IMG/VR virus record: IMGVR_UViG_3300033066_001722
Span: 25,817-89,816 of that record
Length of the DNA stretch: 64,000 bases
Strand: one strand, 5' to 3'
DNA from: a virus
Lineage: Duplodnaviria; Caudoviricetes
The notes beneath the pieces are model-generated. The model was given only the letters and a program-made list of their open reading frames with translations, was not told where the DNA came from and made no database searches. The position numbers were made by a program, and so were the translations under genes. Below, piece after piece: positions 1 through 64,000 of this stretch; the stretch's first letter is position 1, and every line of letters starts with the position of its first letter.

Positions 1-64
1 CGACCGGGACGCTGAACTGCTGGAATCGATGCCCGTGTAGATCGTTGAAGAAGAGCACCCTCAT
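1..64 (-). CDS. N-terminus of a metallophosphoesterase (SbcD/Mre11-like), truncated by the window edge
   Basis: Manual translation from ATG at 64 gives MRVLFFNDLHGHRFQQF, with the DxH motif I of calcineurin-like phosphoesterases. ATGA overlap with the stop of 61..318. Confidence 0.6.
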   Translation of the reverse strand, partial: MRVLFFNDLHGHRFQQFSVPV

Positions 65-318
65 CGAGGTCCTCGGATGAGGGCACGCGCCACCTTGGCT
101 GTCAGAGGGCCACAACGCTCCGGTGACTCCTGATACAGGCGCACAGCGGTATCTGCGATCTCTTGTGAGATGAAGAGAGACTCTGGTTGTCGTCTGGGCT
201 GCTGAATCAGCTTCTGTGCGGCTCGCAGAGCGTCTCCGATCGAACCTCCGGGGGACGCCAGAAGGGCATCTTTGGATGCTTCGTCCAATTCAACTCTCGA
301 AGGATCTCTTCTCGCCAT
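61..318 (-). CDS. hypothetical protein
   Basis: ORF track (start moved to MARRD). Stop is coupled to the next gene by ATGA, but the ORF overlaps 207..458 by 112 nt. Confidence 0.45.
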   Translation of the reverse strand: MARRDPSRVELDEASKDALLASPGGSIGDALRAAQKLIQQPRRQPESLFISQEIADTAVRLYQESPERCGPLTAKVARALIRGPR

Positions 319-458
319 AGACACTCTCGACCGTTCAGATTTTGACTCTCGGCACGGACGTACGCTCCTATCTCTCGAAGGAGTCTTCGAGGGCTAGGGT
401 ATTCCTTTCGAGAGATCACACGGATGACAGCTTCGCGGAAGCGCTGCCGAGCAGACAT
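207..458 (-). CDS. hypothetical protein
   Basis: ORF track, start reassigned to MSARQRF so that it follows the MFS stop at 484. Confidence 0.4.
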   Translation of the reverse strand: MSARQRFREAVIRVISRKEYPSPRRLLREIGAYVRAESQNLNGRECLWREEILRELNWTKHPKMPFWRPPEVRSETLCEPHRS

Positions 459-483
459 ACTTGGTAGGACGGACAGAAGCCCT

Positions 484-1755
484 TCAGGTCGCTCGAACAG
501 CTTGGATCTGAGGCTGACGTAGAGTCTTGTAGCGGAGGTACGCGTAGGCGACACCGACGAAGAGGACGATCATCATAGAGGAGTAGATAGGCATCAGAGT
601 CCATCGGTTCAGATCCCCTACCGTCGAGGCTGCGATAGGAGTCGCAAGGAAGCCTCCGAGATACTCTGTTCCGTCGAGATAGCCGACTACACGTCCGCTT
701 TGAGCTGCTCCACTGAGCTCGACGCTCACTGCTCCGTTGAGCAGACCATGGATCGACTGGATGCAAGCGGAGTACAGGATCAGGCATATGGCGAGCTGAT
801 ACGCACCAGAGGCTCCCCAGAACCTGGCAAGTAGCAGACAGGACATGACCCCTACTCCTGCTGCTGCGAGCACAGCCCAGCGTGATTGGATGCGATCGGA
901 GAGCGTGCCCATCGCAATCACACCTAGACAGGCTGCCCACGGCATCCATGTAGACGCTAGGAGGAAGGGTGGAAACTTGCGCAGGTTCGCGAACTCGATG
1001 CCGTAGGCACGGACGAAATGACTCGCATAGAAGTGGTCGACGTAGTTACGTGTGAACCCGACTGCGAGTGCGACTCCGATCATGATCCAGAAGAGGCCTT
1101 GACGCCAGAAAGGCTCAGCCGAGACTGCGACCGTTGGAGGTGCGACATGGCCGACATCCTCGGGATTGTTTCGTACGAAGAAGGCTGTGAACGGGATCGC
1201 CAGCGCAACCAGGACAGCAGGCACCCAGAAGGCATACTGCCATGGGAGGAATGCGATGAGGATCGGAGGCAGGATGTTAGCGAGGATCCGACCACTCTGA
1301 ATCATGAGCCCGAAGAGCCCTAGGAACTTTCCACGATCATGGTTGCTGAACCAGCGAGAGTTGATCTTGACGACAGAGATCGCGCCGAAGGACTGGAAGT
1401 ACGCATTGCAGGCCCATACGAGGGCAGCCATCGTCAGGATCGTGTGAGTCTGAAGTAGTCCGTGTGCAAGGCCTAGACAGCCGAATGCGAGGTTGGCGAG
1501 CGAGATCCCGGAGGCTCCGATGAGGAGCGCACGCTTGCCTCCTAGCCTATCTGCGAGTGGACCATTGAACGCAACAGCGATGCCATAGATGAGTAGTGCG
1601 AACTGGAGGATGGAGGATACCACGGCCAGTGGTACGCCCCAGGCCTTACTCAAGGCCTCTTGCATGGTACTGAGGTTATACCGTGCTGCGTAGAATAGGC
1701 CGAATTGGATACCTACCATCATCCAATTCACGATTCGGCGATTTGCGAAGGTCAT
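484..1755 (-). CDS. MFS transporter, organophosphate:Pi antiporter (GlpT/UhpT-like)
   Basis: 423 aa with about 12 hydrophobic segments. Motifs YAARYNLS, NGPLADRLGGK (MFS loop 2-3), FQSFG..WFSNHDRG and GTLSDR. Confidence 0.85.
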   Translation of the reverse strand: MTFANRRIVNWMMVGIQFGLFYAARYNLSTMQEALSKAWGVPLAVVSSILQFALLIYGIAVAFNGPLADRLGGKRALLIGASGISLANLAFGCLGLAHGLLQTHTILTMAALVWACNAYFQSFGAISVVKINSRWFSNHDRGKFLGLFGLMIQSGRILANILPPILIAFLPWQYAFWVPAVLVALAIPFTAFFVRNNPEDVGHVAPPTVAVSAEPFWRQGLFWIMIGVALAVGFTRNYVDHFYASHFVRAYGIEFANLRKFPPFLLASTWMPWAACLGVIAMGTLSDRIQSRWAVLAAAGVGVMSCLLLARFWGASGAYQLAICLILYSACIQSIHGLLNGAVSVELSGAAQSGRVVGYLDGTEYLGGFLATPIAASTVGDLNRWTLMPIYSSMMIVLFVGVAYAYLRYKTLRQPQIQAVRAT

Positions 1756-1767
1756 ACCCGATCCTCC

Positions 1768-3150
1768 TTATGAGATGCCGCCTGACTTCATATCTCGGAA
1801 TCCGGCAAATCGTGGGTGTGCGAGACTGCCGTTCCTGGTACGTTGTTGATAACGTACGCGAGCCCAGCGTCCAATGTAGGTAGGGTTCATCTTCCCTCGG
1901 GCTGCGACTTTTGGATCTATCTTCTGACCGCTCGAATTCCGCCATTGCTCGCCAGGAGGAAGCGTCCAGATCAGAGCCCAGTCCTCCTCTGTCATACCTC
2001 CGACGAGGACTCTCGTCTCGTTCTCCAGGACAACAACCAGGACAGGCTGTTTGTTCTTCCAGACGATGTCGACGATCTTGAACTCCTCTTCGATCTCGCC
2101 TTTGACCTTCAACCAACGTCCATCGTAACCGAGAGTATACGGAGCAGAGGGATCCTTCACAATGATCCCTTCGAGGCCCATGGCGATCTTGGCGCTGGCT
2201 CGCTTGAACGCCTCTTCGCGGTTCTTGACGATGGTGAAGTCTGCGAGGGAGACGTTCACCGGTACGCTTCTTGCAGGCTGCAAGAGACTGGCCCACTGCC
2301 CTAGTGGGCCATCGTCGAGGAACGGAATGTCTGGTCTGCCGAACAGATTGTTCAGCACTCGTCGACGCTGCCTCCAGCTCACCTGGAAGTCCTTCTGCCA
2401 GAAGCTGGTCGGGAAGATGTCGAAGACAAAAGCACGTGCAGAGGCGTCTGCCGTCCGTCTTGCAGCTACAGCAGCGTCTTCTCGGGTCGAAGCTCCGACG
2501 AGCTCCGTATCGAAAGTAACCTCCGCTCCCTGCACAAGCTCATACAAGTCACGAGCGAGCAGACCGCAGCCTCCTGTGATCTCTCCCGTAGCGGATATAT
2601 AGCGTCCGAGGACGTTGCCTGCACTCGAATACGCCTGACACTCTCCCTTTTCGATCTTGAAGAAAAGTCTCCAACCGTCGTACTTGGTCTCTTCGACCCA
2701 GTCCTCGAAGATCTGATCCTCCATCGCCTCACACTTCCTGATGCGGAAGCGTTGAGGGGCATCTCCTCCGAAGTACTTCTCCATAGACTTGTGGGAGACG
2801 CCAATCTCCAGATTTCGCCTCAGGAGACGTTCTAACCACACCGCCTGGCGCGCAGATCCGCGACGCATCTGGTTGTCAACGCGTGTGATCGTCGCACTGT
2901 TCCGATTCGTCCCGCGCAGCTCGTACGCAAGCTCGACGATCTCTCTGAAGTAGATCTCGTCTGGGACCTGCTCCTGCATCGCGAGGTCCTCGACCTGGAC
3001 GGTTGGGAGTGTACCGAAGGCAGTCCCACTCTCCCAAGCTAGACGGAGGTACTTGACCAGTACCTCTTGACCGAGGCCTGTGGCTAGCAGTGCGGATTTG
3101 GCCGTCGAACCTCGCAAGGCAGCGACCTGCTCAAGCAGCTTGATACTCAT
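1768..3150 (-). CDS. ATP-dependent DNA ligase
   Basis: Motif I ETKYDGWR, motif III FDTEL, IIIa FVFDI, IV EGIIVK, V WLKVK, VI HPRFAGFR. True start MSIKLL at 3150 (ATGA overlap). Confidence 0.93.
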   Translation of the reverse strand: MSIKLLEQVAALRGSTAKSALLATGLGQEVLVKYLRLAWESGTAFGTLPTVQVEDLAMQEQVPDEIYFREIVELAYELRGTNRNSATITRVDNQMRRGSARQAVWLERLLRRNLEIGVSHKSMEKYFGGDAPQRFRIRKCEAMEDQIFEDWVEETKYDGWRLFFKIEKGECQAYSSAGNVLGRYISATGEITGGCGLLARDLYELVQGAEVTFDTELVGASTREDAAVAARRTADASARAFVFDIFPTSFWQKDFQVSWRQRRRVLNNLFGRPDIPFLDDGPLGQWASLLQPARSVPVNVSLADFTIVKNREEAFKRASAKIAMGLEGIIVKDPSAPYTLGYDGRWLKVKGEIEEEFKIVDIVWKNKQPVLVVVLENETRVLVGGMTEEDWALIWTLPPGEQWRNSSGQKIDPKVAARGKMNPTYIGRWARVRYQQRTRNGSLAHPRFAGFRDMKSGGIS

Positions 3151-3365
3151 GAGTCCTCCAGTGGAGCGAAGGCCGTAATGAAGCTGTCGACACAGTCGAC
3201 GTCCTGATGTAGGAGGCCTAGACTCTCGTAGGTATAGAAGCCTCGTCGAGTGCGAAACCCGTTCGACTCGATAACGACCTCTTCGGATCTGAATGCGAGG
3301 ATGTACTCGAAGCGGAAGGTATCTGGATTGAATCGATAGACGCGATAGTTGTAGCGAGGCTTCAT
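3147..3365 (-). CDS. hypothetical protein (72 aa)
   Basis: Start MKPRY at 3365. ATGA overlaps at both ends. Confidence 0.65.
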   Translation of the reverse strand: MKPRYNYRVYRFNPDTFRFEYILAFRSEEVVIESNGFRTRRGFYTYESLGLLHQDVDCVDSFITAFAPLEDS

Positions 3366-4444
3366 TTCGAGTGGGCAGAAGACGCGTGCCGTCTGGATCT
3401 TTGCTCCTCGGAGGAGGAACTGACCGAGAGGCTTGTTCGGTTCGATCTCGATGCGACCTTTTGCTCCTGTGACCCACATGACTGCATGAACGCGTCAGCG
3501 TCGATCAGGTATACGGCGTCCTTTTCGACAGCGACTTCTTTCCCACTCTTCGTAGTCTCGACGACGGTGAGCTTCCCAATTCGGATGGCTCCCTCCCATG
3601 CCTTGTGGCTCTCATCCCGTCCATAACGGGCGAGCTCTCGCTGAAGCTCTGTCACCTTCGTCATCTGGATGAACCGTCTTTGCGTCTCCTCTTGAAGAGT
3701 GTCGAAGGTCACGACCTTGACACCTCGTAGTGCCAATCCACGCAGGGTTGCATGGATGCGATAGCTCGCAGTTCCTGGAGGACTAGGTGAGGCCAGGTAA
3801 CTGTCGTTCTTCGCCTCTGCCAGATAGACCTGGAGCTTCTCTGCAAGCATCCGCACGGTGTCCATGACGTAGTCGTACTTCATCCCCAGACCCCTGTGGA
3901 CGTCTGCTGGATTCTCATAGTCTCCGGACAGTAGAGCGTTGTAGATCATCGCCTGTGGCGTATCAAGTTCCGCGTAGATCCGCTCGATCACCTTCTGTAG
4001 GAGACGAACGTCTCCTCGCATCTCTGGCGTCGCTCGAACGTTGTCGTGTGCGTACTGCTCTGGATCGTCCGGATGCTCTCGGTCCGAGTCTCCTTCCTCT
4101 CCTGCCCGGCTCGCCCACTCCGACTGAAGGACGTTCCTTCGGGCTTTGCCTCGGCTCATCGAGTACTTGTCGTTGTACGCATTCAGCACAGCTGTGCGCA
4201 GCGCCTTGGTAAGCTTCGGGGTCTCGAGATCCTTGTAGCGACTTGAGGTCACGACCTCGTGGAGTTTGACCATTCCCAGCGATAGCAGCTCCGTGATGTG
4301 CATATCGACATGGAAGTCCCGGCTACGTCGACGTGCCATTGATATGACCTCCCCAACCATGATAGGAAGGTCGTTACGACCGTAGACGCTGTTCAACTGA
4401 ACAGAATCCTTACGGAGTTTTTCAATGATCTGTGATACGTTCAT
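3362..4444 (-). CDS. sigma70-like RNA polymerase sigma factor with C-terminal extension (putative)
   Basis: Region-2-like ELLSLGMVKLHEVV...LRTAVLNAYND and region-4-like HTH LDTPQAMIYNALLSG..PADVHRGLGMKYDYVMDTV. Start MNVSQ at 4444 (ATGA). Confidence 0.5.
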   Translation of the reverse strand: MNVSQIIEKLRKDSVQLNSVYGRNDLPIMVGEVISMARRRSRDFHVDMHITELLSLGMVKLHEVVTSSRYKDLETPKLTKALRTAVLNAYNDKYSMSRGKARRNVLQSEWASRAGEEGDSDREHPDDPEQYAHDNVRATPEMRGDVRLLQKVIERIYAELDTPQAMIYNALLSGDYENPADVHRGLGMKYDYVMDTVRMLAEKLQVYLAEAKNDSYLASPSPPGTASYRIHATLRGLALRGVKVVTFDTLQEETQRRFIQMTKVTELQRELARYGRDESHKAWEGAIRIGKLTVVETTKSGKEVAVEKDAVYLIDADAFMQSCGSQEQKVASRSNRTSLSVSSSSEEQRSRRHASSAHSK

Positions 4445-5322
4445 TTCACACTCCGGATTCCGAGGATTGTAGCGACTTGCTCTTGCAACTCTGCGAGGTT
4501 CGCAGACTGCGATAGCTTCGCACGATACCATTGACGGAAGATGGGCGGGATTTTGCTCTCGTACCTAGTCGGCAACGTCAATGTCGCGGATAGTGCCCGC
4601 TCCAGCGCCTCCCACCTCTCAGGGTCCGAGAGGCGCTTGATCTCCTCGGGACGCGACATCCCGAGAGTTCGTTGGTAGGCCATCTCGAGATGGCGGACAA
4701 CACCATCTTGGCTCAAGGGAGGGATCGACTTCTTAGTCGAGGCTGTTGCCTGCTTAAGGTATATAGGCGCTGGAGGCGGAGGCATCGGCTGGATCTCGAC
4801 GACACGCGTCCACACTGGAGCCTGCAGAGCTGGCTTGGCCCTCCCGCGAAGTTCAGAGGGGTCTGCGTAGCGGTCAGGGTCACCGCCATGCTTCAGTGGG
4901 CTGATGATGTGTAGCCAACTATACAGCAGCCAGCTCCCCAAGTCTGCTCGATCGCGCAGCGTCCAGATGAACTTTCCGAGGTCAAGCTCTCGCTGGGAGG
5001 CTCCAGGTCGGAAGCGACGGTGCTCGAAGTAGTACGCAGACTCTGGAATGGTCCGCAGTGTGAGCTGCTTGATATCCTCTCTGGCTTGCTCTGTCAGCAG
5101 AGCGTTCTTCGAAAGCTCTGCGTACTGATTCGCCCAGAGGATCGCTGCTGCTGCTCGGATGGTCCGCTCGCTTGGACGCTGGAATTGAATCTTCAGTAGA
5201 TCGGGTGTCTCTACAAGCTTCATTGCGAGAGATGTGCGAAGCTCTCTGATCAATGCTGGAGACAACTCCAGGTCGTAGGGTGGAATCGCAGGGCACTCCA
5301 AGAATGCCAATTGAACCTTCAT
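4441..5322 (-). CDS. hypothetical protein
   Basis: 293 aa ORF with AAGGAG RBS upstream, coupled to the next gene. Confidence 0.75.
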   Translation of the reverse strand: MKVQLAFLECPAIPPYDLELSPALIRELRTSLAMKLVETPDLLKIQFQRPSERTIRAAAAILWANQYAELSKNALLTEQAREDIKQLTLRTIPESAYYFEHRRFRPGASQRELDLGKFIWTLRDRADLGSWLLYSWLHIISPLKHGGDPDRYADPSELRGRAKPALQAPVWTRVVEIQPMPPPPAPIYLKQATASTKKSIPPLSQDGVVRHLEMAYQRTLGMSRPEEIKRLSDPERWEALERALSATLTLPTRYESKIPPIFRQWYRAKLSQSANLAELQEQVATILGIRSVK

Positions 5323-5403
5323 GTCTAGTCTTGCTCCTTCGGGTAGGTATTATGCCCGATTTCCTTGAAAGAGGGTGAACTTTCGTGCAAACCCTCTAGG
5401 AGA

Positions 5404-6741
5404 CTACGAAGAGGAGCGCGTTAACAGGGCTGCTCGTTCCTCTTCAGTCATATTCTCGACGGGCCACTCGTCCACCTGCTGGATTCTAATGCCGTCTTCC
5501 ATCTCAACGAGCTTAATCATATACCCATCTGCACGTACAGCGTCGTTCAGACGGATCTTCGTGGGCTCCGCAATCAGGCGATGTGCCATCTTGTCCGTCG
5601 GGCGTACACGGAGATGCCAGATCCCATCCATCATACCAGCCTTGCCCTGCGCTCCCTGGTACTGGCCTGCCTTGTTCTCTTGGCTCGCTGTCTCAACAGC
5701 GACGTTGCACTCTCGAGCAATACGCCCTCGGACCTCGTTGAAGAGATACTCTTGGTTCTGCCACTGGTTGTCGCCGAACTGCTTTGGCTGGACCATTTTG
5801 TCGACGAAGTCGATGACGACCTTGGCGATCTTCTTGCCGGTACGCTGCTCAATCCGCGTGATCTCGGCGACGATCGCAGCTGTGGTACAGCGGTACTCCT
5901 CCCACTCCGCGACGTGGAGCTCTCCTCCGGCAGCCTTGATCTGTGCAATCTGCGCCTCGAGCGTCTCTCGACCGTCGTTCGTCTTGAGCTGTAGAGGACT
6001 CAGCCCTGTGTAGTACTGGTCTGCACGTCCTTCGATGATCTCCTTCCGCAGCTCCAGCGTGCAGTAGAGGACATGGAATCCTGCCATGACACCGAAGCAG
6101 GCGTCATTCTGAAGCATGCGACTCTTGCCGACGCCTGTATCCGCGATGAACATGAAGACCTCTCCGGCTGCTGTCCCTCCGTAGTAGGTCTCGTCGATGA
6201 ATCGATAGCCTGTTGGAACGATGTTGACGCGGTCGTAGACCGCGACATTTGGATCGACGCGTCTGGCAACGCGTGCAGCGTCGGTGTAGCTGACTGTGCG
6301 AGAACGTACTCCCACGCTGGAGGCCTGGACTGCGCAGCGCGTCGCCTCTTCGAACTTGCCCTCACGGACAAGAGCTGCGTAGCGCGCAGAGGCTGCCTCA
6401 TAACCATTGCGCTTGACAGCCTGAATGAGCTCGTCACGGTGATAGTTGATGAGCTTCGAGTCGGCACTGAAGATCCGCTGGAGGAGGAACCGAAGATCCT
6501 CCTCGTTCTTCCAGCCTTGACGTAGGACTGCGCGCTCCAGAGCCTCACGCTCAAGGAGCACTCGATTGGAGTCCCAGACAGAAAGCACAGAGGTGACGAT
6601 TGCCTGGTGTAGCTTCGGCACCCAGATGGAGGGATCGATGTGGTCTCGGAAGTCTTCCAGGAAGACTGGACTACGCAGTAGCGGGATGAGTAGGTCAGTA
6701 GCCTCCACCACAGCAGCAGCCGTCGGGAGAGCCTCAGTCAC
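5404..6741 (-). CDS. replicative helicase, DnaB/T4 gp41-like (SF4)
   Basis: Walker A IADTGVGKS, H1a YCTLEL, Walker B VVIDFVD, TASQ motif. GTG start at 6741 (GTGA overlap). Confidence 0.88.
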   Translation of the reverse strand: MTEALPTAAAVVEATDLLIPLLRSPVFLEDFRDHIDPSIWVPKLHQAIVTSVLSVWDSNRVLLEREALERAVLRQGWKNEEDLRFLLQRIFSADSKLINYHRDELIQAVKRNGYEAASARYAALVREGKFEEATRCAVQASSVGVRSRTVSYTDAARVARRVDPNVAVYDRVNIVPTGYRFIDETYYGGTAAGEVFMFIADTGVGKSRMLQNDACFGVMAGFHVLYCTLELRKEIIEGRADQYYTGLSPLQLKTNDGRETLEAQIAQIKAAGGELHVAEWEEYRCTTAAIVAEITRIEQRTGKKIAKVVIDFVDKMVQPKQFGDNQWQNQEYLFNEVRGRIARECNVAVETASQENKAGQYQGAQGKAGMMDGIWHLRVRPTDKMAHRLIAEPTKIRLNDAVRADGYMIKLVEMEDGIRIQQVDEWPVENMTEEERAALLTRSSS

Positions 6742-8180
6742 TTGGGGAAGTTTGCCTTGATCCATTGAATGGTACCCTCTATATCTGACACGTCAAAGAC
6801 GCTGCCACTGTCGTACGTCTCGTAGACTCTGCGTCTTGAACGGGCATGCCCCTTGAGATAGAGTGCATCATCTGCAAGGTCGATCCATAGAAATCGCTCT
6901 TTGCCATCCGCATTGCGGAAGCCTCGACCGATCATCTGTTTCAGCTGATGGCCTTGCTTAATGTCATCTAGACCCCGCTCTGCGCCTCCCGAGATCACAG
7001 TCGTGATACCTGTCATCGAGATGCCAGTGGTCAATGTTACGTTGGCAATCATACCTACGTAGTGACCCTTCTGATAGCGGGCTCTCATATCTGCGCGAGT
7101 CTGCTTGGACTCCTTTCCGAAGTGGATAGGTAGCTCCCATCCGAGCTTCTGAAGCTCCCTCTGAATCGTCTCCATATGGTCTCGGCGGTTCAGGAAGATG
7201 AGCAGGCGCTCTCCTTCCTTGATCAGCCGATCTGCGAGCTCAACTATGAGCTGATTGCGCTCCTTGTTCTTGACGATCGCCCCACTGTACACAGAGTGAT
7301 AGCTGTGGAAGTTGCGCACGTACTGCTTCGTGTGATGGACTGGGAGTATCAGGAAGTACGGACGTGCACTGAATCCACTCTCGACAAGCTCGTCTGCGGA
7401 CACCTCAGCGATGATCGAACCGAACAGACCAGCGATGAGCTGGTCTCTAGTCTCCTCCGTCCACATCGTACCGGATAGCGCGATCCGGACGTCTGCGATG
7501 CAGTAGGAGAGCGCCTCACCGAGTCTGAATGTGAGCTCATGTGCTTCGTCGAGTATGATGGTCTTGAACCGTCGTAACCAGCGGATCGTGCGAGCTGGTT
7601 GCTTGCGAAAGCGTGAGACGATCGTCGCTCCGCTTGCTATCACGATCGGAGTGTTTGTGAAGGGTGTTCCACAGACTGTGGAGACGCCTGGGATCTGGAG
7701 ACCTCGAAAGTCGTCTGCTACCTGCTTGACGAGGTCCGAGCGTGTGACAGGCGTGACATACAGAACGCTACCAGAAGCCACGCAAAGCTCGGCTGCGATG
7801 AAGGTCTTGCCAGCGTTCGTGGCAAGGCTCAAACCTCCCCTGCGTTGATTCTGGATAGCCTGCAATGCAAGTTTGCCATAATCCCGCTGCTGGACGAACG
7901 GTGGATCCGGGAAGGTAAGCGGACTTGGCTGATAACGACGCTCTATTTCGACGTCGAGTCCGTTCTCCTTACAGAAATCCAAGACTTGCGGTAGGAGCCC
8001 CGAGAGGAATCGCCCTGTCGGAGTGCAGTAGTGGATGTCGGCGAGTGCTTCTCGCATGCTCGTCCGACGGACGTACTGCCAGTGCTGACGCTTCAGGTGA
8101 TCTCTGATCGCGCCTAGGACGAGCTCATGGGTCTCTAGCTGAGAACGGACTCTTCCGACGAGGATCTTGACGTCTGCCAC
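6738..8180 (-). CDS. SF2 helicase, UvsW-like
   Basis: Motif I LATNAGKT, II ILDEAH, III ALSGT, VI QMIGRGFR. Confidence 0.88.
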   Translation of the reverse strand: MADVKILVGRVRSQLETHELVLGAIRDHLKRQHWQYVRRTSMREALADIHYCTPTGRFLSGLLPQVLDFCKENGLDVEIERRYQPSPLTFPDPPFVQQRDYGKLALQAIQNQRRGGLSLATNAGKTFIAAELCVASGSVLYVTPVTRSDLVKQVADDFRGLQIPGVSTVCGTPFTNTPIVIASGATIVSRFRKQPARTIRWLRRFKTIILDEAHELTFRLGEALSYCIADVRIALSGTMWTEETRDQLIAGLFGSIIAEVSADELVESGFSARPYFLILPVHHTKQYVRNFHSYHSVYSGAIVKNKERNQLIVELADRLIKEGERLLIFLNRRDHMETIQRELQKLGWELPIHFGKESKQTRADMRARYQKGHYVGMIANVTLTTGISMTGITTVISGGAERGLDDIKQGHQLKQMIGRGFRNADGKERFLWIDLADDALYLKGHARSRRRVYETYDSGSVFDVSDIEGTIQWIKANFPK

Positions 8181-8186
8181 AAGTAC

Positions 8187-9566
8187 TTAGACGCTGACGA
8201 CGTTGCCACGTACTGTCTGTACGTTCAACCTAACGCCTGGCCTGAACGCTGCTGTCGTCTTCTTCAAAAGGCCGGATCCGTTGTCCTGGATCCACCGCCC
8301 CTTCGCGTTGTAGCGGATTGCCTCCGTCGACCAACCGGTCACGGTAGCTGTGATACCATCGCCGGAGATATAGGAGGCGTCTGGTGGTGTGGCTGTCACC
8401 CACTCGTTGGTGATTGAGATCGTGACCTGGAGGTCACGCGCGCAGGGAGGTATGCTGACGGTCTGGTCGTAGACCGGCGCACCTGAGTAGTCTCCCGGCT
8501 TGGTCAGCGCCAGCTGGAGATCTCCCTGGTAGTAGGGTGTGAATGTCGGTGTAGTCCCGGCGATACCTGTCGTGATCCTGCCCAACAGGATGTCATAAGG
8601 GGTTGAGGGGAACTCGCCTCCACTGGACCCGCCAGGAGTACCACGCTTGTCCGTCGGATAGGTGTAGGAGGGTACCCCTGACGTCGGGAGGGTACCTTTC
8701 TGGACGTAGATGCAGAGCGCACCCTTCGTGGTGAGCTGTGCGCGTAGGAAGTAGGTCGTCGACGTGTCAAGAGTCGAAGACTCCCAGACACCCGTAGGCG
8801 CACCCCAGGCAGACCTGAACAGTCGTCCGGCAACTCGAATGACATGATCGCCGGAGATACTCACGATCCCGCCTGTCCCAGGTGATGTCGCTGCTGTGAC
8901 ACTTGGATAGAGAGCAGTCTCACCCTCAACTCCGAGTCGGATCGCCCCGTACTCTAGAGGTGCGAGAGTCCTTGCATCTCCGACGCAGAGAGGATTGCTG
9001 TAGTAGTAGCTGATATCTGCTTGAGCGACCTGAGGCTGCCCTGCGATGAGTCGGACTGCTGCGAGGGCAACAACGCCCTCTGTGGACGCTGCGAGAGCAA
9101 GGTCTGCGTCTGGGGCAGCCTCTGTGCCAAGAGCTGCTGTCCCTCCTGCGTATGTCCGATACTCGACGGCGATGACCTGATCAAAAGGCTGCTCGCTGCC
9201 GTTGTCGTCCACCCTCGTCGTTCGATCAACGACGCACAACCGAGCAGCTAACACGACGACTCTTGCGTCTCCGGACTGGACTGGAAGGGTAGGTCCGACA
9301 TAGGACCCGTGCGTGGACTCTCCTACCGTCAACACGCCCGACTCAGTGTCAGACAGGTAACCGTTCGAGCAGAGTAGACCAGTCCCGACTTGGACCTTCA
9401 GCGGATCCGCGTGCGCGGTCACCGTTGGGACAGATGTCCAGCCGTTCTGACTGAACACGTGCTGTAGGAGGATCGCATCTCGTTGCAGCTCTCCTTGCAG
9501 GATCTCTGCGAAGTCGACATCACGCACCAGCTGCCCGTTGTAAGGTCGTCGTGTTAGCTTGATCAT
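8187..9566 (-). CDS. baseplate-attached tail fibre/receptor-binding protein (paralog of 10488..12461)
   Basis: Position after the baseplate genes, G/T/S-rich composition, and segments alignable by eye with 10488..12461. Start MIKLTRR at 9566. Confidence 0.6.
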   Translation of the reverse strand: MIKLTRRPYNGQLVRDVDFAEILQGELQRDAILLQHVFSQNGWTSVPTVTAHADPLKVQVGTGLLCSNGYLSDTESGVLTVGESTHGSYVGPTLPVQSGDARVVVLAARLCVVDRTTRVDDNGSEQPFDQVIAVEYRTYAGGTAALGTEAAPDADLALAASTEGVVALAAVRLIAGQPQVAQADISYYYSNPLCVGDARTLAPLEYGAIRLGVEGETALYPSVTAATSPGTGGIVSISGDHVIRVAGRLFRSAWGAPTGVWESSTLDTSTTYFLRAQLTTKGALCIYVQKGTLPTSGVPSYTYPTDKRGTPGGSSGGEFPSTPYDILLGRITTGIAGTTPTFTPYYQGDLQLALTKPGDYSGAPVYDQTVSIPPCARDLQVTISITNEWVTATPPDASYISGDGITATVTGWSTEAIRYNAKGRWIQDNGSGLLKKTTAAFRPGVRLNVQTVRGNVVSV

Positions 9567-9568
9567 GT

Positions 9569-9916
9569 TCAGTTCATCTGGATCTTGTAGGGTGGATCGA
9601 CGTACTTCTCTCCGAAGATAAAAGAGCACTCTTCGGGAGCGTCGATGACTTGAGGCGGACAGGTGATCCTCGCATCATAGACACCCGGTTCCCGAGGATG
9701 TGCGGACGCGTCTAACGTGCCACAGACGCCACCATCCTCCGTCAGGAAGCTCGGGATGGGCGGAGTGTACTCTCGGAGAGTGAGCAGTAGTCGCGTCGTC
9801 AGATACTCTGTCCGACTACACTGGATCTCAGTCGTCGACGACGTCACCTTCCCCTTCAGAGCTCCAAAGTCCCAACATCCAAGGCATGTGAGTACGTACA
9901 AGGCAATGCGGCGCAT
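9569..9916 (-). CDS. predicted lipoprotein
   Basis: MRRIALYVLTCLGC: basic N-terminus, hydrophobic core and lipobox-like LGC. Confidence 0.55.
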   Translation of the reverse strand: MRRIALYVLTCLGCWDFGALKGKVTSSTTEIQCSRTEYLTTRLLLTLREYTPPIPSFLTEDGGVCGTLDASAHPREPGVYDARITCPPQVIDAPEECSFIFGEKYVDPPYKIQMN

Positions 9917-9920
9917 ACGT

Positions 9921-10451
9921 TCACCTTCTACAAAACGAGTAGCTAGAGCGTCGGCACAACTCGCCAATATCGGCTTTGCTGTATGTTAGTAGATCCCACC
10001 GACGCGACTGACTCGCGATTGTCTGTGAAGCGCCGTCGAAGTCTGCGCACATGATGTTGAACCCATCACACGCAATATGACCTCCGCCGACGGTGTGTCC
10101 CAACTCATGCTTGATTGTGTAGATGAAGCGGTAAAGCCAGTCCCTGTCGCCTTGTTCGTAGAAGAGATCGCAGATCCTGATGATGCGATTCTCGTAGGTG
10201 CGAGAGGTCGCAGCGAGAGCGCCTCCAGTACAGCCTGAGACGTTCTCATGCCGGATCATGATCGACGTCCGAGCTATCCCGCAGTGTAGGATATCCTGGC
10301 AACGGAACTCCTCGAGCGCCTGAACAGCCTCGGTCTGCTGACCTGACTGGAAGGTATTCTCGACGAGAACGAATCGTATCGGGAGATCAAGGTCGATCTC
10401 CTCGGGGCCACAGGCAGAGAGGAGGAGGAAGGCGAGGATTAGGTAGTTCAC
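9921..10451 (-). CDS. lipoprotein zinc metalloprotease (metzincin-type)
   Basis: Lipobox LLLSAC, exact HExxHxxGxxH (HELGHTVGGGH) and Met-turn NIMC. Confidence 0.75.
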   Translation of the reverse strand: MNYLILAFLLLSACGPEEIDLDLPIRFVLVENTFQSGQQTEAVQALEEFRCQDILHCGIARTSIMIRHENVSGCTGGALAATSRTYENRIIRICDLFYEQGDRDWLYRFIYTIKHELGHTVGGGHIACDGFNIMCADFDGASQTIASQSRRWDLLTYSKADIGELCRRSSYSFCRR

Positions 10452-10487
10452 CTGCCATAGAGACAGGACAGCGATCGGCTCGTTTGA

Positions 10488-12461
10488 CTACAAACGGAAA
10501 CTATGAGCCCAGGCGCAGCGGAATCCGCTGTAGACAGTGCCGCCAGCTGCTCCACCATCCAGGGTATAGTTGGCTGGGTCTGCAGCTCCAGATCCTGCGA
10601 ACTCCACAACGGTGTCTTGCCTGTTGTAGTAGAACCCAGTACCGTTGTGCGTGGTCAGATTGAACTGACCTTGTGCCATACCAGAGCCTAGAGCCAGCGA
10701 GCCAGTCCCCCAGCTGGAGTAGGAGCCTGTGTTCAGGACTTCGAAGATAACGCGCATACGGCTGACACGTGCATTGGATGGCACAGGGGATTGTGTGAAC
10801 GTCCCTGTGACGGTTGTCCCATGGGAGTAGATCCCATTGACAGGGTGTAGCTGCGTGCCGACACCAGCAGCTGCACCACCTAGAGAATCGTCGCTGAAGA
10901 CCGTGAAGGTGAAGTCCCGATCTGTCTGCGTGTATGGGACGATATTGCCAGCAGAGTCGACCCAGAAGGTCGAGACCCACAGGTAGTCTGTGTTGCCGCT
11001 CTTGTACATGTAGCCGTCATCAGGCGCATCCGTGGACTTGGAGAACTCCAGGCTCGACCCATTGATCTTGGCGTAGACGTGATAGTGCGTCGAGGTCGAC
11101 AGTCCTCCAGTCGATGGGTTGATCGTCGTCGAAGTCAGATGTGCCAACGACTTGATCGCAGAGCTGACCGTCGCAGAGACGATCCCCAGCGGCTTGATCG
11201 TGAGCACGCTGTTGCTCGAACAATCGACGCAGCGCGTCACGACGTGACCGTATAGGATCAGGTTGCGGAACGTCTCGAGTGCAGTGGTACGCGCGGTCAA
11301 GGACGTTGTCGTGTTCTCGACGGTCGTCACACGACTCTCGACAGAGGTCACACGAGCGTCTAGACTGAAGGCAGCCGAGCATTTCACTTTCTCGACGAGC
11401 GGGATCTGTCCATTGTTCTGCGTCGTGACGATCGCAAGAGGCGTGTCGACCAATGTCGCTGTGAACCCTTGCTGGGTACCGTCCTGGGTGCCCTTCCCGT
11501 CCTGTGGGTAGGGTGGGTCAAGCGGATAGTCTCCGGTCCCGTAGTAGATCGTCGGGACACCATCCTCGTCCAGGTTCATCCGAACGACATAGACGGTATT
11601 GGCCAGGGGCAGGTTGATCGTTGCTGCCGGCAACGTGACCTGGACGATCCGGATCGCTCCACCGTCCTTGGGATCCTTATAGCCGATCAGCAGACTCTCT
11701 CCTCCTGGAATCGTGAGTGAGCCTGGCAGACCGACTTGGATGTTCGGTGTCGCTGCGATCGTCGCTGTCGACGTCTGAACGACGGGTCGAGGCATGATGT
11801 ACGCGGAGGCGACGCGAGAGAAGTGACTCTCTTCTCGCGGAGAACCTGCTTCCCAGACGGGAGTCTGTAGACGCCAGACCTTGTTCGTCTGCGCGATCAT
11901 CGAGCCATAGGCGAGCTCGACGATCGCCAACGGTTCTGCGAAGTCGTTGTTGCGCATCGTCTGCACGAGGTTCGAGACGATCGTTGACCCTCGCCAGTTC
12001 GTCCCAGAGACCTGCTCTGCGCTGCCGTAGACGAGGAACTCATATCCAGAGCGGTGGTTCTTGTACTCGGTATCTCCGAGTCTGTTGATGACCGCCTCGT
12101 CGAGCTCGATCTTCGACCGAACGCCGATGATGACCCACCGGATGTTCCCGGTCGTCGTGACGGCTGTGTTCCCCTGGAGGGACCCTGCTGTCGCAATCGA
12201 CGTATTGATCGTCGTATTCGAGCTCCAGGTGACCGCGTTACCGTCGTTGCAGACAACAGCTCCAGCTCCAATCGTGATGTTTGCACTCGGTGGAGACTCT
12301 GCAGTCACCGCAGGAGCACGTAGGACACCAGGCCCCCAGGTCTTCTGGACGCGCTTGAGTGCGCTGTCGACGTTCAAGAACTGCGTGTTCAATTCGTCGA
12401 CGACGGTCAGGCCCGTGTAGAAGTTGATCCGATCGTAGTGGGGTGTGCTTTGGCGTGTCAT
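10488..12461 (-). CDS. tail fibre/receptor-binding protein
   Basis: 657 aa directly after the wedge genes. Short coiled coil (ARVTSVESRVTTVENTTTSL) followed by a beta-rich G/S/T C-terminus. Confidence 0.7.
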   Translation of the reverse strand: MTRQSTPHYDRINFYTGLTVVDELNTQFLNVDSALKRVQKTWGPGVLRAPAVTAESPPSANITIGAGAVVCNDGNAVTWSSNTTINTSIATAGSLQGNTAVTTTGNIRWVIIGVRSKIELDEAVINRLGDTEYKNHRSGYEFLVYGSAEQVSGTNWRGSTIVSNLVQTMRNNDFAEPLAIVELAYGSMIAQTNKVWRLQTPVWEAGSPREESHFSRVASAYIMPRPVVQTSTATIAATPNIQVGLPGSLTIPGGESLLIGYKDPKDGGAIRIVQVTLPAATINLPLANTVYVVRMNLDEDGVPTIYYGTGDYPLDPPYPQDGKGTQDGTQQGFTATLVDTPLAIVTTQNNGQIPLVEKVKCSAAFSLDARVTSVESRVTTVENTTTSLTARTTALETFRNLILYGHVVTRCVDCSSNSVLTIKPLGIVSATVSSAIKSLAHLTSTTINPSTGGLSTSTHYHVYAKINGSSLEFSKSTDAPDDGYMYKSGNTDYLWVSTFWVDSAGNIVPYTQTDRDFTFTVFSDDSLGGAAAGVGTQLHPVNGIYSHGTTVTGTFTQSPVPSNARVSRMRVIFEVLNTGSYSSWGTGSLALGSGMAQGQFNLTTHNGTGFYYNRQDTVVEFAGSGAADPANYTLDGGAAGGTVYSGFRCAWAHSFRL

Positions 12462-13279
12462 GGGAGGTATCCGTCTCCGTTGAATGGCGGCAATGTCGTA
12501 TCTTTGTCTAGCATGGTCTTCTGTAGGGACAGCGAAGGTAGGCTCATGTCACCATCGATCGCGATCGAACCTACGACACCTACCCCTATGACCCAAGTCG
12601 AAGGGGCAAGCTTCGTATCTCTCGATAAACGAGAGCCTTCAACGATCCAGTACTTACTCTTCGCAGGCCAGAGGATCCGATATCGATCGACGTTCCGACG
12701 CAGGAGCTCTAACGTCCAGAGGATCCCCAGTAGATCTCCCTCGGTAGGCTCATACGAGAGCCGGACGACGAATTCGTAGGCGGGACTCAGATCTTGAGGT
12801 TCCAAGGCTGCGACGCCTATGGAAGCTGCACCGACGACGAAGTGGTCGTACTCTGTGAGGGGACCCGTCCCGAGAGTCGTCTCGCCTATGACGAGTGTAC
12901 CTATCTGGAACCTGTTCTCTGCCCAGCCATACTCGACCGCTGCCTGTCTCTGTGTCGTAAGGCGTATAGCCTCTTCAAGAGTCTTCGCCACACCCTTACC
13001 ACGATACAGTCGAGGTAGCTCTCTCCACAGCTTCTGGCGGACGTCAAGCCCGATCCAGCCAGGGAAGTCGGAGATGCCGCGCTCGACAGCGAGCTCTCGT
13101 AGTTGCGTAGCTGTCTGATCTTCCGCGCGATATCGCGAGATCTCGTCGAGGGTAGACGTCCACCGAGAGGTCTCCAGGTGAACCAGCTTGAGCAGATCTT
13201 CGAGCTCCCCATTATCCGACTCTCGGAAGTAGCGAGGGAAGTCGTCGAGTGCAGACGTATGATCGTATCGGTCAGCCAC
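12458..13279 (-). CDS. baseplate wedge protein (P2 gpI-like)
   Basis: Follows the gpJ-like gene. Pattern LRELAVERG...RQKLWRELPRLYRGKG..KTLE is typical of gpI-like proteins. Confidence 0.7.
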   Translation of the reverse strand: MADRYDHTSALDDFPRYFRESDNGELEDLLKLVHLETSRWTSTLDEISRYRAEDQTATQLRELAVERGISDFPGWIGLDVRQKLWRELPRLYRGKGVAKTLEEAIRLTTQRQAAVEYGWAENRFQIGTLVIGETTLGTGPLTEYDHFVVGAASIGVAALEPQDLSPAYEFVVRLSYEPTEGDLLGILWTLELLRRNVDRYRILWPAKSKYWIVEGSRLSRDTKLAPSTWVIGVGVVGSIAIDGDMSLPSLSLQKTMLDKDTTLPPFNGDGYLP

Positions 13280-14795
13280 GAGTCGCCCTCTGCATGTGGA
13301 CCGTCAGCGTAGGTGCGTACAGTTGACTCTGTTGCAGAGGTACTGCATCTCCCTGCGAACCGTCCGGCTTCGTGTAGAGCTTGCCTGTCTCATCCTTCAG
13401 ACGTACGCTCACACTGTGAACACCTCGGATCGGTTGGACAGCCTCATAGATCCAAGAGATGGCTACTGGTTGTCCGATGTCCAGGACCCAGCGAGGATCC
13501 GGGACGAAGACACGTCCATCGAGTGTGAGTAGCCCTCCAGCTCCAATCATCCGGTTGACGACCTCCAAACGAACATCTTCAAGGTTCGCGGCTGCCGTAC
13601 AGGTTACGTCGACCTCAACTTGTAGCCCGACGATCGCCGCTGATACTGTCAGGAGCCGGACAGTTCCACAGGGAGGGTAGATCTGCTTCATAGTCGACGC
13701 AATCTCGTCAAGGTCGCCACTTGGAAGAGTGGCAAGCTCTTTCGCGACGACGACAAGTACAGTATCGACTGGAACAACTGCCCACTCGGAACGAGTGATC
13801 GCCATTGCTCTTCGAGCGCCAGCCTGAAAAGCCGCATACCCATAGTCAGGGTTGGAGACGCTCCTCGCGTTTGTCACGAGCGTTCCGAGTGCAGCCTGAC
13901 GGATCTCTTCGATCGTCTCCTCATTCGCTCCGCCTACTGTATCCTCTGTCGAGAGGATCGAGGCGCGTAGCTGCGTACCGTCTGGTGCACTGATTTGACT
14001 CAGCAGTTGATTGACCAGGCCCTTCGGGACTCGTCCTGCCAAACCTGCGCATGTTCGCGCTGAGACCTCGACGGTCGCACCTGCTGGAGGGATCAGTCCG
14101 TTGACACTGTCTCCAAACTCGACGTAGTAGACACGCGATCCAGGAATGTCTTCTCGGAATCTCACACGGTAGTGACGATCGCTAGGCCCGCTCTCAAGGA
14201 GAGTAGCTTTGCGTGTCCAAACGACCCCGTTGACCTGGACCTTCAAGGAGTCCAAAGCGACGACCTGCTTGGAGTCTAGGCTTGCCTGGTAGGCAGGAGT
14301 CCCTGAAGAGATCGTCGTAGCTGCGGTCGAGGTTTCACCCTGTACCAACAGAAGGTCGACATAGCTCTGACCGGCAGGCTTGACGATGTCCGCTGTAGAC
14401 TCGAACACGACAGTCGTGCCAAGATTCGGATCCGACGATGCACGTAGCACCGGAATGATCAGTTCGGGCAGATAGTCGACACTCAGACGCGCCCTGACGG
14501 TCGCCGCCAGTGGGCCTCGATAGTTGTAGCCGTACGACGCTGCGATGTCTAGGATCGAGCCTGCTTGACGTGCTGTCAGCAGCAACCGTTCCTCCGCCTC
14601 CAGTGCAGCTGCGAGATAGAAGGTCTCTCCCAGAGAAGCGAGATAGTCGAGGAAGGCAGACGTCAGGTTTGTCTTGAAGTATGCCTTCTTCCCAGGGTAA
14701 TGCTGATCTAGGAATCCTCCAGGTCGGAAGAAATCGTCGATGATCTGGGTTGCACTCCGCCTCGTCGTATCTACTGTCGGCTGCTCTGTGCTCAT
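13272..14795 (-). CDS. baseplate wedge protein (gpJ/T4 gp6-like)
   Basis: YVEFGDSVNGLIPP, GGANEETIEEIR and RSVSNPDY motifs of baseplate J/gp6. Confidence 0.85.
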   Translation of the reverse strand: MSTEQPTVDTTRRSATQIIDDFFRPGGFLDQHYPGKKAYFKTNLTSAFLDYLASLGETFYLAAALEAEERLLLTARQAGSILDIAASYGYNYRGPLAATVRARLSVDYLPELIIPVLRASSDPNLGTTVVFESTADIVKPAGQSYVDLLLVQGETSTAATTISSGTPAYQASLDSKQVVALDSLKVQVNGVVWTRKATLLESGPSDRHYRVRFREDIPGSRVYYVEFGDSVNGLIPPAGATVEVSARTCAGLAGRVPKGLVNQLLSQISAPDGTQLRASILSTEDTVGGANEETIEEIRQAALGTLVTNARSVSNPDYGYAAFQAGARRAMAITRSEWAVVPVDTVLVVVAKELATLPSGDLDEIASTMKQIYPPCGTVRLLTVSAAIVGLQVEVDVTCTAAANLEDVRLEVVNRMIGAGGLLTLDGRVFVPDPRWVLDIGQPVAISWIYEAVQPIRGVHSVSVRLKDETGKLYTKPDGSQGDAVPLQQSQLYAPTLTVHMQRATRG

Positions 14796-15178
14796 CTTGT
14801 CTTCTCATATAAGGAGCTGAACGTCGTCTGACGAAGCTGCTGTGTCCGCGCACGTCTCCAGACGATCTGGATGTTGAAGCCTGCTGTCCCGGACTCCTGT
14901 TCGATACGCGTCACTTGGACCTGGATGACCTGCAAGTCTTTCAGATAGCGTCTAACTGCGATCTTGATGTAGACTCGAACCAAGACCTCCGAGACCAGCC
15001 GGACAGGCTCGTAGATGAGCTTGCGAAGCGGAACACCTAGATCGGGAGCAAGTAGACGCTCTCCAGGTTCCGTCATGACGAGATGGCGCAGAGCTTGCTC
15101 TGCAGCTGCGTCTGCATCGAGCTCTGCGAAGACTCCTGTCGGCCCGATCTCAAGAGGCCATTTCCACACACTGCTCAT
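14792..15178 (-). CDS. baseplate protein, gp25/gpW-like
   Basis: LVMTEPGERLLAPDLG..L..LIYEP signature. Confidence 0.88.
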   Translation of the reverse strand: MSSVWKWPLEIGPTGVFAELDADAAAEQALRHLVMTEPGERLLAPDLGVPLRKLIYEPVRLVSEVLVRVYIKIAVRRYLKDLQVIQVQVTRIEQESGTAGFNIQIVWRRARTQQLRQTTFSSLYEKTR

Positions 15179-15987
15179 AGAATGTCACGTAATGTCTGGA
15201 TGTCTGTGACGAATACGACCGCTGCTGCGTACTCCTCTGAGGAGGGTGCACCAGGAGCGCTGATGATCGCGTAGCTTTCCTCCCGCGGAAGATCATCGAT
15301 CCAGAGCACTCGAACACCTGCCAACTCAGGCAAGGTCAGACTGTCTAATCGACGCTGTATATCCTCCAACCGATCTGCAGCTCCCTGGATAGTGCGAGCA
15401 TTCTGCACGGCCAGTCCTTTGGAACCGAGAGAGCGAGAGGTGACGTCCAGTAGCGAATCGATCATCGCTGAGGCTGTCCCCAGCTTGGGGATCGCCTCTC
15501 CAAGTGAGAGCTCCTGATAGCTCGGAAGTCGTTGACGTGTCCGATCTAGCTCCTCTGGAGCGTCGTCCCACCGGAGACCGTCCAGTGTGATCGTTGTCCC
15601 TGTGAAGTCCGCCAGCTTGTCTGCCAAGTTGAGCAACGCAGCTGGGGTCGGCGCAGAGAATAGCAAGATCAGTCCGCTGAGCGTCTCAGACTCGATCGAA
15701 GTCAAGCTCTCCGTCAAGCGTAGGCTGAGTTGACTCCAGGTCTCGACATCAGACAAGGCAAGTGGGATGAAGGAGGCCATTTGGAGCTTTCGCTCTGCGA
15801 GTCCTCGTAGCGGACTCAGTGTCCTCTCCACATCTGAGATCTTCGACGCAAGTGCAGCTGTCCGCAGATTCGCCTGCGACATCGCAACGTCAGCTGCGAT
15901 CTTCGCAGCACGTAGCGGACCTGACAGGACCTCCTTCGCAGCAGAGATCGAACCAGGGATACGAAGAGATAGATCTGTGAACTGCAT
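15175..15987 (-). CDS. hypothetical baseplate-region protein
   Basis: Start MQFTD at 15987 (TGATG overlap with the spike gene), ATGA-coupled downstream. Confidence 0.7.
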   Translation of the reverse strand: MQFTDLSLRIPGSISAAKEVLSGPLRAAKIAADVAMSQANLRTAALASKISDVERTLSPLRGLAERKLQMASFIPLALSDVETWSQLSLRLTESLTSIESETLSGLILLFSAPTPAALLNLADKLADFTGTTITLDGLRWDDAPEELDRTRQRLPSYQELSLGEAIPKLGTASAMIDSLLDVTSRSLGSKGLAVQNARTIQGAADRLEDIQRRLDSLTLPELAGVRVLWIDDLPREESYAIISAPGAPSSEEYAAAVVFVTDIQTLRDIL

Positions 15988-17009
15988 CAGGTTGCCCTCA
16001 CCCTGCTTGTGATACACTTCGGGAGTGCGTCGTTGAACGTCGCACATCCGCTCACAAGTGTCGTACAGGCTGTCGTCGTAGCAGACGCCTGCGCTGTCAG
16101 CGCCGGTACTGCTGTACCCAGCGAGGTAGACAAGGTCCCCAGAGAGCCGCTCAGCGCTGATATGAGGTTCGCGAGGGATTTCAACAGCGTGACAGCAGGC
16201 TCAAGCAGGATGTACTGCCCAGGCGTGTCACCTTCCCCTGCTCCTAGCTCAACCACTCCGTCGACATATATCCCAGCCGACTTCAGACTGATGACAGCGC
16301 CCTTTTCCACGCGGATGGTGCCGCCCTCTGTCCGGATCGTGACAGGCCCCTCTGTGTCGATCTGGAGGGCCTTGGCGTGGAGGTTCTTGTTGCCACCTAT
16401 CTCCACATCCAACTTCCCCGCGATCGACTCCGACTTGTCTCCTCCGAAGGAGGACTCCGACAGCCCCTTGACCTGTAGGCTAAACGCTCCAGTGTCGACG
16501 GTGTAAGATCCGCGAACGACGTCTCGAACGGACCCGTCGTAGCTTGACTCGCGGGAGCCCTTGACCTCCAAGGTCTGATTACCTCCAACGAACGTCCGCT
16601 GTGAGCGAACGATGTGCAGGTAGTCCACGCCTCCGACCCTCGTGGTCGAGGAACCCCAAACGTTGATATCTCGCTCTAGCTTGATGTCGAGTCTGTAGGC
16701 TCCAGCGATTCGGATACGCTCGTCTGTGTTGCGCATGTCTCCAGCGTAGACAGGCTGAGCTGTCCAGACAGGGAAGTCAACGTGCCCGTTCTTGAACTGG
16801 ACGAATACGTTGGAGTTGACGTTTGGCCGACGCAGCTCGCCATGCTTGTTTCCGGTGTACGGGTACGCTCCGCAGACGGCCCATGGCAGGTCACTGGCGG
16901 TCAGTCGCTCATCATGGATGCCGATGACTCGGATCTTGAGACGTAGCCGATCTGAGGGATCATTGTTGTCTAGGACGATGCCTTCATAGAGGCCTGTGAA
17001 GCTGTTCAT
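15987..17009 (-). CDS. baseplate spike (gp5/gpV/VgrG-like, OB fold plus beta-helix)
   Basis: YEGIVLDNNDP..RLKIRV, LPWA and VFVQFKNGHVDFPVW, followed by short beta-repeats. Confidence 0.85.
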   Translation of the reverse strand: MNSFTGLYEGIVLDNNDPSDRLRLKIRVIGIHDERLTASDLPWAVCGAYPYTGNKHGELRRPNVNSNVFVQFKNGHVDFPVWTAQPVYAGDMRNTDERIRIAGAYRLDIKLERDINVWGSSTTRVGGVDYLHIVRSQRTFVGGNQTLEVKGSRESSYDGSVRDVVRGSYTVDTGAFSLQVKGLSESSFGGDKSESIAGKLDVEIGGNKNLHAKALQIDTEGPVTIRTEGGTIRVEKGAVISLKSAGIYVDGVVELGAGEGDTPGQYILLEPAVTLLKSLANLISALSGSLGTLSTSLGTAVPALTAQASATTTACTTLVSGCATFNDALPKCITSRVRAT

Positions 17010-18166
17010 TCGTGGAATCCCCCTCCCTTCATATAAGTGAAGGTCCGCTTCTTCGGGCCTGAGGTCACTTGCGCGTCGTGCTTGGCACCCTTCTCAACAG
17101 TCTCACGACGCGCGGACCCACGATTCAGGCCACCTCTCTTCATCTTGACCGTTGCCTCTATGAGGCTGTCTCCTATGTCATAGGAGACTTCAGTCGCAAG
17201 ATAGAGCCCCTCGTGAGCAGGATGGACTCCAACGACGTGGTAGTTCGCTCCCTTCACGATCTCTGTGTTCAGAGCGACTGCGTGAGCCTCAACGGTCCTC
17301 CAGCGTGCACGCTTGCTGTCCTCATCCGCCTTCTTCTGCGTGACGTCTTTCTTCTCTGGAGAGAGGTCGTGCGCAGGCTGCTCGACGATCTTCTCTCTGG
17401 CCTGGAAACCTCCTCCTTCGAGGAACTTGATCCCTGTCAGTTTGACCTTCGAGGGATTGCGAGCCTCTTTGGAGTTCGCATTCTCCTGCTTACCAGTCTC
17501 GGAGTTGATCCCGGTCGCAAGGATCGAGTGAGCCTCGCCATAGCTTGCCTTGGCAGTTACACTGAAGCTCTTCAAGTTCGGATGGTCTCCTCCGTATTCG
17601 AGCTTCCCAGTCGGAGGTGCATCGTAACCGATAGGCTCGAAGATGACAGTGCTAGCCTCGTCGATACCGAAGTGATAGCCTTCATCCTCCGCAAGATCCA
17701 TGATCAGATCTGCATACGAGCGATAGGCTTGATTGATCGTCCGCCGGACTACGGTTGGAGTGATTCGTGTCCGCATCCCGACTCTAGCCGCTATCGCCGC
17801 GACGATCTCGGAGGCAGTCTTGTTAACCCATGCATCTCCCGTCTTCCGCAGCATCGTATGCGTGCGACTACGGCAAGTCAGATGGACATCTAAGACCCCC
17901 TCGTACGCGTACTTAACCTTCGAGATTCTCAGAGATCTTCGACGAGACCACTCACCCTTCACACCCCAGACGAGGGTGAGCTCAGATTTCTCCTGCAGAA
18001 GAGGCTCGTCGGGGAAGCTCCATGGAGCTCCCTTGATCTCGAGACTGAGCTCAGTGGCCTTGCTCAGATCATCCTTGACGCTGATCTTCCCAACAGGCAT
18101 CAATCGAGGAAATCGCTGAAGGAGCGAACTCCCGTCCTCCAAGAGGATGTCGTAGAATCCGTTCAC
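17006..18166 (-). CDS. baseplate hub (gpD/gp27-like)
   Basis: WVNKTASEIVAAIA, TINQAYRSYADLIMDLA and position upstream of the spike. Confidence 0.8.
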   Translation of the reverse strand: MNGFYDILLEDGSSLLQRFPRLMPVGKISVKDDLSKATELSLEIKGAPWSFPDEPLLQEKSELTLVWGVKGEWSRRRSLRISKVKYAYEGVLDVHLTCRSRTHTMLRKTGDAWVNKTASEIVAAIAARVGMRTRITPTVVRRTINQAYRSYADLIMDLAEDEGYHFGIDEASTVIFEPIGYDAPPTGKLEYGGDHPNLKSFSVTAKASYGEAHSILATGINSETGKQENANSKEARNPSKVKLTGIKFLEGGGFQAREKIVEQPAHDLSPEKKDVTQKKADEDSKRARWRTVEAHAVALNTEIVKGANYHVVGVHPAHEGLYLATEVSYDIGDSLIEATVKMKRGGLNRGSARRETVEKGAKHDAQVTSGPKKRTFTYMKGGGFHE

Positions 18167-18525
18167 GTCTCCAGCTCCATAGCAGCTTGGATCCTAGCAG
18201 CTGTCGGGATCCTGTACTTCGTCCCTGTCGGAAGTCCTCTGAAGAACGCTTGGAAGATCTGTGTGATCTGATTCACATCAAGGATAGCCCACCATAGACG
18301 AAAGTCTCCGTAGACTCGGTGAGCTAGGATCGGCAGAGGAACCACCGCATCCATGACCATCTCTCGATCTGATGGATCTGGAGGCAGTCGTAGACTTGTC
18401 CGCCTACTCAGGTGTATGAGGCCCCTCTCGGTGTCGTTGATCTGGAATGTCTTGTACCATGCTGAGGTCTCAGCCATCGACGTCTCCCGTTCCACCTGTA
18501 CGAGATGCTGCTCCGTCTCGGACAT
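18163..18525 (-). CDS. LysM/gpX/gp53-like baseplate protein
   Basis: LAHRVYGDFRLWWAILDVN motif. Exact start uncertain. Confidence 0.75.
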   Translation of the reverse strand: MSETEQHLVQVERETSMAETSAWYKTFQINDTERGLIHLSRRTSLRLPPDPSDREMVMDAVVPLPILAHRVYGDFRLWWAILDVNQITQIFQAFFRGLPTGTKYRIPTAARIQAAMELET

Positions 18526-18976
18526 CCTTGAAGTTCACGACAGTATCTTCGACCACCTCAAATACGACCGACGCCGATGCGTGCTCTGGGTGTCCGCTCG
18601 GGTTGAACGCTGTGTGGTACTTCAAACTCACACTCTTGATCAGTCCGACTAGCTCGACGAACTCTCCGAAGATCAGAAGAACGTACGGTACCGTCTGCTC
18701 CACGACGCCATGTTCGTTGTCAGGATAGGTAAGCGCGAGCAGACGGTCTGTAGCCTTCGAGACCTCATCTTCTTCAGACCCATATCGGGCGAATTCCAAC
18801 GTGAAGTTGTAGCTGTGTTCCGATACAGGACCAGGTCGATTCCGAGGATTTGAGTGAAGGGGCACAGGCGAGGAAGCTGTGTTCACAGCACGCTTCACTT
18901 CAATATCCTCTGGGAGGTACTGAAACGTCACCTTCGATTGATCTCGAAGGTCGACGATATAGCCTTGGTAACTCAT
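18470..18976 (-). CDS. tail tube initiator (CIS-tube-like domain)
   Basis: FQYLPEDIEVKR, L..LTYP and VLLIFG...GLIKSVSLKY; position between the tape measure and LysM-like genes. Confidence 0.7.
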   Translation of the reverse strand: MSYQGYIVDLRDQSKVTFQYLPEDIEVKRAVNTASSPVPLHSNPRNRPGPVSEHSYNFTLEFARYGSEEDEVSKATDRLLALTYPDNEHGVVEQTVPYVLLIFGEFVELVGLIKSVSLKYHTAFNPSGHPEHASASVVFEVVEDTVVNFKDVRDGAASRTGGTGDVDG

Positions 18977-20226
18977 ATCTCCAGCTCTCCTGAAGTCCAG
19001 ATGAAGCGTGTACTGAGTTCACGATCTGTAGTCGGCCTACGACGCGCCTCATTGAGCTTCTGTTCGTTTGTGAGAGAAGCTCGAACGATGACCTCATCGC
19101 CATACTCTTTGACCTCATGGATCTTGAAGGCAGAGCCTCGAGGGAGTAAGAATTCATTCAGAGGATGCTTACCTCCGTTCGCAAAGAGTGCACCCTTTGT
19201 CCCCTTAGGGAGATCGAGCTCAACTCGAACAAGCTTCTTCTCACCTCGTAATTCATACTTCATGTAAGGTTTGAAATCGCCTCCCGGCAATGATGTTGAG
19301 ACGTAGCCATGATCCCGAAAGACCTTACCAGGACGTAGCTTGCTTAGCAGATCACTATCTGCCGCGAGATACCTCCTTACGGTCGTATCCTCCCTGAGAG
19401 GCGTCTTCATTGCCGAGTCTAGATGCTGTACAGCTCTTCGAATCTCGTCAAGATTGATATCCTTGCGAACCCCTGTCTCATCACTCGGGTGTACAACTAC
19501 ACCTGCACCATCTCGCAGAGCACGATTCATCCAGCTACTACCTGACCCCTGATAGTAGAGCTGAGCTGCCTTTTCATCTTTCGAAAGTGAATGCCAATGA
19601 CCCTTTGCATAGGCTTTGAATTCTCGCACCTCAGGTTTGGACCAGCTACGAAAACTCACAGCCATCTCCTCTGCGTCCTTAGCCTCCCAGACCTTACCTT
19701 CCTTGTGATACTGTTTCGCGAGCTCGTCAAATGCCTTGGCAGCCTTCAGATTAGCTGATTCAGTGGAGAGACGGTCTGCCTCTCGCAGTAGATATTGCGC
19801 ACGATCTTTCAGCTTCTTTGGCTCGGTACCTGCTGCACGATGCTGCATATCTGATTCGAAATTCTTCTCGCTGAAGCCTCGTGACTTGATCTCTCGCATC
19901 AGTATCTTCTGTACAGAAGTATCTGGTTTCGCCTGCCACTCTCGTAGCAGCTCTTCGTCTGAAGCAAGTGCGTACCTTACCTCCTCCAGAGGTATCTTCC
20001 TACCGTCTGAAGTGTACGCATGTGGTCCTTCGACCTTAGCGATCTTTACGAGATCTCCCTTCGTATCTTCAAATTCAGCTCCTACATACTTCGGTTCTGA
20101 TCCTTGAAGACTCTTCACCAACTTCTGTGGCCCTGCCTTGATCTCGCCGTCATCGCCGATGAGTACAGGTGTACCGTTCATCGTGACCCAGCCTTCAAGA
20201 AGGAGACTCTGTAGGTCTTTGATCAT
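18973..20226 (-). CDS. tagged ADP-ribosyltransferase (VIP2/Alt-like R-S-E clade)
   Basis: Start MIKDL at 20226 (ATGA overlap with tape measure stop). YYQGSG..MNRALR, VRRY (R), GYVSTS (STS), NEFLLPRGSAFKI (E). Carries the N-terminal EGWVT module. Confidence 0.85.
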   Translation of the reverse strand: MIKDLQSLLLEGWVTMNGTPVLIGDDGEIKAGPQKLVKSLQGSEPKYVGAEFEDTKGDLVKIAKVEGPHAYTSDGRKIPLEEVRYALASDEELLREWQAKPDTSVQKILMREIKSRGFSEKNFESDMQHRAAGTEPKKLKDRAQYLLREADRLSTESANLKAAKAFDELAKQYHKEGKVWEAKDAEEMAVSFRSWSKPEVREFKAYAKGHWHSLSKDEKAAQLYYQGSGSSWMNRALRDGAGVVVHPSDETGVRKDINLDEIRRAVQHLDSAMKTPLREDTTVRRYLAADSDLLSKLRPGKVFRDHGYVSTSLPGGDFKPYMKYELRGEKKLVRVELDLPKGTKGALFANGGKHPLNEFLLPRGSAFKIHEVKEYGDEVIVRASLTNEQKLNEARRRPTTDRELSTRFIWTSGELEI

Positions 20227-22496
20227 GGGATAGCGCCTCCTCCGCCACCTTCCTTGTGACGACGCTGCTGAACGTCGTCGAGAGCCTCTGCGAATGCTCC
20301 TGCTATCAGCTTCTCGTTCGGACGGTTGTTCGTCATATCTCGACGGAGTCCTCTGATCTCGTCGCGTAGATCTGTACTTCCACGCTCGACACCTGCAGGC
20401 CCACCTCCTGGTCCGGAAACTGCTGCTACAGCGCTCACGTTCGAGTTCGCAGCCAGTGCACCATCCGCTGTCGGATTGCCTGGAGTATAGCTGAATCCTT
20501 GCACACTCCCTACGTCTGCAGTCCACTTGATGGAGGCGATGTTCTGCCAAGCTCCCTGGACGATATCTTTCATCTTCGCTGGGTTCCACGTCTGAGCTAG
20601 CTGTGCCAGCGCGTCTATGACGTAGAAGACAGACTTTCCAATTCCGTCGATCACTCTCCACAGGGTAATGAAGACGTCGATGACAGAACGGAAGATCATC
20701 GCGATCACCTGTCCGGCTGACGACAGCCTCATGAAGCCCGGTGTGAGGTTTCCTGTGATCACGTAGGCTATCACATTCGATAGCTCCCCAAAGATCGAGA
20801 TCACCCAGCCTATGACCTGGAAGATGTCTCCCATGACGTTGAGTGCGAAGATGAAAGCGTCGACGAGGAAGTTGACGACGACGATCACGAAGTCGATCGA
20901 ACGCTTCGTTCCATCCATCTGGTTGGAGACGAGCCCGAAGGACTGTCCGACATCCACAAAGATCTGGAATAGACGTCCCCAGACCGTCAAGAATCCTTCC
21001 ATGACTGGTTGGAGCGCTCCTGCAACACGTCGCCACTGACCTAGGATGAAGCTCAACGCGCTCTTCACGTAGTCAACGATCGAGCCCAACCAGCCTCCGA
21101 CGTTGACGACCCACTCGAAGATGCCTGCATTCTGCAGAGCCTCTGCAGTCTCTTGGGAGAGCTCAGCTGTGCCATTGGACCAAGAGGTGATGACCTCCCA
21201 TAGCCCAACCACTGCATACCGGATCCGGTCGATCAAGGTCGCGAAGCCTCCCCAGTTCTCCATGTAGGCTCGATAGAACACGTACCCTACCGCCACTAAG
21301 GCCCCGATGATCGCCACGACAGTCGCGATTGCAGCAGCGCCTGCGAGTATGGCGGGAATGGCCAAAACGATCACCTTCAAGAACAGACCTACGGCGATTG
21401 CCGCAGAGAGCAGTGCTGCTCCAGCAGTGACGAGAGCAACGGCATAGGCTCCCCAGATCACAACCGTCTTGAAGATCTCTCGATGCTCGGTGATGAACCC
21501 AACGAGGAATCTTGCGACCTTCAGGCCCTGCTGAACGAAGAACGTGACCTGGACGCCGATCTCCTTGAAGACCTCACCGATGGCCTCGAAGAGGGGCTTG
21601 TTCCGCTTCACCTCGATGGCGAACTTGTAGACGTCACTCAACAGCGGGACCATAGCGTCCTGAAGTGGCTTGCCCATCTTGCCCAGGATGTCGTGCCCGA
21701 TGTCTTCGATGTTCTTCGAGAGCTCGTTGAAGGCCATGTCTGTGATGTTCGACATGCCACCGAACTTGTTCTGGACGAGCTGTGCGACGGTCTCAAACTT
21801 CTTCTGCATCCCATGAGCACTGGCGATCGCCTGCTTCTCCCAGGACTTGAGAGGTGCACGAGCGAAGAGTCGTCCGATTAGCTTCTCCAGACCCTTCGCG
21901 TTCTTCCCACCCATGCTGAAGGCGCGTGCCATCGTCTGCTGCATCGCGCCTAGAGACTGGCCGGTGAATGCTGAGAGGTCGTCGAGAGACTCCAGCGCTG
22001 TGATCGATTCTCCAGTGGCTGACTTGACCTTCGCAAGGGCGTCGACGCCCATCTTACCCATAGAGAGTACGAATCCAGCAGCCTCCTTGAAGGCGAATCC
22101 CGCGTTGTCTGCTGCCTCCTCAGTCTTCTCGAAGGTCTCGACGGCCTTGTCCTTGAAGACGATCTGCATCTGCTTCAGGGTATCGTCCATGTCCGCAGCA
22201 GCATGGACTGCGCGCATGACGAAGTCTTTCCCCTGGTTGAGTATACCCATCCCGAAGGCAACGACCTGATCAAGACTCTCCTTGGCATGCTCAATAACCG
22301 CAGAGAGTGTGTTGCCGGCTATGGCCTCGACACTCTCCTTGACCTGCTTGCCAGTGTCCTCCGCAGCGCCTGCGATGTTCGCGAGTGCATCCTTGAACTC
22401 GTCGAACTTCTGCTGCCAGTCTTCCATGACTGTCAGCCGGACACCTGCGTCGAATGCGCCTTGAGCTTCGTCTTCCACGGCTACAGATCCTTCCAC
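20223..22496 (-). CDS. tape measure protein
   Basis: 757 aa, helical and Ala-rich, with a central hydrophobic segment and periodic W/F residues. Located between tube/chaperone genes and baseplate genes. Confidence 0.85.
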   Translation of the reverse strand: MEGSVAVEDEAQGAFDAGVRLTVMEDWQQKFDEFKDALANIAGAAEDTGKQVKESVEAIAGNTLSAVIEHAKESLDQVVAFGMGILNQGKDFVMRAVHAAADMDDTLKQMQIVFKDKAVETFEKTEEAADNAGFAFKEAAGFVLSMGKMGVDALAKVKSATGESITALESLDDLSAFTGQSLGAMQQTMARAFSMGGKNAKGLEKLIGRLFARAPLKSWEKQAIASAHGMQKKFETVAQLVQNKFGGMSNITDMAFNELSKNIEDIGHDILGKMGKPLQDAMVPLLSDVYKFAIEVKRNKPLFEAIGEVFKEIGVQVTFFVQQGLKVARFLVGFITEHREIFKTVVIWGAYAVALVTAGAALLSAAIAVGLFLKVIVLAIPAILAGAAAIATVVAIIGALVAVGYVFYRAYMENWGGFATLIDRIRYAVVGLWEVITSWSNGTAELSQETAEALQNAGIFEWVVNVGGWLGSIVDYVKSALSFILGQWRRVAGALQPVMEGFLTVWGRLFQIFVDVGQSFGLVSNQMDGTKRSIDFVIVVVNFLVDAFIFALNVMGDIFQVIGWVISIFGELSNVIAYVITGNLTPGFMRLSSAGQVIAMIFRSVIDVFITLWRVIDGIGKSVFYVIDALAQLAQTWNPAKMKDIVQGAWQNIASIKWTADVGSVQGFSYTPGNPTADGALAANSNVSAVAAVSGPGGGPAGVERGSTDLRDEIRGLRRDMTNNRPNEKLIAGAFAEALDDVQQRRHKEGGGGGAIP

Positions 22497-23467
22497 ATAT
22501 AGGGTGCTTGATCTGCGTCACCCTCCTCGACTTGATAGCCGAGTTTGCGCCAGACTGCGGGACCGTCTTGTTCTGCGAGTAGCTGAATACGCTTCACACC
22601 TAGACTGCGCAGGAGATTCTCCTCGTGCATCGTCCAAGCACGTGCGAGTCCCTTACCTCGATGACCTTCTTTGGTTGTATACCAGTTCCGAGTTGCGGTC
22701 TGCCCGCTTATGGAGGTTGTACCCTCTGCGGCAATCTTGCCATCCCGAGCGAGGAGCTTGAACTCATATCCTGGCTTGCTGTCTCCTTCTTGGATCTGAG
22801 AGAATCTAATCTCTCCTAACTTATAACCTTGATGCTCGAAGGTGCTGAGCTGTCGGACGACTGCCTTCGGATCTGGACCTCTGTAATCGTTCGAGACTTC
22901 GACCTTCTCTTCCCGATTCGGTGTCCCCTTGAGAGGTCTTGTGTCTCCAGTCGCACGCAAGAGTCCTAGGTTGTACTGACGCTTGATCTCCTTCGCGATC
23001 TGCGATACCTCTCCATGGCGGAGAGGGATGCCCTGGAAGCCACCCGTCTGGTTCAGTCTCACTGAGGTCTTGTGGACGATACCGTCGACATTCGGGATAG
23101 GCTGACGCAGCCCGTTCCAGTCAATCGTCTGGTCGACGTCCTTCCAGACCTCTGCGAAGAGGTCCTTGTTACGCTGCTGAGCCTGATGAATGATGCGATC
23201 GGCATGGTCTAGGGTCGGCTTCTTCGGCATCACATGTGGATTGCCGTACTGGTCTGTCAGGATCCACTGCTTGCCCTCTTTGGTAAGCTCCGCACCGTTG
23301 GAGGAGACGTATCCACCGTCCTTCTGCTCCCACTTGTGAAGTGGCTGTAGATCCTGCTTCACACGTTCTGGTCCTGCCTTGATCTCTCCGTCGTCACCGA
23401 TGAGTACAGGCGTACCGTTCATCGTGACCCAGCCCTCAAGGAGTAACGTGTGGAGATCTTCGATCAT
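22481..23467 (-). CDS. tagged GNAT-family acetyltransferase
   Basis: C-terminal acetyl-CoA motif HRGKGLA...LGVKRIQLLAEQDGPAVWRKLGY. Carries the N-terminal EGWVT module. Confidence 0.8.
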   Translation of the reverse strand: MIEDLHTLLLEGWVTMNGTPVLIGDDGEIKAGPERVKQDLQPLHKWEQKDGGYVSSNGAELTKEGKQWILTDQYGNPHVMPKKPTLDHADRIIHQAQQRNKDLFAEVWKDVDQTIDWNGLRQPIPNVDGIVHKTSVRLNQTGGFQGIPLRHGEVSQIAKEIKRQYNLGLLRATGDTRPLKGTPNREEKVEVSNDYRGPDPKAVVRQLSTFEHQGYKLGEIRFSQIQEGDSKPGYEFKLLARDGKIAAEGTTSISGQTATRNWYTTKEGHRGKGLARAWTMHEENLLRSLGVKRIQLLAEQDGPAVWRKLGYQVEEGDADQAPYMWKDL

Positions 23468-23665
23468 CGCTTTTTCTTGGATTGATTCTGAGCCTTTTCC
23501 ATCCGGCTACGCATGTCCTCGATAACCCGGCTCCGAGATTCGAGGAATAAGCGTCTCTCTTGCAGAGATAAGTCTAGAATGTCGTGATCGGAGAGGTGGA
23601 AATCTCCGAACGAGAGCGCCATTCGTTGTTCGACTTGCTCTGCGAGAGATCCCGCAAGGGCCATG
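23464..23665 (-). CDS. tail/baseplate assembly protein (gp51-like small partner), start approximate
   Basis: SDHDILDLSLQERRLFL pattern right after a gp26-like gene. ATGA-coupled to the GNAT gene. Confidence 0.55.
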
Positions 23666-23687
23666 AAGGCCTGCTGCTTGATCAGCG

Positions 23688-24512
23688 CTACTCTGCGGGG
23701 TCCGGAATCCAAAAATCCGAGGAACCCATCTCGAATCTGGCTTGATACTGGTTGCGGCACTGCTTGCAGGTCATGTTGACGCGCGTATCGACGCCACAAC
23801 CGGCTTTGCCGATCTGCGTGCGCATGTGGAGTCGGTCACGGGTATGAGCCTTCTCCCAGAAGATGTCATGCCGACGCTTGCCACTGGGGCTCGTGTCTCC
23901 ATCGAGACATACGGTCGTCAGCTCCAGAAGCTTCGTGATCGCTCCTGGGTCGTTGTCTTGAACAAGGCGGATCGCATTGGCCTGATCTCGGACCTTCAAC
24001 AGCCGGAACTCAACGACGCGGCGCGACTCCGGCAGGGTCGTCTGTAGCAGCGACGGACTCTGCGTGAGGTGGTCTGCCGGGATGTCCGAGAGATCAAGGG
24101 CGAGCTCGTCTGTCAAGTCCTCCGGCATCGTGCGCTTGCCGTCGAAGAGATGGCAGTTGCACTCTGCATTCCCACAGCGCATGACTTGGATCGTCGCGCG
24201 TCGGAGGTCGATGGTATACTTCTTGGGTGCGCATCCCTTATGCGTCTGTTTGACCTCGTAGGATGGTCCGAGAGACGCCATCCGGATCAGATAGAGCAGG
24301 TGGACTTGCTCTCCGACATACATCTCTCCCTGAACTTCTGCGTCCGGTAGAGGATGGTCCTGCTCGTCTCGCACCAGCGCCTGGATCAGGCGACGATTGA
24401 TTGCCAAGTTCTCGATCGCGTTGTTCGTACCGTCCAAGAGCCAGCGCTCGTGGACTCCAGTCATCGACCCGATCAGGACACGACGACCTGTGTTTGTGAT
24501 AGCTGCAAGCAT
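23688..24512 (-). CDS. tail assembly chaperone / baseplate hub assembly protein (gp26-like)
   Basis: Strong AGGAGG RBS. LPESRRVVEFRLLKVRD, CxxC near the C-terminus, ends DFWIP. Confidence 0.75.
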   Translation of the reverse strand: MLAAITNTGRRVLIGSMTGVHERWLLDGTNNAIENLAINRRLIQALVRDEQDHPLPDAEVQGEMYVGEQVHLLYLIRMASLGPSYEVKQTHKGCAPKKYTIDLRRATIQVMRCGNAECNCHLFDGKRTMPEDLTDELALDLSDIPADHLTQSPSLLQTTLPESRRVVEFRLLKVRDQANAIRLVQDNDPGAITKLLELTTVCLDGDTSPSGKRRHDIFWEKAHTRDRLHMRTQIGKAGCGVDTRVNMTCKQCRNQYQARFEMGSSDFWIPDPAE

Positions 24513-24672
24513 GTAGTCCTCCTGTTGCGGTAGGACGCTACGGCTAGGCCGACGTTTCGTGGTTGGTTTGAGACTTCAACGCAGGGCTCGCCAGGATCGA
24601 CAGGAGCAAGCCTCTGACTTTGAGGGAAGGCACGGGCAAGGTGGAGGCGGTCAAGCTAGGCTGCTGTCGAGT

Positions 24673-25407
24673 CTAGCGTAGGCGGTATGTACGTGCGGCG
24701 TTCTTCTTGAGCCAGTCCTGGCCTTCGAGGTAGCGGTTGTGGTCAGAGACGCGTCCTCGCAACTCCTGCATCAACTCGTCGGAGCGTGCGCTGTGCCCGT
24801 TCTGACGAGTATGGTCTGCGAGTTGGTCGAGAGCCTCGACGCTCGCCTTGCGCGCCTTCTCGTGCGCCTTGTCCAGGTCTGGGCCAGTCTTCGCCTTCGC
24901 CGCTTCCTCGGAAGCTCGTCGCGCAACGTTCGCCTTCGCCTCGACATGATCCGGAACGGCTGACGTCTTGATGTCGACACTCGTATCGGGGACGTATCGA
25001 CCAGTTCGCTTACCGTCGATCAGCTCCGCAACGACAGGACGATGCTGGATTGCCGCAGGACCTGCGACGTCTCCAGCTGCAGCTGCTGCAGTTCCCTTGT
25101 ACTCCCGCGTCCAAGCAGCACGCTCTGCTCCTGTTGAGTTCGAGAGACGCTCGAGATGATCAGCAGCCTGATCGTGCGCCTTGGCTCGATACTGCTTGTC
25201 CTCCCGCTGCTGCGGGTCCTTCTCCTTGCGAGCGTCTGCTCGCAGGCGAGAGCCTTCATCTCTGTGACCTTGAGGAGTCATCTTCCGCAGAGCGGGAGGG
25301 CCCTTGACGACTTCACCGTTGTCATCCAGCTCGATGTGGGTACCGCTGGGTAGCGTGACCCACCCTTCCGTGAGCAACAGTGCTATGTCTGCGACGTGCC
25401 CAGCCAT
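24673..25407 (-). CDS. tagged internal virion protein of unknown function
   Basis: N-terminus LLLTE-GWVTLPSGTHIELDDNGEVVKGPP, followed by charged helical His/Ala-rich sequence. Confidence 0.75.
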   Translation of the reverse strand: MAGHVADIALLLTEGWVTLPSGTHIELDDNGEVVKGPPALRKMTPQGHRDEGSRLRADARKEKDPQQREDKQYRAKAHDQAADHLERLSNSTGAERAAWTREYKGTAAAAAGDVAGPAAIQHRPVVAELIDGKRTGRYVPDTSVDIKTSAVPDHVEAKANVARRASEEAAKAKTGPDLDKAHEKARKASVEALDQLADHTRQNGHSARSDELMQELRGRVSDHNRYLEGQDWLKKNAARTYRLR

Positions 25408-25409
25408 GA

Positions 25410-25886
25410 CTAGACTGTGACACGACGGTAGCGATCACAAGAGATCTCGACCGTCTCGATTGCAGCTTCGGCATCCTGCATGCTGGAGCGTTCGCCGTGT
25501 GAGTCCTTCACGGGGAAGCAGCCCTCGCACTCCCACTTGTCGATGATCTGATCGCTGTCACCCTTGTCGATGATCGTCAGACCACGCTTGTAGCGTGCGG
25601 CTCCGATACTCTGCCCCGTCTCCGGATCGCGGACCTGACGCATCCAGTCCCAGAAGAAGGTATCGCTCGAGTTCGCAGGCATCACCTTCTTCAGCGTGAT
25701 GTTGCCGAACTTCCAAGCGCCTGCAGTCTTCTGCTTCGTCGCACTGCCTGGAGGCGCGTGCTCGACTGTCCCGAGCTCAGAGTCTGGGATCGAGACAGAC
25801 TGGACGAGCGCAACGGGTAGACCTTCGCACTCGACGAGGAAACGAAATGTCTTCCGTGGATCAACTTCTTGAGCTTCGATGGCCAT
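25410..25886 (-). CDS. tail tube protein (T4 gp19-like)
   Basis: FRFLVE, KFGNITLKK, FFWDW and W...GCFP motifs; directly after the sheath gene. Confidence 0.92.
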   Translation of the reverse strand: MAIEAQEVDPRKTFRFLVECEGLPVALVQSVSIPDSELGTVEHAPPGSATKQKTAGAWKFGNITLKKVMPANSSDTFFWDWMRQVRDPETGQSIGAARYKRGLTIIDKGDSDQIIDKWECEGCFPVKDSHGERSSMQDAEAAIETVEISCDRYRRVTV

Positions 25887-25892
25887 AGGGAA

Positions 25893-28163
25893 TTACTCCT
25901 CTCCGACGCTGGCAGCAGAGCTTGTCACGATGAACCGAACCTTGAACTCTCGCGCAGGCCGGTATGGGCTGATATAGAGTTCCGCGTTGACCTCGCCACG
26001 TTCGATCGAGTCCGCCGTCTGCAAACGAGCTTGCTCCATCGAGGCTGCACCCTGGTCGATGTCGAACCGTGCACTCTCGATCCAGTCCTGACGCTTCAGC
26101 GTCGTCAGGAACTTGTCGACCTCACGTGCGACTGCACGCCAGAGGGCCGGACGGTTCGGCTCATAAATCTTCTTGCGGATCACGGTGATGATCCGCTGCT
26201 CCAGATAGATCAAGATGCGACGGACGGATGTCCACTGGAAGGCTGTCGTCCCGTCACGGCGCAGCGTGAAGGCATCGCCGAAGGTCACATAGCCGTCCTG
26301 GCGCAGGACTGTGTTGACATGGTTGTCGTCGGACAGCTGCTTGAGCTGCGCACGCTTTCCACTGGGGCCAAGGTCGTACGGGATGTCGTCGACGATCATA
26401 CGACCCTTCACGCCTGCGGGGCTGAAGTGCGGACCGTAGTCACGGACGTCGAGCTTGCCCTTGCCGGTGTCGCACAGGTTCAAGGAGACAGCCAGATCAC
26501 CAGCAGGGAAGATGAAGAGCGTGCCCTTCGTGATCGGATCCGTCACCTGGACCGTACCCGCATAGAGACATCCATACGAGGAGTCGAAGTTCGTCCCGCT
26601 GTGCGCAGCCTGTCCTCGCCGGTAGTCCTCGATGTCCTGAACGTCGGCTGCAGTCTGTAGCTCTCGGAACAGGTGGACCAGCATATCCTGCCGATCTTCG
26701 GCCCACGCCAGCAGTGAGGCTGCCGTCGCATTGGAGACCTCGTAGGGCAGGATCATATCCTGACATTCCGTACCCGAGATCTCGCCGAGGGCATGGACAC
26801 CTGTCCCTGCCGAAGAGTCGCCGACGATGTCAGCCTCGACGAAGCCTGCCAGACCGTCGTTGCCACCAGCCAAGGTGTAGGTCCCGAGGGCAGGACGCTT
26901 TTCAGCGAGCGTACTGCCCGTCGAGGCGAGGTCTGCCAAGGAGATATAGGCAGAGCCGTTTGTCAAGCTGTTGACGATCGTCAGTGCGTATCGTGCCGAG
27001 TTCGGATCCATACTGAGGTTGGACCAGCGCTCTGCACTTGCGATCCCACGCTGCGCAGGGACAACCAGCGTGAACTGGTCGGCTGCGTCTGTGTTGCTCG
27101 TGGTGACCTGCACGGTCCAGCCTGCCGAGTAGGTCCCTGCGTACTTACCAAGGACCTTCAGCGTCGGCGATGTGGCAGAGTTGGAACCGTGGGAGCGTCC
27201 ACCTGAACCCTCCGTGAAGCCAAGGGCGACAGCAACGGTCGAAGTGGCAAGCACACCCAGATAGGCAGATGCGCCGCTCGCTCCGGTATAGACGACGTCG
27301 AGCTTGCCGTCGATGTTCGACGGTGTCAAGGTCGCCTCACCTGCTGCTGTGATCCACGTCACAAGCTCGTCTGTCGAGACCTGTGCGAGATCCTTCGCGC
27401 TGCCATTGCCGGAGTTCGTCGTCGTCGGGAAGTTCAGGATCGCATTCGCCGTGCCACCAGTCACGATGACACGAGAATCTGTCCCGTAGAAGTCCGAGAC
27501 CAGGGTGACCTTGGAGCCTGCCGAAGACGGCACGGCGCTCCCGTAGAGCATCGTGTTGAGCTTCGCAGCCACCTCTTCTGCTGTCGGAGCTGCCGGATTG
27601 GCGAAGTCCCCGTTCACAAAGGAGATCGACTGCTCTGGGTAGTTCACCTTGCCGACCTTGAAGGTCAAGGTCGTGCCAGGCAGACCTGCGTAGTTCTCCG
27701 CGGACCCAGACTCGACGCTGGCCTGCGTGCCCGCCAGCGTCCGGTCTGGCCCGGACGTTCCATTCCGGTCGAAGATGAAGTGTCCGCCGATGACAGAGAC
27801 CAGGTTGAACGGCCCTGCCTGCGACGTCCGTAGCCGAGGATGCGTCGCACCTGCCTGTCGATCGCTGATGCTGATGTACGCCTGTGCCGCTGCGGTCGAC
27901 GAGGCGTCTGTCGGATCCGAGTAGTGCACCAGACGCACGATGACGAGGCGCGCACCGCCATCCAGCGCACGCTTGGCCTGCAACGGACCCGTCTCCGTTG
28001 CCAGCAGACCTCCGTAGACGCGCTGGAACTCGGGCCAGGAGTTGATCTTGGTCGCCTTGAGAGGCCCACGCTCCGTCTTCAACAGCATCGCATAGAAGCC
28101 GGCGATCTCTGTGTTCGGAGAAAACGTCGCGTCCGTCTCGGAAATGTATACACCGCTGGGCAT
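25893..28163 (-). CDS. tail sheath protein with inserted domain
   Basis: MPSGVYISE start, INSWPEFQRVYG, LAGGNDG, VRRILIYLE and YEPN C-terminal sheath domain. Confidence 0.95.
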   Translation of the reverse strand: MPSGVYISETDATFSPNTEIAGFYAMLLKTERGPLKATKINSWPEFQRVYGGLLATETGPLQAKRALDGGARLVIVRLVHYSDPTDASSTAAAQAYISISDRQAGATHPRLRTSQAGPFNLVSVIGGHFIFDRNGTSGPDRTLAGTQASVESGSAENYAGLPGTTLTFKVGKVNYPEQSISFVNGDFANPAAPTAEEVAAKLNTMLYGSAVPSSAGSKVTLVSDFYGTDSRVIVTGGTANAILNFPTTTNSGNGSAKDLAQVSTDELVTWITAAGEATLTPSNIDGKLDVVYTGASGASAYLGVLATSTVAVALGFTEGSGGRSHGSNSATSPTLKVLGKYAGTYSAGWTVQVTTSNTDAADQFTLVVPAQRGIASAERWSNLSMDPNSARYALTIVNSLTNGSAYISLADLASTGSTLAEKRPALGTYTLAGGNDGLAGFVEADIVGDSSAGTGVHALGEISGTECQDMILPYEVSNATAASLLAWAEDRQDMLVHLFRELQTAADVQDIEDYRRGQAAHSGTNFDSSYGCLYAGTVQVTDPITKGTLFIFPAGDLAVSLNLCDTGKGKLDVRDYGPHFSPAGVKGRMIVDDIPYDLGPSGKRAQLKQLSDDNHVNTVLRQDGYVTFGDAFTLRRDGTTAFQWTSVRRILIYLEQRIITVIRKKIYEPNRPALWRAVAREVDKFLTTLKRQDWIESARFDIDQGAASMEQARLQTADSIERGEVNAELYISPYRPAREFKVRFIVTSSAASVGEE

Positions 28164-28166
28164 GGT

Positions 28167-28784
28167 TCAGTCCTCGATCTCGATGTTCTCTGTATTCGCG
28201 TCTAAAGCGACAGTGATATGACCCTTCGTAAAGGTAGGCTGGTTCTCAACCTCTTCGCTCGTATGGAAGATCCAGGTGTAGACGCTCAGTCTCTGCGCGG
28301 AGTAGATGTCTCGGTCTCCTGGATTGAACTTCGGCTGGAGAGAAGCCTGCTGAGGGCTGATACGCGCTGGTATACGCCGTAGGACTCCATCTGCGAATAC
28401 GTCTACCTGAACGTCGACACGTCGCTGGAGCTGGTAGCGTTGGAAGTACCTCTCGAGAGCCCATACCAGATCTGTCATGAGCGGGAAGCTGAAGGCTACC
28501 TGGAGCGTCAGTACGACCGCCTCAGGGTAGCGCACGGAGAGTACCCGCAACTTGTCGTTCGAGAGATACTTCTCGAGTCTGAGATGCCGTCGCATCCTCT
28601 GAGGATCCCGTTTCACGTCGAGCAGACTCAGGATGACAAGAGACCTCTTCGGATCTGTGGCGTAGGAGGCGTACTTCTCTGTGCCAGCCCACACTGTATC
28701 GATCTGAGCGTGACTAGGTGCTGTCGTCCAGTTCTGCTCGAAGTCTTTCACAAGTATCGTACAGATCTCACCGACGGTCGACAT
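28167..28784 (-). CDS. tail terminator/completion protein (putative)
   Basis: Position between neck and sheath genes; 205 aa. Confidence 0.55.
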   Translation of the reverse strand: MSTVGEICTILVKDFEQNWTTAPSHAQIDTVWAGTEKYASYATDPKRSLVILSLLDVKRDPQRMRRHLRLEKYLSNDKLRVLSVRYPEAVVLTLQVAFSFPLMTDLVWALERYFQRYQLQRRVDVQVDVFADGVLRRIPARISPQQASLQPKFNPGDRDIYSAQRLSVYTWIFHTSEEVENQPTFTKGHITVALDANTENIEIED

Positions 28785-29220
28785 GGAACCCCATCTCTCG
28801 TAGCTTCCTTCGAAGGAACTGTAAAGCTACACCCTTCGCGACACTGAGGTGAGGCCTGGCTGGCATTGTCCGCGTGCCGAACTCCAACCACATACCCAAT
28901 TCCTGGAACTCAGGACTAGGTCCGACCACCCAACTGAACTGTCCTATAGCTCTTGCTTTGATCGATTGATAGTAGTTGTCCTCGGGACGAGCAATGAGGA
29001 TACGCTCATCTAGACCGTGACGACGCTTCCATCGAAGATACTTCTCCGTCAGGGGAGTGTGTCCAAGACGCTGCTGTTCAATCGCAGCCTTCAACCAACC
29101 TTCCGTCTCCATCGCAGACCACATGACCGCGAGGGAGACAGCAGATTTGATCTTGGGCGGGAGCTTCTTGAGATGATCTTGGATACGATCGAACCCGAAG
29201 GAGAACTCTTCACTTCCCAT
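28768..29220 (-). CDS. neck/tail-completion protein (HK97 gp10-like)
   Basis: WLEFGTRTMPARPHL motif. Confidence 0.8.
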   Translation of the reverse strand: MGSEEFSFGFDRIQDHLKKLPPKIKSAVSLAVMWSAMETEGWLKAAIEQQRLGHTPLTEKYLRWKRRHGLDERILIARPEDNYYQSIKARAIGQFSWVVGPSPEFQELGMWLEFGTRTMPARPHLSVAKGVALQFLRRKLREMGFHVDRR

Positions 29221-29647
29221 AGGGTGCGACCTCGAGCTCGTAGGTCAATAGACGCTGATCGTGGAGTCTACCCTCTCCGACGGAGATCGTCGTGTACTCG
29301 CGACCATTCAGCTGGATGTGGTCGCGTATACTCGGTGGACGTCGTAGGGCTGACGTACAGAGCTCTTTGAGCAAGACGACCTTCATGTTGCCGGAAGCAT
29401 CGAGCTGAGGCTTCTCGCCTGGCTTCTCAACCTTCATGACTGGCCCCCAGTAACCGAGCATCGAGATCTCGATGAACTTAGGAGAGCGTACGACCTCACC
29501 GAAGGTCGTATTAATTTGACCCTCCGTCGAGTTCGGATCGTAGTACAAGTAGGTCAGAGGAGAGGCTCCAGCCTCGAACGCTTCTCGAGCGTGCAGCGCG
29601 ATCAGCTCCGCGTCGTTGTCGAAAACATGTCGCCAGCCTGGCCTCAA
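29210..29647 (-). CDS. head closure/neck protein (putative)
   Basis: FGEV..., DHIQLNGREY; position in the neck cluster. Confidence 0.6.
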   Translation of the reverse strand: MRPGWRHVFDNDAELIALHAREAFEAGASPLTYLYYDPNSTEGQINTTFGEVVRSPKFIEISMLGYWGPVMKVEKPGEKPQLDASGNMKVVLLKELCTSALRRPPSIRDHIQLNGREYTTISVGEGRLHDQRLLTYELEVAPYGK

Positions 29648-29946
29648 ATGACGACCTTGATCAAAGAGGAGATCACCGAGATGATCTTGTTCGCTGCGCT
29701 GCTGATCCGAGCCTGTTGTGCGCGCTCCGTCTTCTGCAGCTCCGCCAGTAGATTGCTCGACGCCTCGAGATCATCAATGGCCAGGTCGAACGAGACCCTT
29801 CCGTCTGCCAAGCTTGTCAGTAGATTGACCGGACTGGCGCTCTTGCGGACGAGGTCTCGTAACATCGTCATGATGCGCGCCTCCTCATCTCCTTCTGGAC
29901 GCAGCTCGTCTAGGTGCTTCTTGACGAGTTCATCTAGATTGCTCAT
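29644..29946 (-). CDS. hypothetical helical protein
   Basis: ORF with start-stop overlaps at both ends. Confidence 0.65.
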   Translation of the reverse strand: MSNLDELVKKHLDELRPEGDEEARIMTMLRDLVRKSASPVNLLTSLADGRVSFDLAIDDLEASSNLLAELQKTERAQQARISSAANKIISVISSLIKVVI

Positions 29947-30278
29947 TTGCTGACCTCACAGTAGGAATCGACGCTCGGCACCACAGGAGGATCTGTGCTT
30001 GGCGCTGGCATCGCCACCGTTCGGCTGAGGTAGAGCGCCATTTGCTGATGCCAGGGACCTCTGGCCTTCACGACAATCGCGTCCGCGGCAAGCGCCTTGC
30101 AACGGGCCTTGTCGCCCTTTGCCGCGGCTTCCTTGGCTTCTGTCAATAGCGTCGTAGACGTCTTCTCAGCAGCTTTGCCGAACCACTTGACCTCCGCCTG
30201 GAGCACGTCGATGTTTCGGCTCGTCAGATTGCAACCAGCTAGCCAAACGGCACACACGATCAGTAGAAGGTTCCGCAT
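29943..30278 (-). CDS. predicted lipoprotein
   Basis: MRNLLLIVCAVWLAGC with canonical lipobox LAGC; Pro-rich C-terminus. Confidence 0.7.
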   Translation of the reverse strand: MRNLLLIVCAVWLAGCNLTSRNIDVLQAEVKWFGKAAEKTSTTLLTEAKEAAAKGDKARCKALAADAIVVKARGPWHQQMALYLSRTVAMPAPSTDPPVVPSVDSYCEVSK

Positions 30279-30293
30279 AGGAGGTAGGGTAAA

Positions 30294-30464
30294 TCAGTCC
30301 AGCCGTCTCAGGAGATCTTCCGAGGAGAGGCTCTGCATCCGTCGTAGGACATCATCCCATACTCTCGAAGCTTGACGTGACTCACGACGTACCTGTTCGA
30401 TATCCGCAGTCGTGATATGAGGTGGCGGAGGCAAGTCTAGCGCTAGCTTTGGCTTCCTGATCAT
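30294..30464 (-). CDS. hypothetical protein (56 aa)
   Basis: Start MIRKPK at 30464 (ATGA overlap). Confidence 0.5.
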   Translation of the reverse strand: MIRKPKLALDLPPPPHITTADIEQVRRESRQASRVWDDVLRRMQSLSSEDLLRRLD

Positions 30465-31144
30465 ACAGGAGAGAACGGTACCCGCGAGACGCGCGTCCGG
30501 AAACTGTCCTCCCACTCTTTGACGAGTGACTGGAGGATCGAGTTGTTCACGGAGAATGAGCTCACACCGAAGTTGACCTGCGCGAACTTCGAGCGGAGAG
30601 CGAGCAGCGTCTGACCAGCGTAGGCTCTAGTGATGAGGCGGAGCTCTTCGAGGTAGCGTAGAGGGAAATTCTCCCGCTTGTGTGCGACGTATGCATAGGC
30701 GCTGATCGTCGACCCTGGCTCGATAGCGCCGACGAGAGCAAACTGACCTCCCTGGTTCTCCAGGAAGCTTTCACTCGCGTCGTTGGCGACCTCTGCTGCG
30801 TAGAGAGACAAGTAGTCATCAGTGGAAGTCGATGGCTCGCTACTCACGGTCAGCCCACCGATCGCAGGTGCACCCCTCAACGAGGTAGCCAGGATAGCCA
30901 GGATGATCTCGTCAGGGGGATCAAAATCACTCACGTCGTAGATGAACTTGTCGACTTCTGTCGTGAGCTGGACACGCATCGTACGAGGCTGGAACTTCGA
31001 GAACTCGAGGAGTCCTCGGTCGACAGCGTCGTAGATGTCTTGATAGCTGAGCTCTCGATCTGAGGGAGAGCCTAGTGCGGAGCGGATCTCCGCCTCGAAG
31101 GTTGAGGCGACGCCAGGTGTCGTAGAGATGAGAGGGTTAGGCAC
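30461..31144 (-). CDS. head-tail adaptor/neck protein (putative)
   Basis: Position after the capsid genes; AVDRGLLEFSKFQP. Confidence 0.6.
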   Translation of the reverse strand: MPNPLISTTPGVASTFEAEIRSALGSPSDRELSYQDIYDAVDRGLLEFSKFQPRTMRVQLTTEVDKFIYDVSDFDPPDEIILAILATSLRGAPAIGGLTVSSEPSTSTDDYLSLYAAEVANDASESFLENQGGQFALVGAIEPGSTISAYAYVAHKRENFPLRYLEELRLITRAYAGQTLLALRSKFAQVNFGVSSFSVNNSILQSLVKEWEDSFRTRVSRVPFSPV

Positions 31145-31166
31145 GGTAGCTCCTCAGCTGAGGAGA

Positions 31167-31595
31167 CTACTTCGCAGCGGTCTCCTTCTTCTCCTCGACG
31201 ATAAAGTCGTTCGAGGCCAGGTTGCCGGTCAGCTCATACAGCGCACGAGGCTCACGCAGCCGACGCCCTCGCAGGTTGTCGTAGGCGCGGTAGGGCTCGG
31301 CCCAGGCATTCTGGGGCTCCGCCATGAACATGAAGTCGATGTGGCGGTACGACGCGCTCATGAACAGCTCACCGGGATGGATCGTCACGCTGTTGTTGAC
31401 GCCACCTGCGAGCGCATTGATGACCTGATCGATCGTCGAGACGTTGACCATCAAGATGTTCGGCTTGTCCTCCGGACACGCCAGGACATGCTCCTGGCCC
31501 ATGACGGTTCCGAGACGGACCTTGTGGTCCTTCGATCGGCTCGCACCGAGCATCGTGATGAGTTCTTGGGCGGACAGCTTCAGTAGATTGGCCAT
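31167..31595 (-). CDS. hypothetical virion-associated protein
   Basis: RBS AAGGAG; G/C-ending codon usage like the major capsid gene. Confidence 0.75.
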   Translation of the reverse strand: MANLLKLSAQELITMLGASRSKDHKVRLGTVMGQEHVLACPEDKPNILMVNVSTIDQVINALAGGVNNSVTIHPGELFMSASYRHIDFMFMAEPQNAWAEPYRAYDNLRGRRLREPRALYELTGNLASNDFIVEEKKETAAK

Positions 31596-31622
31596 AGGGT
31601 GACTCCTTACCTAGATAGACGA

Positions 31623-31656
31623 AGAGCCCGGCTAGTGGTTAGACCAACCGGGCTCT
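31623..31656 (-). terminator. stem-loop downstream of the major capsid gene
   Basis: 9-bp inverted repeat AGAGCCCGG/CCGGGCTCT with an inner TGGT/ACCA stem. No clear U-tract. Confidence 0.4.
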
Positions 31657-31779
31657 CCATCTCCTGAGGTACTGCCGACGGGGTGATCGGACTCAGGCGC
31701 TGATCTCAGCAGATCTCAAACGCCGCAAGCCAGAGGCCTGAAACTCGATCTACCGGATCGCATCCCGTTGAACGGGCGA

Positions 31780-33270
31780 CTACGTCAGGGTGACGGTCGC
31801 GAAGGCCTTCGCGTTGATGCACTTCTTGCCGGCACGAGACAGCACGCCCTTGCTGTACTGGAAGTTGGCCGACGGATCCGGCATGGTCGGGGTCCAGGTC
31901 AGCAGCGAGTATGGCGCAAAGACCGCTGCCATGTACATGGGGTTGTCCGCCTTGTAGCCCAGCAGGATCTTGCTGGCGGGCATGAAGGGGTCCATGTAGA
32001 CCTGCGTGGTGCCGCTGTTGACGGTGCCGAACAGGATGCGCTTCTCCAGCGTCGCCGTGTTGCTCACGCCGATGCCACCGCGATCGACCGACGAATCCAG
32101 CTGGCGGAAGCCCGAGATCAGGCGCAGCCGTTCGGCGGCATCACTGCCGGCGATCAGCCAGTTGGCCCGTGCATTGCCGTTGGTCGCCTTCCAGATCATC
32201 TGATCGGCCTTGATGATCGCCTGGCCCAGGGTGGCCTCGTAGGCCAGCCGACTCGCGGTATCGATGTCACCGGCCAGATAGCCGGCGGTGCTCCAGTTGA
32301 CGTTGCCAGCGCCGTTCATCGCGGCTTCGACCAGCATCATCCGCACCAGCTGCCGGTCGATCTCGCGATCGAGCTGGTTGCTGGCTGCATCGACCATCTC
32401 CTGCTCCAGGTCGCCGTTGTGATAGGCACCGAAGTCCTGGCGAGACTGCTCGGTGAACAGGAAGCGCAGCGTCATGTCCGTCGCGGTCAGCGTCTCGCTG
32501 GTCATCTTCATGTCCAGCTCACGCGGCGTGTCGCCTTCGGCATAGGTCGCGTACATGACCTTGATCTTGGCATTCAGCGCCGGAGCGACACCGAAGATCA
32601 CACGGCCACGCCCGTTCACACCACCATTGTCGACGGTGAAGTCGGTCGTGTGGGTCTTCTCGACTCCGTTCACGAAGACGCGGACGCGGCTGCTCGAGAA
32701 GGCACCAGCAGTGGCAGTGGTCTTGACCGCGGTCGTCTCGACGACGAAGGTGGTCGTGACACCGTCACCGGTGAAGCTCTCGGGCGACTCACCCCAGCCC
32801 GAGTAGTTCGGGTCGACGGCCTGATCCAGGCGATCCGCAGCGGTCGTCGGATACTTGGTCGAGGCATAGCGGTGATCGATATAGAAGATCTTCGCCTCGG
32901 GTGTGGTCATCGGCCACACGGTGCACAGACTGCGGGCGTACAGCTGGATGTACAGTCGGCGGATCAAGGGCAAGGCCACCTTGACGAAGGGCTCGACCGC
33001 CGAGGTCGTGACGGCCTCGCGCAGCTCCTTCGGCGACATGCTCAGCGCCTTGCGCCCCAGGCCCAGCCCGGTGTGAGACGCCAGCTCATTGACGTGACGC
33101 TCCAGCAGCAGCTCCAGGCCGATGCGACATCCCATGCCGTAGGCTTCCTGGACGTCGACGAGCTTCAGGCTCTTGTCGGCACCGTAGCCGGTGTACATCG
33201 ACCACTTCGAGGCACGATCGGGATTGTGAACCAGCCACGGGATGCGCGGCTCTTCGGTATGCGTATACAT
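31780..33270 (-). CDS. major capsid protein (T4 gp23-like) with an inserted beta-sandwich domain
   Basis: LIRRLY, VWPMTTPEAKIFYID, EIDRQL, ANWLIAGS, VYMDPF and AVFAPY motifs. Confidence 0.93.
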   Translation of the reverse strand: MYTHTEEPRIPWLVHNPDRASKWSMYTGYGADKSLKLVDVQEAYGMGCRIGLELLLERHVNELASHTGLGLGRKALSMSPKELREAVTTSAVEPFVKVALPLIRRLYIQLYARSLCTVWPMTTPEAKIFYIDHRYASTKYPTTAADRLDQAVDPNYSGWGESPESFTGDGVTTTFVVETTAVKTTATAGAFSSSRVRVFVNGVEKTHTTDFTVDNGGVNGRGRVIFGVAPALNAKIKVMYATYAEGDTPRELDMKMTSETLTATDMTLRFLFTEQSRQDFGAYHNGDLEQEMVDAASNQLDREIDRQLVRMMLVEAAMNGAGNVNWSTAGYLAGDIDTASRLAYEATLGQAIIKADQMIWKATNGNARANWLIAGSDAAERLRLISGFRQLDSSVDRGGIGVSNTATLEKRILFGTVNSGTTQVYMDPFMPASKILLGYKADNPMYMAAVFAPYSLLTWTPTMPDPSANFQYSKGVLSRAGKKCINAKAFATVTLT

Positions 33271-33310
33271 CTCTCAAATCCTCCTGGGATGCGTTGATCT
33301 CTTGGGTTGG

Positions 33311-34654
33311 TTAGCGCCGAGCTCCCGACAGCCGTGCTTCGTGCTCGTCGAAATCCTTGGCTCGCAGTGCGTCGCCATCTGCCTGGCTGTGACCACGCTG
33401 GGTGGAGACGCCTGTCGCCTCCAGCAGGGCCTTCTGACGCTTGACAGCCTTCAGGGCCTCCTCGACGGAGTTCGGGAACTCCACATCGCCATAGGCCTCG
33501 GTCAGCTGCTTGCCGACGCGGACGCCGCCCTTCGCAGGGTTGGCACCCAGCACAGCGACCTGCAGCATCTCCGCCAGCGGATGACCCTGCGTCGCTTCCA
33601 TGACTGCGGCCTTGACCTGGCTGCGCACGCGCTCGGAGCGGACCTCCTCCAGGAGGGCGCTGTTGGCGCGGTTCTGCGACATCTGCTCATTCAGCTGGCG
33701 CTTCGTCGACTCCAGCTCGTCGCGGATCAACGCGACCTGGGTGTTCGTCGCCTCGTTCAGGTTCGCTGACTTGTCGTTGGCCGTCCGCAAGGCTTCGGTC
33801 AGATTCTCGATGCGATTCAGCAGCGGAGCCTCGGCAGCCTCGCGAATCGCCTCCTCACGTGAGGCCACTTCGACTTCGGCCAGCGACGTCAGGACTCGCC
33901 GCGACAGCTGCAGCGCCTCCGTGATCAGCCCCTTGTAGGTATCCGGCACGAGCTTCCGTAGCTCGAGTACGTTCTTCGTGTTGAGAGCGCCGAAGACTTC
34001 AGGCGCGTTCTCCTTCAGCCATTCGAGCTTGATGTCGCCTTCCGGCAACGTGATGGTCTTGGGCATCTTCCTTGACTCCTGCAATGAGGTCATCTTGGCT
34101 GTGCTGACAGAGGGATTCAGGACGAGATCCCATCCTCGCAGCCGTAGATCCTTCTGGACAATGGAACCACGCTGACCGTTGATCTCTCCCTCTTGCACTG
34201 TCCCCTGCGCTCGACTGCTGACGCCGAGAGGTACACCTAGGCGGGCGAGCGCCAGGACATCTCGTCCTCGTGCTGTGTCCGGGATGAGGAAGACGCCATT
34301 GGCGATCTTCTTCTGTGCCTCGTCAAGGTCGTAGTCCTTCAGGACCACTGCGACCTCGCCTGCGCGATATCCCTGGTCGTCCGCTGGGTGCCCATCGAAT
34401 CCTGGGACTGGCTCATTCGCCAGGACCTTGCCCTTGAAGTCCGCTGCGACTTCACGCAGCGTGTCCCACGGGTAGATCCGCTTGTTCTGATTCAGCCGAT
34501 CGCCCTCTTGGATCGTCGCGAACCGCAGGATCCCGATAGAGCCAGGAGGTAGCTTGGGCTTCGTCCCCTCCTGGAGCTCCTGCTCTTCGAGGCGATATTC
34601 CTTGGTGATCAGTACTTCGTTGAGATCTTGTGCAGCCACCCTGTGGACTATCAA
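33311..34654 (-). CDS. prohead protease (T4 gp21-like) fused to a scaffold-like coiled-coil region
   Basis: NQNKRIYP, DGHP (His), LGVSSRAQG (Ser), WDLVLNPS; helical C-terminal half. Confidence 0.9.
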   Translation of the reverse strand: MIVHRVAAQDLNEVLITKEYRLEEQELQEGTKPKLPPGSIGILRFATIQEGDRLNQNKRIYPWDTLREVAADFKGKVLANEPVPGFDGHPADDQGYRAGEVAVVLKDYDLDEAQKKIANGVFLIPDTARGRDVLALARLGVPLGVSSRAQGTVQEGEINGQRGSIVQKDLRLRGWDLVLNPSVSTAKMTSLQESRKMPKTITLPEGDIKLEWLKENAPEVFGALNTKNVLELRKLVPDTYKGLITEALQLSRRVLTSLAEVEVASREEAIREAAEAPLLNRIENLTEALRTANDKSANLNEATNTQVALIRDELESTKRQLNEQMSQNRANSALLEEVRSERVRSQVKAAVMEATQGHPLAEMLQVAVLGANPAKGGVRVGKQLTEAYGDVEFPNSVEEALKAVKRQKALLEATGVSTQRGHSQADGDALRAKDFDEHEARLSGARR

Positions 34655-34691
34655 TACTGGGTGCGCTGAATCATAGAGACTTGGGAATGGC

Positions 34692-35432
34692 CTAGGCGAG
34701 TTCAGCTTCCAGTTCAGTCTGGGTCATGAGCGGGAATCTGAATCGTAAGGTAGAGACGTCTGAGGTGTCTTCGCCGCGTTGTGCGAGAGACTTTCTCCAC
34801 TTGCCCCAGTATGATGAAGATTCATCGATCAACATCTCACCTTTCGGTCGAGTACGATCGAATACCTTAACGAACGGGTTTGATGTAGTGTGACCAGCTA
34901 CAGTATGAGCATAGACGGAGAGATCGAACTCTTCGACGAGATCATCGAAGATCCTCTGAGCTGTATCCACAGAAGAACAAGCGTAGAAGATGATCTTAGG
35001 CGAGGAAGACGAAGCCTGGCTTTGAGAGGAAGACGAAGCAGTGGAGTAGATTTGAGCTTCTGATGAGCAAAGCGAATCAGAAGCGATTGGAAGCGACGCG
35101 AAGCGGAGCGCAATGCGAAGCGCACTGACGGCATTGGGGTACTCCGGTGTGCGGGGATCAAGTAACTGGGTTGCATTCGGCCAACCATGCATCAAGAACG
35201 CAAGATAGTCGAGCGAACCGACCTCACGAAAGAAGTCGGTGATCTGTTGCATACGGTTCGAGATAGGTTGATCGATGTCAACGCGTAGCGTACGCGGATA
35301 CCCTGCCGAGATGGGCTTGGTCTGTAGGAAGCGTCCGAGCCGTTCAGACTCTGGCTTGAACGCTCCCTGGAAGTCGTGCTCGTGCTGATTGCGATCGGGC
35401 GTGATAATGATAGGACGTTGCGGCTGGTACAT
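34692..35432 (-). CDS. hypothetical protein, possible clan CD (caspase-like fold) cysteine peptidase
   Basis: FLMHGW and IIFYACS (HG...C dyad spacing), with a Ser-rich insert. Confidence 0.45.
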   Translation of the reverse strand: MYQPQRPIIITPDRNQHEHDFQGAFKPESERLGRFLQTKPISAGYPRTLRVDIDQPISNRMQQITDFFREVGSLDYLAFLMHGWPNATQLLDPRTPEYPNAVSALRIALRFASLPIASDSLCSSEAQIYSTASSSSQSQASSSSPKIIFYACSSVDTAQRIFDDLVEEFDLSVYAHTVAGHTTSNPFVKVFDRTRPKGEMLIDESSSYWGKWRKSLAQRGEDTSDVSTLRFRFPLMTQTELEAELA

Positions 35433-35454
35433 CAGGAAGCCTCCTTACGGAGGA

Positions 35455-37101
35455 CTAACCTGGGAACCGCTTACGGACCTTCTTGGTGAAGCGGTCCTCG
35501 AGCGCCGTGTGATCCTTAACCGCCTTCTCGTGGGTCTCAGCGGACTTGTGATCACCAGCCTGTCGCGCAGCGATCGACGCGATCGCGTGTGCTTCCTTCG
35601 CCGCCTTGTGGCTGTTCACGCGATCGATGTCAGTAGATGCGGCTGTAGCCTTCGAAGAGGCCTCGACAGCTTTGTTGGTCGCAGTCTTCGCCACATAAGC
35701 CTTGTGTGCGGCAGCCTTGGTCTCTTCTGAGTCTGCAGAGTCGTGATAGTTGCGATTGTTGCGTTTCTTGCTGTCGACGCGTGCTTGCTGGACTTGCTTC
35801 TCCTGTGCAACGTTAGCAGCGTGACGCGCGTTGAGCCCCGGATCCCCTTGAAGCGTCTTGTCGTTGTAGGCTGCTCGCGCCGCTTGCGTCGCGTCTGTCG
35901 CCTTCGACAAGGCTTCCGCACGCTTCCTCTCCTCATACGCTTTCTCTGCTGCAGCCTTGGTTTCTTCTGTATCTGCCGAATCGTAGTAGTTGCGACTACG
36001 TGATTTGGAGGCTTTCGTCGCATCATCCGATGCCTTCGGAGCCAGCGCCATCTTTTGCTTGTTCGAGATGCGCTCAATCTGGCGCTCCTGGTCGGTCTTC
36101 GGCAGGTGCCCGAAGTTCTTCTCGATGTGCGCACGAGACGTCTTGTCGATCTCGTCGAACTTCTTATGGAGGTCCTCATGCCCAGGCTCTGGTCCGAATC
36201 CGTTCTTGTGCTGGACACGTGCGATGTGGAACTCCTTCTGTGCGGGAGTGCCTGACGTCTTCTCTTCGACGTGCCGACGGATCTCTGCAGCCTTCTCAGT
36301 CTTCTGATCCTGATCCTCTCGCTGCTCGTTGCGATGAGCTTTGACCACGTTGCGGAAGGCGCTGTTGAATACTTCCTTCGGATTGACCTTGTTGAGGTCA
36401 TCTCCGCTTCTCGCAACGGTGTCAGCGAAGTGCCGCCCTGCGCTCGAGTCCAGGAACGCTCGTATTTCGTCGTCGCTGTGCCCTGCAGGAGCGTTGGACT
36501 TCAGCCAGCTGTGGGCCTTCGCGTAGTCAGCTTTGATCGCCGGATCGTCTTCGCTCTTCCCAAGATGCTTGGTCGTCTGGAGTTCACCGTGGTAGCCTCG
36601 CCCAGGATTCTTCGTCTCGATCTCGGGTTTGTCCAGATGCTGGCGTAGGAGGTCCTCGACCTCCTTCTTGTTCTGGCCACCTCTCTCTGGGATATGGTGG
36701 AACTCTCGATGAGTCTCTCCATCGGAGACTACAGTCTTACGAGGACCTCCGACAGGACCTTCCTGTTCAACCTTCAGCTCCTTGCCACCGTGCGTTAGGT
36801 AGAAGCGGTTGAAATTCGCCGTACCGACCTCAGGTAGGTTCTTTTTGTTCGGGTATGGCTTGTCGCTTCCCGCTTCAACTCGTCTCGCGCGATCACCGAG
36901 GGTTCCCTTCGGTCCACGATCGCGCCGAAGGGATTCGAGACCCTGCGAGGTCGCACGCTCGAAGCTCTTACCCTTGAGACCTGCGGGACCTCCTTCGACC
37001 TCGCCCGTTTCGTCGTTGATCATGATCCGGGCACCGTTAACGGTGATCCAGCCCTCAACGAGTACCTGTTCAACCTGATCTGTGATGTTCTGCTGAGCCA
37101 T
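35455..37101 (-). CDS. tagged internal virion protein, 548 aa
   Basis: N-terminus VLVE-GWITVNGARIMINDETGEVEGGP. Charged; internal repeat NY[YH]DSAD[TS]EETKAAA[EH]KAY occurs twice. Confidence 0.8.
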   Translation of the reverse strand: MAQQNITDQVEQVLVEGWITVNGARIMINDETGEVEGGPAGLKGKSFERATSQGLESLRRDRGPKGTLGDRARRVEAGSDKPYPNKKNLPEVGTANFNRFYLTHGGKELKVEQEGPVGGPRKTVVSDGETHREFHHIPERGGQNKKEVEDLLRQHLDKPEIETKNPGRGYHGELQTTKHLGKSEDDPAIKADYAKAHSWLKSNAPAGHSDDEIRAFLDSSAGRHFADTVARSGDDLNKVNPKEVFNSAFRNVVKAHRNEQREDQDQKTEKAAEIRRHVEEKTSGTPAQKEFHIARVQHKNGFGPEPGHEDLHKKFDEIDKTSRAHIEKNFGHLPKTDQERQIERISNKQKMALAPKASDDATKASKSRSRNYYDSADTEETKAAAEKAYEERKRAEALSKATDATQAARAAYNDKTLQGDPGLNARHAANVAQEKQVQQARVDSKKRNNRNYHDSADSEETKAAAHKAYVAKTATNKAVEASSKATAASTDIDRVNSHKAAKEAHAIASIAARQAGDHKSAETHEKAVKDHTALEDRFTKKVRKRFPG

Positions 37102-37104
37102 GAT

Positions 37105-38814
37105 CTAGACGTCTCCAATTCGGGTGTCGAGAGGACGATTAAACTGAATGAGCTCCTGGATACACTCCACGAGTTCATTGACTTGTCGGTTGAGCGATTC
37201 AATCCGAGTACGGTCATTGACCGGGATCGGAGGGGCTCCACGCGGGGTCGGACGCTTGACGATCGGCTGACCGTCCTCCGGCTTTGCCGCGTCCGCGGCC
37301 TGGCCACCTGTCGCTTGCATCGCCGCCATGGCCTCTGCCTGCGATTCTGCGGCCTCTTTCTTAAGGAGGGCTACCTGGGCCTTGGCCTCCTTTTCGGAGA
37401 AGCCTAGGTGTCGAATCAGGAGCTGTTCTCGTGTAAGCAGCTTGGCCTCCTGCCCCAGAGCAACGATCGTATAGCGCAACTGGTCGACCTTCATCGCTGT
37501 CAGATCGTCGATCTGGGAGAGGGATGGAAAGGTCGTTCGAACGACCACGTCGTCCACGACCGACTTCGAGTATCCTTGGCAACGCAGCTCCACACGACAG
37601 CAGCGTACGATACCGTGCGCGTAATCCTTACGCACACGTCGTATAGCGCGCAGGAAGTTCATGATGGCGATCGTAGGAGCGGTGTCTCCGGACAGCGTAG
37701 CGTTGCCATTGCTGGAGAACCAACCTCGATACATCCCGAGTCCCATGAAGAGGCGATCATAGATCATGTCCATGTCGCCAATCTTCGAGATGTTGGGGTC
37801 CCCCTGCATGCGCTCGACGTCGTTCTTGCTCTTGTCACTGACAGGGATGTAGATGTCCTCGTCTGAGCGAAGAGGATTCGTCCGCATCTCCATCTTGCCG
37901 GACGCATCTGTATAGCGCGTCCGCTTCGTCTCTCGCCTGAACTTCATCAGGTAGATGAGACGATCGACAGGGTTCATGTCTGCGACATCAACCTTCCACT
38001 TGTAGCGTGGTTGACTGTTGGCGAGCCGATTGATGACCATACCATCGAAGAGAAGCTCAAGGATCTTCGCAAGTCTGTCGACTGAGCGGAGGATCGAGGT
38101 ACCATAGACCTGTCCAGCACTGAGCTGGAGCATGAAGTGGCAGACCTGCCAACGATCGAACTCAGCGGCGCTCTCCTGATCCTTCGAGATAGCAGGCGGG
38201 ATTCCATACTGCTTATAGCCGAGGACGTCTCCGGAGTTGTCGAACTGCTTCTCCATAGAAGCGGGAGGTCGGTAGCCGATCTTCGACAAGCCCATAGGCG
38301 TGACGATGAGTTCCCAGAAGCTGTCGCCGAACTTGCACATCTCTCGGACAGTCTGCCAGGCATAGTCGGGTAGGCCCGTGCGTCGGAGCATTGCCTCTAG
38401 GATCTCTTGCTGCTCGGGATCTTCAACCTTGACCTTGAAGACCTCGTCCTTGTCGACCATCGAACCGGCGACTGCGTAGTCCGCGTACATGTTCAAGGCT
38501 GTCGTGATCTCAGGTAGGTTCCGATCCATCTCCTCGTAGCGCGCGTACCGATCGTAGCGGATCGTACTCTGGTTGAGCCAGTCCAGATAGCTGTCAGCGT
38601 AGAGACCGCCATACCAGAGTAGAGGATTCGAGGTACCCTCTTCGGTGGTCTTGGACTGTCTGCGCTTGAATGGATCGTCGTCGTCGCCGATACCTCGACG
38701 CAGTTCTGCAGCTGCAGAGCGTACCTTCAGGCCTGTAGGCTCCTCGAGCTTCTCCTCTGCGAGGTCCCCTCGAAGAGCACGATAGGCTCCATACAGACGA
38801 TCGAACACGGTCAC
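37105..38814 (-). CDS. portal protein (T4 gp20-like)
   Basis: RYEEMD..PEITTALNMYAD, GTSIL, DGMVINRL..SQPRYKWKVDV and SDEDIYIP. Confidence 0.93.
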   Translation of the reverse strand: MTVFDRLYGAYRALRGDLAEEKLEEPTGLKVRSAAAELRRGIGDDDDPFKRRQSKTTEEGTSNPLLWYGGLYADSYLDWLNQSTIRYDRYARYEEMDRNLPEITTALNMYADYAVAGSMVDKDEVFKVKVEDPEQQEILEAMLRRTGLPDYAWQTVREMCKFGDSFWELIVTPMGLSKIGYRPPASMEKQFDNSGDVLGYKQYGIPPAISKDQESAAEFDRWQVCHFMLQLSAGQVYGTSILRSVDRLAKILELLFDGMVINRLANSQPRYKWKVDVADMNPVDRLIYLMKFRRETKRTRYTDASGKMEMRTNPLRSDEDIYIPVSDKSKNDVERMQGDPNISKIGDMDMIYDRLFMGLGMYRGWFSSNGNATLSGDTAPTIAIMNFLRAIRRVRKDYAHGIVRCCRVELRCQGYSKSVVDDVVVRTTFPSLSQIDDLTAMKVDQLRYTIVALGQEAKLLTREQLLIRHLGFSEKEAKAQVALLKKEAAESQAEAMAAMQATGGQAADAAKPEDGQPIVKRPTPRGAPPIPVNDRTRIESLNRQVNELVECIQELIQFNRPLDTRIGDV

Positions 38815-39602
38815 GACGTCACCACTGACTTGACCTTCGCAGCAGAAGGCTGATTGGAGGTGTAGCGTACGGCAATACGCTCTGGTCCGAGACCTCGATA
38901 CTGCTTGATGGCCCCCACGACAGCAGCGAGTGTGAAGCTGTCGACGATACCCCAGTCTCCGCCGACCCGCATCCAGATTTCGACATTCGCAGCGAGTGTC
39001 GCGTGTCCAGTAACGACGACCCAGATCTCATTCGCGTTCGTGACAGCTACGCCGTCTGTGGATGCTGGTACTCCGGACTGCGGAGTACAGACCTGTGTCT
39101 GTCCTGTCGTAGCCGAACCGCCTGGAGCGTAGTAGTTCGTCGTTGCGTACGGCGAGACAGAGACTAGAGGACTGGAAGAGAAGATCGAGGAGACGATGTA
39201 GACCTTGACATTCGATGCGATCGGCGCGTAGACGACGATCATCAGGTATCGAGACTTCCATCCTGTGATCTCTTGAACGAACTGGCGTCCGCTCCCAGGC
39301 GTCACCGGGACGATGTCGACGGAGCCGGCTGTCCCGATGGACCCTGAGTAGATCGAGGTGTAGTTCACATCGTCTTCAGAGACCTTGACGTCAATGGCCT
39401 CTGCATTCGCAGGTGCACCACTCTCGACTTCAATGAAGATCTGTAAGCTAAGTGCGTCTGGGATCTCGATCCGAGCTGCGACACCACCGCTAGAGTTCGC
39501 GGTGGTCCAGACGTTTGGAGAGGGCTCCCAGATGCGAAGCGAGCCAACAGCAGAACCACGCTGCTGGCTGCCATAGAGGGTGTTGACGTGGGTGGAAGTC
39601 AT
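38811..39602 (-). CDS. hypothetical structural protein (beta-rich)
   Basis: ORF in the head module, GTGA-coupled to the portal gene. Confidence 0.65.
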   Translation of the reverse strand: MTSTHVNTLYGSQQRGSAVGSLRIWEPSPNVWTTANSSGGVAARIEIPDALSLQIFIEVESGAPANAEAIDVKVSEDDVNYTSIYSGSIGTAGSVDIVPVTPGSGRQFVQEITGWKSRYLMIVVYAPIASNVKVYIVSSIFSSSPLVSVSPYATTNYYAPGGSATTGQTQVCTPQSGVPASTDGVAVTNANEIWVVVTGHATLAANVEIWMRVGGDWGIVDSFTLAAVVGAIKQYRGLGPERIAVRYTSNQPSAAKVKSVVTS

Positions 39603-39633
39603 AGACCCCAAGTAAAGGGTCTAGAGCAGAAGG

Positions 39634-40347
39634 CTAGGCAGGGTCGCCGTTCAGGCTGGCGTACGCCACGTAGACCGTCACGTCACCAGCGCTCAACAGC
39701 GCGACGTTGACGTCCGAGGCGATCACGACCTTGGCTGCGGTCGAGGTGGCGTAGCAGTGCGGCGAGGCAGCACCGTTCAGGCCGACGCCAGCAGCGATCA
39801 CACGCCCGGAGGCCCCGGTATAGACCGAGCTCGACGTGAGCAGGCGGTCATCATCACCAGCGTCACCCACCTTGATGGTGCAGTTGCTGGAGCCACCACC
39901 CGAGAACGGTGTGGTGATCTGCGCCCATGCGCCCATGACCAGCGCGTCTGCCGGCAGCGAGGGTGACAGGTCGAGCGTCTGCGACGTCGCGGTCGCGGTC
40001 ACGTTCACACCGGCCTGCAGGCGCAGCTTGGCGATACGTGGACGCGTCACACCCAGCTCGGCCAGCGCAGCCTCGACGGTCGTCGCAGCCAGATGGCCAG
40101 CGGCGTCCGTCACGCTGATGTTGGCTGCATCGCCCTGACCGGGGCTGAGCTGCCCTGGCACGGCGAAGTCGAGCTTGATCACGTCGACGACAGACGAGCC
40201 GAGGTTGATCGTACGCAGCTCCGAGTTGCGGAGACGGTAGCCGGCCAGTTCCTGGGTGTCGACTTCCGTCGCGATCGCAGCGTTGCGCTCCGCCAGCGTG
40301 GCGAGCCCGGACAGGTCAAGAAACTTCGTGATATTCTGAGCAGGCAT
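39634..40347 (-). CDS. putative head decoration/fibre protein
   Basis: AANISVTDA...ATTVEAALAEL fibre-type motif and capsid-like codon usage. Confidence 0.6.
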   Translation of the reverse strand: MPAQNITKFLDLSGLATLAERNAAIATEVDTQELAGYRLRNSELRTINLGSSVVDVIKLDFAVPGQLSPGQGDAANISVTDAAGHLAATTVEAALAELGVTRPRIAKLRLQAGVNVTATATSQTLDLSPSLPADALVMGAWAQITTPFSGGGSSNCTIKVGDAGDDDRLLTSSSVYTGASGRVIAAGVGLNGAASPHCYATSTAAKVVIASDVNVALLSAGDVTVYVAYASLNGDPA

Positions 40348-40360
40348 GGATTGGGGCCTC

Positions 40361-40567
40361 CTAGTTCTCTTCATACAACCTGCAAGTCGCTTCAGGGTCG
40401 ATATTGCCCTTCACCCGCTCACAGGTCTCACTTGCAGATTCGTAGTAAAGACAGTCTTTGCAGAGGTCCTCGTCAGCGTCCTCTTCATAGCCAGCTTGGG
40501 ACTTGCTGATCTGCCCTTGCAGAGCTTCCTGCAGGACTACGAGTAGAGGACTACGTTGATTGGCCAT
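40361..40567 (-). CDS. HiPIP-like four-cysteine small protein
   Basis: Y......CKDCLYY.....TCERVKGNIDPEATC matches HiPIP C-x2-C...C-x2-V-x-G-x-I-x-P-x3-C spacing. Confidence 0.6.
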   Translation of the reverse strand: MANQRSPLLVVLQEALQGQISKSQAGYEEDADEDLCKDCLYYESASETCERVKGNIDPEATCRLYEEN

Positions 40568-40836
40568 TATGCACCTCGGAGACGGCGAGGACGTCCGAAC
40601 AGAAACTGCTGGACGTCAAGTTCTGTCCACGACTCAGGAGATGTCATGTCGAGGACACGTAGAGGTTTGAGAGGAGCTCTGCCAGCGGAGCCAAACAACG
40701 CCTCGAAGGCTACAGCCTGAGGTGTCCCAGGCTCGTAAGGATTCTGCAGGCGTTCGCTGACCCTGTCAGCAACAGCCAGTAATAGATCAACTAACTGTTC
40801 CTCGTTGATCGTGTCCAAGAGGTCTGGTCGGCTCAT
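40567..40836 (-). CDS. hypothetical protein
   Basis: 89 aa, overlap-coupled to both neighbours. Confidence 0.65.
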   Translation of the reverse strand: MSRPDLLDTINEEQLVDLLLAVADRVSERLQNPYEPGTPQAVAFEALFGSAGRAPLKPLRVLDMTSPESWTELDVQQFLFGRPRRLRGA

Positions 40837-42911
40837 AGACGTCTCCCAAATCTGCGAAGACTCTTCGTAGGGTCGACACCGTCACGCATCATACGCTGTG
40901 CGTAGTCTGGTAGATCCATAGTCTCAGAGATCAGGTTCAGCTCCATCCGCTGTTTGTCGTCTAAGTCCTGAGCGATCTCCTCATAGAGCGGAGCAGGGAG
41001 AGGCTCCCGCTCAACTCCGTGCTTCTCGTTGATCATCCCGCATATCGCAGCGACGCATTCGGCAACATCACAGTGGTGAGCTGCCCCCTCCTCAAGGGCG
41101 ACACGCTTCTTGAAGATACCTCCGTCTGGCAGGAGTTCGACAGCGCTCAGCTCCTGCGTTAGCGGGGAGTATGGATAGAGTGCGATCCTCTCATCACGTA
41201 TAGAGTCACGAAGGCTGGTCCAACACTGAGGGTTCAGATCTACAGAGTAGTTGACAGCGTCGTAACCCTTAGAGAGGAGTGAGTTGATACTCGTCGTCGA
41301 CTCGAACCTGTCATACGAGACCAGCCGGAGGCGATAGCCCATCTCGCGACAGGCGTAGATCAAGTCGAGGATCGCCTCGATGTCGATCCTACCCATGTCA
41401 GGTGGGCAGATCCGCTGCATATAGTCGATATGCGTGATAGGTCGACGTTCTGTGATCCACCAAGTCTTGGACTTGCCCAGGATCTGACGACGGTAGCTCT
41501 TGTACCCTGCGAAGCAGCCCATGGCGAATCCGGCTGTCGTTGCGCTCTTGGCTAGATCGACATGGATGTAGCGGTACGCGTCTGGGTGTAGCAGTGGTCG
41601 ATTCTCTCCGTTGACTTGTTTGCAGAGCTTTTCGATGAGGAGTAGCTGCGCAGAGATGAGCTTCGCCGAGGTATACTCATACGGATGCTCTCGCGGTATA
41701 TCACCGATCGAAGCATTCGCGTAGCAGGGTTCGACCGGACGCTCGAAGTACGGGTTGGAGGCCAGCAGAGGTATGCCAGCGATATCGCGAATCGCACCGT
41801 TGATATTGTCCTCGAACGGGCCTAGGTGCTCTGTCGGGATATAGATCAGGTGACAGTTCTCGGGGACTGTGAACTCCTTCTCGTTGAAGGTCGAGGCATC
41901 CAGAGAGACGATCCGACTTCTGTGGAGCCCATTGCCGACGAAGACCACGAAGCGCTTACCCTTGTATGGGCTCACCACTGCGGATCCCTTCGTCTCCCAC
42001 GTTGCGTACCGCAGGACCTTGATACGCTTGTTCGTGCGAGCTGCAGCGACACGCTCTTCGGTGAATTCACCAGGAAACTGCACAGAGCTGATAACCCAGA
42101 AGACTGGCAGGACAGCGAGCTCAGCGTCAATCGATCCAATGAAGCGACTCTCACGTCGTCGGACGATCTGCGTATAGAGGGAGCGAGCTGGATCGGTCTC
42201 GTTGGCCATCTTCGCGCGCTTACTCCGTCGCGTGCTGATCATGAAGTTGGCCTCGTCCATAGCACCGCCGACGAGGTTCTCACCTATCACCGAGAGCTCG
42301 TTGGAGTTACCAGAGACGTAGCGTAGGTGGCGTCTCCCAGTCCCGGAGCACTTAGGACAGGCTCGAGAGCCTTGTCGTCCAGTCCAGAAGCACATCGTAC
42401 ATGGGAAGACAGCGCTCTCCTTGTCCTTGATCTGAGGCTTCAGGACCTCTGTGACGAAGGGCGAGCTCTTCAGCGCAGACGTGATATAGGAACCCATCAG
42501 GTTGCCAGCCTGGTCGCCAGAGATCGACATGTTCATCATGACGAGGTCTGTCGTTGGCGAGATCACACCTGCACCGATGAGCCTGTGAGGGTCGCGCAGA
42601 CATGCAAGGCGGACCATCTCGATAGCAACACCGAGACCAGCGATGAAGCTCTTGCCCCACCCGATTGAGCCTGAGCAAACGACCTCTGTGTATGGCTTCT
42701 CTAGGATGTCGACGAGATCAGTTCGCAGGATTGGGTAGAGAGCCTTACCTACGTTGCCGAAGTAGTAGTCATCTTCGATGAGCTGACGAGCTGGCGGGAG
42801 TGGGTGTGACCACTGCGTACCTTGGATGTAATCCCAGGTCGAGGATCGTCCTGACGCGAGCTCTGCTCTGATCTTGTCGAGGACTGCTTGTTCTTTGGGA
42901 GATAGCCCCAT
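40833..42911 (-). CDS. terL: terminase large subunit
   Basis: Walker A GSIGWGKS, Walker B AMDEANF, coupling ISS, nuclease IHVDLA and VSYDRF; upstream of the portal gene. Confidence 0.92.
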   Translation of the reverse strand: MGLSPKEQAVLDKIRAELASGRSSTWDYIQGTQWSHPLPPARQLIEDDYYFGNVGKALYPILRTDLVDILEKPYTEVVCSGSIGWGKSFIAGLGVAIEMVRLACLRDPHRLIGAGVISPTTDLVMMNMSISGDQAGNLMGSYITSALKSSPFVTEVLKPQIKDKESAVFPCTMCFWTGRQGSRACPKCSGTGRRHLRYVSGNSNELSVIGENLVGGAMDEANFMISTRRSKRAKMANETDPARSLYTQIVRRRESRFIGSIDAELAVLPVFWVISSVQFPGEFTEERVAAARTNKRIKVLRYATWETKGSAVVSPYKGKRFVVFVGNGLHRSRIVSLDASTFNEKEFTVPENCHLIYIPTEHLGPFEDNINGAIRDIAGIPLLASNPYFERPVEPCYANASIGDIPREHPYEYTSAKLISAQLLLIEKLCKQVNGENRPLLHPDAYRYIHVDLAKSATTAGFAMGCFAGYKSYRRQILGKSKTWWITERRPITHIDYMQRICPPDMGRIDIEAILDLIYACREMGYRLRLVSYDRFESTTSINSLLSKGYDAVNYSVDLNPQCWTSLRDSIRDERIALYPYSPLTQELSAVELLPDGGIFKKRVALEEGAAHHCDVAECVAAICGMINEKHGVEREPLPAPLYEEIAQDLDDKQRMELNLISETMDLPDYAQRMMRDGVDPTKSLRRFGRRL

Positions 42912-42927
42912 GAGACGAGGCTAAAGA

Positions 42928-43476
42928 CTACTTCGAGGGAGTTGAGGGAGTGGCACCGGCAGGAGGCAGACCCAGGAAGTTGCGCAGACGTGGCGAGTGA
43001 GGAGCGAACTTGCCTCGATCACCTCGGCTTCGTCCGGACTTGAAGAAGTGCTTCAGTTCGTTACGGAAGTCCGAGGTTAGAGCCTCTTCGAGGTCGTCTT
43101 CGTCGTTGTCCGGCTCCGAGTCGTCCTCGTCGTCGCCGTTCTCCTCTTTGCCCTCGTTCTTTTTCTTCGACTTCGGATCGTAGTCGTCCTCGTCGTCGTC
43201 GATCTCTTCCTCGTCCGCAGGCTCATCCTCTGGCATGTCGGAGGGCTCTTCACCCGACATCGCCACGAGGGTGGCCTTGTCGACCTTCGCACCCTTCTTC
43301 ATGCCGCTGACCTCAGCGGCTTCTGTCAGATTGGCACAGCCAATCACGAGGGCAGCGCTCGCACCCTCTTGCATGAGGTACATGCGATTGCCTGTACCCA
43401 CCAGCACGGGCATCCGTGTCCCTGCAAGGGTATAGCCGTCATCCTTCTTCTCGACCTTGACACCTTTGATGTGCAT
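42928..43476 (-). CDS. acidic putative prohead core/scaffold-like protein
   Basis: RBS AAGGAG, start MHIKGV. Long D/E tract, several LxE/MxE sites, capsid-like codon usage. Confidence 0.65.
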   Translation of the reverse strand: MHIKGVKVEKKDDGYTLAGTRMPVLVGTGNRMYLMQEGASAALVIGCANLTEAAEVSGMKKGAKVDKATLVAMSGEEPSDMPEDEPADEEEIDDDEDDYDPKSKKKNEGKEENGDDEDDSEPDNDEDDLEEALTSDFRNELKHFFKSGRSRGDRGKFAPHSPRLRNFLGLPPAGATPSTPSK

Positions 43477-43487
43477 CGTAGAACTCC

Positions 43488-43928
43488 TTAACGGATACCT
43501 ATAACAACCAAGAAACACCAGAACCAGGAACCAATCGTACACTCCCCATCAGGTTCGAGGTAGTCCAGCGTCGACATGATCCCACCATAGTCAACGATCG
43601 GATCGACGAGTGTCCCAAAGTTGGGATGTCGAACGATCGCATGGTAACCTAGAAGTAGACGCAGAGCGAACGCGCCCTCCTCTTGAGGACTCTGCGCTGT
43701 CGTAAGGATCTTGCCCTGGATGGCATAGACGACGCGTCCGTCATGATCGTAACCAGCTTGCCCGATCCAATAACGATAACCACCAGGGAATTGGTGGGCG
43801 ACCAGTTCTGCTCCTCTGGCTCCTGTCTGTGCATTTCCAGGATCTGGATTGATCGAGTCGAGATTCAGCGCTCTGAGCGACGGGAGAGGGCCTGAGCGGA
43901 TCAGACCGCTACCGAGTCGAAGTAGCAT
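43488..43928 (-). CDS. hypothetical protein
   Basis: ORF track only. Confidence 0.5.
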   Translation of the reverse strand: MLLRLGSGLIRSGPLPSLRALNLDSINPDPGNAQTGARGAELVAHQFPGGYRYWIGQAGYDHDGRVVYAIQGKILTTAQSPQEEGAFALRLLLGYHAIVRHPNFGTLVDPIVDYGGIMSTLDYLEPDGECTIGSWFWCFLVVIGIR

Positions 43929-44505
43929 CTGGCGTCTCCTGATCTTGCTTAACGACCTGCGTCACCTTCTGGAGATGCTCAAGGACCCGCTGTCTCTCAA
44001 CGTCTGTAAGACCTGTCTGCGGGTCAACAACCTGAGCAGAGGCGGTCGTAGGCAGGTGGATATTGACCTGCGACCCTCCATTTGACTCTGCCTCGCCAGA
44101 CATCCGACGCTCTCGACGTGCGAGATCCTCTGCAAACTGCCGGCGAAGCTCCAGCTTGTTCCTGTCTGTGAGCTTCTCGAAGCGTTCGAAGAGTTTCTCG
44201 TCCAGCGTATCGAGCTTGTCTCGGAGAGACGCAGCAGCGCCAGCGTTGTGGATCTGAACGAGATGTGCGACTGCTCGAGCCCGATTCGGATGCTCTCCGT
44301 CTAGCTCCACAAGCGTTGGAGCGACGTCAGCAGCCCCTATGTCGGGGGAGCCAATAGCCCACTTCTCAAGTGCCTCGATGGTATTTCGAACGGTCCTCTT
44401 CACGAGGAGGGAGCTAAAGCCCTTTGAGACGCTTTGACGTATTGTCGGGGAGGACGATATCGATGTAGGGACCGATGACACGCCAGACGATTGCTCGTTG
44501 ACCAC
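43909..44505 (-). CDS. hypothetical protein, possible terminase small subunit (start uncertain)
   Basis: Helical charged protein near terL; C-terminal 'VNIHL' segment. Confidence 0.4.
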   Translation of the reverse strand: MVNEQSSGVSSVPTSISSSPTIRQSVSKGFSSLLVKRTVRNTIEALEKWAIGSPDIGAADVAPTLVELDGEHPNRARAVAHLVQIHNAGAAASLRDKLDTLDEKLFERFEKLTDRNKLELRRQFAEDLARRERRMSGEAESNGGSQVNIHLPTTASAQVVDPQTGLTDVERQRVLEHLQKVTQVVKQDQETPDATSTR

Positions 44506-45070
44506 ACCACAAGAAGCTGTCGTTCACCTCGTAGCGTAGGCTACGATCGAACGTCCCGCGGTCTCTGACCAGTTGCTTGTAGAACTGATAGCGCTCTGGA
44601 GCCGGCTCAGCACGCTTAACAAGCTTCTGAGGGGTCTCAGACTCCTCTGTTGGGTCACCCTCCCAGATCTGACGAGATTCTGGAATGGTATCCTCTTCCT
44701 CATTCGGAGCTGAGCGAAGGACCGTACGGATGTCAGCAGGCGTGTCCGCTCGGACACGTGCGACCTCTTGTCTCTTCGACCGACGAGCTTCTGCCTGCTC
44801 GTCGAAGGGCTCAAGCGGAGCGATGATGTGTCGAACGTCCGAGAGGACTACTTCGATCTCTGTCGTCCTCTCGGACTTGATGAGAGCGAAACGCTCCCCT
44901 GTCCAGGACCCTGGCTTGATCCTATAGAGGTCGTGCGTCACCGTGCTGGTTGCGACGGTAATCGCAGGTTGGTTGTGTAGGCGTAGGATGGCAGCTACCA
45001 CCTCGATGAGAGGAACCTCCCCTCCCTTGGTGAATACTCGGTTGCGCAAGGCGGAGCGTAGGGATTTCAA
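44414..45070 (-). CDS. hypothetical protein
   Basis: Probable TTG start at 45070 with AGGAG 7 nt upstream. Confidence 0.65.
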   Translation of the reverse strand: MKSLRSALRNRVFTKGGEVPLIEVVAAILRLHNQPAITVATSTVTHDLYRIKPGSWTGERFALIKSERTTEIEVVLSDVRHIIAPLEPFDEQAEARRSKRQEVARVRADTPADIRTVLRSAPNEEEDTIPESRQIWEGDPTEESETPQKLVKRAEPAPERYQFYKQLVRDRGTFDRSLRYEVNDSFLWCGQRAIVWRVIGPYIDIVLPDNTSKRLKGL

Positions 45071-45244
45071 CTTCGATCTCCTACCGTCTGCGCGACGGTC
45101 TTGGTCGATCTGGTGGATGCGACCGACACTGTGCGGCTGTCGCGGTCTTGTTCTCGCAGCATTTGTCCGTGCCACAGCAGTGCTGTCCAGTAGGACAGCC
45201 TTGCGGACAGGCTCCATAGGCAGAGGAGGCTACGAGGATGAGAG

Positions 45245-45436
45245 CTATCGACAGACTTCGAAGCGCGGCATGCAGTGCTCGATGACATACTTGCGCTCGC
45301 TCGCTGCTCCCGCGAAGTAGGAGCTGACGACGAGTGCAACGATCAAGAGTGGGATCAACAGATCCCACTTGAAATTGAAGTTCCATCTCTTTGTGTCGAT
45401 CCATGTGATCTGTGTAACATCGCTATTCGTTGCCAT
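45245..45436 (-). CDS. small single-TM protein
   Basis: LLIPLLIVALVVSSYFAGA hydrophobic segment. Confidence 0.5.
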   Translation of the reverse strand: MATNSDVTQITWIDTKRWNFNFKWDLLIPLLIVALVVSSYFAGAASERKYVIEHCMPRFEVCR

Positions 45437-45719
45437 GTTGGGCTCCGATCAATCTTTGAATCTGCTCGTCGGCGCGCTGTTCGTAGTACCGCGTGTGGTG
45501 GATCACGAAGAGACCTGCCTCTGCGTCCGGCTCCGCCGTATACGGTGACGTGGAGGAGACGCGAAAGGGTAGCCAAACTCCTACCCACTCAGGGCCGAAG
45601 CGACGCTCAGCGAAGAGCTGTAGAAGGATCTGCTGTCCTTCCTCGAAGGGAACAGGGAGCTGAAGACCACTGAAGTCCTCTTCTCTGCTAATGAGGTCTG
45701 AAATGCAGTCATTGAGCAT
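45423..45719 (-). CDS. hypothetical protein
   Basis: ORF track; overlap chain with neighbours. Confidence 0.55.
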   Translation of the reverse strand: MLNDCISDLISREEDFSGLQLPVPFEEGQQILLQLFAERRFGPEWVGVWLPFRVSSTSPYTAEPDAEAGLFVIHHTRYYEQRADEQIQRLIGAQHGNE

Positions 45720-46172
45720 GGATGAGGTGACGTTCGTTCATGAACTGGTCAGGGTCGAGTCCGAGTGAGTCGAGATAGTCTCTCATCGTTGATGGGTCGA
45801 CGATGATCCAATGCGGACGTGGGCCTATGGCTCGGATGAACGATCCATGATCTGGGTGTAGACCGATCCAAGGTCTTGGGTGTGGTAGATCACCACGAGC
45901 AGAGGGTCCTACCCACATCCAGTGTAGACGCGATCGATCAGGCCATCTCCAGGTACTCAGTAGTAAGTAGGCAGCATCGCGGTCTTCGAGGGTGCGAAGG
46001 AACTCGTGGATGTTCTGTGGGTATAGAGCACGATTGCTCCATGCGACTGGACCTAGGGATCTCTTGTAGAGTCGGCCTACCTGGATCTCATAGATCGGAT
46101 GGACGGACGGGTCGAGCGCGTAGTAGGTACCATCCCACAGTAGCGCATCAGACAGCTGTTGCAAGGTGCGCA
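45709..46172 (-). CDS. hypothetical protein
   Basis: GTG start at 46172 avoids overlap with the divergent plus-strand gene. Confidence 0.55.
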
Positions 46173-46249
46173 CATGGCAAGTCGTAAACCGACGCAGCCC
46201 CGCACGTCCCTTTGAGGTGTCCGATAACCCAAACACAATGAGGTTCCCT

Positions 46250-46657
46250 ATGCCCGCGAAGAATCCCCTGTCCCGCAAGATCGTGATCCCGGCCAAGCAG
46301 GCCGACCTGGTGAAGGCGTTCGAGACCGGCATGCGCGTCAACGCGCAGGTCGGCGACATCACGATGCAACCGATGGTCGATGGCAAGCCGGTCAACATCA
46401 CCGAGTACGTGATCTGTGGTCGCCTGGACAATGGCAGCCTGGTCGAGCTGTCGGGCGTCGAAGCGTCGCCCTACAAGGATCCGGCCAAGGCCGCCGCCGC
46501 GCAGGCCAAGAAGGATGCCAAGAAGGCTGACAAGGCGGCGAAGAAGGCGGCGACCACGACCACGACCACGACCAACGCCGCCAGCGCCAGCGCCTCGACC
46601 GAAGCCCACGGCGGCAAGAAGAGCGCCTTCGGCAAGGGCACCAGCAGCGCCTCGTAG
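46250..46657 (+). CDS. small protein with Lys/Ala-rich histone-like tail
   Basis: GAGG RBS and ATG at 46250; strongly G/C-ending codons; AKKDAKKADKAAKK tail. Confidence 0.75.
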   Translation: MPAKNPLSRKIVIPAKQADLVKAFETGMRVNAQVGDITMQPMVDGKPVNITEYVICGRLDNGSLVELSGVEASPYKDPAKAAAAQAKKDAKKADKAAKKAATTTTTTTNAASASASTEAHGGKKSAFGKGTSSAS

Positions 46658-46664
46658 CCTCTAC

Positions 46665-46722
46665 AGGAGGCGTGGCGCGTGTGCCCTCCTACCCCGCCTA
46701 AGGCTAGCGCGCTACGTCCTCC
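46665..46722 (+). terminator. imperfect long hairpin after the histone-like gene
   Basis: AGGAGGCGTGGCGCG pairs with CGCGCTACGTCCTCCT (G-U pair and one bulge). Confidence 0.4.
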
Positions 46723-46761
46723 TTCCTGTGCATTCTGGCCTCATTCCCGTTCACATCTGAC

Positions 46762-47568
46762 ATGAAGATCCGAACCTCGCAGCTGAAGTATCCAGGCGGC
46801 GTTGATGTCACACGTCTGTCTGGTCTAGCAACATTCGCCCCAAGCTGGGAGATACTCAAGCCGGCTCTGGACCTTCGACGCCAAGGACTCGAGACAGAGT
46901 CATCCTGGCAGGCGTACCGTCAAGCCTATCTACGTGAGATGCAGGCCTCTTGGATCCGCGAGCCTCTAGTCTGGCTGGAGCTGCTCGCGCGTGAGGAGGT
47001 CACGCTGAAGTGCTACTGTGAGCGTGTCTACCTACCGCGTTGTCATAGGGTTGTACTCGCAGAGTTCCTGGTTGAGCGTGCGCAGGAGCTGGAGATCACC
47101 GCTGAGTACCTCGGCGAGGTCACCCTCGGTTGGAATATCTACTCTCGCTCGAGTGATGGACAAGGGATCGCAGCTGCGCTGACGAATCCTACAGTCTTGT
47201 CTCGTAAGCATGGCCGGATACAGCAGGACTTCCCGATCGTGTTCAGAGGACGATCGTATCCGGACGTCGAAGGACCCTACTTGAAATTGGGCAAGCTTTG
47301 CGCCTCGGATCAAGAGCGTGACGAGCTGATGGTCGAACTCATTGTCCTGAAGTTCAGGACCTACCCTTGGCTCTACTTCGCCCTCCTCGAGAAGGGAGGG
47401 ATCCCGTTCCTTGAGACGTGCACCCACTTCACGTACGCAAGAACAGACGCCTTCCGCTCTTGGGAAGGCTACGGACGCAGTTCACGTTTCATTCGCAACC
47501 TCATCGAGGCCTACAGACGCGCAGAGGAGATCATATGCTCACCCAGCTTCGACGTCGAACAATCGTGA
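46762..47568 (+). CDS. DUF488-like domain fused to a NADAR-like domain
   Basis: N-terminal half: FAPSW, Y...YL.EM, VTLKCYC.....CHRVVLA. C-terminal half: YPDVEGPY, LMVELIVLKF..YP.L and WEG.G..SRF.RNL, resembling the NADAR layout. Confidence 0.6.
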   Translation: MKIRTSQLKYPGGVDVTRLSGLATFAPSWEILKPALDLRRQGLETESSWQAYRQAYLREMQASWIREPLVWLELLAREEVTLKCYCERVYLPRCHRVVLAEFLVERAQELEITAEYLGEVTLGWNIYSRSSDGQGIAAALTNPTVLSRKHGRIQQDFPIVFRGRSYPDVEGPYLKLGKLCASDQERDELMVELIVLKFRTYPWLYFALLEKGGIPFLETCTHFTYARTDAFRSWEGYGRSSRFIRNLIEAYRRAEEIICSPSFDVEQS

Positions 47569-48101
47569 TCAACCTATTTGGAGGGCCTGGCAGTGGTAAG
47601 ACGAACACCTGCTCGGCTTTGCACAATGCTCTGAAGTCCGAGGGAAGGTCCATCGAGCAGTCCCTGGAGCATCCAAAGGAGCTGATGTACGAGGATCGTT
47701 ACAAGAACCGGCGACCCTCCCTGTACGAAGAGGTCTGGTTCTTCGGAGAGCAATGTCGTCGGCTGACGATCTACCTAGGCAACGTCGACCTCGTTGTCAC
47801 CGACAAACCTCTCCTAATGAACGCCTGGTACGCGACCAAGACAGACCCAGCACTAGGCGCTGCGATGCTGGACATGTGGCGCACCGTCGCCAAGCGGATG
47901 GCTGATGACGGTCACCGGCAGATCAACTTGTATCTTGAGAGGATCTCTCCCTATCAGCAGGAGGGGAGATATCAATCAGAGGAAGAGGCTCGAGGGACAG
48001 ACCCGGAGATCCGCGCATTCCTCATCGAGGTTGGAGCGCAGGTACTACTCTCAGATGAGAACCATGCGGTGCGCTTGATCAAAGAGCTTTTGGCGGTCTA
48101 G
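47535..48101 (+). CDS. P-loop NTPase / nucleotide kinase-like (AAA_28/NadR-like)
   Basis: INLFGGPGSGKT and VVTDKPLL; RBS GAGGAG and ATG at 47535. Confidence 0.75.
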   Translation: MLTQLRRRTIVINLFGGPGSGKTNTCSALHNALKSEGRSIEQSLEHPKELMYEDRYKNRRPSLYEEVWFFGEQCRRLTIYLGNVDLVVTDKPLLMNAWYATKTDPALGAAMLDMWRTVAKRMADDGHRQINLYLERISPYQQEGRYQSEEEARGTDPEIRAFLIEVGAQVLLSDENHAVRLIKELLAV

Positions 48102-48712
48102 CGACATCGCCCGCCTCGACCTGTCTGACAGATCAACGCAACATCTTCTGCTTTCCAGTCTGCCACATCTGGCTGCGTGCAATCCCAAGCCCAAGCGCAC
48201 ATGACAGGACCAGTCGCACCTGTTCGCCCTAGCTGCGGGACATGGGTTCCGACTCCTGCGTATTGATGTCCGACCTCGTGCATGAGGAGATGACGAGCTC
48301 CAGCAGGACCTCGGTTGCCCTCTGACAAGAGGGAGGTCACAGACCCCAGCCAGCTAGGACAAACCCAAATACGCAAGTCACCAGGGATTGTCCAGGCACT
48401 ATACAAAGGACTCCCCGTCGCTGTCTTCTCGGTACAGTGCGAGACGAGATCGAGGTCGACGGTGATCGTCTGGACCGGACCCGTCCCTGACGGGTTCCAG
48501 AGCTTCTCGATCAGAACGACTGCCTCTCCAAAGGATTGGAAGGTGATACCAGGAGGTTCGCCTCGATTCAAAGACCATCTCCGGAGAGATGATGCAAGTT
48601 CGATCTTGATAGGTCGATCTCCGTCAAGAGGAGTAGGAGACTGATCCGAAGACATAGCGTCTCCACCACAGCCCCAGACGGACAAGACAGCGACTAACGC
48701 GAGATAGCGCAT
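48098..48712 (-). CDS. lipoprotein zinc metalloprotease (paralog of 9921..10451)
   Basis: Start MRYLALV at 48712 (TAATG overlap). Lipobox VWGC, HEVGHQYAGVGTH, PVMC Met-turn. Confidence 0.7.
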   Translation of the reverse strand: MRYLALVAVLSVWGCGGDAMSSDQSPTPLDGDRPIKIELASSLRRWSLNRGEPPGITFQSFGEAVVLIEKLWNPSGTGPVQTITVDLDLVSHCTEKTATGSPLYSAWTIPGDLRIWVCPSWLGSVTSLLSEGNRGPAGARHLLMHEVGHQYAGVGTHVPQLGRTGATGPVMCAWAWDCTQPDVADWKAEDVALICQTGRGGRCR

Positions 48713-49827
48713 TAGGGCACCGCTGGAGTGAAGATGAACGTCTGGCCGGTCGATCCCGTGACTCCGGTCGCGCCGGTCCCGGTGCCAGCACCACCAGCTC
48801 CACCTGAGACGTCGAGGGTGCCGCTGTTCGAGTAGGACAAGGCCTTGATCATGATCACGCCACCTCCACCTCCACCGCCTCCACCGGAGTTCGCATTGCT
48901 TGAGCTCGCTCCTGTGCCTCCTTTGGCTTCGATGATCCCTCCACTGTTGATGACGACGGCACGAGCGAAGATGCCAATGATGTCGCCTCCACAAGCACCA
49001 CTGCCACCGACTCCACCGCTCCCCTGACCTCCCATCCCACCTCCACCTCCGCCTATCGCATAGTGAATAGTCGAGCCACCTGCTGCTGGCGTATGAGTCG
49101 AGCCATACATCAAGAAATCCATGTTGACCGGCAAGCCAACTGCATTGCTGCCAAATCGAGAGGTGAGTGCTGTACCACCACCAGTCTTCCCTGCTGCTAC
49201 GCCGCCAGTGCCGCCTCCACCACCGTTTCCACCCAGAAAATAGCCCGCGGACAAGCCAGCATTGGAGGTGGGAAAGCCATCATTCTGGAAGGTGGCGTTG
49301 TATCCACCAGAGACACCTGGGCCATAAGTTCCAACCGCAGGAGCGACACATTGCGTCGCAGCAGTTGATGATGGACCTGCGGCTCCATTGCTACTGATCT
49401 TGCCGCCACTGTTGATCGTCAAAGTTCCGGAGACGAAGATCGCGAAGCGACTCGGACGCAGGTCGCAGCTGCTGTTCAAAGTCGCAGAGCTGTAGAGCAT
49501 CACCCTTGTGAGGGTGACAGTCGTAGAGCAGGTCAGAGCGCCGTCTGAACCGTCTCCAAACTCATTGCGAAAGACAGGAGTATCTGTTGCTGCGATCGCC
49601 CGTGACGTATACGCAGAGCCCGTATCGACGACGAAGTAGCCAGAGGTCGCAGGCGCTGGAGGGAGTTTTGCTTGTGTCGCTGTACTCAGCGCGATCGTCA
49701 CAGCGCCACCTGTGTTGGTCACTGTGATCCCTGTCCCGGAGACGATCGAGGTGATTGTTGGTGAGAAGAAAGCTCCGCAGAGGATCAATACGCAAAACAG
49801 GACAAGACTTCTGTATCTCTGATGCAT
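48712..49827 (-). CDS. glycine-rich fibre-like virion protein
   Basis: Repeated GGGGGGG/GGxGG tracts and a T/S-rich N-terminus. Confidence 0.65.
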   Translation of the reverse strand: MHQRYRSLVLFCVLILCGAFFSPTITSIVSGTGITVTNTGGAVTIALSTATQAKLPPAPATSGYFVVDTGSAYTSRAIAATDTPVFRNEFGDGSDGALTCSTTVTLTRVMLYSSATLNSSCDLRPSRFAIFVSGTLTINSGGKISSNGAAGPSSTAATQCVAPAVGTYGPGVSGGYNATFQNDGFPTSNAGLSAGYFLGGNGGGGGTGGVAAGKTGGGTALTSRFGSNAVGLPVNMDFLMYGSTHTPAAGGSTIHYAIGGGGGGMGGQGSGGVGGSGACGGDIIGIFARAVVINSGGIIEAKGGTGASSSNANSGGGGGGGGGVIMIKALSYSNSGTLDVSGGAGGAGTGTGATGVTGSTGQTFIFTPAVP

Positions 49828-49844
49828 GGGAGGCTCCTATCTGG

Positions 49845-51692
49845 TCACACGACTTCTGTGGTATTGATCGTACTCGATCCTGATGGGATGATCACCTGTA
49901 CGATACCGTTGAACTCCAGGGCACCACCGTAGAGAGGCATTTCCCACGTCTGCCCAGGATTGATGGGGAACGAACAGTCGGATTCACCAGATAGCGTCGC
50001 AGAACCATATTTGACATAGCAGATTCCGTTACCTACCCGATTATAGATCTTGCGAGCTTTGGCTGCTGTATTGCTTGTGAAGGCATTCTGCGCAGTCGCA
50101 CATGCGACAGTAGCCACCGTAGGTGTAGTGCCAGCACTATTGGGCGAGAGCGCGACTACGGCAGCTGGATCCGTCGTGGTTGCAGCTGTAGCAGAGGCTT
50201 TCACTGCCATCGTGTTCGTCCCATCGGTGATCGCATGAAATCCTTTGCGTGCCACAGCATCCATCGTCGGCATGGTGTACGTGCCGTCGGTGATCTTCTG
50301 AAAGCCAGGGCGTCCGACTGCGTCCATCGTCGGCGTAGTATTAGTCCCGTCTGTGCCACGCGAGTACCAGTAGGTCGCCGCACTTCCACTGCCAGCTCCC
50401 TGGACAACCGTCGCGTTGAGACTCGACGCTGTAGCCTGAGAGACTGGTAAGGTGATACCCGAGGCTCCTAGGTTCACATCAAGTCGTCCGCCAACGAGGG
50501 CTGCTGGCAGGAGACTCTTGATCTTCTTCAAGAGCCCGGTCAGTGTGGAGGCGGTGTCTGCATCGGCGAGTGCTCCGATGTTGACAGAATGTCCATCTGC
50601 CTGGGAGCTCGCAGCGTTCGTCGTCGCTACTGATCCTGTCACGGACGTCTGTAGCGTACCTGCCACAGACGCTTTGATGGCCTTCAACAATCCAGTGAGC
50701 GTCGAAGCAGTAGAGGTGTCCGCAAGAGCACCAATGTTGGCGGAGTGACCATCCGCCTGCGAGTTCGCTGCGTTGGTGGTCGCGACCGAGCCTGATACAG
50801 ACGTCTGGAGAGTTCCTGTGACTGCTGCTTTGATGGCCTTCAGAAGACCCGTCAGGGTCGAGGCCGAGGAGGCGTCCGCCAGCGTCCCGATGTTCGCGGA
50901 GTGTCCGTCTGCTTGACTACCAGCGGCGCTGGTCGTCGCTACTGATCCTGTCACGGACGTCTGTAGCGTACCTGCCACAGACGCTTTGATGGCTTTCAGG
51001 AGCCCCGTGACAGTGTACGCAGAGGACGAGTCAGCCAGTGTACCGAGATTGGCGGAGTGACCGTCTACTTGCGACGCAGCTGCACTCGTTGTCGCGAGGT
51101 TCCCAGAGAGCTGACTCTTGACCTTCTTCAAGAGTCCGGTTATCGTCGAGGCTGTATCAGCGTCGGCAAGTGTACCGATGTTGGCAGAGTGGCCGTCCGC
51201 CTGTGAGCTTGCGGCGTTCGTCGTAGCGACCGTTCCAGAGACGGAAGTCTGTACGGTTCCAGCAACAGCTGCCTTGATCGCCTTCAGCAGTCCAGTCAGG
51301 GTATACGCTGTGTCTGCGTCGGCGAGCGTGCCGATATTCGCTGAATGCCCGTCAGATTGTGTACTGGCGGCACTCGTCACAGCGAGACTCCCTGCGAGCT
51401 GACCTTTGATCTTCTTCAGAAGACCTGTCAAGGTCGAAGCTGTATCCGCATCGGCAAGAGAGCCGATATTCACGGAGTGGCCGTCTGCCTGACTCCCTGC
51501 AGAGTTCGTACTGCCAGTCTCACCACCTGCGTCTGTGACGACGAACGCGTACGAAAGTCGCTTACCAACGACGTTGACCTCCTGGATCGCGATGTCGTAC
51601 GCGACCAGAGAGCCGGCAGAGAGGAGCTCAGCGTCGATCTTGGACTTGATCGCAGCTTCAGTCGTGAGTCCTGTGATGTCTACGACGATCAT
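49845..51692 (-). CDS. repeat-containing fibre protein
   Basis: RBS GAGGAG, start MIVVDI at 51692. Seven SQxDGHSxNxGxLAD...TGLLKxxK repeats. Confidence 0.75.
   Translation of the reverse strand: MIVVDITGLTTEAAIKSKIDAELLSAGSLVAYDIAIQEVNVVGKRLSYAFVVTDAGGETGSTNSAGSQADGHSVNIGSLADADTASTLTGLLKKIKGQLAGSLAVTSAASTQSDGHSANIGTLADADTAYTLTGLLKAIKAAVAGTVQTSVSGTVATTNAASSQADGHSANIGTLADADTASTITGLLKKVKSQLSGNLATTSAAASQVDGHSANLGTLADSSSAYTVTGLLKAIKASVAGTLQTSVTGSVATTSAAGSQADGHSANIGTLADASSASTLTGLLKAIKAAVTGTLQTSVSGSVATTNAANSQADGHSANIGALADTSTASTLTGLLKAIKASVAGTLQTSVTGSVATTNAASSQADGHSVNIGALADADTASTLTGLLKKIKSLLPAALVGGRLDVNLGASGITLPVSQATASSLNATVVQGAGSGSAATYWYSRGTDGTNTTPTMDAVGRPGFQKITDGTYTMPTMDAVARKGFHAITDGTNTMAVKASATAATTTDPAAVVALSPNSAGTTPTVATVACATAQNAFTSNTAAKARKIYNRVGNGICYVKYGSATLSGESDCSFPINPGQTWEMPLYGGALEFNGIVQVIIPSGSSTINTTEVV
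50500..51510 (-). repeat. seven tandem coding repeats of 44 or 52 aa
   Basis: Translated repeats. About 60 bp near-identical at the DNA level near 50621 and 50933 (312 bp apart = 2 x 156). Confidence 0.9.
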
Positions 51693-51696
51693 AGAT

Positions 51697-52458
51697 CTAC
51701 TCCTCGTCCCCTTCAAAGTCCATCGAGTCTATGTCGATCGAACCAACGATGTCTGCGACGATCTGCGCGATGTACTCTTCTGGAGTCATCTGACCAGATG
51801 CCTCGTGCTGCTCGTCGAAGGAGCTCGGGAGGACGCCCTTACGCCCCAGAGCCTTCTTCAGGCCCGTCTTCGTCGCCTTCGTGACGGCCTTCTTCATCAG
51901 TAGCTTCGACGTCGCGCCCTTGAACAGAGTTGACTTGCCTAGAACGCCGATGGCACTGGAGGCCACCTGTCCCTTCAAGGACAGGAGTAGTGCGAGGGTG
52001 GCGATATCCTTGAGCTGATCAATCGCGACCGTCTTCTCTTCGTCAGTCACTGGCTGTCGACGTGCCATCTTCAGCATCGTTGACGCCATGACCTTCGTCT
52101 GCGTCGCCTCGCTCTTCAGAGCACTCTTGACGTTGTTGACGAGTTCAGCTCGACCTTCCTTGGTAGTCAAGGTCTTCCAGAACTTGCCCAGCGCCTGTAC
52201 CTTCTCCTGCGCAGCTCCCTTCAGCTTGTCCACGATGCCAGTCTTCGGCGTTTCGACTCGGCCTCCGTGTTCGTCTGCGAAGTCCGGCTCGTGTCCGGAG
52301 ATACCGTTCAGTTCGTCTGGGTGTTTGCCGACGAAGTCTGGTGGTCCCTTGATGATATGGCCATCGTCGCCAATCATCACGTGGACCCCGCGGAGGGTGA
52401 GCCATTCACCCTCGTCGGCTTCAAGGAGTTGTGTGTGGAATCGAAGGAGCTGACTCAT
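51697..52458 (-). CDS. tagged internal virion protein with a hydrophobic C-terminal segment
   Basis: QLLEADE-GEWLTLRGVHVMIGDDGHIIKGPP; later IATLALLLSLKGQVASSAIGVLG. Confidence 0.75.
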   Translation of the reverse strand: MSQLLRFHTQLLEADEGEWLTLRGVHVMIGDDGHIIKGPPDFVGKHPDELNGISGHEPDFADEHGGRVETPKTGIVDKLKGAAQEKVQALGKFWKTLTTKEGRAELVNNVKSALKSEATQTKVMASTMLKMARRQPVTDEEKTVAIDQLKDIATLALLLSLKGQVASSAIGVLGKSTLFKGATSKLLMKKAVTKATKTGLKKALGRKGVLPSSFDEQHEASGQMTPEEYIAQIVADIVGSIDIDSMDFEGDEE

Positions 52459-52476
52459 GCGAGTCAGGATAAAGGA

Positions 52477-52966
52477 CTAGCTGTCGCCACTGTAAGGATT
52501 CTTCGGATCTTTGGCAGGGTAGTGGGTATAACCGCTACCTCCCGAGGATACACCTCCGGTCGACTTCACATGATGATCCGCAAGGGCTTCGATCGCATAC
52601 TGCCTCTTCGATTCACCATATCGACCTCCAATTGGCTTACCCTCTGCGTCGTACATACGATATCTAGTCTGTGTCGCGTAACCTGAAGCGATCCGGCTAC
52701 CTGCAGACCGGACCGCGACGCGATCCTCATACTTCTCGACATGGCCTACGACTTTGCCATCCACTGTGACTGGCTGCTTGTTCGAGTGGCTTCGACTCGG
52801 CGTCCTTGAACACCTTGTCGCGAAGACCCTTCGGTCCTCCTGTGACCTCGCCTGTATCGTCGTCGATCAGGATGCGAGCGCCGTTGACCGTGATCCAGCC
52901 CTCAGTAAGGAGGGTATCTAGACGTCCGAGGATCCCGTCCGCCAGTTTGCGTTCTAAGCTACTCAT
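52477..52966 (-). CDS. tagged protein split over two frames (52727..52966 and 52477..52764): frameshifted or two overlapping ORFs
   Basis: Tag ORF starts MSSLERK at 52966 with a GAGG RBS and loses similarity to its paralog after KPLE. The +1 frame continues ..KQPVTVDGKVVGHVEKY and has no good RBS. Confidence 0.55.
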
Positions 52967-53105
52967 CTTCGTCCTCGAGTTCTGCGTCCCGCAAGAGGGC
53001 AGCGGGGAGTGGGAAGTGCTCGACATCCAAGCTTCCATCCTCGTCGCGATCAGGGTCGTTCTCAGGTTCGGTTGGCTTACTCGAGCCATTCTTTGCGGAT
53101 GCCAT
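52959..53105 (-). CDS. small acidic protein (48 aa, not in the ORF track)
   Basis: Manual translation MASAKNGSSKPTEPENDPDRDEDGSLDVEHFPLPAALLRDAELEDEDE*. Fills the gap exactly; its 3' end overlaps the next ATG. Confidence 0.55.
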   Translation of the reverse strand: MASAKNGSSKPTEPENDPDRDEDGSLDVEHFPLPAALLRDAELEDEDE

Positions 53106-54111
53106 GTTTCTTGCCCCAAGCCTGGATGACCTGTGGAGCTATGTAGCTCCGTCGGGCCATCGCAGGTGTGTTGTTGAGTTGTTTGGAGACGTCTGTCGAG
53201 ACAGACTTCAAGATGCTGATGATATGACGAGCGTCTGCCTTCTTGTCACCTGTCAAGGTGGGAGGCTTCTCGTCTAGAAGACGCTCTGCTGTCGAGGTCG
53301 CGACGATCGTCCGAAGATCCTTCGTCTTGACTCCCTTCGGGAGCACAGCAGCAACAGAGTCGCTCGTAACGCCAGGGAACACGCGCTCGTTCGGCTGCTT
53401 CCCCTCGGTCAAGGACTTCAAAGCCCGGACCAGCTTCGGATCCGTGACGGTAGCCTTGTTCTCTTTACCGGCCTTGCCGACGTAGCTGATGCTGGCCTTG
53501 CCAGGGGAGAACGATAGGTGTCGCGCCTCCATCGTCGTCGCACCGTAGTGACCTGTCGAGGATAGGCTCGCAGCACCTCCAGGACGTAGTCCTGTGAGCG
53601 CGATGAGCATTGCCGCTGCATGCGCAGGGCTCTCCTCCACCTTGGAACGGAGTCGACCTAACTGCGCCTCGACCTTCGGTCGACCTGCGAGAACACGTTC
53701 CCACTTCTTGGCGGCGTTCTGCTTGTCGAACTCCGCAGAGTATCCGCGCTGCTCTCGTCCCTTGTCATCTCGCCACTTGATCAGGGCACCCTGGTGCACT
53801 CGATCAGAGTCGAGGTTCGCCATGACCTCAACGTTCTTGATGTGCGCAGCAGGTAGCTTGCTGACTCCGAGATCCTTCAGACGCTGGACGACCTCTGGGT
53901 GGAGTTGGGATCCTGCGCCTCCTCCACGTTTGGGTACGTCTCTCGTCTCGGCCTTTGTATAGCCACCGGTAGAGCCTGACCCGAAACGTCCGTCGCTATC
54001 ACGAGGATGGTCTTCCTCGCTCCAGACGTTCTCGACCATGTCGAGTGTGACATGGCGGGAGTTAAGCTGTGTCTGACCTGTGGTCAGGATCTCTTGAAGT
54101 GATCGTAGCAT
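53077..54111 (-). CDS. type IB DNA topoisomerase with an N-terminal WxxxxHPRxxxGRF motif
   Basis: TGLRPG (R), YVGKAGK (K), KDLRT (R), NNTPAMARRSYI (N, catalytic Y). Confidence 0.88.
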   Translation of the reverse strand: MLRSLQEILTTGQTQLNSRHVTLDMVENVWSEEDHPRDSDGRFGSGSTGGYTKAETRDVPKRGGGAGSQLHPEVVQRLKDLGVSKLPAAHIKNVEVMANLDSDRVHQGALIKWRDDKGREQRGYSAEFDKQNAAKKWERVLAGRPKVEAQLGRLRSKVEESPAHAAAMLIALTGLRPGGAASLSSTGHYGATTMEARHLSFSPGKASISYVGKAGKENKATVTDPKLVRALKSLTEGKQPNERVFPGVTSDSVAAVLPKGVKTKDLRTIVATSTAERLLDEKPPTLTGDKKADARHIISILKSVSTDVSKQLNNTPAMARRSYIAPQVIQAWGKKHGIRKEWLE

Positions 54112-54114
54112 TTG

Positions 54115-54789
54115 TCAACGCGTCCACTGTATCGGGCTTGGCATGACCTTGTTAGCTGTGCTAAAGGGTGCAGAGCCTACGAACTGTGAGCGCGGATTGA
54201 TCGGGCTTGGATGGTCGGTCGTATGGTACGTATAGCGATCGAAGCTGCCCACACTGTGGTTGTTCAGACTCACGCCGAACGTATCTTTGATCGCGTCACG
54301 CGCATCCTTGCCCCACAGCATGAAGTGGACAGGGTGGGCTGAACCAGCGCAGATGCCTCGCAGGAGATGTGGGAACAGGCGCTGCCACAAGCTCCGATGC
54401 GAACGCGCAAGATTTGCGCGGACTGTCAAGGTCGCGTTCAGCAGCACGACACCCTGTTCGACCCATAGGTCGAGAGTCGGTTCGACTGTACCTCCGCAAT
54501 CGCGCCTCAACTCGACAAGAACGCGTTCAAGGCTCGGTTGCTTACCCTGGCTTGGCGGGCATGCGAAAGCGCGTCCTATTGCAGCCCCTGGCGTTTGGTA
54601 TGGATCCTGGCCAAGGATGACCGCACGGACGTCGCGCCATTGCACCTCTTCCAAGGCTCGCCAGACCAAATCTGGAGGCGGTAGCGTCTGCGGATCAGCG
54701 AGTGCGGACGTGATAGGGTCGAGCATTGAGGCGAAGCCGACTGGATCGGCTGCCTCTAGTGAGGAAAGATAGTCGGTGAGATCGCTCAT
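54115..54789 (-). CDS. ung: uracil-DNA glycosylase, family 1
   Basis: VILGQDPY, QGVVLLNATLTV and HPSP. Confidence 0.92.
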   Translation of the reverse strand: MSDLTDYLSSLEAADPVGFASMLDPITSALADPQTLPPPDLVWRALEEVQWRDVRAVILGQDPYQTPGAAIGRAFACPPSQGKQPSLERVLVELRRDCGGTVEPTLDLWVEQGVVLLNATLTVRANLARSHRSLWQRLFPHLLRGICAGSAHPVHFMLWGKDARDAIKDTFGVSLNNHSVGSFDRYTYHTTDHPSPINPRSQFVGSAPFSTANKVMPSPIQWTR

Positions 54790-55505
54790 CGCTGCTCCAC
54801 GACGGTGACGACACCTGCGTTGACGTCGAAGACGGCAGGAGGGTGCTCGATCGCGTAGCGCGGACCACAGCAGGCGACATTCGCATGGATTGTCTGTCCT
54901 ATGCGGACATTCTGTCCTCCGCAGGCGTGGACGTGGCCGAAGAGGTGTAGCGCAGGAGGCTGCTTCTCGATGAAGTCCTTCAGGGTCGAACTACCCCATG
55001 AGATGCCACGTTCGAGGTCCAAGATCCCCGCTGGAGGTACGTGCGTGACGAGGATGTCGACGGGATAACCGAGTTCCAGCCAAGCCCAGCGAGGCTCCAG
55101 CTCTGCCTCTGAGCCTGCAGAGAAGGCACGGAACCGGCTGTTGCGTACCCAGCTCCAAGTTGCTCCTGCAATGCGCAGGCGTCCGTCTGGGTCGTTGTGG
55201 ACGTAGTGCCCTTGCCAGCCGAGACCGCTCAACAACGTGATACCACAGGAGGCAGTCGGTAGGTCGATAGGGTCGTGATACCGACTGTAGTCCTGTAGAG
55301 CACGCTCCAGCGTTGAGTCGTGGTTCCCAGGGACCAGCAGCTTGACTCGATGAGGAAGCTCAGACATCCAGTCGAGGAATCCGTGCATCTCGTCGAGGAC
55401 GTCGAGGTTAGAGAAGTCCCCGCAGTGGATGAGGATGTCTCCTTCGGGGACCGTCAGCTCAGCGTGACGATTGTGCGTATCTGACATTGCGACGATGCGT
55501 GTCAC
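54786..55505 (-). CDS. metallophosphoesterase
   Basis: SDTH, GDFS, PGNHD, LVTHVPP and FGHVH motifs. GTG start at 55505 (GTGA overlap). Confidence 0.92.
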   Translation of the reverse strand: MTRIVAMSDTHNRHAELTVPEGDILIHCGDFSNLDVLDEMHGFLDWMSELPHRVKLLVPGNHDSTLERALQDYSRYHDPIDLPTASCGITLLSGLGWQGHYVHNDPDGRLRIAGATWSWVRNSRFRAFSAGSEAELEPRWAWLELGYPVDILVTHVPPAGILDLERGISWGSSTLKDFIEKQPPALHLFGHVHACGGQNVRIGQTIHANVACCGPRYAIEHPPAVFDVNAGVVTVVEQR

Positions 55506-56677
55506 AGTCCGACCTCCGTTGCAGTCACACGAACCTCTACGTTGTCGATACGCTGAGACTTTGGCTGACGTAAGAGGAACAGGTACCAGACCATCCCAAC
55601 AAGAGATATGAAGATCGACAGTCGTACAGCGCCGACGAGATCGTGTCGATAGTAGGTCGTGATGACCCCAGCAGCCTTGCCTCCTAAGGCCATCGTAGAC
55701 AGCCAAGCTGCCATCCCTAGAGCGGAGTAGCGTTCTGGCACGAGAGCTGTGATCGTGTCCATGCCGATAGGCTGGATCAGGACCTCTGCGAGCGAGGCAA
55801 GAGCGTACCAGGCTATCAACCAGCCTAGCGAACTACCGCCTAGCAGGCAGCAGAAGGCGAGGACCATCAGTGCGAGAGCGAAGATCGCACGAAGGCGCAG
55901 GTTCGACCAGGTACCGACGGGAGTCAGCAGTAGCAGGAAGGCGAAGACTGGGTTAAAGGTCGAGATCGCCTCCGGCAGTTCGACCTTGCAGACCTCAGCA
56001 GCCCAATAGACCAAGGTCGTCGTCTGCTGCTTCCAGCCGACGAAGAAGAGCGTAGATCCCACCAGGAGCACCAGAATGCGACCCCATTGAGGGCGAAGTT
56101 CGACCGGTGCCCCTGTCAAGGCTGACGCAACGACGGCCTCCTCTGATCGATTCTGGGCTACAGGGCGTAGACGTTTCCAACTGACGAGCAAGATCACCGC
56201 AGCCAGTGCGACCGCGAATGTACAAGACGCGTAGACCGCTGGCCAGCCCCAATGAGCTCGCAGCGTGCTACCAACGAGAGTCGAGGGCATCGAACCTACC
56301 TGAATCGCTCCATAGTAGATCGCGAAGGCACGCGTTCGCTCCGGACCTAGCTTGAAGATCGAGCCCAACATCGCAGTGAAGCAGGGCTTGAAGAGACCAC
56401 AGGCGACGGACCATAGGATGAGGGCAAGCGTCGCATTGTGCGACAATGCCGCGACAGCGTAGCCCAGAACGAAGAGGAGCAGACCGCAAAGCGAGACTGC
56501 GCGCAGCGAGAGGCGCTGTGTCAACAGCCCTCCTACGAAGGCGATGAGGTAGGAGCCAAGCAGGAGATTGCCGGTCACGCCAGCATCCTGCCACAGGGTT
56601 AGCCCTCCAAGCATCTCATACCAGGCGAAACGCTCAAGCATGATCACAAGAAGCACGGGCAGAATGGACATGAGCAT
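55502..56677 (-). CDS. POT/PTR-family proton-dependent oligopeptide transporter
   Basis: LERFAWYEM (ExxERFxYY-like) and GLFKPCFTAMLG (PTR2 signature-like); about 12 hydrophobic segments. Confidence 0.82.
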   Translation of the reverse strand: MLMSILPVLLVIMLERFAWYEMLGGLTLWQDAGVTGNLLLGSYLIAFVGGLLTQRLSLRAVSLCGLLLFVLGYAVAALSHNATLALILWSVACGLFKPCFTAMLGSIFKLGPERTRAFAIYYGAIQVGSMPSTLVGSTLRAHWGWPAVYASCTFAVALAAVILLVSWKRLRPVAQNRSEEAVVASALTGAPVELRPQWGRILVLLVGSTLFFVGWKQQTTTLVYWAAEVCKVELPEAISTFNPVFAFLLLLTPVGTWSNLRLRAIFALALMVLAFCCLLGGSSLGWLIAWYALASLAEVLIQPIGMDTITALVPERYSALGMAAWLSTMALGGKAAGVITTYYRHDLVGAVRLSIFISLVGMVWYLFLLRQPKSQRIDNVEVRVTATEVGL

Positions 56678-56687
56678 GTGAACTCTC

Positions 56688-57134
56688 CTATTCGCGTCGA
56701 CCTCTGGAAGGTCGACTTCCGATGTCATCAGGAGCGTAACCGTAGCTCCTAACGTACTGTTGTCCGAGTGTCGGAGGTCGCTTCAGTGCCTTGAGCGGAA
56801 CGATCGTTCCGTTCGATCGTCGACTGGCGCGGACCATACAGCCTTCGACAGCGCATTTGTACTGAGCTTGGCCTAGCTCAGAGGCTGGGATCCAGCTGTG
56901 CTCGTGGTCGTTGCGGTTTGAGATCCTGTAGAGGTTGTACTCGTTCGGATCAGCTGCAGCGACTGAACTGCGTCGGACGTCGAGGAGCCCTGCCTCGCGC
57001 AATTCACGTAGTCGTGTGGCGATGACAGTCAAGGGAGGGCGTCGCCGACCTTTGAAGGCTCGGTGGAGGTCCTGAGGACTTGCCTCACCAACGGCCTTAA
57101 CCATATCAATCAATAGCTGTAGCGCTGGATCCAT
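56688..57134 (-). CDS. winged-helix DNA-binding protein with possible Zn-binding C-terminus
   Basis: ASPQDLHRAF...VIATRLRELREAGLL; HEHSW...YKC....C. Confidence 0.55.
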   Translation of the reverse strand: MDPALQLLIDMVKAVGEASPQDLHRAFKGRRRPPLTVIATRLRELREAGLLDVRRSSVAAADPNEYNLYRISNRNDHEHSWIPASELGQAQYKCAVEGCMVRASRRSNGTIVPLKALKRPPTLGQQYVRSYGYAPDDIGSRPSRGRRE

Positions 57135-57138
57135 AGCT

Positions 57139-57453
57139 TCACTTCAACGTCGTTGTCAGTAGTTGACCGAGAGACGGAGTACTCCGCAAGGTCTCCAAGA
57201 GACGCTGACCGAACTTACGGACGAGCTCCTGTGCTGCGTCCTCGATCCGCTTCTTACGGACGAGGACCTTACTGCCACCGATGCGACCGTTCCAGGCACC
57301 GTCCTTGAACCGCAACGTCATCTCGACGAGAGGCAGACTGTGGTACCACTCAGATGGGCGCTGACGCTTGCGCCAGAGAAGACCCGCCAGCTCTTGGCTC
57401 CCAGGAGGAGGCGTCCGCTGTTCCGCCTTCGGAGGATGAACAGACGTCTTCAC
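57139..57453 (-). CDS. hypothetical protein
   Basis: GTG start at 57453 (GTGA overlap). Confidence 0.6.
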   Translation of the reverse strand: MKTSVHPPKAEQRTPPPGSQELAGLLWRKRQRPSEWYHSLPLVEMTLRFKDGAWNGRIGGSKVLVRKKRIEDAAQELVRKFGQRLLETLRSTPSLGQLLTTTLK

Positions 57454-58127
57454 GACGTCACCTCGAGGCCGAAGGCCTGACGCAGCTCGTAGACCTTGCC
57501 CTTCGTCGGCTGCTTCAGCAGCCCAGGGCACAACCGCTTGATCAAGTCGTCGACCCGATCGGGGGAGGACGCATCGACGATGTTGAACTCGACTTCGAGA
57601 AAGGTCAGGTCGACGATCTCTTGCGAACCTGTCCGTCGTGTCGGCCCAACACACGCAGTGATCTGATCGATGAAGACGACAGGAGCCTCTGCGCCTCCCC
57701 GCAACGGGTAGCAGCTCCGATGATTCGCCAATCGGATCATCTGGAAGGCCTTGTAGGGTGAGGGACCGGGCTCGACAAGGCCATAGACCTGGAGAGCCTC
57801 CCGTAGGCGGTCGTCCGCCTCCTCCAAGATCGGACTGTATGACGGCCAGTAGCTCTCTCGCGAGGTATGGCGTCCTTGCTCTTCCTTCAGCTCCCAGCGT
57901 GTCTGCCGAGACTTGGCGACGTGCACGTTCGACGGGATCGTCGAGATCTGCGCCAGTTCCGTCCGCGCACGTAGATGCCCTCCATGACGGTACAGGAGGT
58001 CTCCCTGCGTGTCGAAGTAGACGTCGATGAGCAGCAGCTGACGCTCTTCGAGAGCCAGCTGTCGCAGAGTCTCGTGCGGACTGGAGGCTCTCGTCGGGAG
58101 CAACCAGCGTAGTTCGTTCTCGATCAT
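57450..58127 (-). CDS. CYTH-domain protein (triphosphate tunnel metalloenzyme-like)
   Basis: ENELRW (ExExK-like), DVYFDT, LRAR, ELK and FLEVEF. Confidence 0.78.
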   Translation of the reverse strand: MIENELRWLLPTRASSPHETLRQLALEERQLLLIDVYFDTQGDLLYRHGGHLRARTELAQISTIPSNVHVAKSRQTRWELKEEQGRHTSRESYWPSYSPILEEADDRLREALQVYGLVEPGPSPYKAFQMIRLANHRSCYPLRGGAEAPVVFIDQITACVGPTRRTGSQEIVDLTFLEVEFNIVDASSPDRVDDLIKRLCPGLLKQPTKGKVYELRQAFGLEVTS

Positions 58128-58146
58128 GTGACTCCTTTGAGGAGGG

Positions 58147-58332
58147 CTAAAGTATGCTCTTGCCCTTCACTCGATACTTCACATCCTCTGGAAGGTTTAG
58201 CCTCGCCTGCGCAACTTCTGCTGCGCGACGTACCTTCGCTGCGTGCATGGGATGCTGCATACACGCAGTCGAGTGACCCGACTCGTCTCGAGGGTTCTGG
58301 ACGTAGAGACAGAGACACTCAGGCGTTGACAT
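58147..58332 (-). CDS. hypothetical protein
   Basis: ATG at 58332 overlaps the end of the ParB-like gene. Confidence 0.45.
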   Translation of the reverse strand: MSTPECLCLYVQNPRDESGHSTACMQHPMHAAKVRRAAEVAQARLNLPEDVKYRVKGKSIL

Positions 58333-59389
58333 CAGCGCCCTTGGCCAAGACCTTGCGCATAATGACACGCAGCTCCGGGTTGATGTTCTCGTCGTCAACG
58401 TTCTTCAGGGCCAGCAGCACCTGCCGGACGATCTGCGAGGGGAAGACACCCTCGCGGTAGGCCTCGTCGAGAGCCTCCAGGTCGGCGTCCTCCAGCGCTT
58501 CGACGTTGACGTCACGCTCTGAGGACGTCGGCAGCTTCGAGTTCGTCAACAGGTTCTTGATCAGTGCTGCGTCCTTCTGGCGCTTCGTCGGCGCACCCTT
58601 GATCATAGCACGCAAGGACTCCAACGAGGGGATCTCCTTCGCCGATAGCATCCAGTCCAGGTAGCGATCCTGAGCGGCATGATCGCCTGGGCAGAGCCCG
58701 ACCGTCACATGGGCCTGGGGCAGGGGCAGAATCTTGCGGGCGACGGCCTCGACAAGTCGGGGCGAGCCAGTCTTGTAGACCTGGATGTGACGGTTGATGT
58801 CGTACTCCTTCATCTCGAAGTCTTCCATGACCTGCTCGCGGGAGCAGGGTGCGACATCAACGTCCCCTTCCAGGGCAGAGATGATCTTCTCTGCCGTCGT
58901 CATAGGGTCGTCATCCTCACGCTTGATGTTGGCCAAGCGGTAGGAACGTCGGAAGGCCTCAACCGAGGAATCGAAGGTGATATCGACGGTGACGTTCGGG
59001 GGAACACCCTGCAGCGACGGGTTCGCCGCGAGGTCCTCCAGCAGATAGCGCAGGCAGACACCACGTCGCCCACCGTCCGAGACGTACAGATAGTTCTTGC
59101 CCAGCCGGTCCTGAATCTCGTGCGCCTGAAGCGGGTGAATACCCTCGATCAGGATGGACTTCATCAGTGCCTGGATCTTCGGGTTGTCCCGCTTGTAGCG
59201 CCACAGCTTGGTCGGCGAGTACTCTGGATGCTCCGGGTCACAGGGCAGGATCAGACCACAGCCCAGGTTCCGGTCCGGGTGGGGGCTGAAGGTCGGGAGA
59301 CGACCAGGAGACCCGACGGTCAAGGCTCCAAGCAGTTTGTACTTGGCGTTGCGGTCTGCGGAACGGGAGGTCGAAGTCGATGCGGTCAT
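58319..59389 (-). CDS. ParB/Srx-domain protein with HTH
   Basis: EGIHPL, YVSDGGRRG (ParB GxxR box) and ANIKREDDDPM; highly G/C-ending codons. Confidence 0.75.
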   Translation of the reverse strand: MTASTSTSRSADRNAKYKLLGALTVGSPGRLPTFSPHPDRNLGCGLILPCDPEHPEYSPTKLWRYKRDNPKIQALMKSILIEGIHPLQAHEIQDRLGKNYLYVSDGGRRGVCLRYLLEDLAANPSLQGVPPNVTVDITFDSSVEAFRRSYRLANIKREDDDPMTTAEKIISALEGDVDVAPCSREQVMEDFEMKEYDINRHIQVYKTGSPRLVEAVARKILPLPQAHVTVGLCPGDHAAQDRYLDWMLSAKEIPSLESLRAMIKGAPTKRQKDAALIKNLLTNSKLPTSSERDVNVEALEDADLEALDEAYREGVFPSQIVRQVLLALKNVDDENINPELRVIMRKVLAKGADVNA

Positions 59390-59429
59390 GTCAAGTCACT
59401 CCAGCGTTGTGGGTTCAACCTTCAGACAC

Positions 59430-59446
59430 TGCAAAGATCGGGCCAA
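59430..59446 (-). promoter_or_regulatory. sigma54-type -24/-12 motif TTGGCCCGATCTTTGCA
   Basis: GG-N10-GC with TTGCA, intergenic, about 40 nt upstream of the ParB-like start. Confidence 0.7.
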
Positions 59447-59530
59447 CCTAGGATCAGGTTGCAAGCCTGATGTAATGCGCGACGTGTCTGTCGGATTTGG
59501 TTTGCATATACGATCGATGCAGGATGTGAT

Positions 59531-59547
59531 TGCAAAAGTCAGGCCAA
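59531..59547 (-). promoter_or_regulatory. sigma54-type -24/-12 motif TTGGCCTGACTTTTGCA
   Basis: Same spacing; tandem with 59430..59446. Confidence 0.7.
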
Positions 59548-59565
59548 CGCAGATATCAGGTAGGA

Positions 59566-59625
59566 GGGGTCTGTAGACCCCAAAGGCAGGTGTCTACAGA
59601 CCCCGGTTCGGACGCCCGAACCGGG
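59566..59625. repeat. nested inverted repeats
   Basis: GGGGTCTGTAGAC (59566-78) with GTCTACAGACCCC (59592-604), a perfect 13-bp IR. Palindrome 59566-81. 10-bp stem 59602-11/59616-25. Confidence 0.85.
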
Positions 59626-59675
59626 TCAGCCAAGCGGCATAGCGCGTCTGAAAAGCGGTGTAGCTCTCGGTACGC

Positions 59676-60140
59676 TCATCCTGCCGGGTTGTACCCTGGG
59701 CAGTTCTCGGTCTGGGCTGCCGGGGTCTCGCGGCGGCTGCACTGGACGCATTGACCGTTGGCGAAGCCGTGTGGTCTGAAGGCCGTGACCGGGCAGCCGG
59801 GGTGGCGGCAGTCTTTGCCTGGGCAGACGTGGTCCCAGTCTTTGTTCTTTGGGCCGGGCGTGTTGCTGTGGTTGGGCTGTGCGGCGCGGGGTCTGGAGAC
59901 CCCACCGGACTGGGTACGTCCGCGTGCTCCATGCTTGCCGCGGACTTCCGGTTTGGCGGCACGTAGCGCGCGATCTGGCGACCCTTGGCCATGGACGCAG
60001 GCGCAGTTCATGACCTTGCGGGGTCCTTGTGGGTGGCGGAGATCCAGACAAGCCACTGCACCCTTGCCCCAGCAGCCAGCGAGGCAGCGGTGAGTGCGGT
60101 TGACTGCCGTCTTCATGATCGTAATCGAGGGATCGTTCAT
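59676..60140 (-). CDS. Cys/His-rich hypothetical protein (start could be 60365)
   Basis: GAGG RBS before ATG 60140; several CxxC/CxC/CxxxxC groups. Confidence 0.45.
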   Translation of the reverse strand: MNDPSITIMKTAVNRTHRCLAGCWGKGAVACLDLRHPQGPRKVMNCACVHGQGSPDRALRAAKPEVRGKHGARGRTQSGGVSRPRAAQPNHSNTPGPKNKDWDHVCPGKDCRHPGCPVTAFRPHGFANGQCVQCSRRETPAAQTENCPGYNPAG

Positions 60141-60394
60141 AGGAGACCTCACTTGTGACGTGGTCGATGTTTGCTGACGTTGCCGCCAGCCAGGAGATTG
60201 CGTGACCCACGGCGGTATGCCGCGGTGGTCGTAGCCCAGCCACGGGAGACAACCGTGGCTGAACCTACTTCCATCCCGATGTGAGTGGATCACAAACGGA
60301 TCGAAGTGCACCGGATGTAGTAGTGCAACCGCGAGCACTGCGACATGGAAGCATGCGTAGGTCATAGGATGTGAGACGAAGAGGCTCGGACTGG

Positions 60395-61672
60395 TTAGTC
60401 GATCTCAAGGAGACGTCCGAAGGGGACGTCCGGGTCGAAGCTGGCGGGCTGGGGAGCGAGAGCAAGACGGTTGTAGAGGAGCTCACCTCCCTGCTCTTCA
60501 AGAGCGTCAACAGTCCAGGGTGAGGACCATGGCTGGGTGTGAGCGACGCGCGTGACGGCGTTCGAGATGGACGCACGAGAGAAGGTATAGACGCCCTCTG
60601 TCCGCCAAGCTGCGCAGAGACGCTCGACGAGCTGCGTCTTGTCGAAGCCGGGCACCTTGATCAGGCCTTTGTCCACCAGGGTGGCAAAGACGTACTGTGG
60701 TGAGTTGTCGTTGCTGTCGAGCACGAGGTCCCGTGAAGCCTCTGCCCACTTCTCGGCGAAATGTGAGATCGAGTCGACGGCCTTGCCAACCATGACTTCG
60801 AGACGGTCGTCGAAGGAGGCTGCATTGTGCCGCAGACCGTCTGCGCGCCAGGCGCTGATGGTGGTCAGGTTGATGCAGCGTGCACGCTCGATCTCGGAGA
60901 TGATCCGAATCGAGCCGGATCCATCGTCGGAGCTCTCCAAGGTCAAAGCTCCACGGAAGATGTCACCTACGACCAAGTCGTCCAGACGCATGTCCGAGTG
61001 GAAGTAGACACGGTAGCGCCAGTGCGGACCGTCGAGCAGGAACTCGCCTCGTGCCCCTGTCTGGTCTCCGACCTTCGAGCGCAGCGCCTGATGAAGACTT
61101 TGGATACAGGCCTCGGCATCTCGGACCTTGTAGTCTGTCGACAGGACAGCGTACGCGCCTCGCCCCTTCTCGGTCAACATCGTCCGAACGTTCGCTTGGA
61201 AGGAACGCGCCTTGCCACGTGCTGGCACAGGCGTCACCGCAGCGACTCGCTCAGACTCCTGAATCCAGTGGTTCACGTGAGGCTCCCGCAGCGCAGGAGG
61301 GCACCCCATGAGGTATCCTGCACCTCCGTTGCTTGACTCCAGACGACCCAAGAGCTGAGCCAGGGCATGCTGGTTGTAGCCGATCTCCTGAGGAATCTGC
61401 TTTGATGCGAGTGCTCCGTTGGGCTGCATACGGAGGCTGTGGAGATCGACGAGGTAGTCTCGTCGACGCTGTGCCTTGACAGCACGCGGCACAGCTGCCA
61501 ACACATCCTCGACGAGTGGACGCTGTTCGAAGTTCTCTCGGCTGACGCGATAGGTCTGCTGGCCTGAATCCGCGACCTGTGTGCCGATTGGGTACAACGT
61601 AGCCTCGTGGAAGATGAGGCCTGCGTCACGAGCTGCCTGTTCGTCGGTCTGAACGCGATTGATGGTATCCAT
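60395..61672 (-). CDS. DUF932-like protein
   Basis: YAVLSTDY, VGDIFRGALTLESSDDGSGSIRI and ERARCINL; GGAGG 7 nt before ATG 61672. Confidence 0.65.
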   Translation of the reverse strand: MDTINRVQTDEQAARDAGLIFHEATLYPIGTQVADSGQQTYRVSRENFEQRPLVEDVLAAVPRAVKAQRRRDYLVDLHSLRMQPNGALASKQIPQEIGYNQHALAQLLGRLESSNGGAGYLMGCPPALREPHVNHWIQESERVAAVTPVPARGKARSFQANVRTMLTEKGRGAYAVLSTDYKVRDAEACIQSLHQALRSKVGDQTGARGEFLLDGPHWRYRVYFHSDMRLDDLVVGDIFRGALTLESSDDGSGSIRIISEIERARCINLTTISAWRADGLRHNAASFDDRLEVMVGKAVDSISHFAEKWAEASRDLVLDSNDNSPQYVFATLVDKGLIKVPGFDKTQLVERLCAAWRTEGVYTFSRASISNAVTRVAHTQPWSSPWTVDALEEQGGELLYNRLALAPQPASFDPDVPFGRLLEID

Positions 61673-61696
61673 GTGCATTCCTCCGGGCTCTACCCA

Positions 61697-61713
61697 TGCA
61701 AAGTTCGGGCCAA
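61697..61713 (-). promoter_or_regulatory. sigma54-type -24/-12 motif TTGGCCCGAACTTTGCA
   Basis: Located in the short 61679-61726 intergenic gap; exact spacing. Confidence 0.7.
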
Positions 61714-61726
61714 TCTCGAAAGTCCG

Positions 61727-62080
61727 TTAACCTCCGACGACTTCGATCGTCTCGGGCTCCTGCTCCGGGAGGAGCATGCTGTCTGTGACGTCCCAGACAA
61801 ACAACAGGGTCATCCGGTCGTAGGGACTGAAGGTCGCCTCACACGACCACTCACCAGGTACCAACCAACGCTCCAGCCAGTACTGGAGTCGGAACGCCTC
61901 GGGCAGGATGGCAGATGCGTCCTGCAGTCGCATCACGACGTGTGGACGCTCGAAGACACGTTCTTCGGGAGGTTTGCTGACACCGTCGCCAGAGTCGACG
62001 GTGTGGAACCCTTTGCGACGCAGACGCATCACAAGCTCGCGGACACCAGGGTCAAGGATCTTCGGGTCTAGCTCTTCCAT
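61727..62080 (-). CDS. hypothetical protein (LDPGVRELV..L...GFHTVDSGDG; TYW3-like N-terminal pattern)
   Basis: Motif resembles small phage proteins with D..I..LV..LN..G..T..SC.G. TGATG overlap. Confidence 0.6.
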   Translation of the reverse strand: MEELDPKILDPGVRELVMRLRRKGFHTVDSGDGVSKPPEERVFERPHVVMRLQDASAILPEAFRLQYWLERWLVPGEWSCEATFSPYDRMTLLFVWDVTDSMLLPEQEPETIEVVGG

Positions 62081-62724
62081 CAGCCACCTCTGTGAAGTTG
62101 TCGTGCACAGACGTTTCCGTCAAGGAAGGTTACGACCTCTCCGAAGGTCCACCCGATGGGGAGTCTGTCATAGGTCCGCTGGAGATGTGGAACGACTGTC
62201 TGTCCGTCAAGCCACTCCTCCCACTGCATCTCAGCGTGCTCTTCAAGCGTGAACCCACCATGCAGATCGAGGATGTCCTGTACCTTCTGAGCACCGTCAG
62301 GCGTCGACAGTTGGATACCACAGTCGAGAGAGGCGCGTGCCAGCGTCAGCAGAACCTTCGAACGAGGTGAAACCGAGGTCGAACCGTCACGTAGCCAGAT
62401 CGACCGCTGCTCAAGGGTCTGGACTTGAGAGATACAGACGTCTCGACCCTGCTTGACGAAGCCAACAGCGATGGAAGGATTCTGAGAGGGTCCAGTTCCG
62501 TTGCTCGGTGTGTGGATGACGACACCCGAGGGAGTATCCCACCAGACACGAGGGAACGACCGACCGTAACCACGGCGCTGGCCGTTCGCGACCAGATCAG
62601 GCTGGAACCACGCAGGCGAGCCCCAGTTCGACACCAGCAGCCCTCCAATCCAGCGGGCGAGCCCGTGTAAAGACTCCTCCTGGACCGGTCCCTGCTGTCG
62701 AACAGAAGTCTCTAGACGCCCCAT
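62080..62724 (-). CDS. hypothetical protein
   Basis: ORF in the overlap chain. Confidence 0.6.
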   Translation of the reverse strand: MGRLETSVRQQGPVQEESLHGLARWIGGLLVSNWGSPAWFQPDLVANGQRRGYGRSFPRVWWDTPSGVVIHTPSNGTGPSQNPSIAVGFVKQGRDVCISQVQTLEQRSIWLRDGSTSVSPRSKVLLTLARASLDCGIQLSTPDGAQKVQDILDLHGGFTLEEHAEMQWEEWLDGQTVVPHLQRTYDRLPIGWTFGEVVTFLDGNVCARQLHRGG

Positions 62725-63074
62725 TTGTAGTCCTCCTCACCGGTCCAACCAGGTGCGACCAATGTCTGTGGGTCCCCTTCATGCTCGAGCTGAGTGGCAA
62801 TCTCCTGCAACGTCAGCTCCTGACGTTTGATCCCACCCTTACGTCGGATACCGCTGCTGAAGATCCTCGAGTTAAGACGTTCGACCTTCTCGTCAGAAGT
62901 CTTCACCTCGAATTGGAGGAAGCTCACCGTCTCGTGCTCAAGTCGATAGGTGAGCGCTTTGATCGAGCCATGGAGTTGAAAGTGGAGTTTGTTGACAGCT
63001 TCTCCGGCAGAGTCCGCCTCAATGGCGGTCCACGGAGTCTGAACCGGCTTGATAGCTCGACATGTGTAGTTCAC
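62712..63074 (-). CDS. hypothetical protein
   Basis: GTG start at 63074 (GTGA overlap). Confidence 0.6.
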   Translation of the reverse strand: MNYTCRAIKPVQTPWTAIEADSAGEAVNKLHFQLHGSIKALTYRLEHETVSFLQFEVKTSDEKVERLNSRIFSSGIRRKGGIKRQELTLQEIATQLEHEGDPQTLVAPGWTGEEDYKWGV

Positions 63075-63235
63075 TTCGACTCTCCGTCGCAGGTTGGGCA
63101 GTAGACAGGTTGACCACTCCGACGACCCGTGCAGTGACCTCCCGCTGGGTCTGCCATCGGAGCGTCGACGATCCAACACCAGACGTCGTACTCCAGCCAG
63201 GACTTCAGACGATCCCACCAGGTCAGTTGGATCAT
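63071..63235 (-). CDS. small Trp/Cys-containing protein (54 aa, not in the ORF track)
   Basis: Manual translation MIQLTWWDRLKSWLEYDVWCWIV...YCPTCDGESK*. ATGA and GTGA overlaps at both ends. Confidence 0.6.
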   Translation of the reverse strand: MIQLTWWDRLKSWLEYDVWCWIVDAPMADPAGGHCTGRRSGQPVYCPTCDGESK

Positions 63236-63555
63236 CGGATGAGCTCGACGAGGTTGTCGTACTCGTTGGCAACAGCTTCGTATCCATCAGAGTGACCTCG
63301 CTCCCACGCCAGGCCCCACAACTTACCCTCTTTGGGGTGCGTTGTCGTCTGGTAGAGCTCTGCGAGCTCACGATGGAAGCGTTCCACGCTCTGCTGTTCT
63401 GCTTGTCGGTAGGATGCCATGGCGGTCTTCCACCTCTCCATATCCTCCGGACGATAACCGATCTTGTTCGGGATCGGACGTCGACCCGGATAGGGTGCCT
63501 TGTTCTCGTAGTCACCGTTCTTGATCCGGTCGTAGATCGTCTGTAGTTCAGACAT
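63232..63555 (-). CDS. hypothetical protein
   Basis: Start MSELQ at 63555. LAWERGHSDGYEAV pattern. Confidence 0.7.
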   Translation of the reverse strand: MSELQTIYDRIKNGDYENKAPYPGRRPIPNKIGYRPEDMERWKTAMASYRQAEQQSVERFHRELAELYQTTTHPKEGKLWGLAWERGHSDGYEAVANEYDNLVELIR

Positions 63556-63832
63556 ACTCCACCTCGATAAGTTTGTGTTGCAGTGCAAGACGCATGAGGC
63601 TGTGGGCAGCAAGAGTCGGGCTACCATCCGAACCGCGGATCTCTCGTTGAGCTGGGAGTCGATGCCGCCAGCAGTGATACTTCTTGTCTAGGTAGACGTA
63701 CCCAACTAGCTCTTCCGCCTGACCAGGACGTAGAGGTGCAAGCACCCTGTATCCTTTGATGTTCGGCAGACCTTCCACGGTCGCAGCGGGGTCAGGGTGT
63801 AGGTGGCAGGCGGGCAGGATAGGGATAGGCAT
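63548..63832 (-). CDS. hypothetical protein
   Basis: ORF directly downstream of a promoter motif. Confidence 0.55.
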   Translation of the reverse strand: MPIPILPACHLHPDPAATVEGLPNIKGYRVLAPLRPGQAEELVGYVYLDKKYHCWRHRLPAQREIRGSDGSPTLAAHSLMRLALQHKLIEVEYV

Positions 63833-63844
63833 GAGACTCTGTAG

Positions 63845-64000: not shown

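What the first reader, a model, noticed from the sequence alone, without database searches (positions are those of the whole stretch)
18973..52966. Modular N-terminal tag shared by six scattered proteins: candidate capsid-loading/ejection system for polymorphic effectors
Seen in sequence: six minus-strand ORFs begin with the same module of about 25 aa, after a leader of 11-22 aa ending in E. They are 20226 (LLLE-GWVTMNGTPVLIGDDGEIKAGP), 23467 (identical core), 25407 (LLTE-GWVTLPSGTHIELDDNGEVVKGP), 37101 (VLVE-GWITVNGARIMINDETGEVEGGP), 52458 (LLEADE-GEWLTLRGVHVMIGDDGHIIKGP) and 52966 (LLTE-GWITVNGARILIDDDTGEVTGGP). Two pairs are also similar at the DNA level (about 20131-20226 vs 23372-23467; about 37031-37057 vs 52878-52904), which suggests tag shuffling. 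Everything after the tag is unrelated: ART, GNAT, charged helical domains, a hydrophobic domain. The genes are interleaved among head and tail genes. Established: T4 loads IPI-III and Alt into the head via N-terminal capsid-targeting sequences that gp21 removes after I/L-x-E. Inference: the leader is the cleaved propeptide and the W-T-NG-D-GP hairpin is a reusable packaging or ejection signal. I recall similar motifs in uncharacterised phage proteins but cannot confirm whether a function has been described.
Basis: partly seen in the sequence, partly recalled or inferred. Interest (0 to 1): 0.93.

Follow-up and report, generated by a model that had tools for sequence, protein, structure and literature searches.

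The report
Shared N-terminal tag on phage cargo proteins
Six unrelated proteins of a large T4-like phage start with the same short leader and a 30-residue beta module; this module, which no database or paper searched here describes, also heads the cargo units of giant head-associated "polyvalent" proteins in many uncultured phages, so it probably marks proteins carried in the phage head.

Summary
Exactly six minus-strand ORFs in the 89.8-kb viral contig begin with a leader of 11-22 aa ending in L-x-E, followed by W-[VI]-T-x-N-G…D-x-G-x-[VI]-x-x-G-P. The parts after the tag are mutually unrelated.

A profile of the tag finds 466 protein clusters among 1.84 billion. Many are proteins of 1,000-3,000 aa with 2-6 internal copies, about 300 aa apart. 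These are often fused to portal, MuF, DUF2213 or prohead-protease domains. They carry the effector set of phage polyvalent proteins: ART, GNAT, kinase-PolyVal, NUDIX, 2H, Zeta toxin, InPase and Topo IB. Immediate neighbours are mostly terminase, portal and MuF genes.

Pfam, PHROGs, NCBIfam, PDB sequences and the literature searches all lack the module. AlphaFold2 predicts a helix, an L-x-E linker and a three-stranded beta meander.

The window phage has a T4-type portal, capsid protein and protease. The protease carries a scaffold-like tail with 13 [LI]-x-E sites in 252 aa. A T4-style cleaved targeting leader is therefore well supported by inference.

What the beta module itself does is not shown. 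Candidates are an exit or retention signal, a junction marker, or DNA or host binding. This scan has noted the tag only on this same genome, not on other DNA.

The parts
18973..20226 (-). Gene A, 417 aa: tag (residues 1-33, nt 20128-20226) plus an Alt-like ADP-ribosyltransferase. Its ATG overlaps the stop of the tape-measure-like gene (ATGA).
   Evidence: PF03496 2.4e-14; phrog_802 Alt-like 8e-9; for coordinates.
22481..23467 (-). Gene B, 328 aa: tag (nt 23369-23467) plus cargo with a weak GNAT-like C-terminus. The ortholog in a relative is 182 aa and lacks that half.
24673..25407 (-). Gene C, 244 aa: tag (nt 25297-25407) plus a charged helical cargo of no known family. It lies directly after the tail tube gene.
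35455..37101 (-). Gene D, 548 aa: tag (nt 36985-37101) plus a charged, repeat-containing cargo. It lies directly after the portal gene, where T4 has core genes 67 and 68 (T4 gene order recalled from memory).
   Evidence: (phrog_8020, unknown function).
51697..52458 (-). Gene E, 253 aa: tag (nt 52342-52458, leader LLE-ADEGE-W) plus cargo with a moderately hydrophobic stretch.
52727..52966 (-). Gene F, 79 aa: the longest leader (22 aa) plus the tag (nt 52832-52966), then an early stop. A protein-like frame continues at 52477-52764.
   Evidence: structure model.
33311..34654 (-). Prohead protease, about residues 50-190, fused to a scaffold-like C-terminal half with 13 [LI]-x-E sites in 252 aa. 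It is the presumed enzyme that removes the leaders.
   Evidence: phrog_207 5e-22; Peptidase_S77 5e-4, below cut-off.
37105..38814 (-). T4-type portal protein.
   Evidence: Portal_T4 3.2e-31.
31780..33270 (-). T4 gp23-type major capsid protein with L-R-E|A at residues 83-86, ahead of the conserved mature N-terminal region.
   Evidence: relatives carry PF07068 Gp23.
53077..54111 (-). Type IB topoisomerase directly upstream of F and E. Its N-terminus reads …L-D-M-V-E-N-V-W-S-E-E-D-H-P-R-D-S-D-G-R-F. It is a possible seventh cargo protein carrying a different short motif.
   Evidence: Topoisom_I 6.9e-16. Topo IB is also a cargo domain in module-bearing polyvalent proteins.

Best explanation
The six genes encode internal (head-carried, probably ejected) cargo proteins of a large T4-like phage. 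Each has three parts. (1) A short amphipathic leader ending in L-x-E, equivalent to the T4 capsid-targeting sequence. It would bring the protein into the prohead core and be cut off after the Glu by the gp21-type protease. (2) A module of about 30 aa forming a three-stranded beta meander (W-[VI]-T-x-N-G / x-x-[VI]-x-I / D-x-G-x-[VI]-x-x-G-P), followed by a Lys-rich linker. It would become the mature N-terminus. (3) An exchangeable effector or structural body. The beta module is homologous to the element that heads each cargo unit in phage polyvalent proteins, so this phage carries an unfused polyvalent protein spread over six genes. Shown: the anatomy, the homology, the distribution, the fusion to head proteins, the neighbourhood and the predicted fold. 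Inferred: virion location, cleavage at L-x-E, and the role of the module. My preferred role is a lineage-independent handling signal that every cargo unit needs, for exit with the DNA or for retention, rather than one specific to a given head. The confidence of 0.6 is for the overall reading. For the module acting specifically as an exit or packaging signal I give about 0.3-0.35.
For: Six copies only, at N-termini, with unrelated bodies. T4-type portal, capsid protein and protease in the same module. [LI]-x-E density is 4.5 per 100 aa in the protease-scaffold gene against 1.03 window-wide, and its C-terminal half gives P=3e-6. The capsid protein has L-R-E|A at the gp23-like position. T4 CTS leaders are 10-20 aa, are removed by gp21 and suffice to load foreign proteins. 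T4-type and giant-phage proteases cut after Glu (PMC9026906; PMC5694885). The AF2 model places L-x-E in the linker between the helix (3-19) and the strands (24-27, 30-34, 40-43), with pLDDT 74-82 in the module. The profile finds 466 clusters. Among the best 150, 57 proteins are multi-copy with a median spacing of 314 aa, and 54 of 88 single-copy proteins have the module in the first 40 aa. Fusion partners in two independent samples are portal families, MuF, DUF2213 and Peptidase_S78, plus ART-PolyVal, Kinase-PolyVal, LPD1, LPD3, InPase, NUDIX, 2H, Zeta toxin and Topo IB. Of 124 genes within two positions, 12 are portals, 10 are MuF and about 14 are large terminases. One 99%-complete 100-kb phage has 10 copies in about 7 genes between its portal and DUF2213 genes. 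Another has 10 copies in 6 genes beside MuF, ART and capsid genes. Some homologs start M-x(1-6)-W with no leader, which fits the module being the functional N-terminus. Close relatives keep the tags but vary the bodies. Another T4-like contig has L-V-L-E before its module.
Against: There is no proteomic or expression evidence for any of these proteins. The protease match to Peptidase_S77 is below Pfam's cut-off, and there is no PDB sequence match. In a non-T4 lineage the conserved motif before the module (R-M-D-[DE]-[DE]) is absent from that phage's scaffold and capsid proteins, so cleavage there has no independent support. Three of the six genes lie among tail genes, although T4 alt does too (Iyer 2017). 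No module-bearing protein was found in 50,697 GenBank phage records by tblastn, so no studied virion can be consulted.
Confidence: 0.6

Rival explanations
1. The beta module is only a processing-junction element. It is a small, stable fold that exposes the preceding acidic or L-x-E segment to a protease and defines where cargo units are separated. It has no targeting or ejection function of its own.
For: The module always sits at boundaries: portal|cargo, MuF|cargo, cargo|cargo and leader|cargo. The 10 residues before W are acidic (-0.114 net charge per residue against -0.011 background), and 143 of 223 copies have at least 2 D/E in the last 6 residues. L-x-E lies in a predicted linker. Two module-bearing ORFs carry Peptidase_S78.
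Against: The module is conserved across phages whose head proteases differ or are unknown, whereas the sequence before it is lineage-specific. Leaderless proteins start directly with the module, where nothing needs cutting. The R-M-D-D-E motif is not shared with other head proteins of the same phage.
Confidence: 0.2
2. The module acts on a universal ligand rather than on the capsid. It could bind the packaged DNA, like the basic T4 internal proteins, so that each unit leaves with the genome. Or it could bind a conserved host component after delivery.
For: The module is independent of head lineage: T4, lambda, Mu, SPP1 and portal_3 types. The 20 residues after it are basic (+0.107 per residue; Lys 16.8% against 8.2%). 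A solvent-exposed invariant Trp on a three-stranded sheet resembles small DNA-binding sheets; this is my own recollection of Sso7d-type proteins and was not tested.
Against: There is no sequence or fold match to any DNA-binding or host-binding domain. The best Foldseek rows are single beta hairpins of choline-binding or CROP repeats at E about 2.5. The module itself is slightly acidic.
Confidence: 0.12
3. The tagged proteins are loaded into the tail lumen or baseplate, as in the N-terminal loading signals of contractile injection systems, rather than into the head.
For: A, B and C are interleaved with tube, hub-like, tape-measure-like and CIS_tube-like genes and are translationally coupled to them.
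Against: Homologous modules are fused to portal, MuF and prohead protease domains, never to tail proteins in either tally. Their neighbours are terminase, portal and MuF genes. D follows the portal gene. The L-x-E leader fits a prohead protease. T4 alt is also encoded beside baseplate genes yet is packaged in the head.
Confidence: 0.05
4. The tag has no virion role. It is a shared N-terminal segment spread by duplication and recombination, or a shared intracellular localisation or regulatory element of non-structural proteins.
For: Two tag pairs are similar at DNA level, with sharp similarity boundaries at the tag end. No expression or virion data exist.
Against: Conservation extends to very distant phages at protein level only. 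The invariant W, T, G and G-P residues and a confident predicted fold indicate selection on the peptide. Direct fusion to head proteins and head-operon context are unexplained by this reading.
Confidence: 0.03

Closest known systems
T4 capsid-targeting sequences (CTS) of IPI-III and Alt, removed by prohead protease gp21
   Same: Short N-terminal leader ending in L/I-x-E. Unrelated bodies, including an Alt-like ART. A T4-type portal, protease and capsid set. The ART gene sits beside tape-measure and baseplate genes. DNA-level conservation of the leader-coding segment permits shuffling.
   Different: T4 CTS proteins have no conserved domain after the cleavage site. Here a 30-aa beta module follows in every case and is shared with non-T4 phages. 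Cleavage and packaging are not demonstrated here.
Phage-type polyvalent proteins (Iyer et al. 2017, PMC5512222)
   Same: The module occurs in such proteins together with ART-PolyVal, Kinase-PolyVal, LPD1, LPD3, InPase, 2H, NUDIX, GNAT, MuF and portal domains, in head operons.
   Different: The window phage has six separate single-cargo genes, not one giant protein. The main text of the paper that I read (sections 8 and 29, plus a keyword search of the whole text) describes no such short module. No Pfam LPD model covers it. The paper's supplementary domain list could not be checked.
MuF polymorphic toxins of temperate phages (Jamet et al. 2017, PMC5576092)
   Same: A head-protein carrier with variable C-terminal toxin or effector domains. 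MuF is fused to, or adjacent to, module-bearing genes.
   Different: There the conserved part is the roughly 300-aa MuF domain. No short junction motif is mentioned. The window proteins have no MuF domain.
Paralogous ejection and inner-body proteins of giant phages (phiKZ, SPN3US) with shared N-terminal propeptides cut after A/S-x-E
   Same: Several head-internal proteins share an N-terminal propeptide and are cut after Glu by a gp21-related protease (PMC5694885).
   Different: Those propeptides are mostly over 100 aa, and the proteins are paralogs throughout. No W-x-T…G-P module is reported.

Membership tests
T4-type CTS / gp21-processed internal head proteins | N-terminal propeptide of about 10-20 aa ending in L/I-x-E | tested here: met
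   Leaders of 11-22 aa end in L-L-E, L-T-E, L-V-E or L-L-E(ADEGE). L and E are invariant columns. Relatives keep them.
T4-type CTS / gp21-processed internal head proteins | The phage encodes a gp21-family prohead protease, and other head proteins carry the same sites | tested here: inconclusive
   phrog_207 head maturation protease gives 5e-22, but Peptidase_S77 gives only 5e-4, below its cut-off, and there is no PDB sequence hit. Supporting this feature: 13 [LI]-x-E in the 252-aa scaffold-like tail (P=3e-6) and L-R-E|A in the capsid protein.
T4-type CTS / gp21-processed internal head proteins | Protein present in virions with the leader removed | not testable with these tools
   This needs virion mass spectrometry. 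No cultured relative was found.
Phage polyvalent proteins (Iyer 2017) | Several functionally disparate domains in one polypeptide | tested here: not met
   The six window proteins each carry one body. Their homologous module, however, occurs in genuine polyvalent proteins.
Phage polyvalent proteins (Iyer 2017) | Shared domain vocabulary and head-operon context (portal, terminase, MuF) | tested here: met
   ART-PolyVal, Kinase-PolyVal, LPD1, LPD3, InPase, MuF and portal fusions are present. Neighbours are rich in terminase, portal and MuF.
Cell-wall / choline-binding repeat (CW_binding_1, CROP) | Tandem 20-aa GW…YYF…G hairpin repeats recognised by the Pfam model | tested here: not met
   The only structural resemblance is to single hairpins at Foldseek E about 2.5. 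There is no Pfam hit at E<=0.1. The module is single, not tandem.

The most novel reading that the evidence does not exclude
The 30-aa beta module is a portable signal, independent of head lineage, that every cargo unit of a tailed phage needs to leave the capsid with the DNA or to be held for ejection. Polyvalent proteins would then be strings of such tagged units, and this T4-like phage shows the unit in its free form. If so, the module would be a general tag for loading or delivering arbitrary proteins by diverse phages, beyond the T4-specific CTS.
Probability: 0.3. Interest if true: 0.85.

Novelty: new variant of a known kind. Interest (0 to 1): 0.68.

Why it matters
Proteins that phages inject with their DNA are first-strike weapons against host defences. 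How they are chosen for packaging and release is understood only for T4's short leaders. A small, sequence-recognisable module now marks cargo units across T4-, lambda-, Mu- and SPP1-type heads. It gives a direct way to list candidate injected effectors in metagenomes, to delimit the units of giant polyvalent proteins, and to test experimentally whether a common loading or exit signal exists. It is also a candidate tag for protein delivery by engineered phages in laboratory hosts.

Tried and rejected
- **Nucleotide and capsid searches.** A megablast of 20 kb against GenBank phages found no match. A tblastn with the capsid protein found only distant T4-like capsids at about 24% identity.
- **Searches for cultured phages with the module.** tblastn with F, P0032, P0001, P0039, P0052 and P0111 gave nothing usable. 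The only rows were E>=0.06 matches to T7-like lysin genes and one unannotated faecal phage record matching a non-module part.
- **Family and structure libraries.** Pfam, PHROGs and NCBIfam gave no match on the tag. A PDB profile search found nothing. A Foldseek search of PDB was not significant. The ESM Atlas returned an unrelated low-score row.
- **Literature.** Literal motif strings gave no relevant paper. Keyword searches of Iyer 2017, Jamet 2017 and the 2021 jumbo-phage survey, plus sections 8 and 29 of Iyer 2017 read in full, found no short junction module.
- **Locus finding.** The search for related loci with the tag profile gave only 2 loci and failed on the broader alignment. A strict DNA pattern in 185,579 prokaryote genomes gave 1 hit.
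- **Complex prediction.** The job pairing the protease-scaffold protein with F residues 1-50 returned 'no answer'. It is not evidence either way.
- **Catalytic or self-cleaving module.** Rejected, because the His in G-x-H-V is replaced in four of the six window copies (Pro in A and B, Arg in D and F).
- **Cleavage motif in a non-T4 lineage.** I tested whether the R-M-D-D-E pre-module motif recurs in that phage's scaffold or capsid protein. It does not.
Full report
**Observation**

The six minus-strand ORFs exist as described. Their starts are at 20226 (A), 23467 (B), 25407 (C), 37101 (D), 52458 (E) and 52966 (F).
- Each has a leader of 11-22 aa, then L-x-E, then G-W-[VI]-T-x-N/S/R-G-x-x-[VI]-x-[IL]-x-D-x-G-x-[VI]-x-x-G-P.
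- The invariant alignment columns are L, E, W, T, G, D, G, G and P.
- In E the L-L-E is followed by A-D-E-G-E before the W.
- A regex over all six frames and a protein search of the whole contig find exactly these six copies. The contig is an IMG/VR record of 89,816 bp, estimated 36% complete by CheckV, and the window covers its bases 25817-89816.

At DNA level, A and B are 85% identical over 99 nt, from the ATG to the G-P codons, and similarity ends there. D and F are 83% identical over 72 nt. The bodies after the tag share no BLASTP similarity.
- A is an ADP-ribosyltransferase (PF03496 2.4e-14; Alt-like phrog_802 8e-9).
- B has only weak GNAT matches.
- C, D and E match no annotated family.

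The starts are supported in two ways. A and B have ATGA overlaps with the preceding genes (coordinates). Gene calls in relatives begin at the same Met.

**Context**

The region is a T4-type morphogenetic module on the minus strand:

| Gene | Coordinates | Evidence |
|---|---|---|
| Portal | 37105-38814 | Portal_T4 3e-31 |
| D | 35455-37101 | tagged |
| Unknown | 34692-35432 | 246 aa |
| Prohead protease | 33311-34654 | phrog_207 5e-22; Peptidase_S77 5e-4, below cut-off |
| Major capsid protein | 31780-33270 | phrog_138 4e-35; Gp23 in relatives |
| Sheath | 25893-28163 | |
| Tube | 25410-25886 | |
| C | 24673-25407 | tagged |
| Baseplate-hub-like gene | 23688-24512 | |
| B | 22481-23467 | tagged |
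| Tape-measure-like gene | 20223-22496 | |
| A | 18973-20226 | tagged |
| CIS_tube-like and baseplate genes | downstream of A | |

Two points bear on the protease.
- The protease gene is twice the length of T4 gp21. Its C-terminal 252 aa hold 13 [LI]-x-E sites, against a window-wide rate of 1.03 per 100 aa (binomial P=3e-6). That is what a gp22-like degradable scaffold looks like.
- The capsid protein has L-R-E|A at residues 83-86, just ahead of the segment that aligns by eye with the start of mature gp23.

Published work supports the comparison. T4 CTS leaders are 10-20 aa, are removed by gp21 and suffice to load foreign proteins. T4-type and giant-phage proteases all cut after Glu (PMC9026906; PMC5694885). 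T4 alt also lies beside baseplate genes (Iyer 2017). The tail-module position of A, B and C therefore does not argue against head packaging.

**The module elsewhere**

A profile of the six N-termini was run against 1.84 billion representative proteins. It gave 466 hits at E<=1e-3 and 29 at E<=1e-10.

I re-scanned the best 150 locally and found 222 W-x-T-anchored copies in 145 proteins.
- 57 proteins are multi-copy, with 2-6 copies and a median spacing of 314 aa.
- In 54 of 88 single-copy proteins the W lies in the first 40 residues.
- Some proteins start M-x(1-6)-W with no leader.

The 10 residues before W are acidic and the 20 residues after G-P are Lys-rich. The sequence further upstream is lineage-specific:
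- L-x-E in T4-like contigs;
- Y-R-x-R-R-D-A-R-x-K-K-R-M-D-E-E in a large family of small proteins;
- other motifs elsewhere.

Pfam tallies of two independent samples show the same partners. The samples were 34 long hits and 86 non-redundant ORFs from an IMG/VR DNA-pattern scan, in which 113 of 120 loci were confirmed by the profile.
- Head proteins: five portal families (7 and 11 proteins in the two samples), Phage_Mu_F, DUF2213 and Peptidase_S78.
- Effectors: ART-PolyVal or ADPrib_exo_Tox, Kinase-PolyVal, LPD1, LPD3, InPase, NUDIX, 2H phosphoesterase, Zeta toxin, Topo IB, GNAT, His_Phos_1 and Gln_amidase.

Among 124 genes within two positions of module genes, 12 are portals, 10 are MuF and about 14 are large terminases.

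Three whole examples illustrate the pattern.
- A 99%-complete 100-kb phage has 10 modules in about 7 genes between a portal-NUDIX-module fusion and DUF2213.
- A lambda-like phage has a portal-module-Kinase-PolyVal protein.
- A contig has 10 modules in 6 genes next to MuF, two ART genes and capsid genes.

This is the repertoire and setting of the phage-type polyvalent proteins of Iyer et al. 2017. In that paper I read sections 8 and 29 and ran a keyword search of the whole text, and found no such short module. The paper's supplementary domain list could not be checked. Pfam-A, PHROGs, NCBIfam and the PDB sequences do not cover the module, and motif strings find no paper. tblastn found no module-bearing protein in 50,697 GenBank phage records.

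**Structure**

I ran AlphaFold2 on F with a 68-row alignment. It gives a helix (residues 3-19), a linker holding L-T-E (20-23) and three strands (24-27, 30-34, 40-43). The pLDDT is 74-82 in the module. N-G and D-x-G are the two turns. Foldseek finds only single hairpins of choline-binding or CROP repeats at E about 2.5, which is not significant.

**Reading**

The unit is a lineage-specific leader, an acidic or L-x-E junction, a universal beta module, a basic linker and a variable body.

In this T4-like phage the leader fits a CTS removed by the prohead protease. That would leave G-W-[VI]-T as the mature N-terminus, the same state that leaderless homologs have from the start.

The module also sits in portal and MuF fusions, which are in the head anyway. 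Every unit of a polyvalent protein has its own copy, and the module is shared by phages with unrelated head lineages. For these reasons I favour a role needed by each unit regardless of head type, such as exit with the DNA or retention for ejection. I favour this over head-specific targeting and over being merely a protease site.

This step is inference. The rivals are listed with their odds: junction marker only, DNA or host binding, tail-lumen loading, and no virion role. In a non-T4 lineage the pre-module motif is not shared with scaffold or capsid proteins, so general cleavage is unproven. A complex prediction of the protease-scaffold protein with the tag gave no answer.

**Polymorphism**

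Close relatives keep the synteny and the tags but change the bodies.
- The B ortholog is 182 aa, 82% identical over 178 aa, and lacks the GNAT-like half.
- The D ortholog has large indels.

Together with the sharp DNA-similarity boundaries at the tag ends, this supports cassette exchange behind a conserved tag, as described for T4 internal-protein loci (PMC9026906).

**Verdict**

The mechanism is plausible but untested. I class it as a new variant of a known kind (head-packaged, protease-processed cargo and polyvalent proteins), centred on a short domain that I could not find described anywhere. Earlier notes of this scan concern only this same genome.

Noticed in passing
window 52477-52966 (-): F stops after 79 aa. 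A second frame then continues for about 95 codons with protein-like sequence (…V-T-V-D-G-K-V-V-G-H-V-E-K-Y-E-D-R…). This may be a frameshifted or recoded tagged gene, or an assembly error.
   Followed up: partly
window 53077-54111 (-): The type IB topoisomerase begins …L-D-M-V-E-N-V-W-S-E-E-D-H-P-R-D-S-D-G-R-F. An [HQ]-P-R-x(2-5)-G-[RKQ]-[FWY] motif also occurs in 5 of the 150 module-bearing proteins. It may be a second kind of junction or tag motif in head cargo proteins.
   Followed up: partly
window 33311-34654 (-): The prohead protease is fused to a roughly 250-aa coiled-coil-like, [LI]-x-E-rich tail. It appears to be a protease-scaffold fusion, unlike the separate T4 genes 21 and 22.
   Followed up: partly
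window 35455-37101 (-): Cargo D contains an internal repeat (…R-N-Y-[YH]-D-S-A-D-[TS]-E-E-T-K-A-A-A…, twice). It differs from its ortholog by large indels in this region.
   Followed up: no
L006 1-16129; G001 26-47 kb (L009, L010): Some phages devote 15-20 kb between the portal and scaffold genes to strings of module-bearing genes, with 10 modules per genome. The leaders there read R-R-[SA]-V-…-R-M-D-[DE]-[DE].
   Followed up: partly
P0028 and P0144 (hits): Two of the top 150 profile hits look like false positives. One is a Cys-rich N-D-D-G-N-V-C-N-G-P repeat protein. The other is a 5,949-aa protein with three identical long repeats.
   Followed up: no

Follow-up and report, generated by a model that had tools for sequence, protein, structure and literature searches.

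Why does the type IB topoisomerase (TopIB) of a tailed phage begin with a short motif set behind a leader, and is the enzyme carried in the virion and delivered with the DNA? Proteins injected by phages decide the first minutes of infection and, to our knowledge, few examples exist beyond those of T4, P1, N4 and the giant phages. We analysed a window of 64,000 nucleotides, part of a single 89.8-kb contig of an uncultured, T4-like tailed phage whose genes lie nearly all on the minus strand. The reading we favour, to which we give a probability of roughly 0.55, is that we have here a widespread cassette, a header with the letters HPR followed by TopIB, as a stand-alone gene whose protein would be loaded into a T4-type head and delivered with the DNA. 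Judged from domain matches, many uncultured phages have the same cassette as a module within multi-enzyme 'polyvalent' proteins that are anchored on a portal or on MuF. It is reasonable to infer virion carriage of the window enzyme, since homologous TopIBs are fused to portal and MuF proteins and stand-alone relatives lie in head modules.

The TopIB gene and its N-terminal extension

The original prediction had read a full TopIB catalytic set from the letters of the gene, and this assignment is confirmed by three lines of evidence. The ORF scores 58.7 bits over residues 153-321 with Pfam PF01028 (cut-off 23.7, E 6.9e-16), the R-K-R-N-Y pentad (Table 1) is unchanged across the 32 homologs aligned, and a sequence profile puts D. 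radiodurans TopIB, 2f4q, first among solved relatives (E 1.6e-45) and variola TopIB second. The pentad aligns with the catalytic Arg, Lys, Arg, Asn and Tyr of 2f4q, which we take to be R137, K174, R239 and an N...Y pair in D. radiodurans numbering, after Krogh and Shuman 2002. The activity predicted for such an enzyme is ATP-independent relaxation via a 3'-phosphotyrosyl intermediate.

The AlphaFold (AF2) model has a mean pLDDT of 89.9, with residues 51-344 above 93 and residues 1-50 at only 44-61. It contains the two-domain clamp fold, an N-terminal beta domain and a catalytic domain, and Foldseek aligns it with full-length variola TopIB 2h7f over 304 columns (E 8.7e-14, TM 0.66/0.71). Because the confident fold starts at residue 51 and the model aligns with variola TopIB, we conclude that the enzyme is complete and predicted to be intact and that its first 50 residues are an add-on, floppy in the model. 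The N-terminal 45 aa had been called non-catalytic from the outset; the 50-residue add-on is absent from the bacterial TopIBs examined. The two-domain fold and the pentad are common to the vaccinia, variola and D. radiodurans enzymes, and the Asn of the pentad is that of the bacterial ones. In contrast, the window protein is only about 20-25% identical to these enzymes, falls in a phage-only clade and is alone among them in starting with 50 residues of leader plus HPR header.

The N-terminus reads ...TLDMVE-NVWSEEDHPRDSDGRFGSGS, with the motif spanning W30 to F43. The leader has a weakly predicted helix (residues 2-11) and matches [LIVM]-x-E twice, as LQE (residues 5-7) and, directly before the header, as MVE (residues 25-27). 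One TopIB homolog, 92% identical, conserves the leader with IVE replacing MVE; the nearest relatives after that are 63-65% identical. The 'xVE leader' claimed earlier is no more than plausible, and no significance attaches to it, [LIVM]-x-E sites being common by chance.

Table 1. Coordinates in the window of the TopIB gene, its parts and the genes discussed with it.
Feature	Position	Strand	Description
Type IB topoisomerase (TopIB) gene	53077..54111	(-)	344 aa plus stop; first base 3 nt past the UDG gene stop
Leader	54031..54111	(-)	residues 1-27, MLRSLQE...DMVE
HPR header	53962..54024	(-)	residues 30-50, W-S-E-E-D-H-P-R-D-S-D-G-R-F, then a Gly/Ser run
TopIB N-terminal (DNA-clamp) domain and approach	53656..53961	(-)	residues 51-152; high model confidence
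TopIB catalytic domain	53080..53655	(-)	residues 153-344; holds R176, K213, R267, N314, Y323
Uracil-DNA glycosylase (UDG) family gene	54115..54789	(-)	directly upstream of TopIB
Next gene downstream of TopIB	52727..52966	(-)	79 aa; GW[VI]T tag plus short tail
Second GW-tagged gene	51697..52458	(-)	253 aa; without family match
T4 gp20-type portal protein	37105..38814	(-)	Portal_T4 3.2e-31
T4 gp21-type prohead protease	33311..34654	(-)	Peptidase_S77 weak, 4.9e-4; phrog_207 head maturation protease 5.4e-22
T4 gp23-type major capsid protein	31780..33270	(-)	Gp23 3.4e-34

The HPR header and the modules that it joins

The window header agrees in all conserved columns with the consensus [FW]-x-E-x-x-HPR-D-x-x-G-[KR]-F-x-x-GGGG, taken from 443 instances (in fuller form A-[ED]-[FW]-[DN]-E-x-x-HPR-D-x-D-G-[KR]-F-x-x-GGGG), and likewise with alignment A5. 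A DNA pattern for DHPRDxxG[KR]F matched at least 118 viral stretches, compared with 23 when the codons were permuted as a control. We examined 86 matches, and every one is in frame within a long ORF and has F or W at position -5 (five before His); nearly all have E at -3. The pattern itself specified neither residue. Additionally, a 42-column A5 header profile was searched against 1.84 billion proteins and matched 3,053 representative protein clusters at E<=1e-3, of which 319 score 1e-10 or better owing to several header copies. The best-scoring matches are proteins of 1,200-3,700 aa with 3-9 headers each. Successive headers are spaced by a median of 256 aa (IQR 190-373), about one enzyme domain; from header to C-terminus the window protein measures 310 aa, one enzyme-sized module.

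A word-index search with TopIB residues 18-60 led back to this protein and to the 92% homolog and to nothing else, too few exact words being in common, and tblastn with a 27-residue peptide alone gave E values of 1-9 and was too insensitive, although it did lead to true instances in a Burkholderia phage portal, Salmonella phage 7-11 and an Amycolatopsis plasmid. No solved structure contains the header, the best match being PRDASGRF in 9rku (E 9.7). The original prediction had named the motif being normal in bacterial TopIB N-termini as a finding that would speak against it; we found no HPR motif in seven chromosomal bacterial TopIBs (Sinomonas, a sphingomonad, a bdellovibrio), in two bacterial-type hits with the PF21338 N-domain or in the D. 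radiodurans enzyme, and those bacterial TopIBs begin within about 10-40 residues of the fold. We therefore dismiss the idea that the motif is a chance low-complexity stretch or an ordinary part of bacterial TopIB N-termini, to which its shortness and the poor peptide E values might have pointed, in view of its absence from these enzymes, its at least five-fold enrichment over the permuted control, the conserved flanks and the thousands of clusters matched.

We divided 74 different viral ORFs at their header motif, which gave 50 upstream and 67 downstream segments. Portals make up 26 of the 50 upstream segments (24 Phage_portal_3, one of lambda type and one of Mu type), with MuF in three and NUDIX in five. 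Among the 67 downstream segments, ADP-ribosyltransferases (ARTs; 10 + 3) and TopIB (seven by Pfam, eight by our own profile) are accompanied by zeta toxin, NUDIX, LPD3, LPD13, PBECR1-3, RelA/SpoT, metallopeptidases and nucleases. By these domain matches the repertoire is that of the polyvalent proteins which have been described, with their solo-domain versions, from phages and conjugative elements and argued to be delivered with the DNA (Iyer, Burroughs, Anand, de Souza and Aravind 2017, PMC5512222); the text of that paper mentions neither a TopIB module nor the HPR motif.

TopIB also occurs in 14 of the best 150 of the 3,053 header-profile matches, in most cases immediately behind a header. 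Of the TopIB rows in our domain tallies and in the tree described below, roughly half had been gathered via the header itself. The pairing of header and TopIB is not unusual, TopIB being one of the commonest domains behind the header. Of the TopIB-containing profile matches, P0056 and P0170 are portal-anchored, P0180 is MuF-anchored and P0065 also has an ART-PolyVal domain. Homologous TopIB modules are thus found within portal- or MuF-anchored chains together with ART-PolyVal, NUDIX, InPase, LPD and PBECR domains, and TopIB is also the terminal module of a 1,747-aa SNF2-helicase protein (L007). In contrast to these chains, the window TopIB is a solo version, fused to nothing.

Fusions to portals came to light in a search with the TopIB part only. 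In L005 and L008 the header and TopIB are fused to the C-terminus of Portal_Mu, L009 has the same layout with a degenerate header, and in L025/L026 header and TopIB stand at the C-terminus of a Phage_portal_3 protein; in the fusions the header is located exactly at the portal-TopIB junction. A cultured and annotated case of a header on a portal is the 760-aa portal of Burkholderia phage vB_E436, in which the portal body is followed by an acidic linker, by F-KEDD-HPRDADGKF-GSGGGG at about residue 545 and finally by a domain of about 190 residues. The cultured Burkholderia phages phiE131 and phiE058 also have a gene of the portal-HPR-cargo type. A TopIB that is covalently fused to a portal is in the capsid by construction. 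The portal fusions, as read from the gene sequences, are the strongest argument for this TopIB family as head cargo and indicate a particle-borne topoisomerase in some phages.

Relatives of the enzyme and its place in the phage genome

We built a quick maximum-likelihood tree of 79 TopIB domains, with the header columns excluded. Viral TopIBs fall apart from the chromosomal bacterial ones, and the window TopIB lies inside a 24-member stand-alone clade with an SH-aLRT of 99. The HPR header is scattered near the base of this clade (six rows), and is decayed to H-D-R..GRF in the nearest 63-65% relatives. A different header, K-G-G-[TS]-[FY]-x-[VI]-T-x-x-G-x-K-x-Y, marks a nested subclade, and eight members of the clade have no header. 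A neighbouring clade of seven rows contains the Portal_Mu-fused TopIBs, three of the four having a regex-detectable HPR header. The HPR state changes at least nine times on the tree, which argues that headers were repeatedly lost or exchanged on a conserved enzyme. HPR, GW-like, KGG and PRGG types were all found on TopIB, so that the interchangeability of headers suspected at first holds for this enzyme.

Two stand-alone members of the clade have enough flanking DNA to place them, and both lie in head modules. The gene order in L004 is portal, an 865-aa unknown, TopIB, two more ORFs and a DarB-like helicase; in L003, TopIB stands directly ahead of a MuF-like gene and the major capsid protein gene.

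In addition to the head genes of Table 1, the phage under study encodes a contractile-tail sheath, baseplate, ligase and helicases. Its TopIB gene lies in a DNA-metabolism neighbourhood, 14 kb from the portal and head module, with the UDG gene and a metallophosphoesterase gene upstream. Immediately downstream, as the original prediction had stated, are two genes (starts at 52966 and 52458) that both carry the GW[VI]T tag, a module behind a leader; the 79-aa one may continue by a frameshift into ORF 52477-52764. The tag is present on six proteins, the two just named and four others in the window, among them an Alt-like ADP-ribosyltransferase and a 548-aa protein encoded just after the portal. 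The HPR motif is found once only in the 89.8-kb genome. We found no T4-type late promoter, and a generic promoter and terminator scan was uninformative on timing.

These surroundings can be read in both directions. The T4-type head and the six other tagged proteins, including the Alt-like ART, in the same phage are on the side of packaging. On the other side are the distance of TopIB from the head module, behind the UDG and phosphoesterase genes, and the fact that it bears the sole HPR header in a GW-tag phage, which could be an inherited relic.

The surroundings bear on an alternative in which TopIB is an ordinary intracellular enzyme of replication or transcription, left unpackaged, and the header is a functionless relic of a polyvalent origin. 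We consider this less likely than not. The UDG and metallophosphoesterase genes that precede TopIB, across a gap of 3 nt, are what one would expect of such an enzyme, as are the solitary header, its decay in the 63-65% relatives and the eight headerless clade members. The TopIBs of some jumbo phages have been described as of replication type: topoisomerase I of phiRSL1, Lu11 and PaBG is treated as a replication or topology enzyme (PMC7824862), and these enzymes are TopIB-type like that of the window, with no header or head link reported. In our tblastn search of 50,697 GenBank phage records with the window TopIB (E<=1e-8), only one uncultured 485-kb phage was matched, and phiRSL1, Lu11 and PaBG were not. 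Against a relic stand the match of the header to the consensus at all conserved positions and its retention in the 92% homolog. The head-module location of the stand-alone clade members, the two GW-tagged genes immediately following TopIB and the place of TopIB among the most frequent cargo domains also argue against an ordinary enzyme.

Carriage in the virion and the parts of leader and header

If the window TopIB is head cargo, as we favour, it would be made late in infection and loaded into the T4-type prohead, where the gp21-type protease might trim it at an [LIM]-x-E site of the 27-residue leader. It would then be carried in the capsid, be released into the cell with the DNA, and nick and reseal DNA without ATP. 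Its target may be the entering genome, whose relaxation would ease early transcription as in poxvirus cores, or the host chromosome, whose supercoils would be relaxed in the course of host takeover; the latter option is suggested by the company of ARTs, zeta toxins and nucleases. Packaging in this phage, cleavage, timing and the target DNA are thus all steps that we infer, and a role in early transcription or circularisation is speculation that leans on the poxvirus case. Encapsidation and a main role in early transcription are attributed to vaccinia TopIB by the studies cited in PMC12188299 (Shaffer and Traktman 1987; Da Fonseca and Moss 2003), and this is the function that we propose for the window TopIB, which would likewise be packaged.

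In our literature search we came across no description of a phage TopIB in virions or fused to a portal, and none of the HPR header. With polyvalent effectors and the poxvirus virion TopIB already known, the new element would be TopIB as a head-cargo or polyvalent passenger in phages, associated with the HPR header. If the stand-alone header-bearing TopIB is carried as well, control of DNA topology at entry would be a new class of injected function. The header, at about 20 residues, offers a compact signature for finding candidate cargo in metagenomic phages, and it might be usable for loading foreign proteins into capsids.

What would direct the enzyme into the head is a separate question. 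The prohead core of T4 takes up Alt and the internal proteins by means of N-terminal leaders 7-10 residues long, which gp21 removes at L/I-x-E (PMC9026906). The window phage has the T4-type portal, capsid protein and protease that go with such CTS leaders (IPI-III and Alt in T4), and its gp21-type protease would be expected to act on leaders with L/I-x-E at their end; Alt loses seven residues, the window leader has LQE at residues 5-7, and the Alt-like ART of the genome also has a leader. In contrast to the T4 case, the window leader has no shown sequence similarity to the T4 leaders, the MVE before the header is non-canonical, and cleavage and loading are putative. T4 also has no HPR or GW module behind its leaders.

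It is possible, then, that TopIB is packaged and that the address is the CTS-like leader (residues 1-27, M-L-R-S-L-Q-E-I-L..., ending in MVE), the header having another job that it shares with plasmids: it might be a place between modules where a protease cuts or the chain bends, or serve as a handle by which cargo stays fit for travel through a narrow channel with the DNA. This division of labour seems to us less likely than not, though several observations lean towards it. A targeting tag would be redundant in the portal fusions, yet the header sits exactly at their junction, and it also occurs on the Amycolatopsis plasmid that encodes ParA, TraM-recognition and relaxase-domain genes (conjugative type; one example). 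Most other HPR-headed TopIBs are without a long leader and the window protein has one; T4 leaders of 7-10 residues suffice for loading. Additionally, the first 12 residues of TopIB resemble the leaders of the GW-tagged ART and GNAT proteins (M-I-K-D-L-Q-S-L-L-L-E-G), being the best of 94 N-termini with a shuffle p of 0.017. On the other hand, this similarity is marginal, with a score of 35 against 34 for the next best, M at P3 is non-canonical for gp21, [LIVM]-x-E is frequent by chance, and any function of the header is putative.

Whichever part holds the address, the header itself is doubtful as a packaging tag, because it is redundant in the portal fusions and present on a plasmid with conjugation genes. 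On the Amycolatopsis plasmid it heads a small membrane protein, a 189-aa product that starts M-L-A-W-NEAD-HPRGADGRF and continues with a membrane helix, which argues against a capsid-specific signal; taken with the headers at portal junctions, it disfavours a simple 'capsid address'. Several roles are conceivable for the header: it may label the address, mark a site of processing or a hinge where modules meet, or give proteins a handle on their way with the DNA. The original prediction had inferred a second, interchangeable tag, and of this the exchange of headers on TopIB stands, whereas their part in packaging is in doubt.

In a wider reading, which we offer tentatively, as possible rather than probable, the HPR header would be a general and hitherto undescribed module code, shared by thousands of enzymes that enter a cell along with the DNA of tailed phages and of some conjugative plasmids. 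TopIB would be one of its commonest passengers, so that many phages would inject a DNA-relaxing enzyme at entry, a counterpart of the poxvirus core topoisomerase whose task would be to reset DNA topology, either in the entering genome or in the host chromosome. In the phage studied here a CTS-like leader of local origin would have been added to the cassette, and if this is true, address and header would be shown to be separable.

Like the HPR header, the GW[VI]T tag is a short N-terminal module behind an [L/M]-x-E leader on unrelated enzymes. Unlike the six tagged proteins, which the six-tag GW profile retrieves with E values of 1e-21 to 1e-23, the TopIB ORF is absent from the matches of that profile up to E 100. 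A likeness by eye had raised the TopIB N-terminus as a decayed GW tag; with no match to the profile and marginal pairwise scores, we set this candidate aside and claim no homology. The two headers are mostly found in different phages, and the co-occurrence that had been put forward as a check proved rare, with HPR and GW together in one of 80 loci and two of 150 proteins. In one locus, L024, TopIB itself stands behind two GW-like tags.

HPR headers in portal proteins and beyond the head module

The HPR header is carried within the portal protein of phages that are already in culture. In Burkholderia phage vB_E436, the annotated portal protein is extended by an acidic linker, the HPR header and an additional C-terminal domain, and the same three elements are found in the portal proteins of phiE131, phiE058 and vB_E159, as well as of the Xanthomonas phages PhiXhv-5 and PhiXhv-7. 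These phages are ready experimental models for asking whether such cargo is cut, and where.

We also observed the motif outside head modules. Salmonella phage 7-11 carries W-SDED-HPRQGNGSF inside its phiEco32 gp84-like protein, at about residue 137, the gene lying within an amidoligase, glutamine amidotransferase and ATP-grasp cluster. On an Amycolatopsis plasmid, the header opens a small protein and is followed by a predicted membrane helix; also encoded on this plasmid are ParA, kilB, SSB, TraM-recognition and relaxase-domain proteins, and no annotated phage structural genes were found within the 18 kb viewed. Among solved structures, only PDB 9rku chain Af contains a stretch at all resembling the header, which the header profile matches only at a non-significant E of 9.7.

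Features discussed in this section
Feature	Source	Position	Strand	Remarks
Annotated portal protein with HPR header	L001 (PQ789831.1, Burkholderia phage vB_E436)	2375-4654		
phiEco32 gp84-like protein, internal HPR motif	L002 (HM997019.1, Salmonella phage 7-11)	3605-5308		
HPR-headed protein	L179 (NZ_CP091379.1, Amycolatopsis plasmid)	8992-9561		189 aa
Helicase	L004	13001-17410		1,469 aa; DarB-like antirestriction matches
P-R-D-A-S-G-R-F-A-Y-S-G-G	PDB 9rku chain Af	residues 84-103		'putative tail biosynthetic protein' of solved assembly
POT/MFS-type transporter	window	55502-56728	-	408 aa; PF00854 4.5e-23, PF07690 1.1e-21
GW-tagged ORF plus overlapping ORF	window	52477-52966	-	possible frameshifted gene
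GW-tagged ORF	window	52727-52966	-	79 aa
Other-frame ORF	window	52477-52764	-	95 aa

Other TopIB headers and a candidate cargo block

Two further short headers precede homologous TopIBs (P0009-P0020, L003:4499-5662; L006, L007). L-x-x-G-x-K-G-G-[TS]-[FY]-x-[VI]-T-x-x-G-x-K-x-Y heads the TopIBs of a nested stand-alone subclade, and F-I-G-P-R-G-G-K-W-A-D-P...W heads TopIBs within giant SNF2-containing proteins. No Pfam match to either type was among the hits.

At locus L004, the portal gene lies two genes upstream of a stand-alone TopIB, and the DarB-like helicase follows about 2 kb downstream, with two ORFs between. The arrangement suggests a cargo block similar to the Dar system of P1.

Genes flanking the UDG-TopIB pair

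Downstream of TopIB, the GW-tagged ORF comprises only the tag followed by a short tail. A second ORF, in a different frame, shares 38 nt with it and remains open farther upstream; the body encoded by this second ORF may be linked to the tag through a frameshift, whether genuine or introduced by the assembly. The phage genome also encodes the transporter, two genes upstream of UDG and TopIB, an unusual cargo for a phage of lytic appearance.
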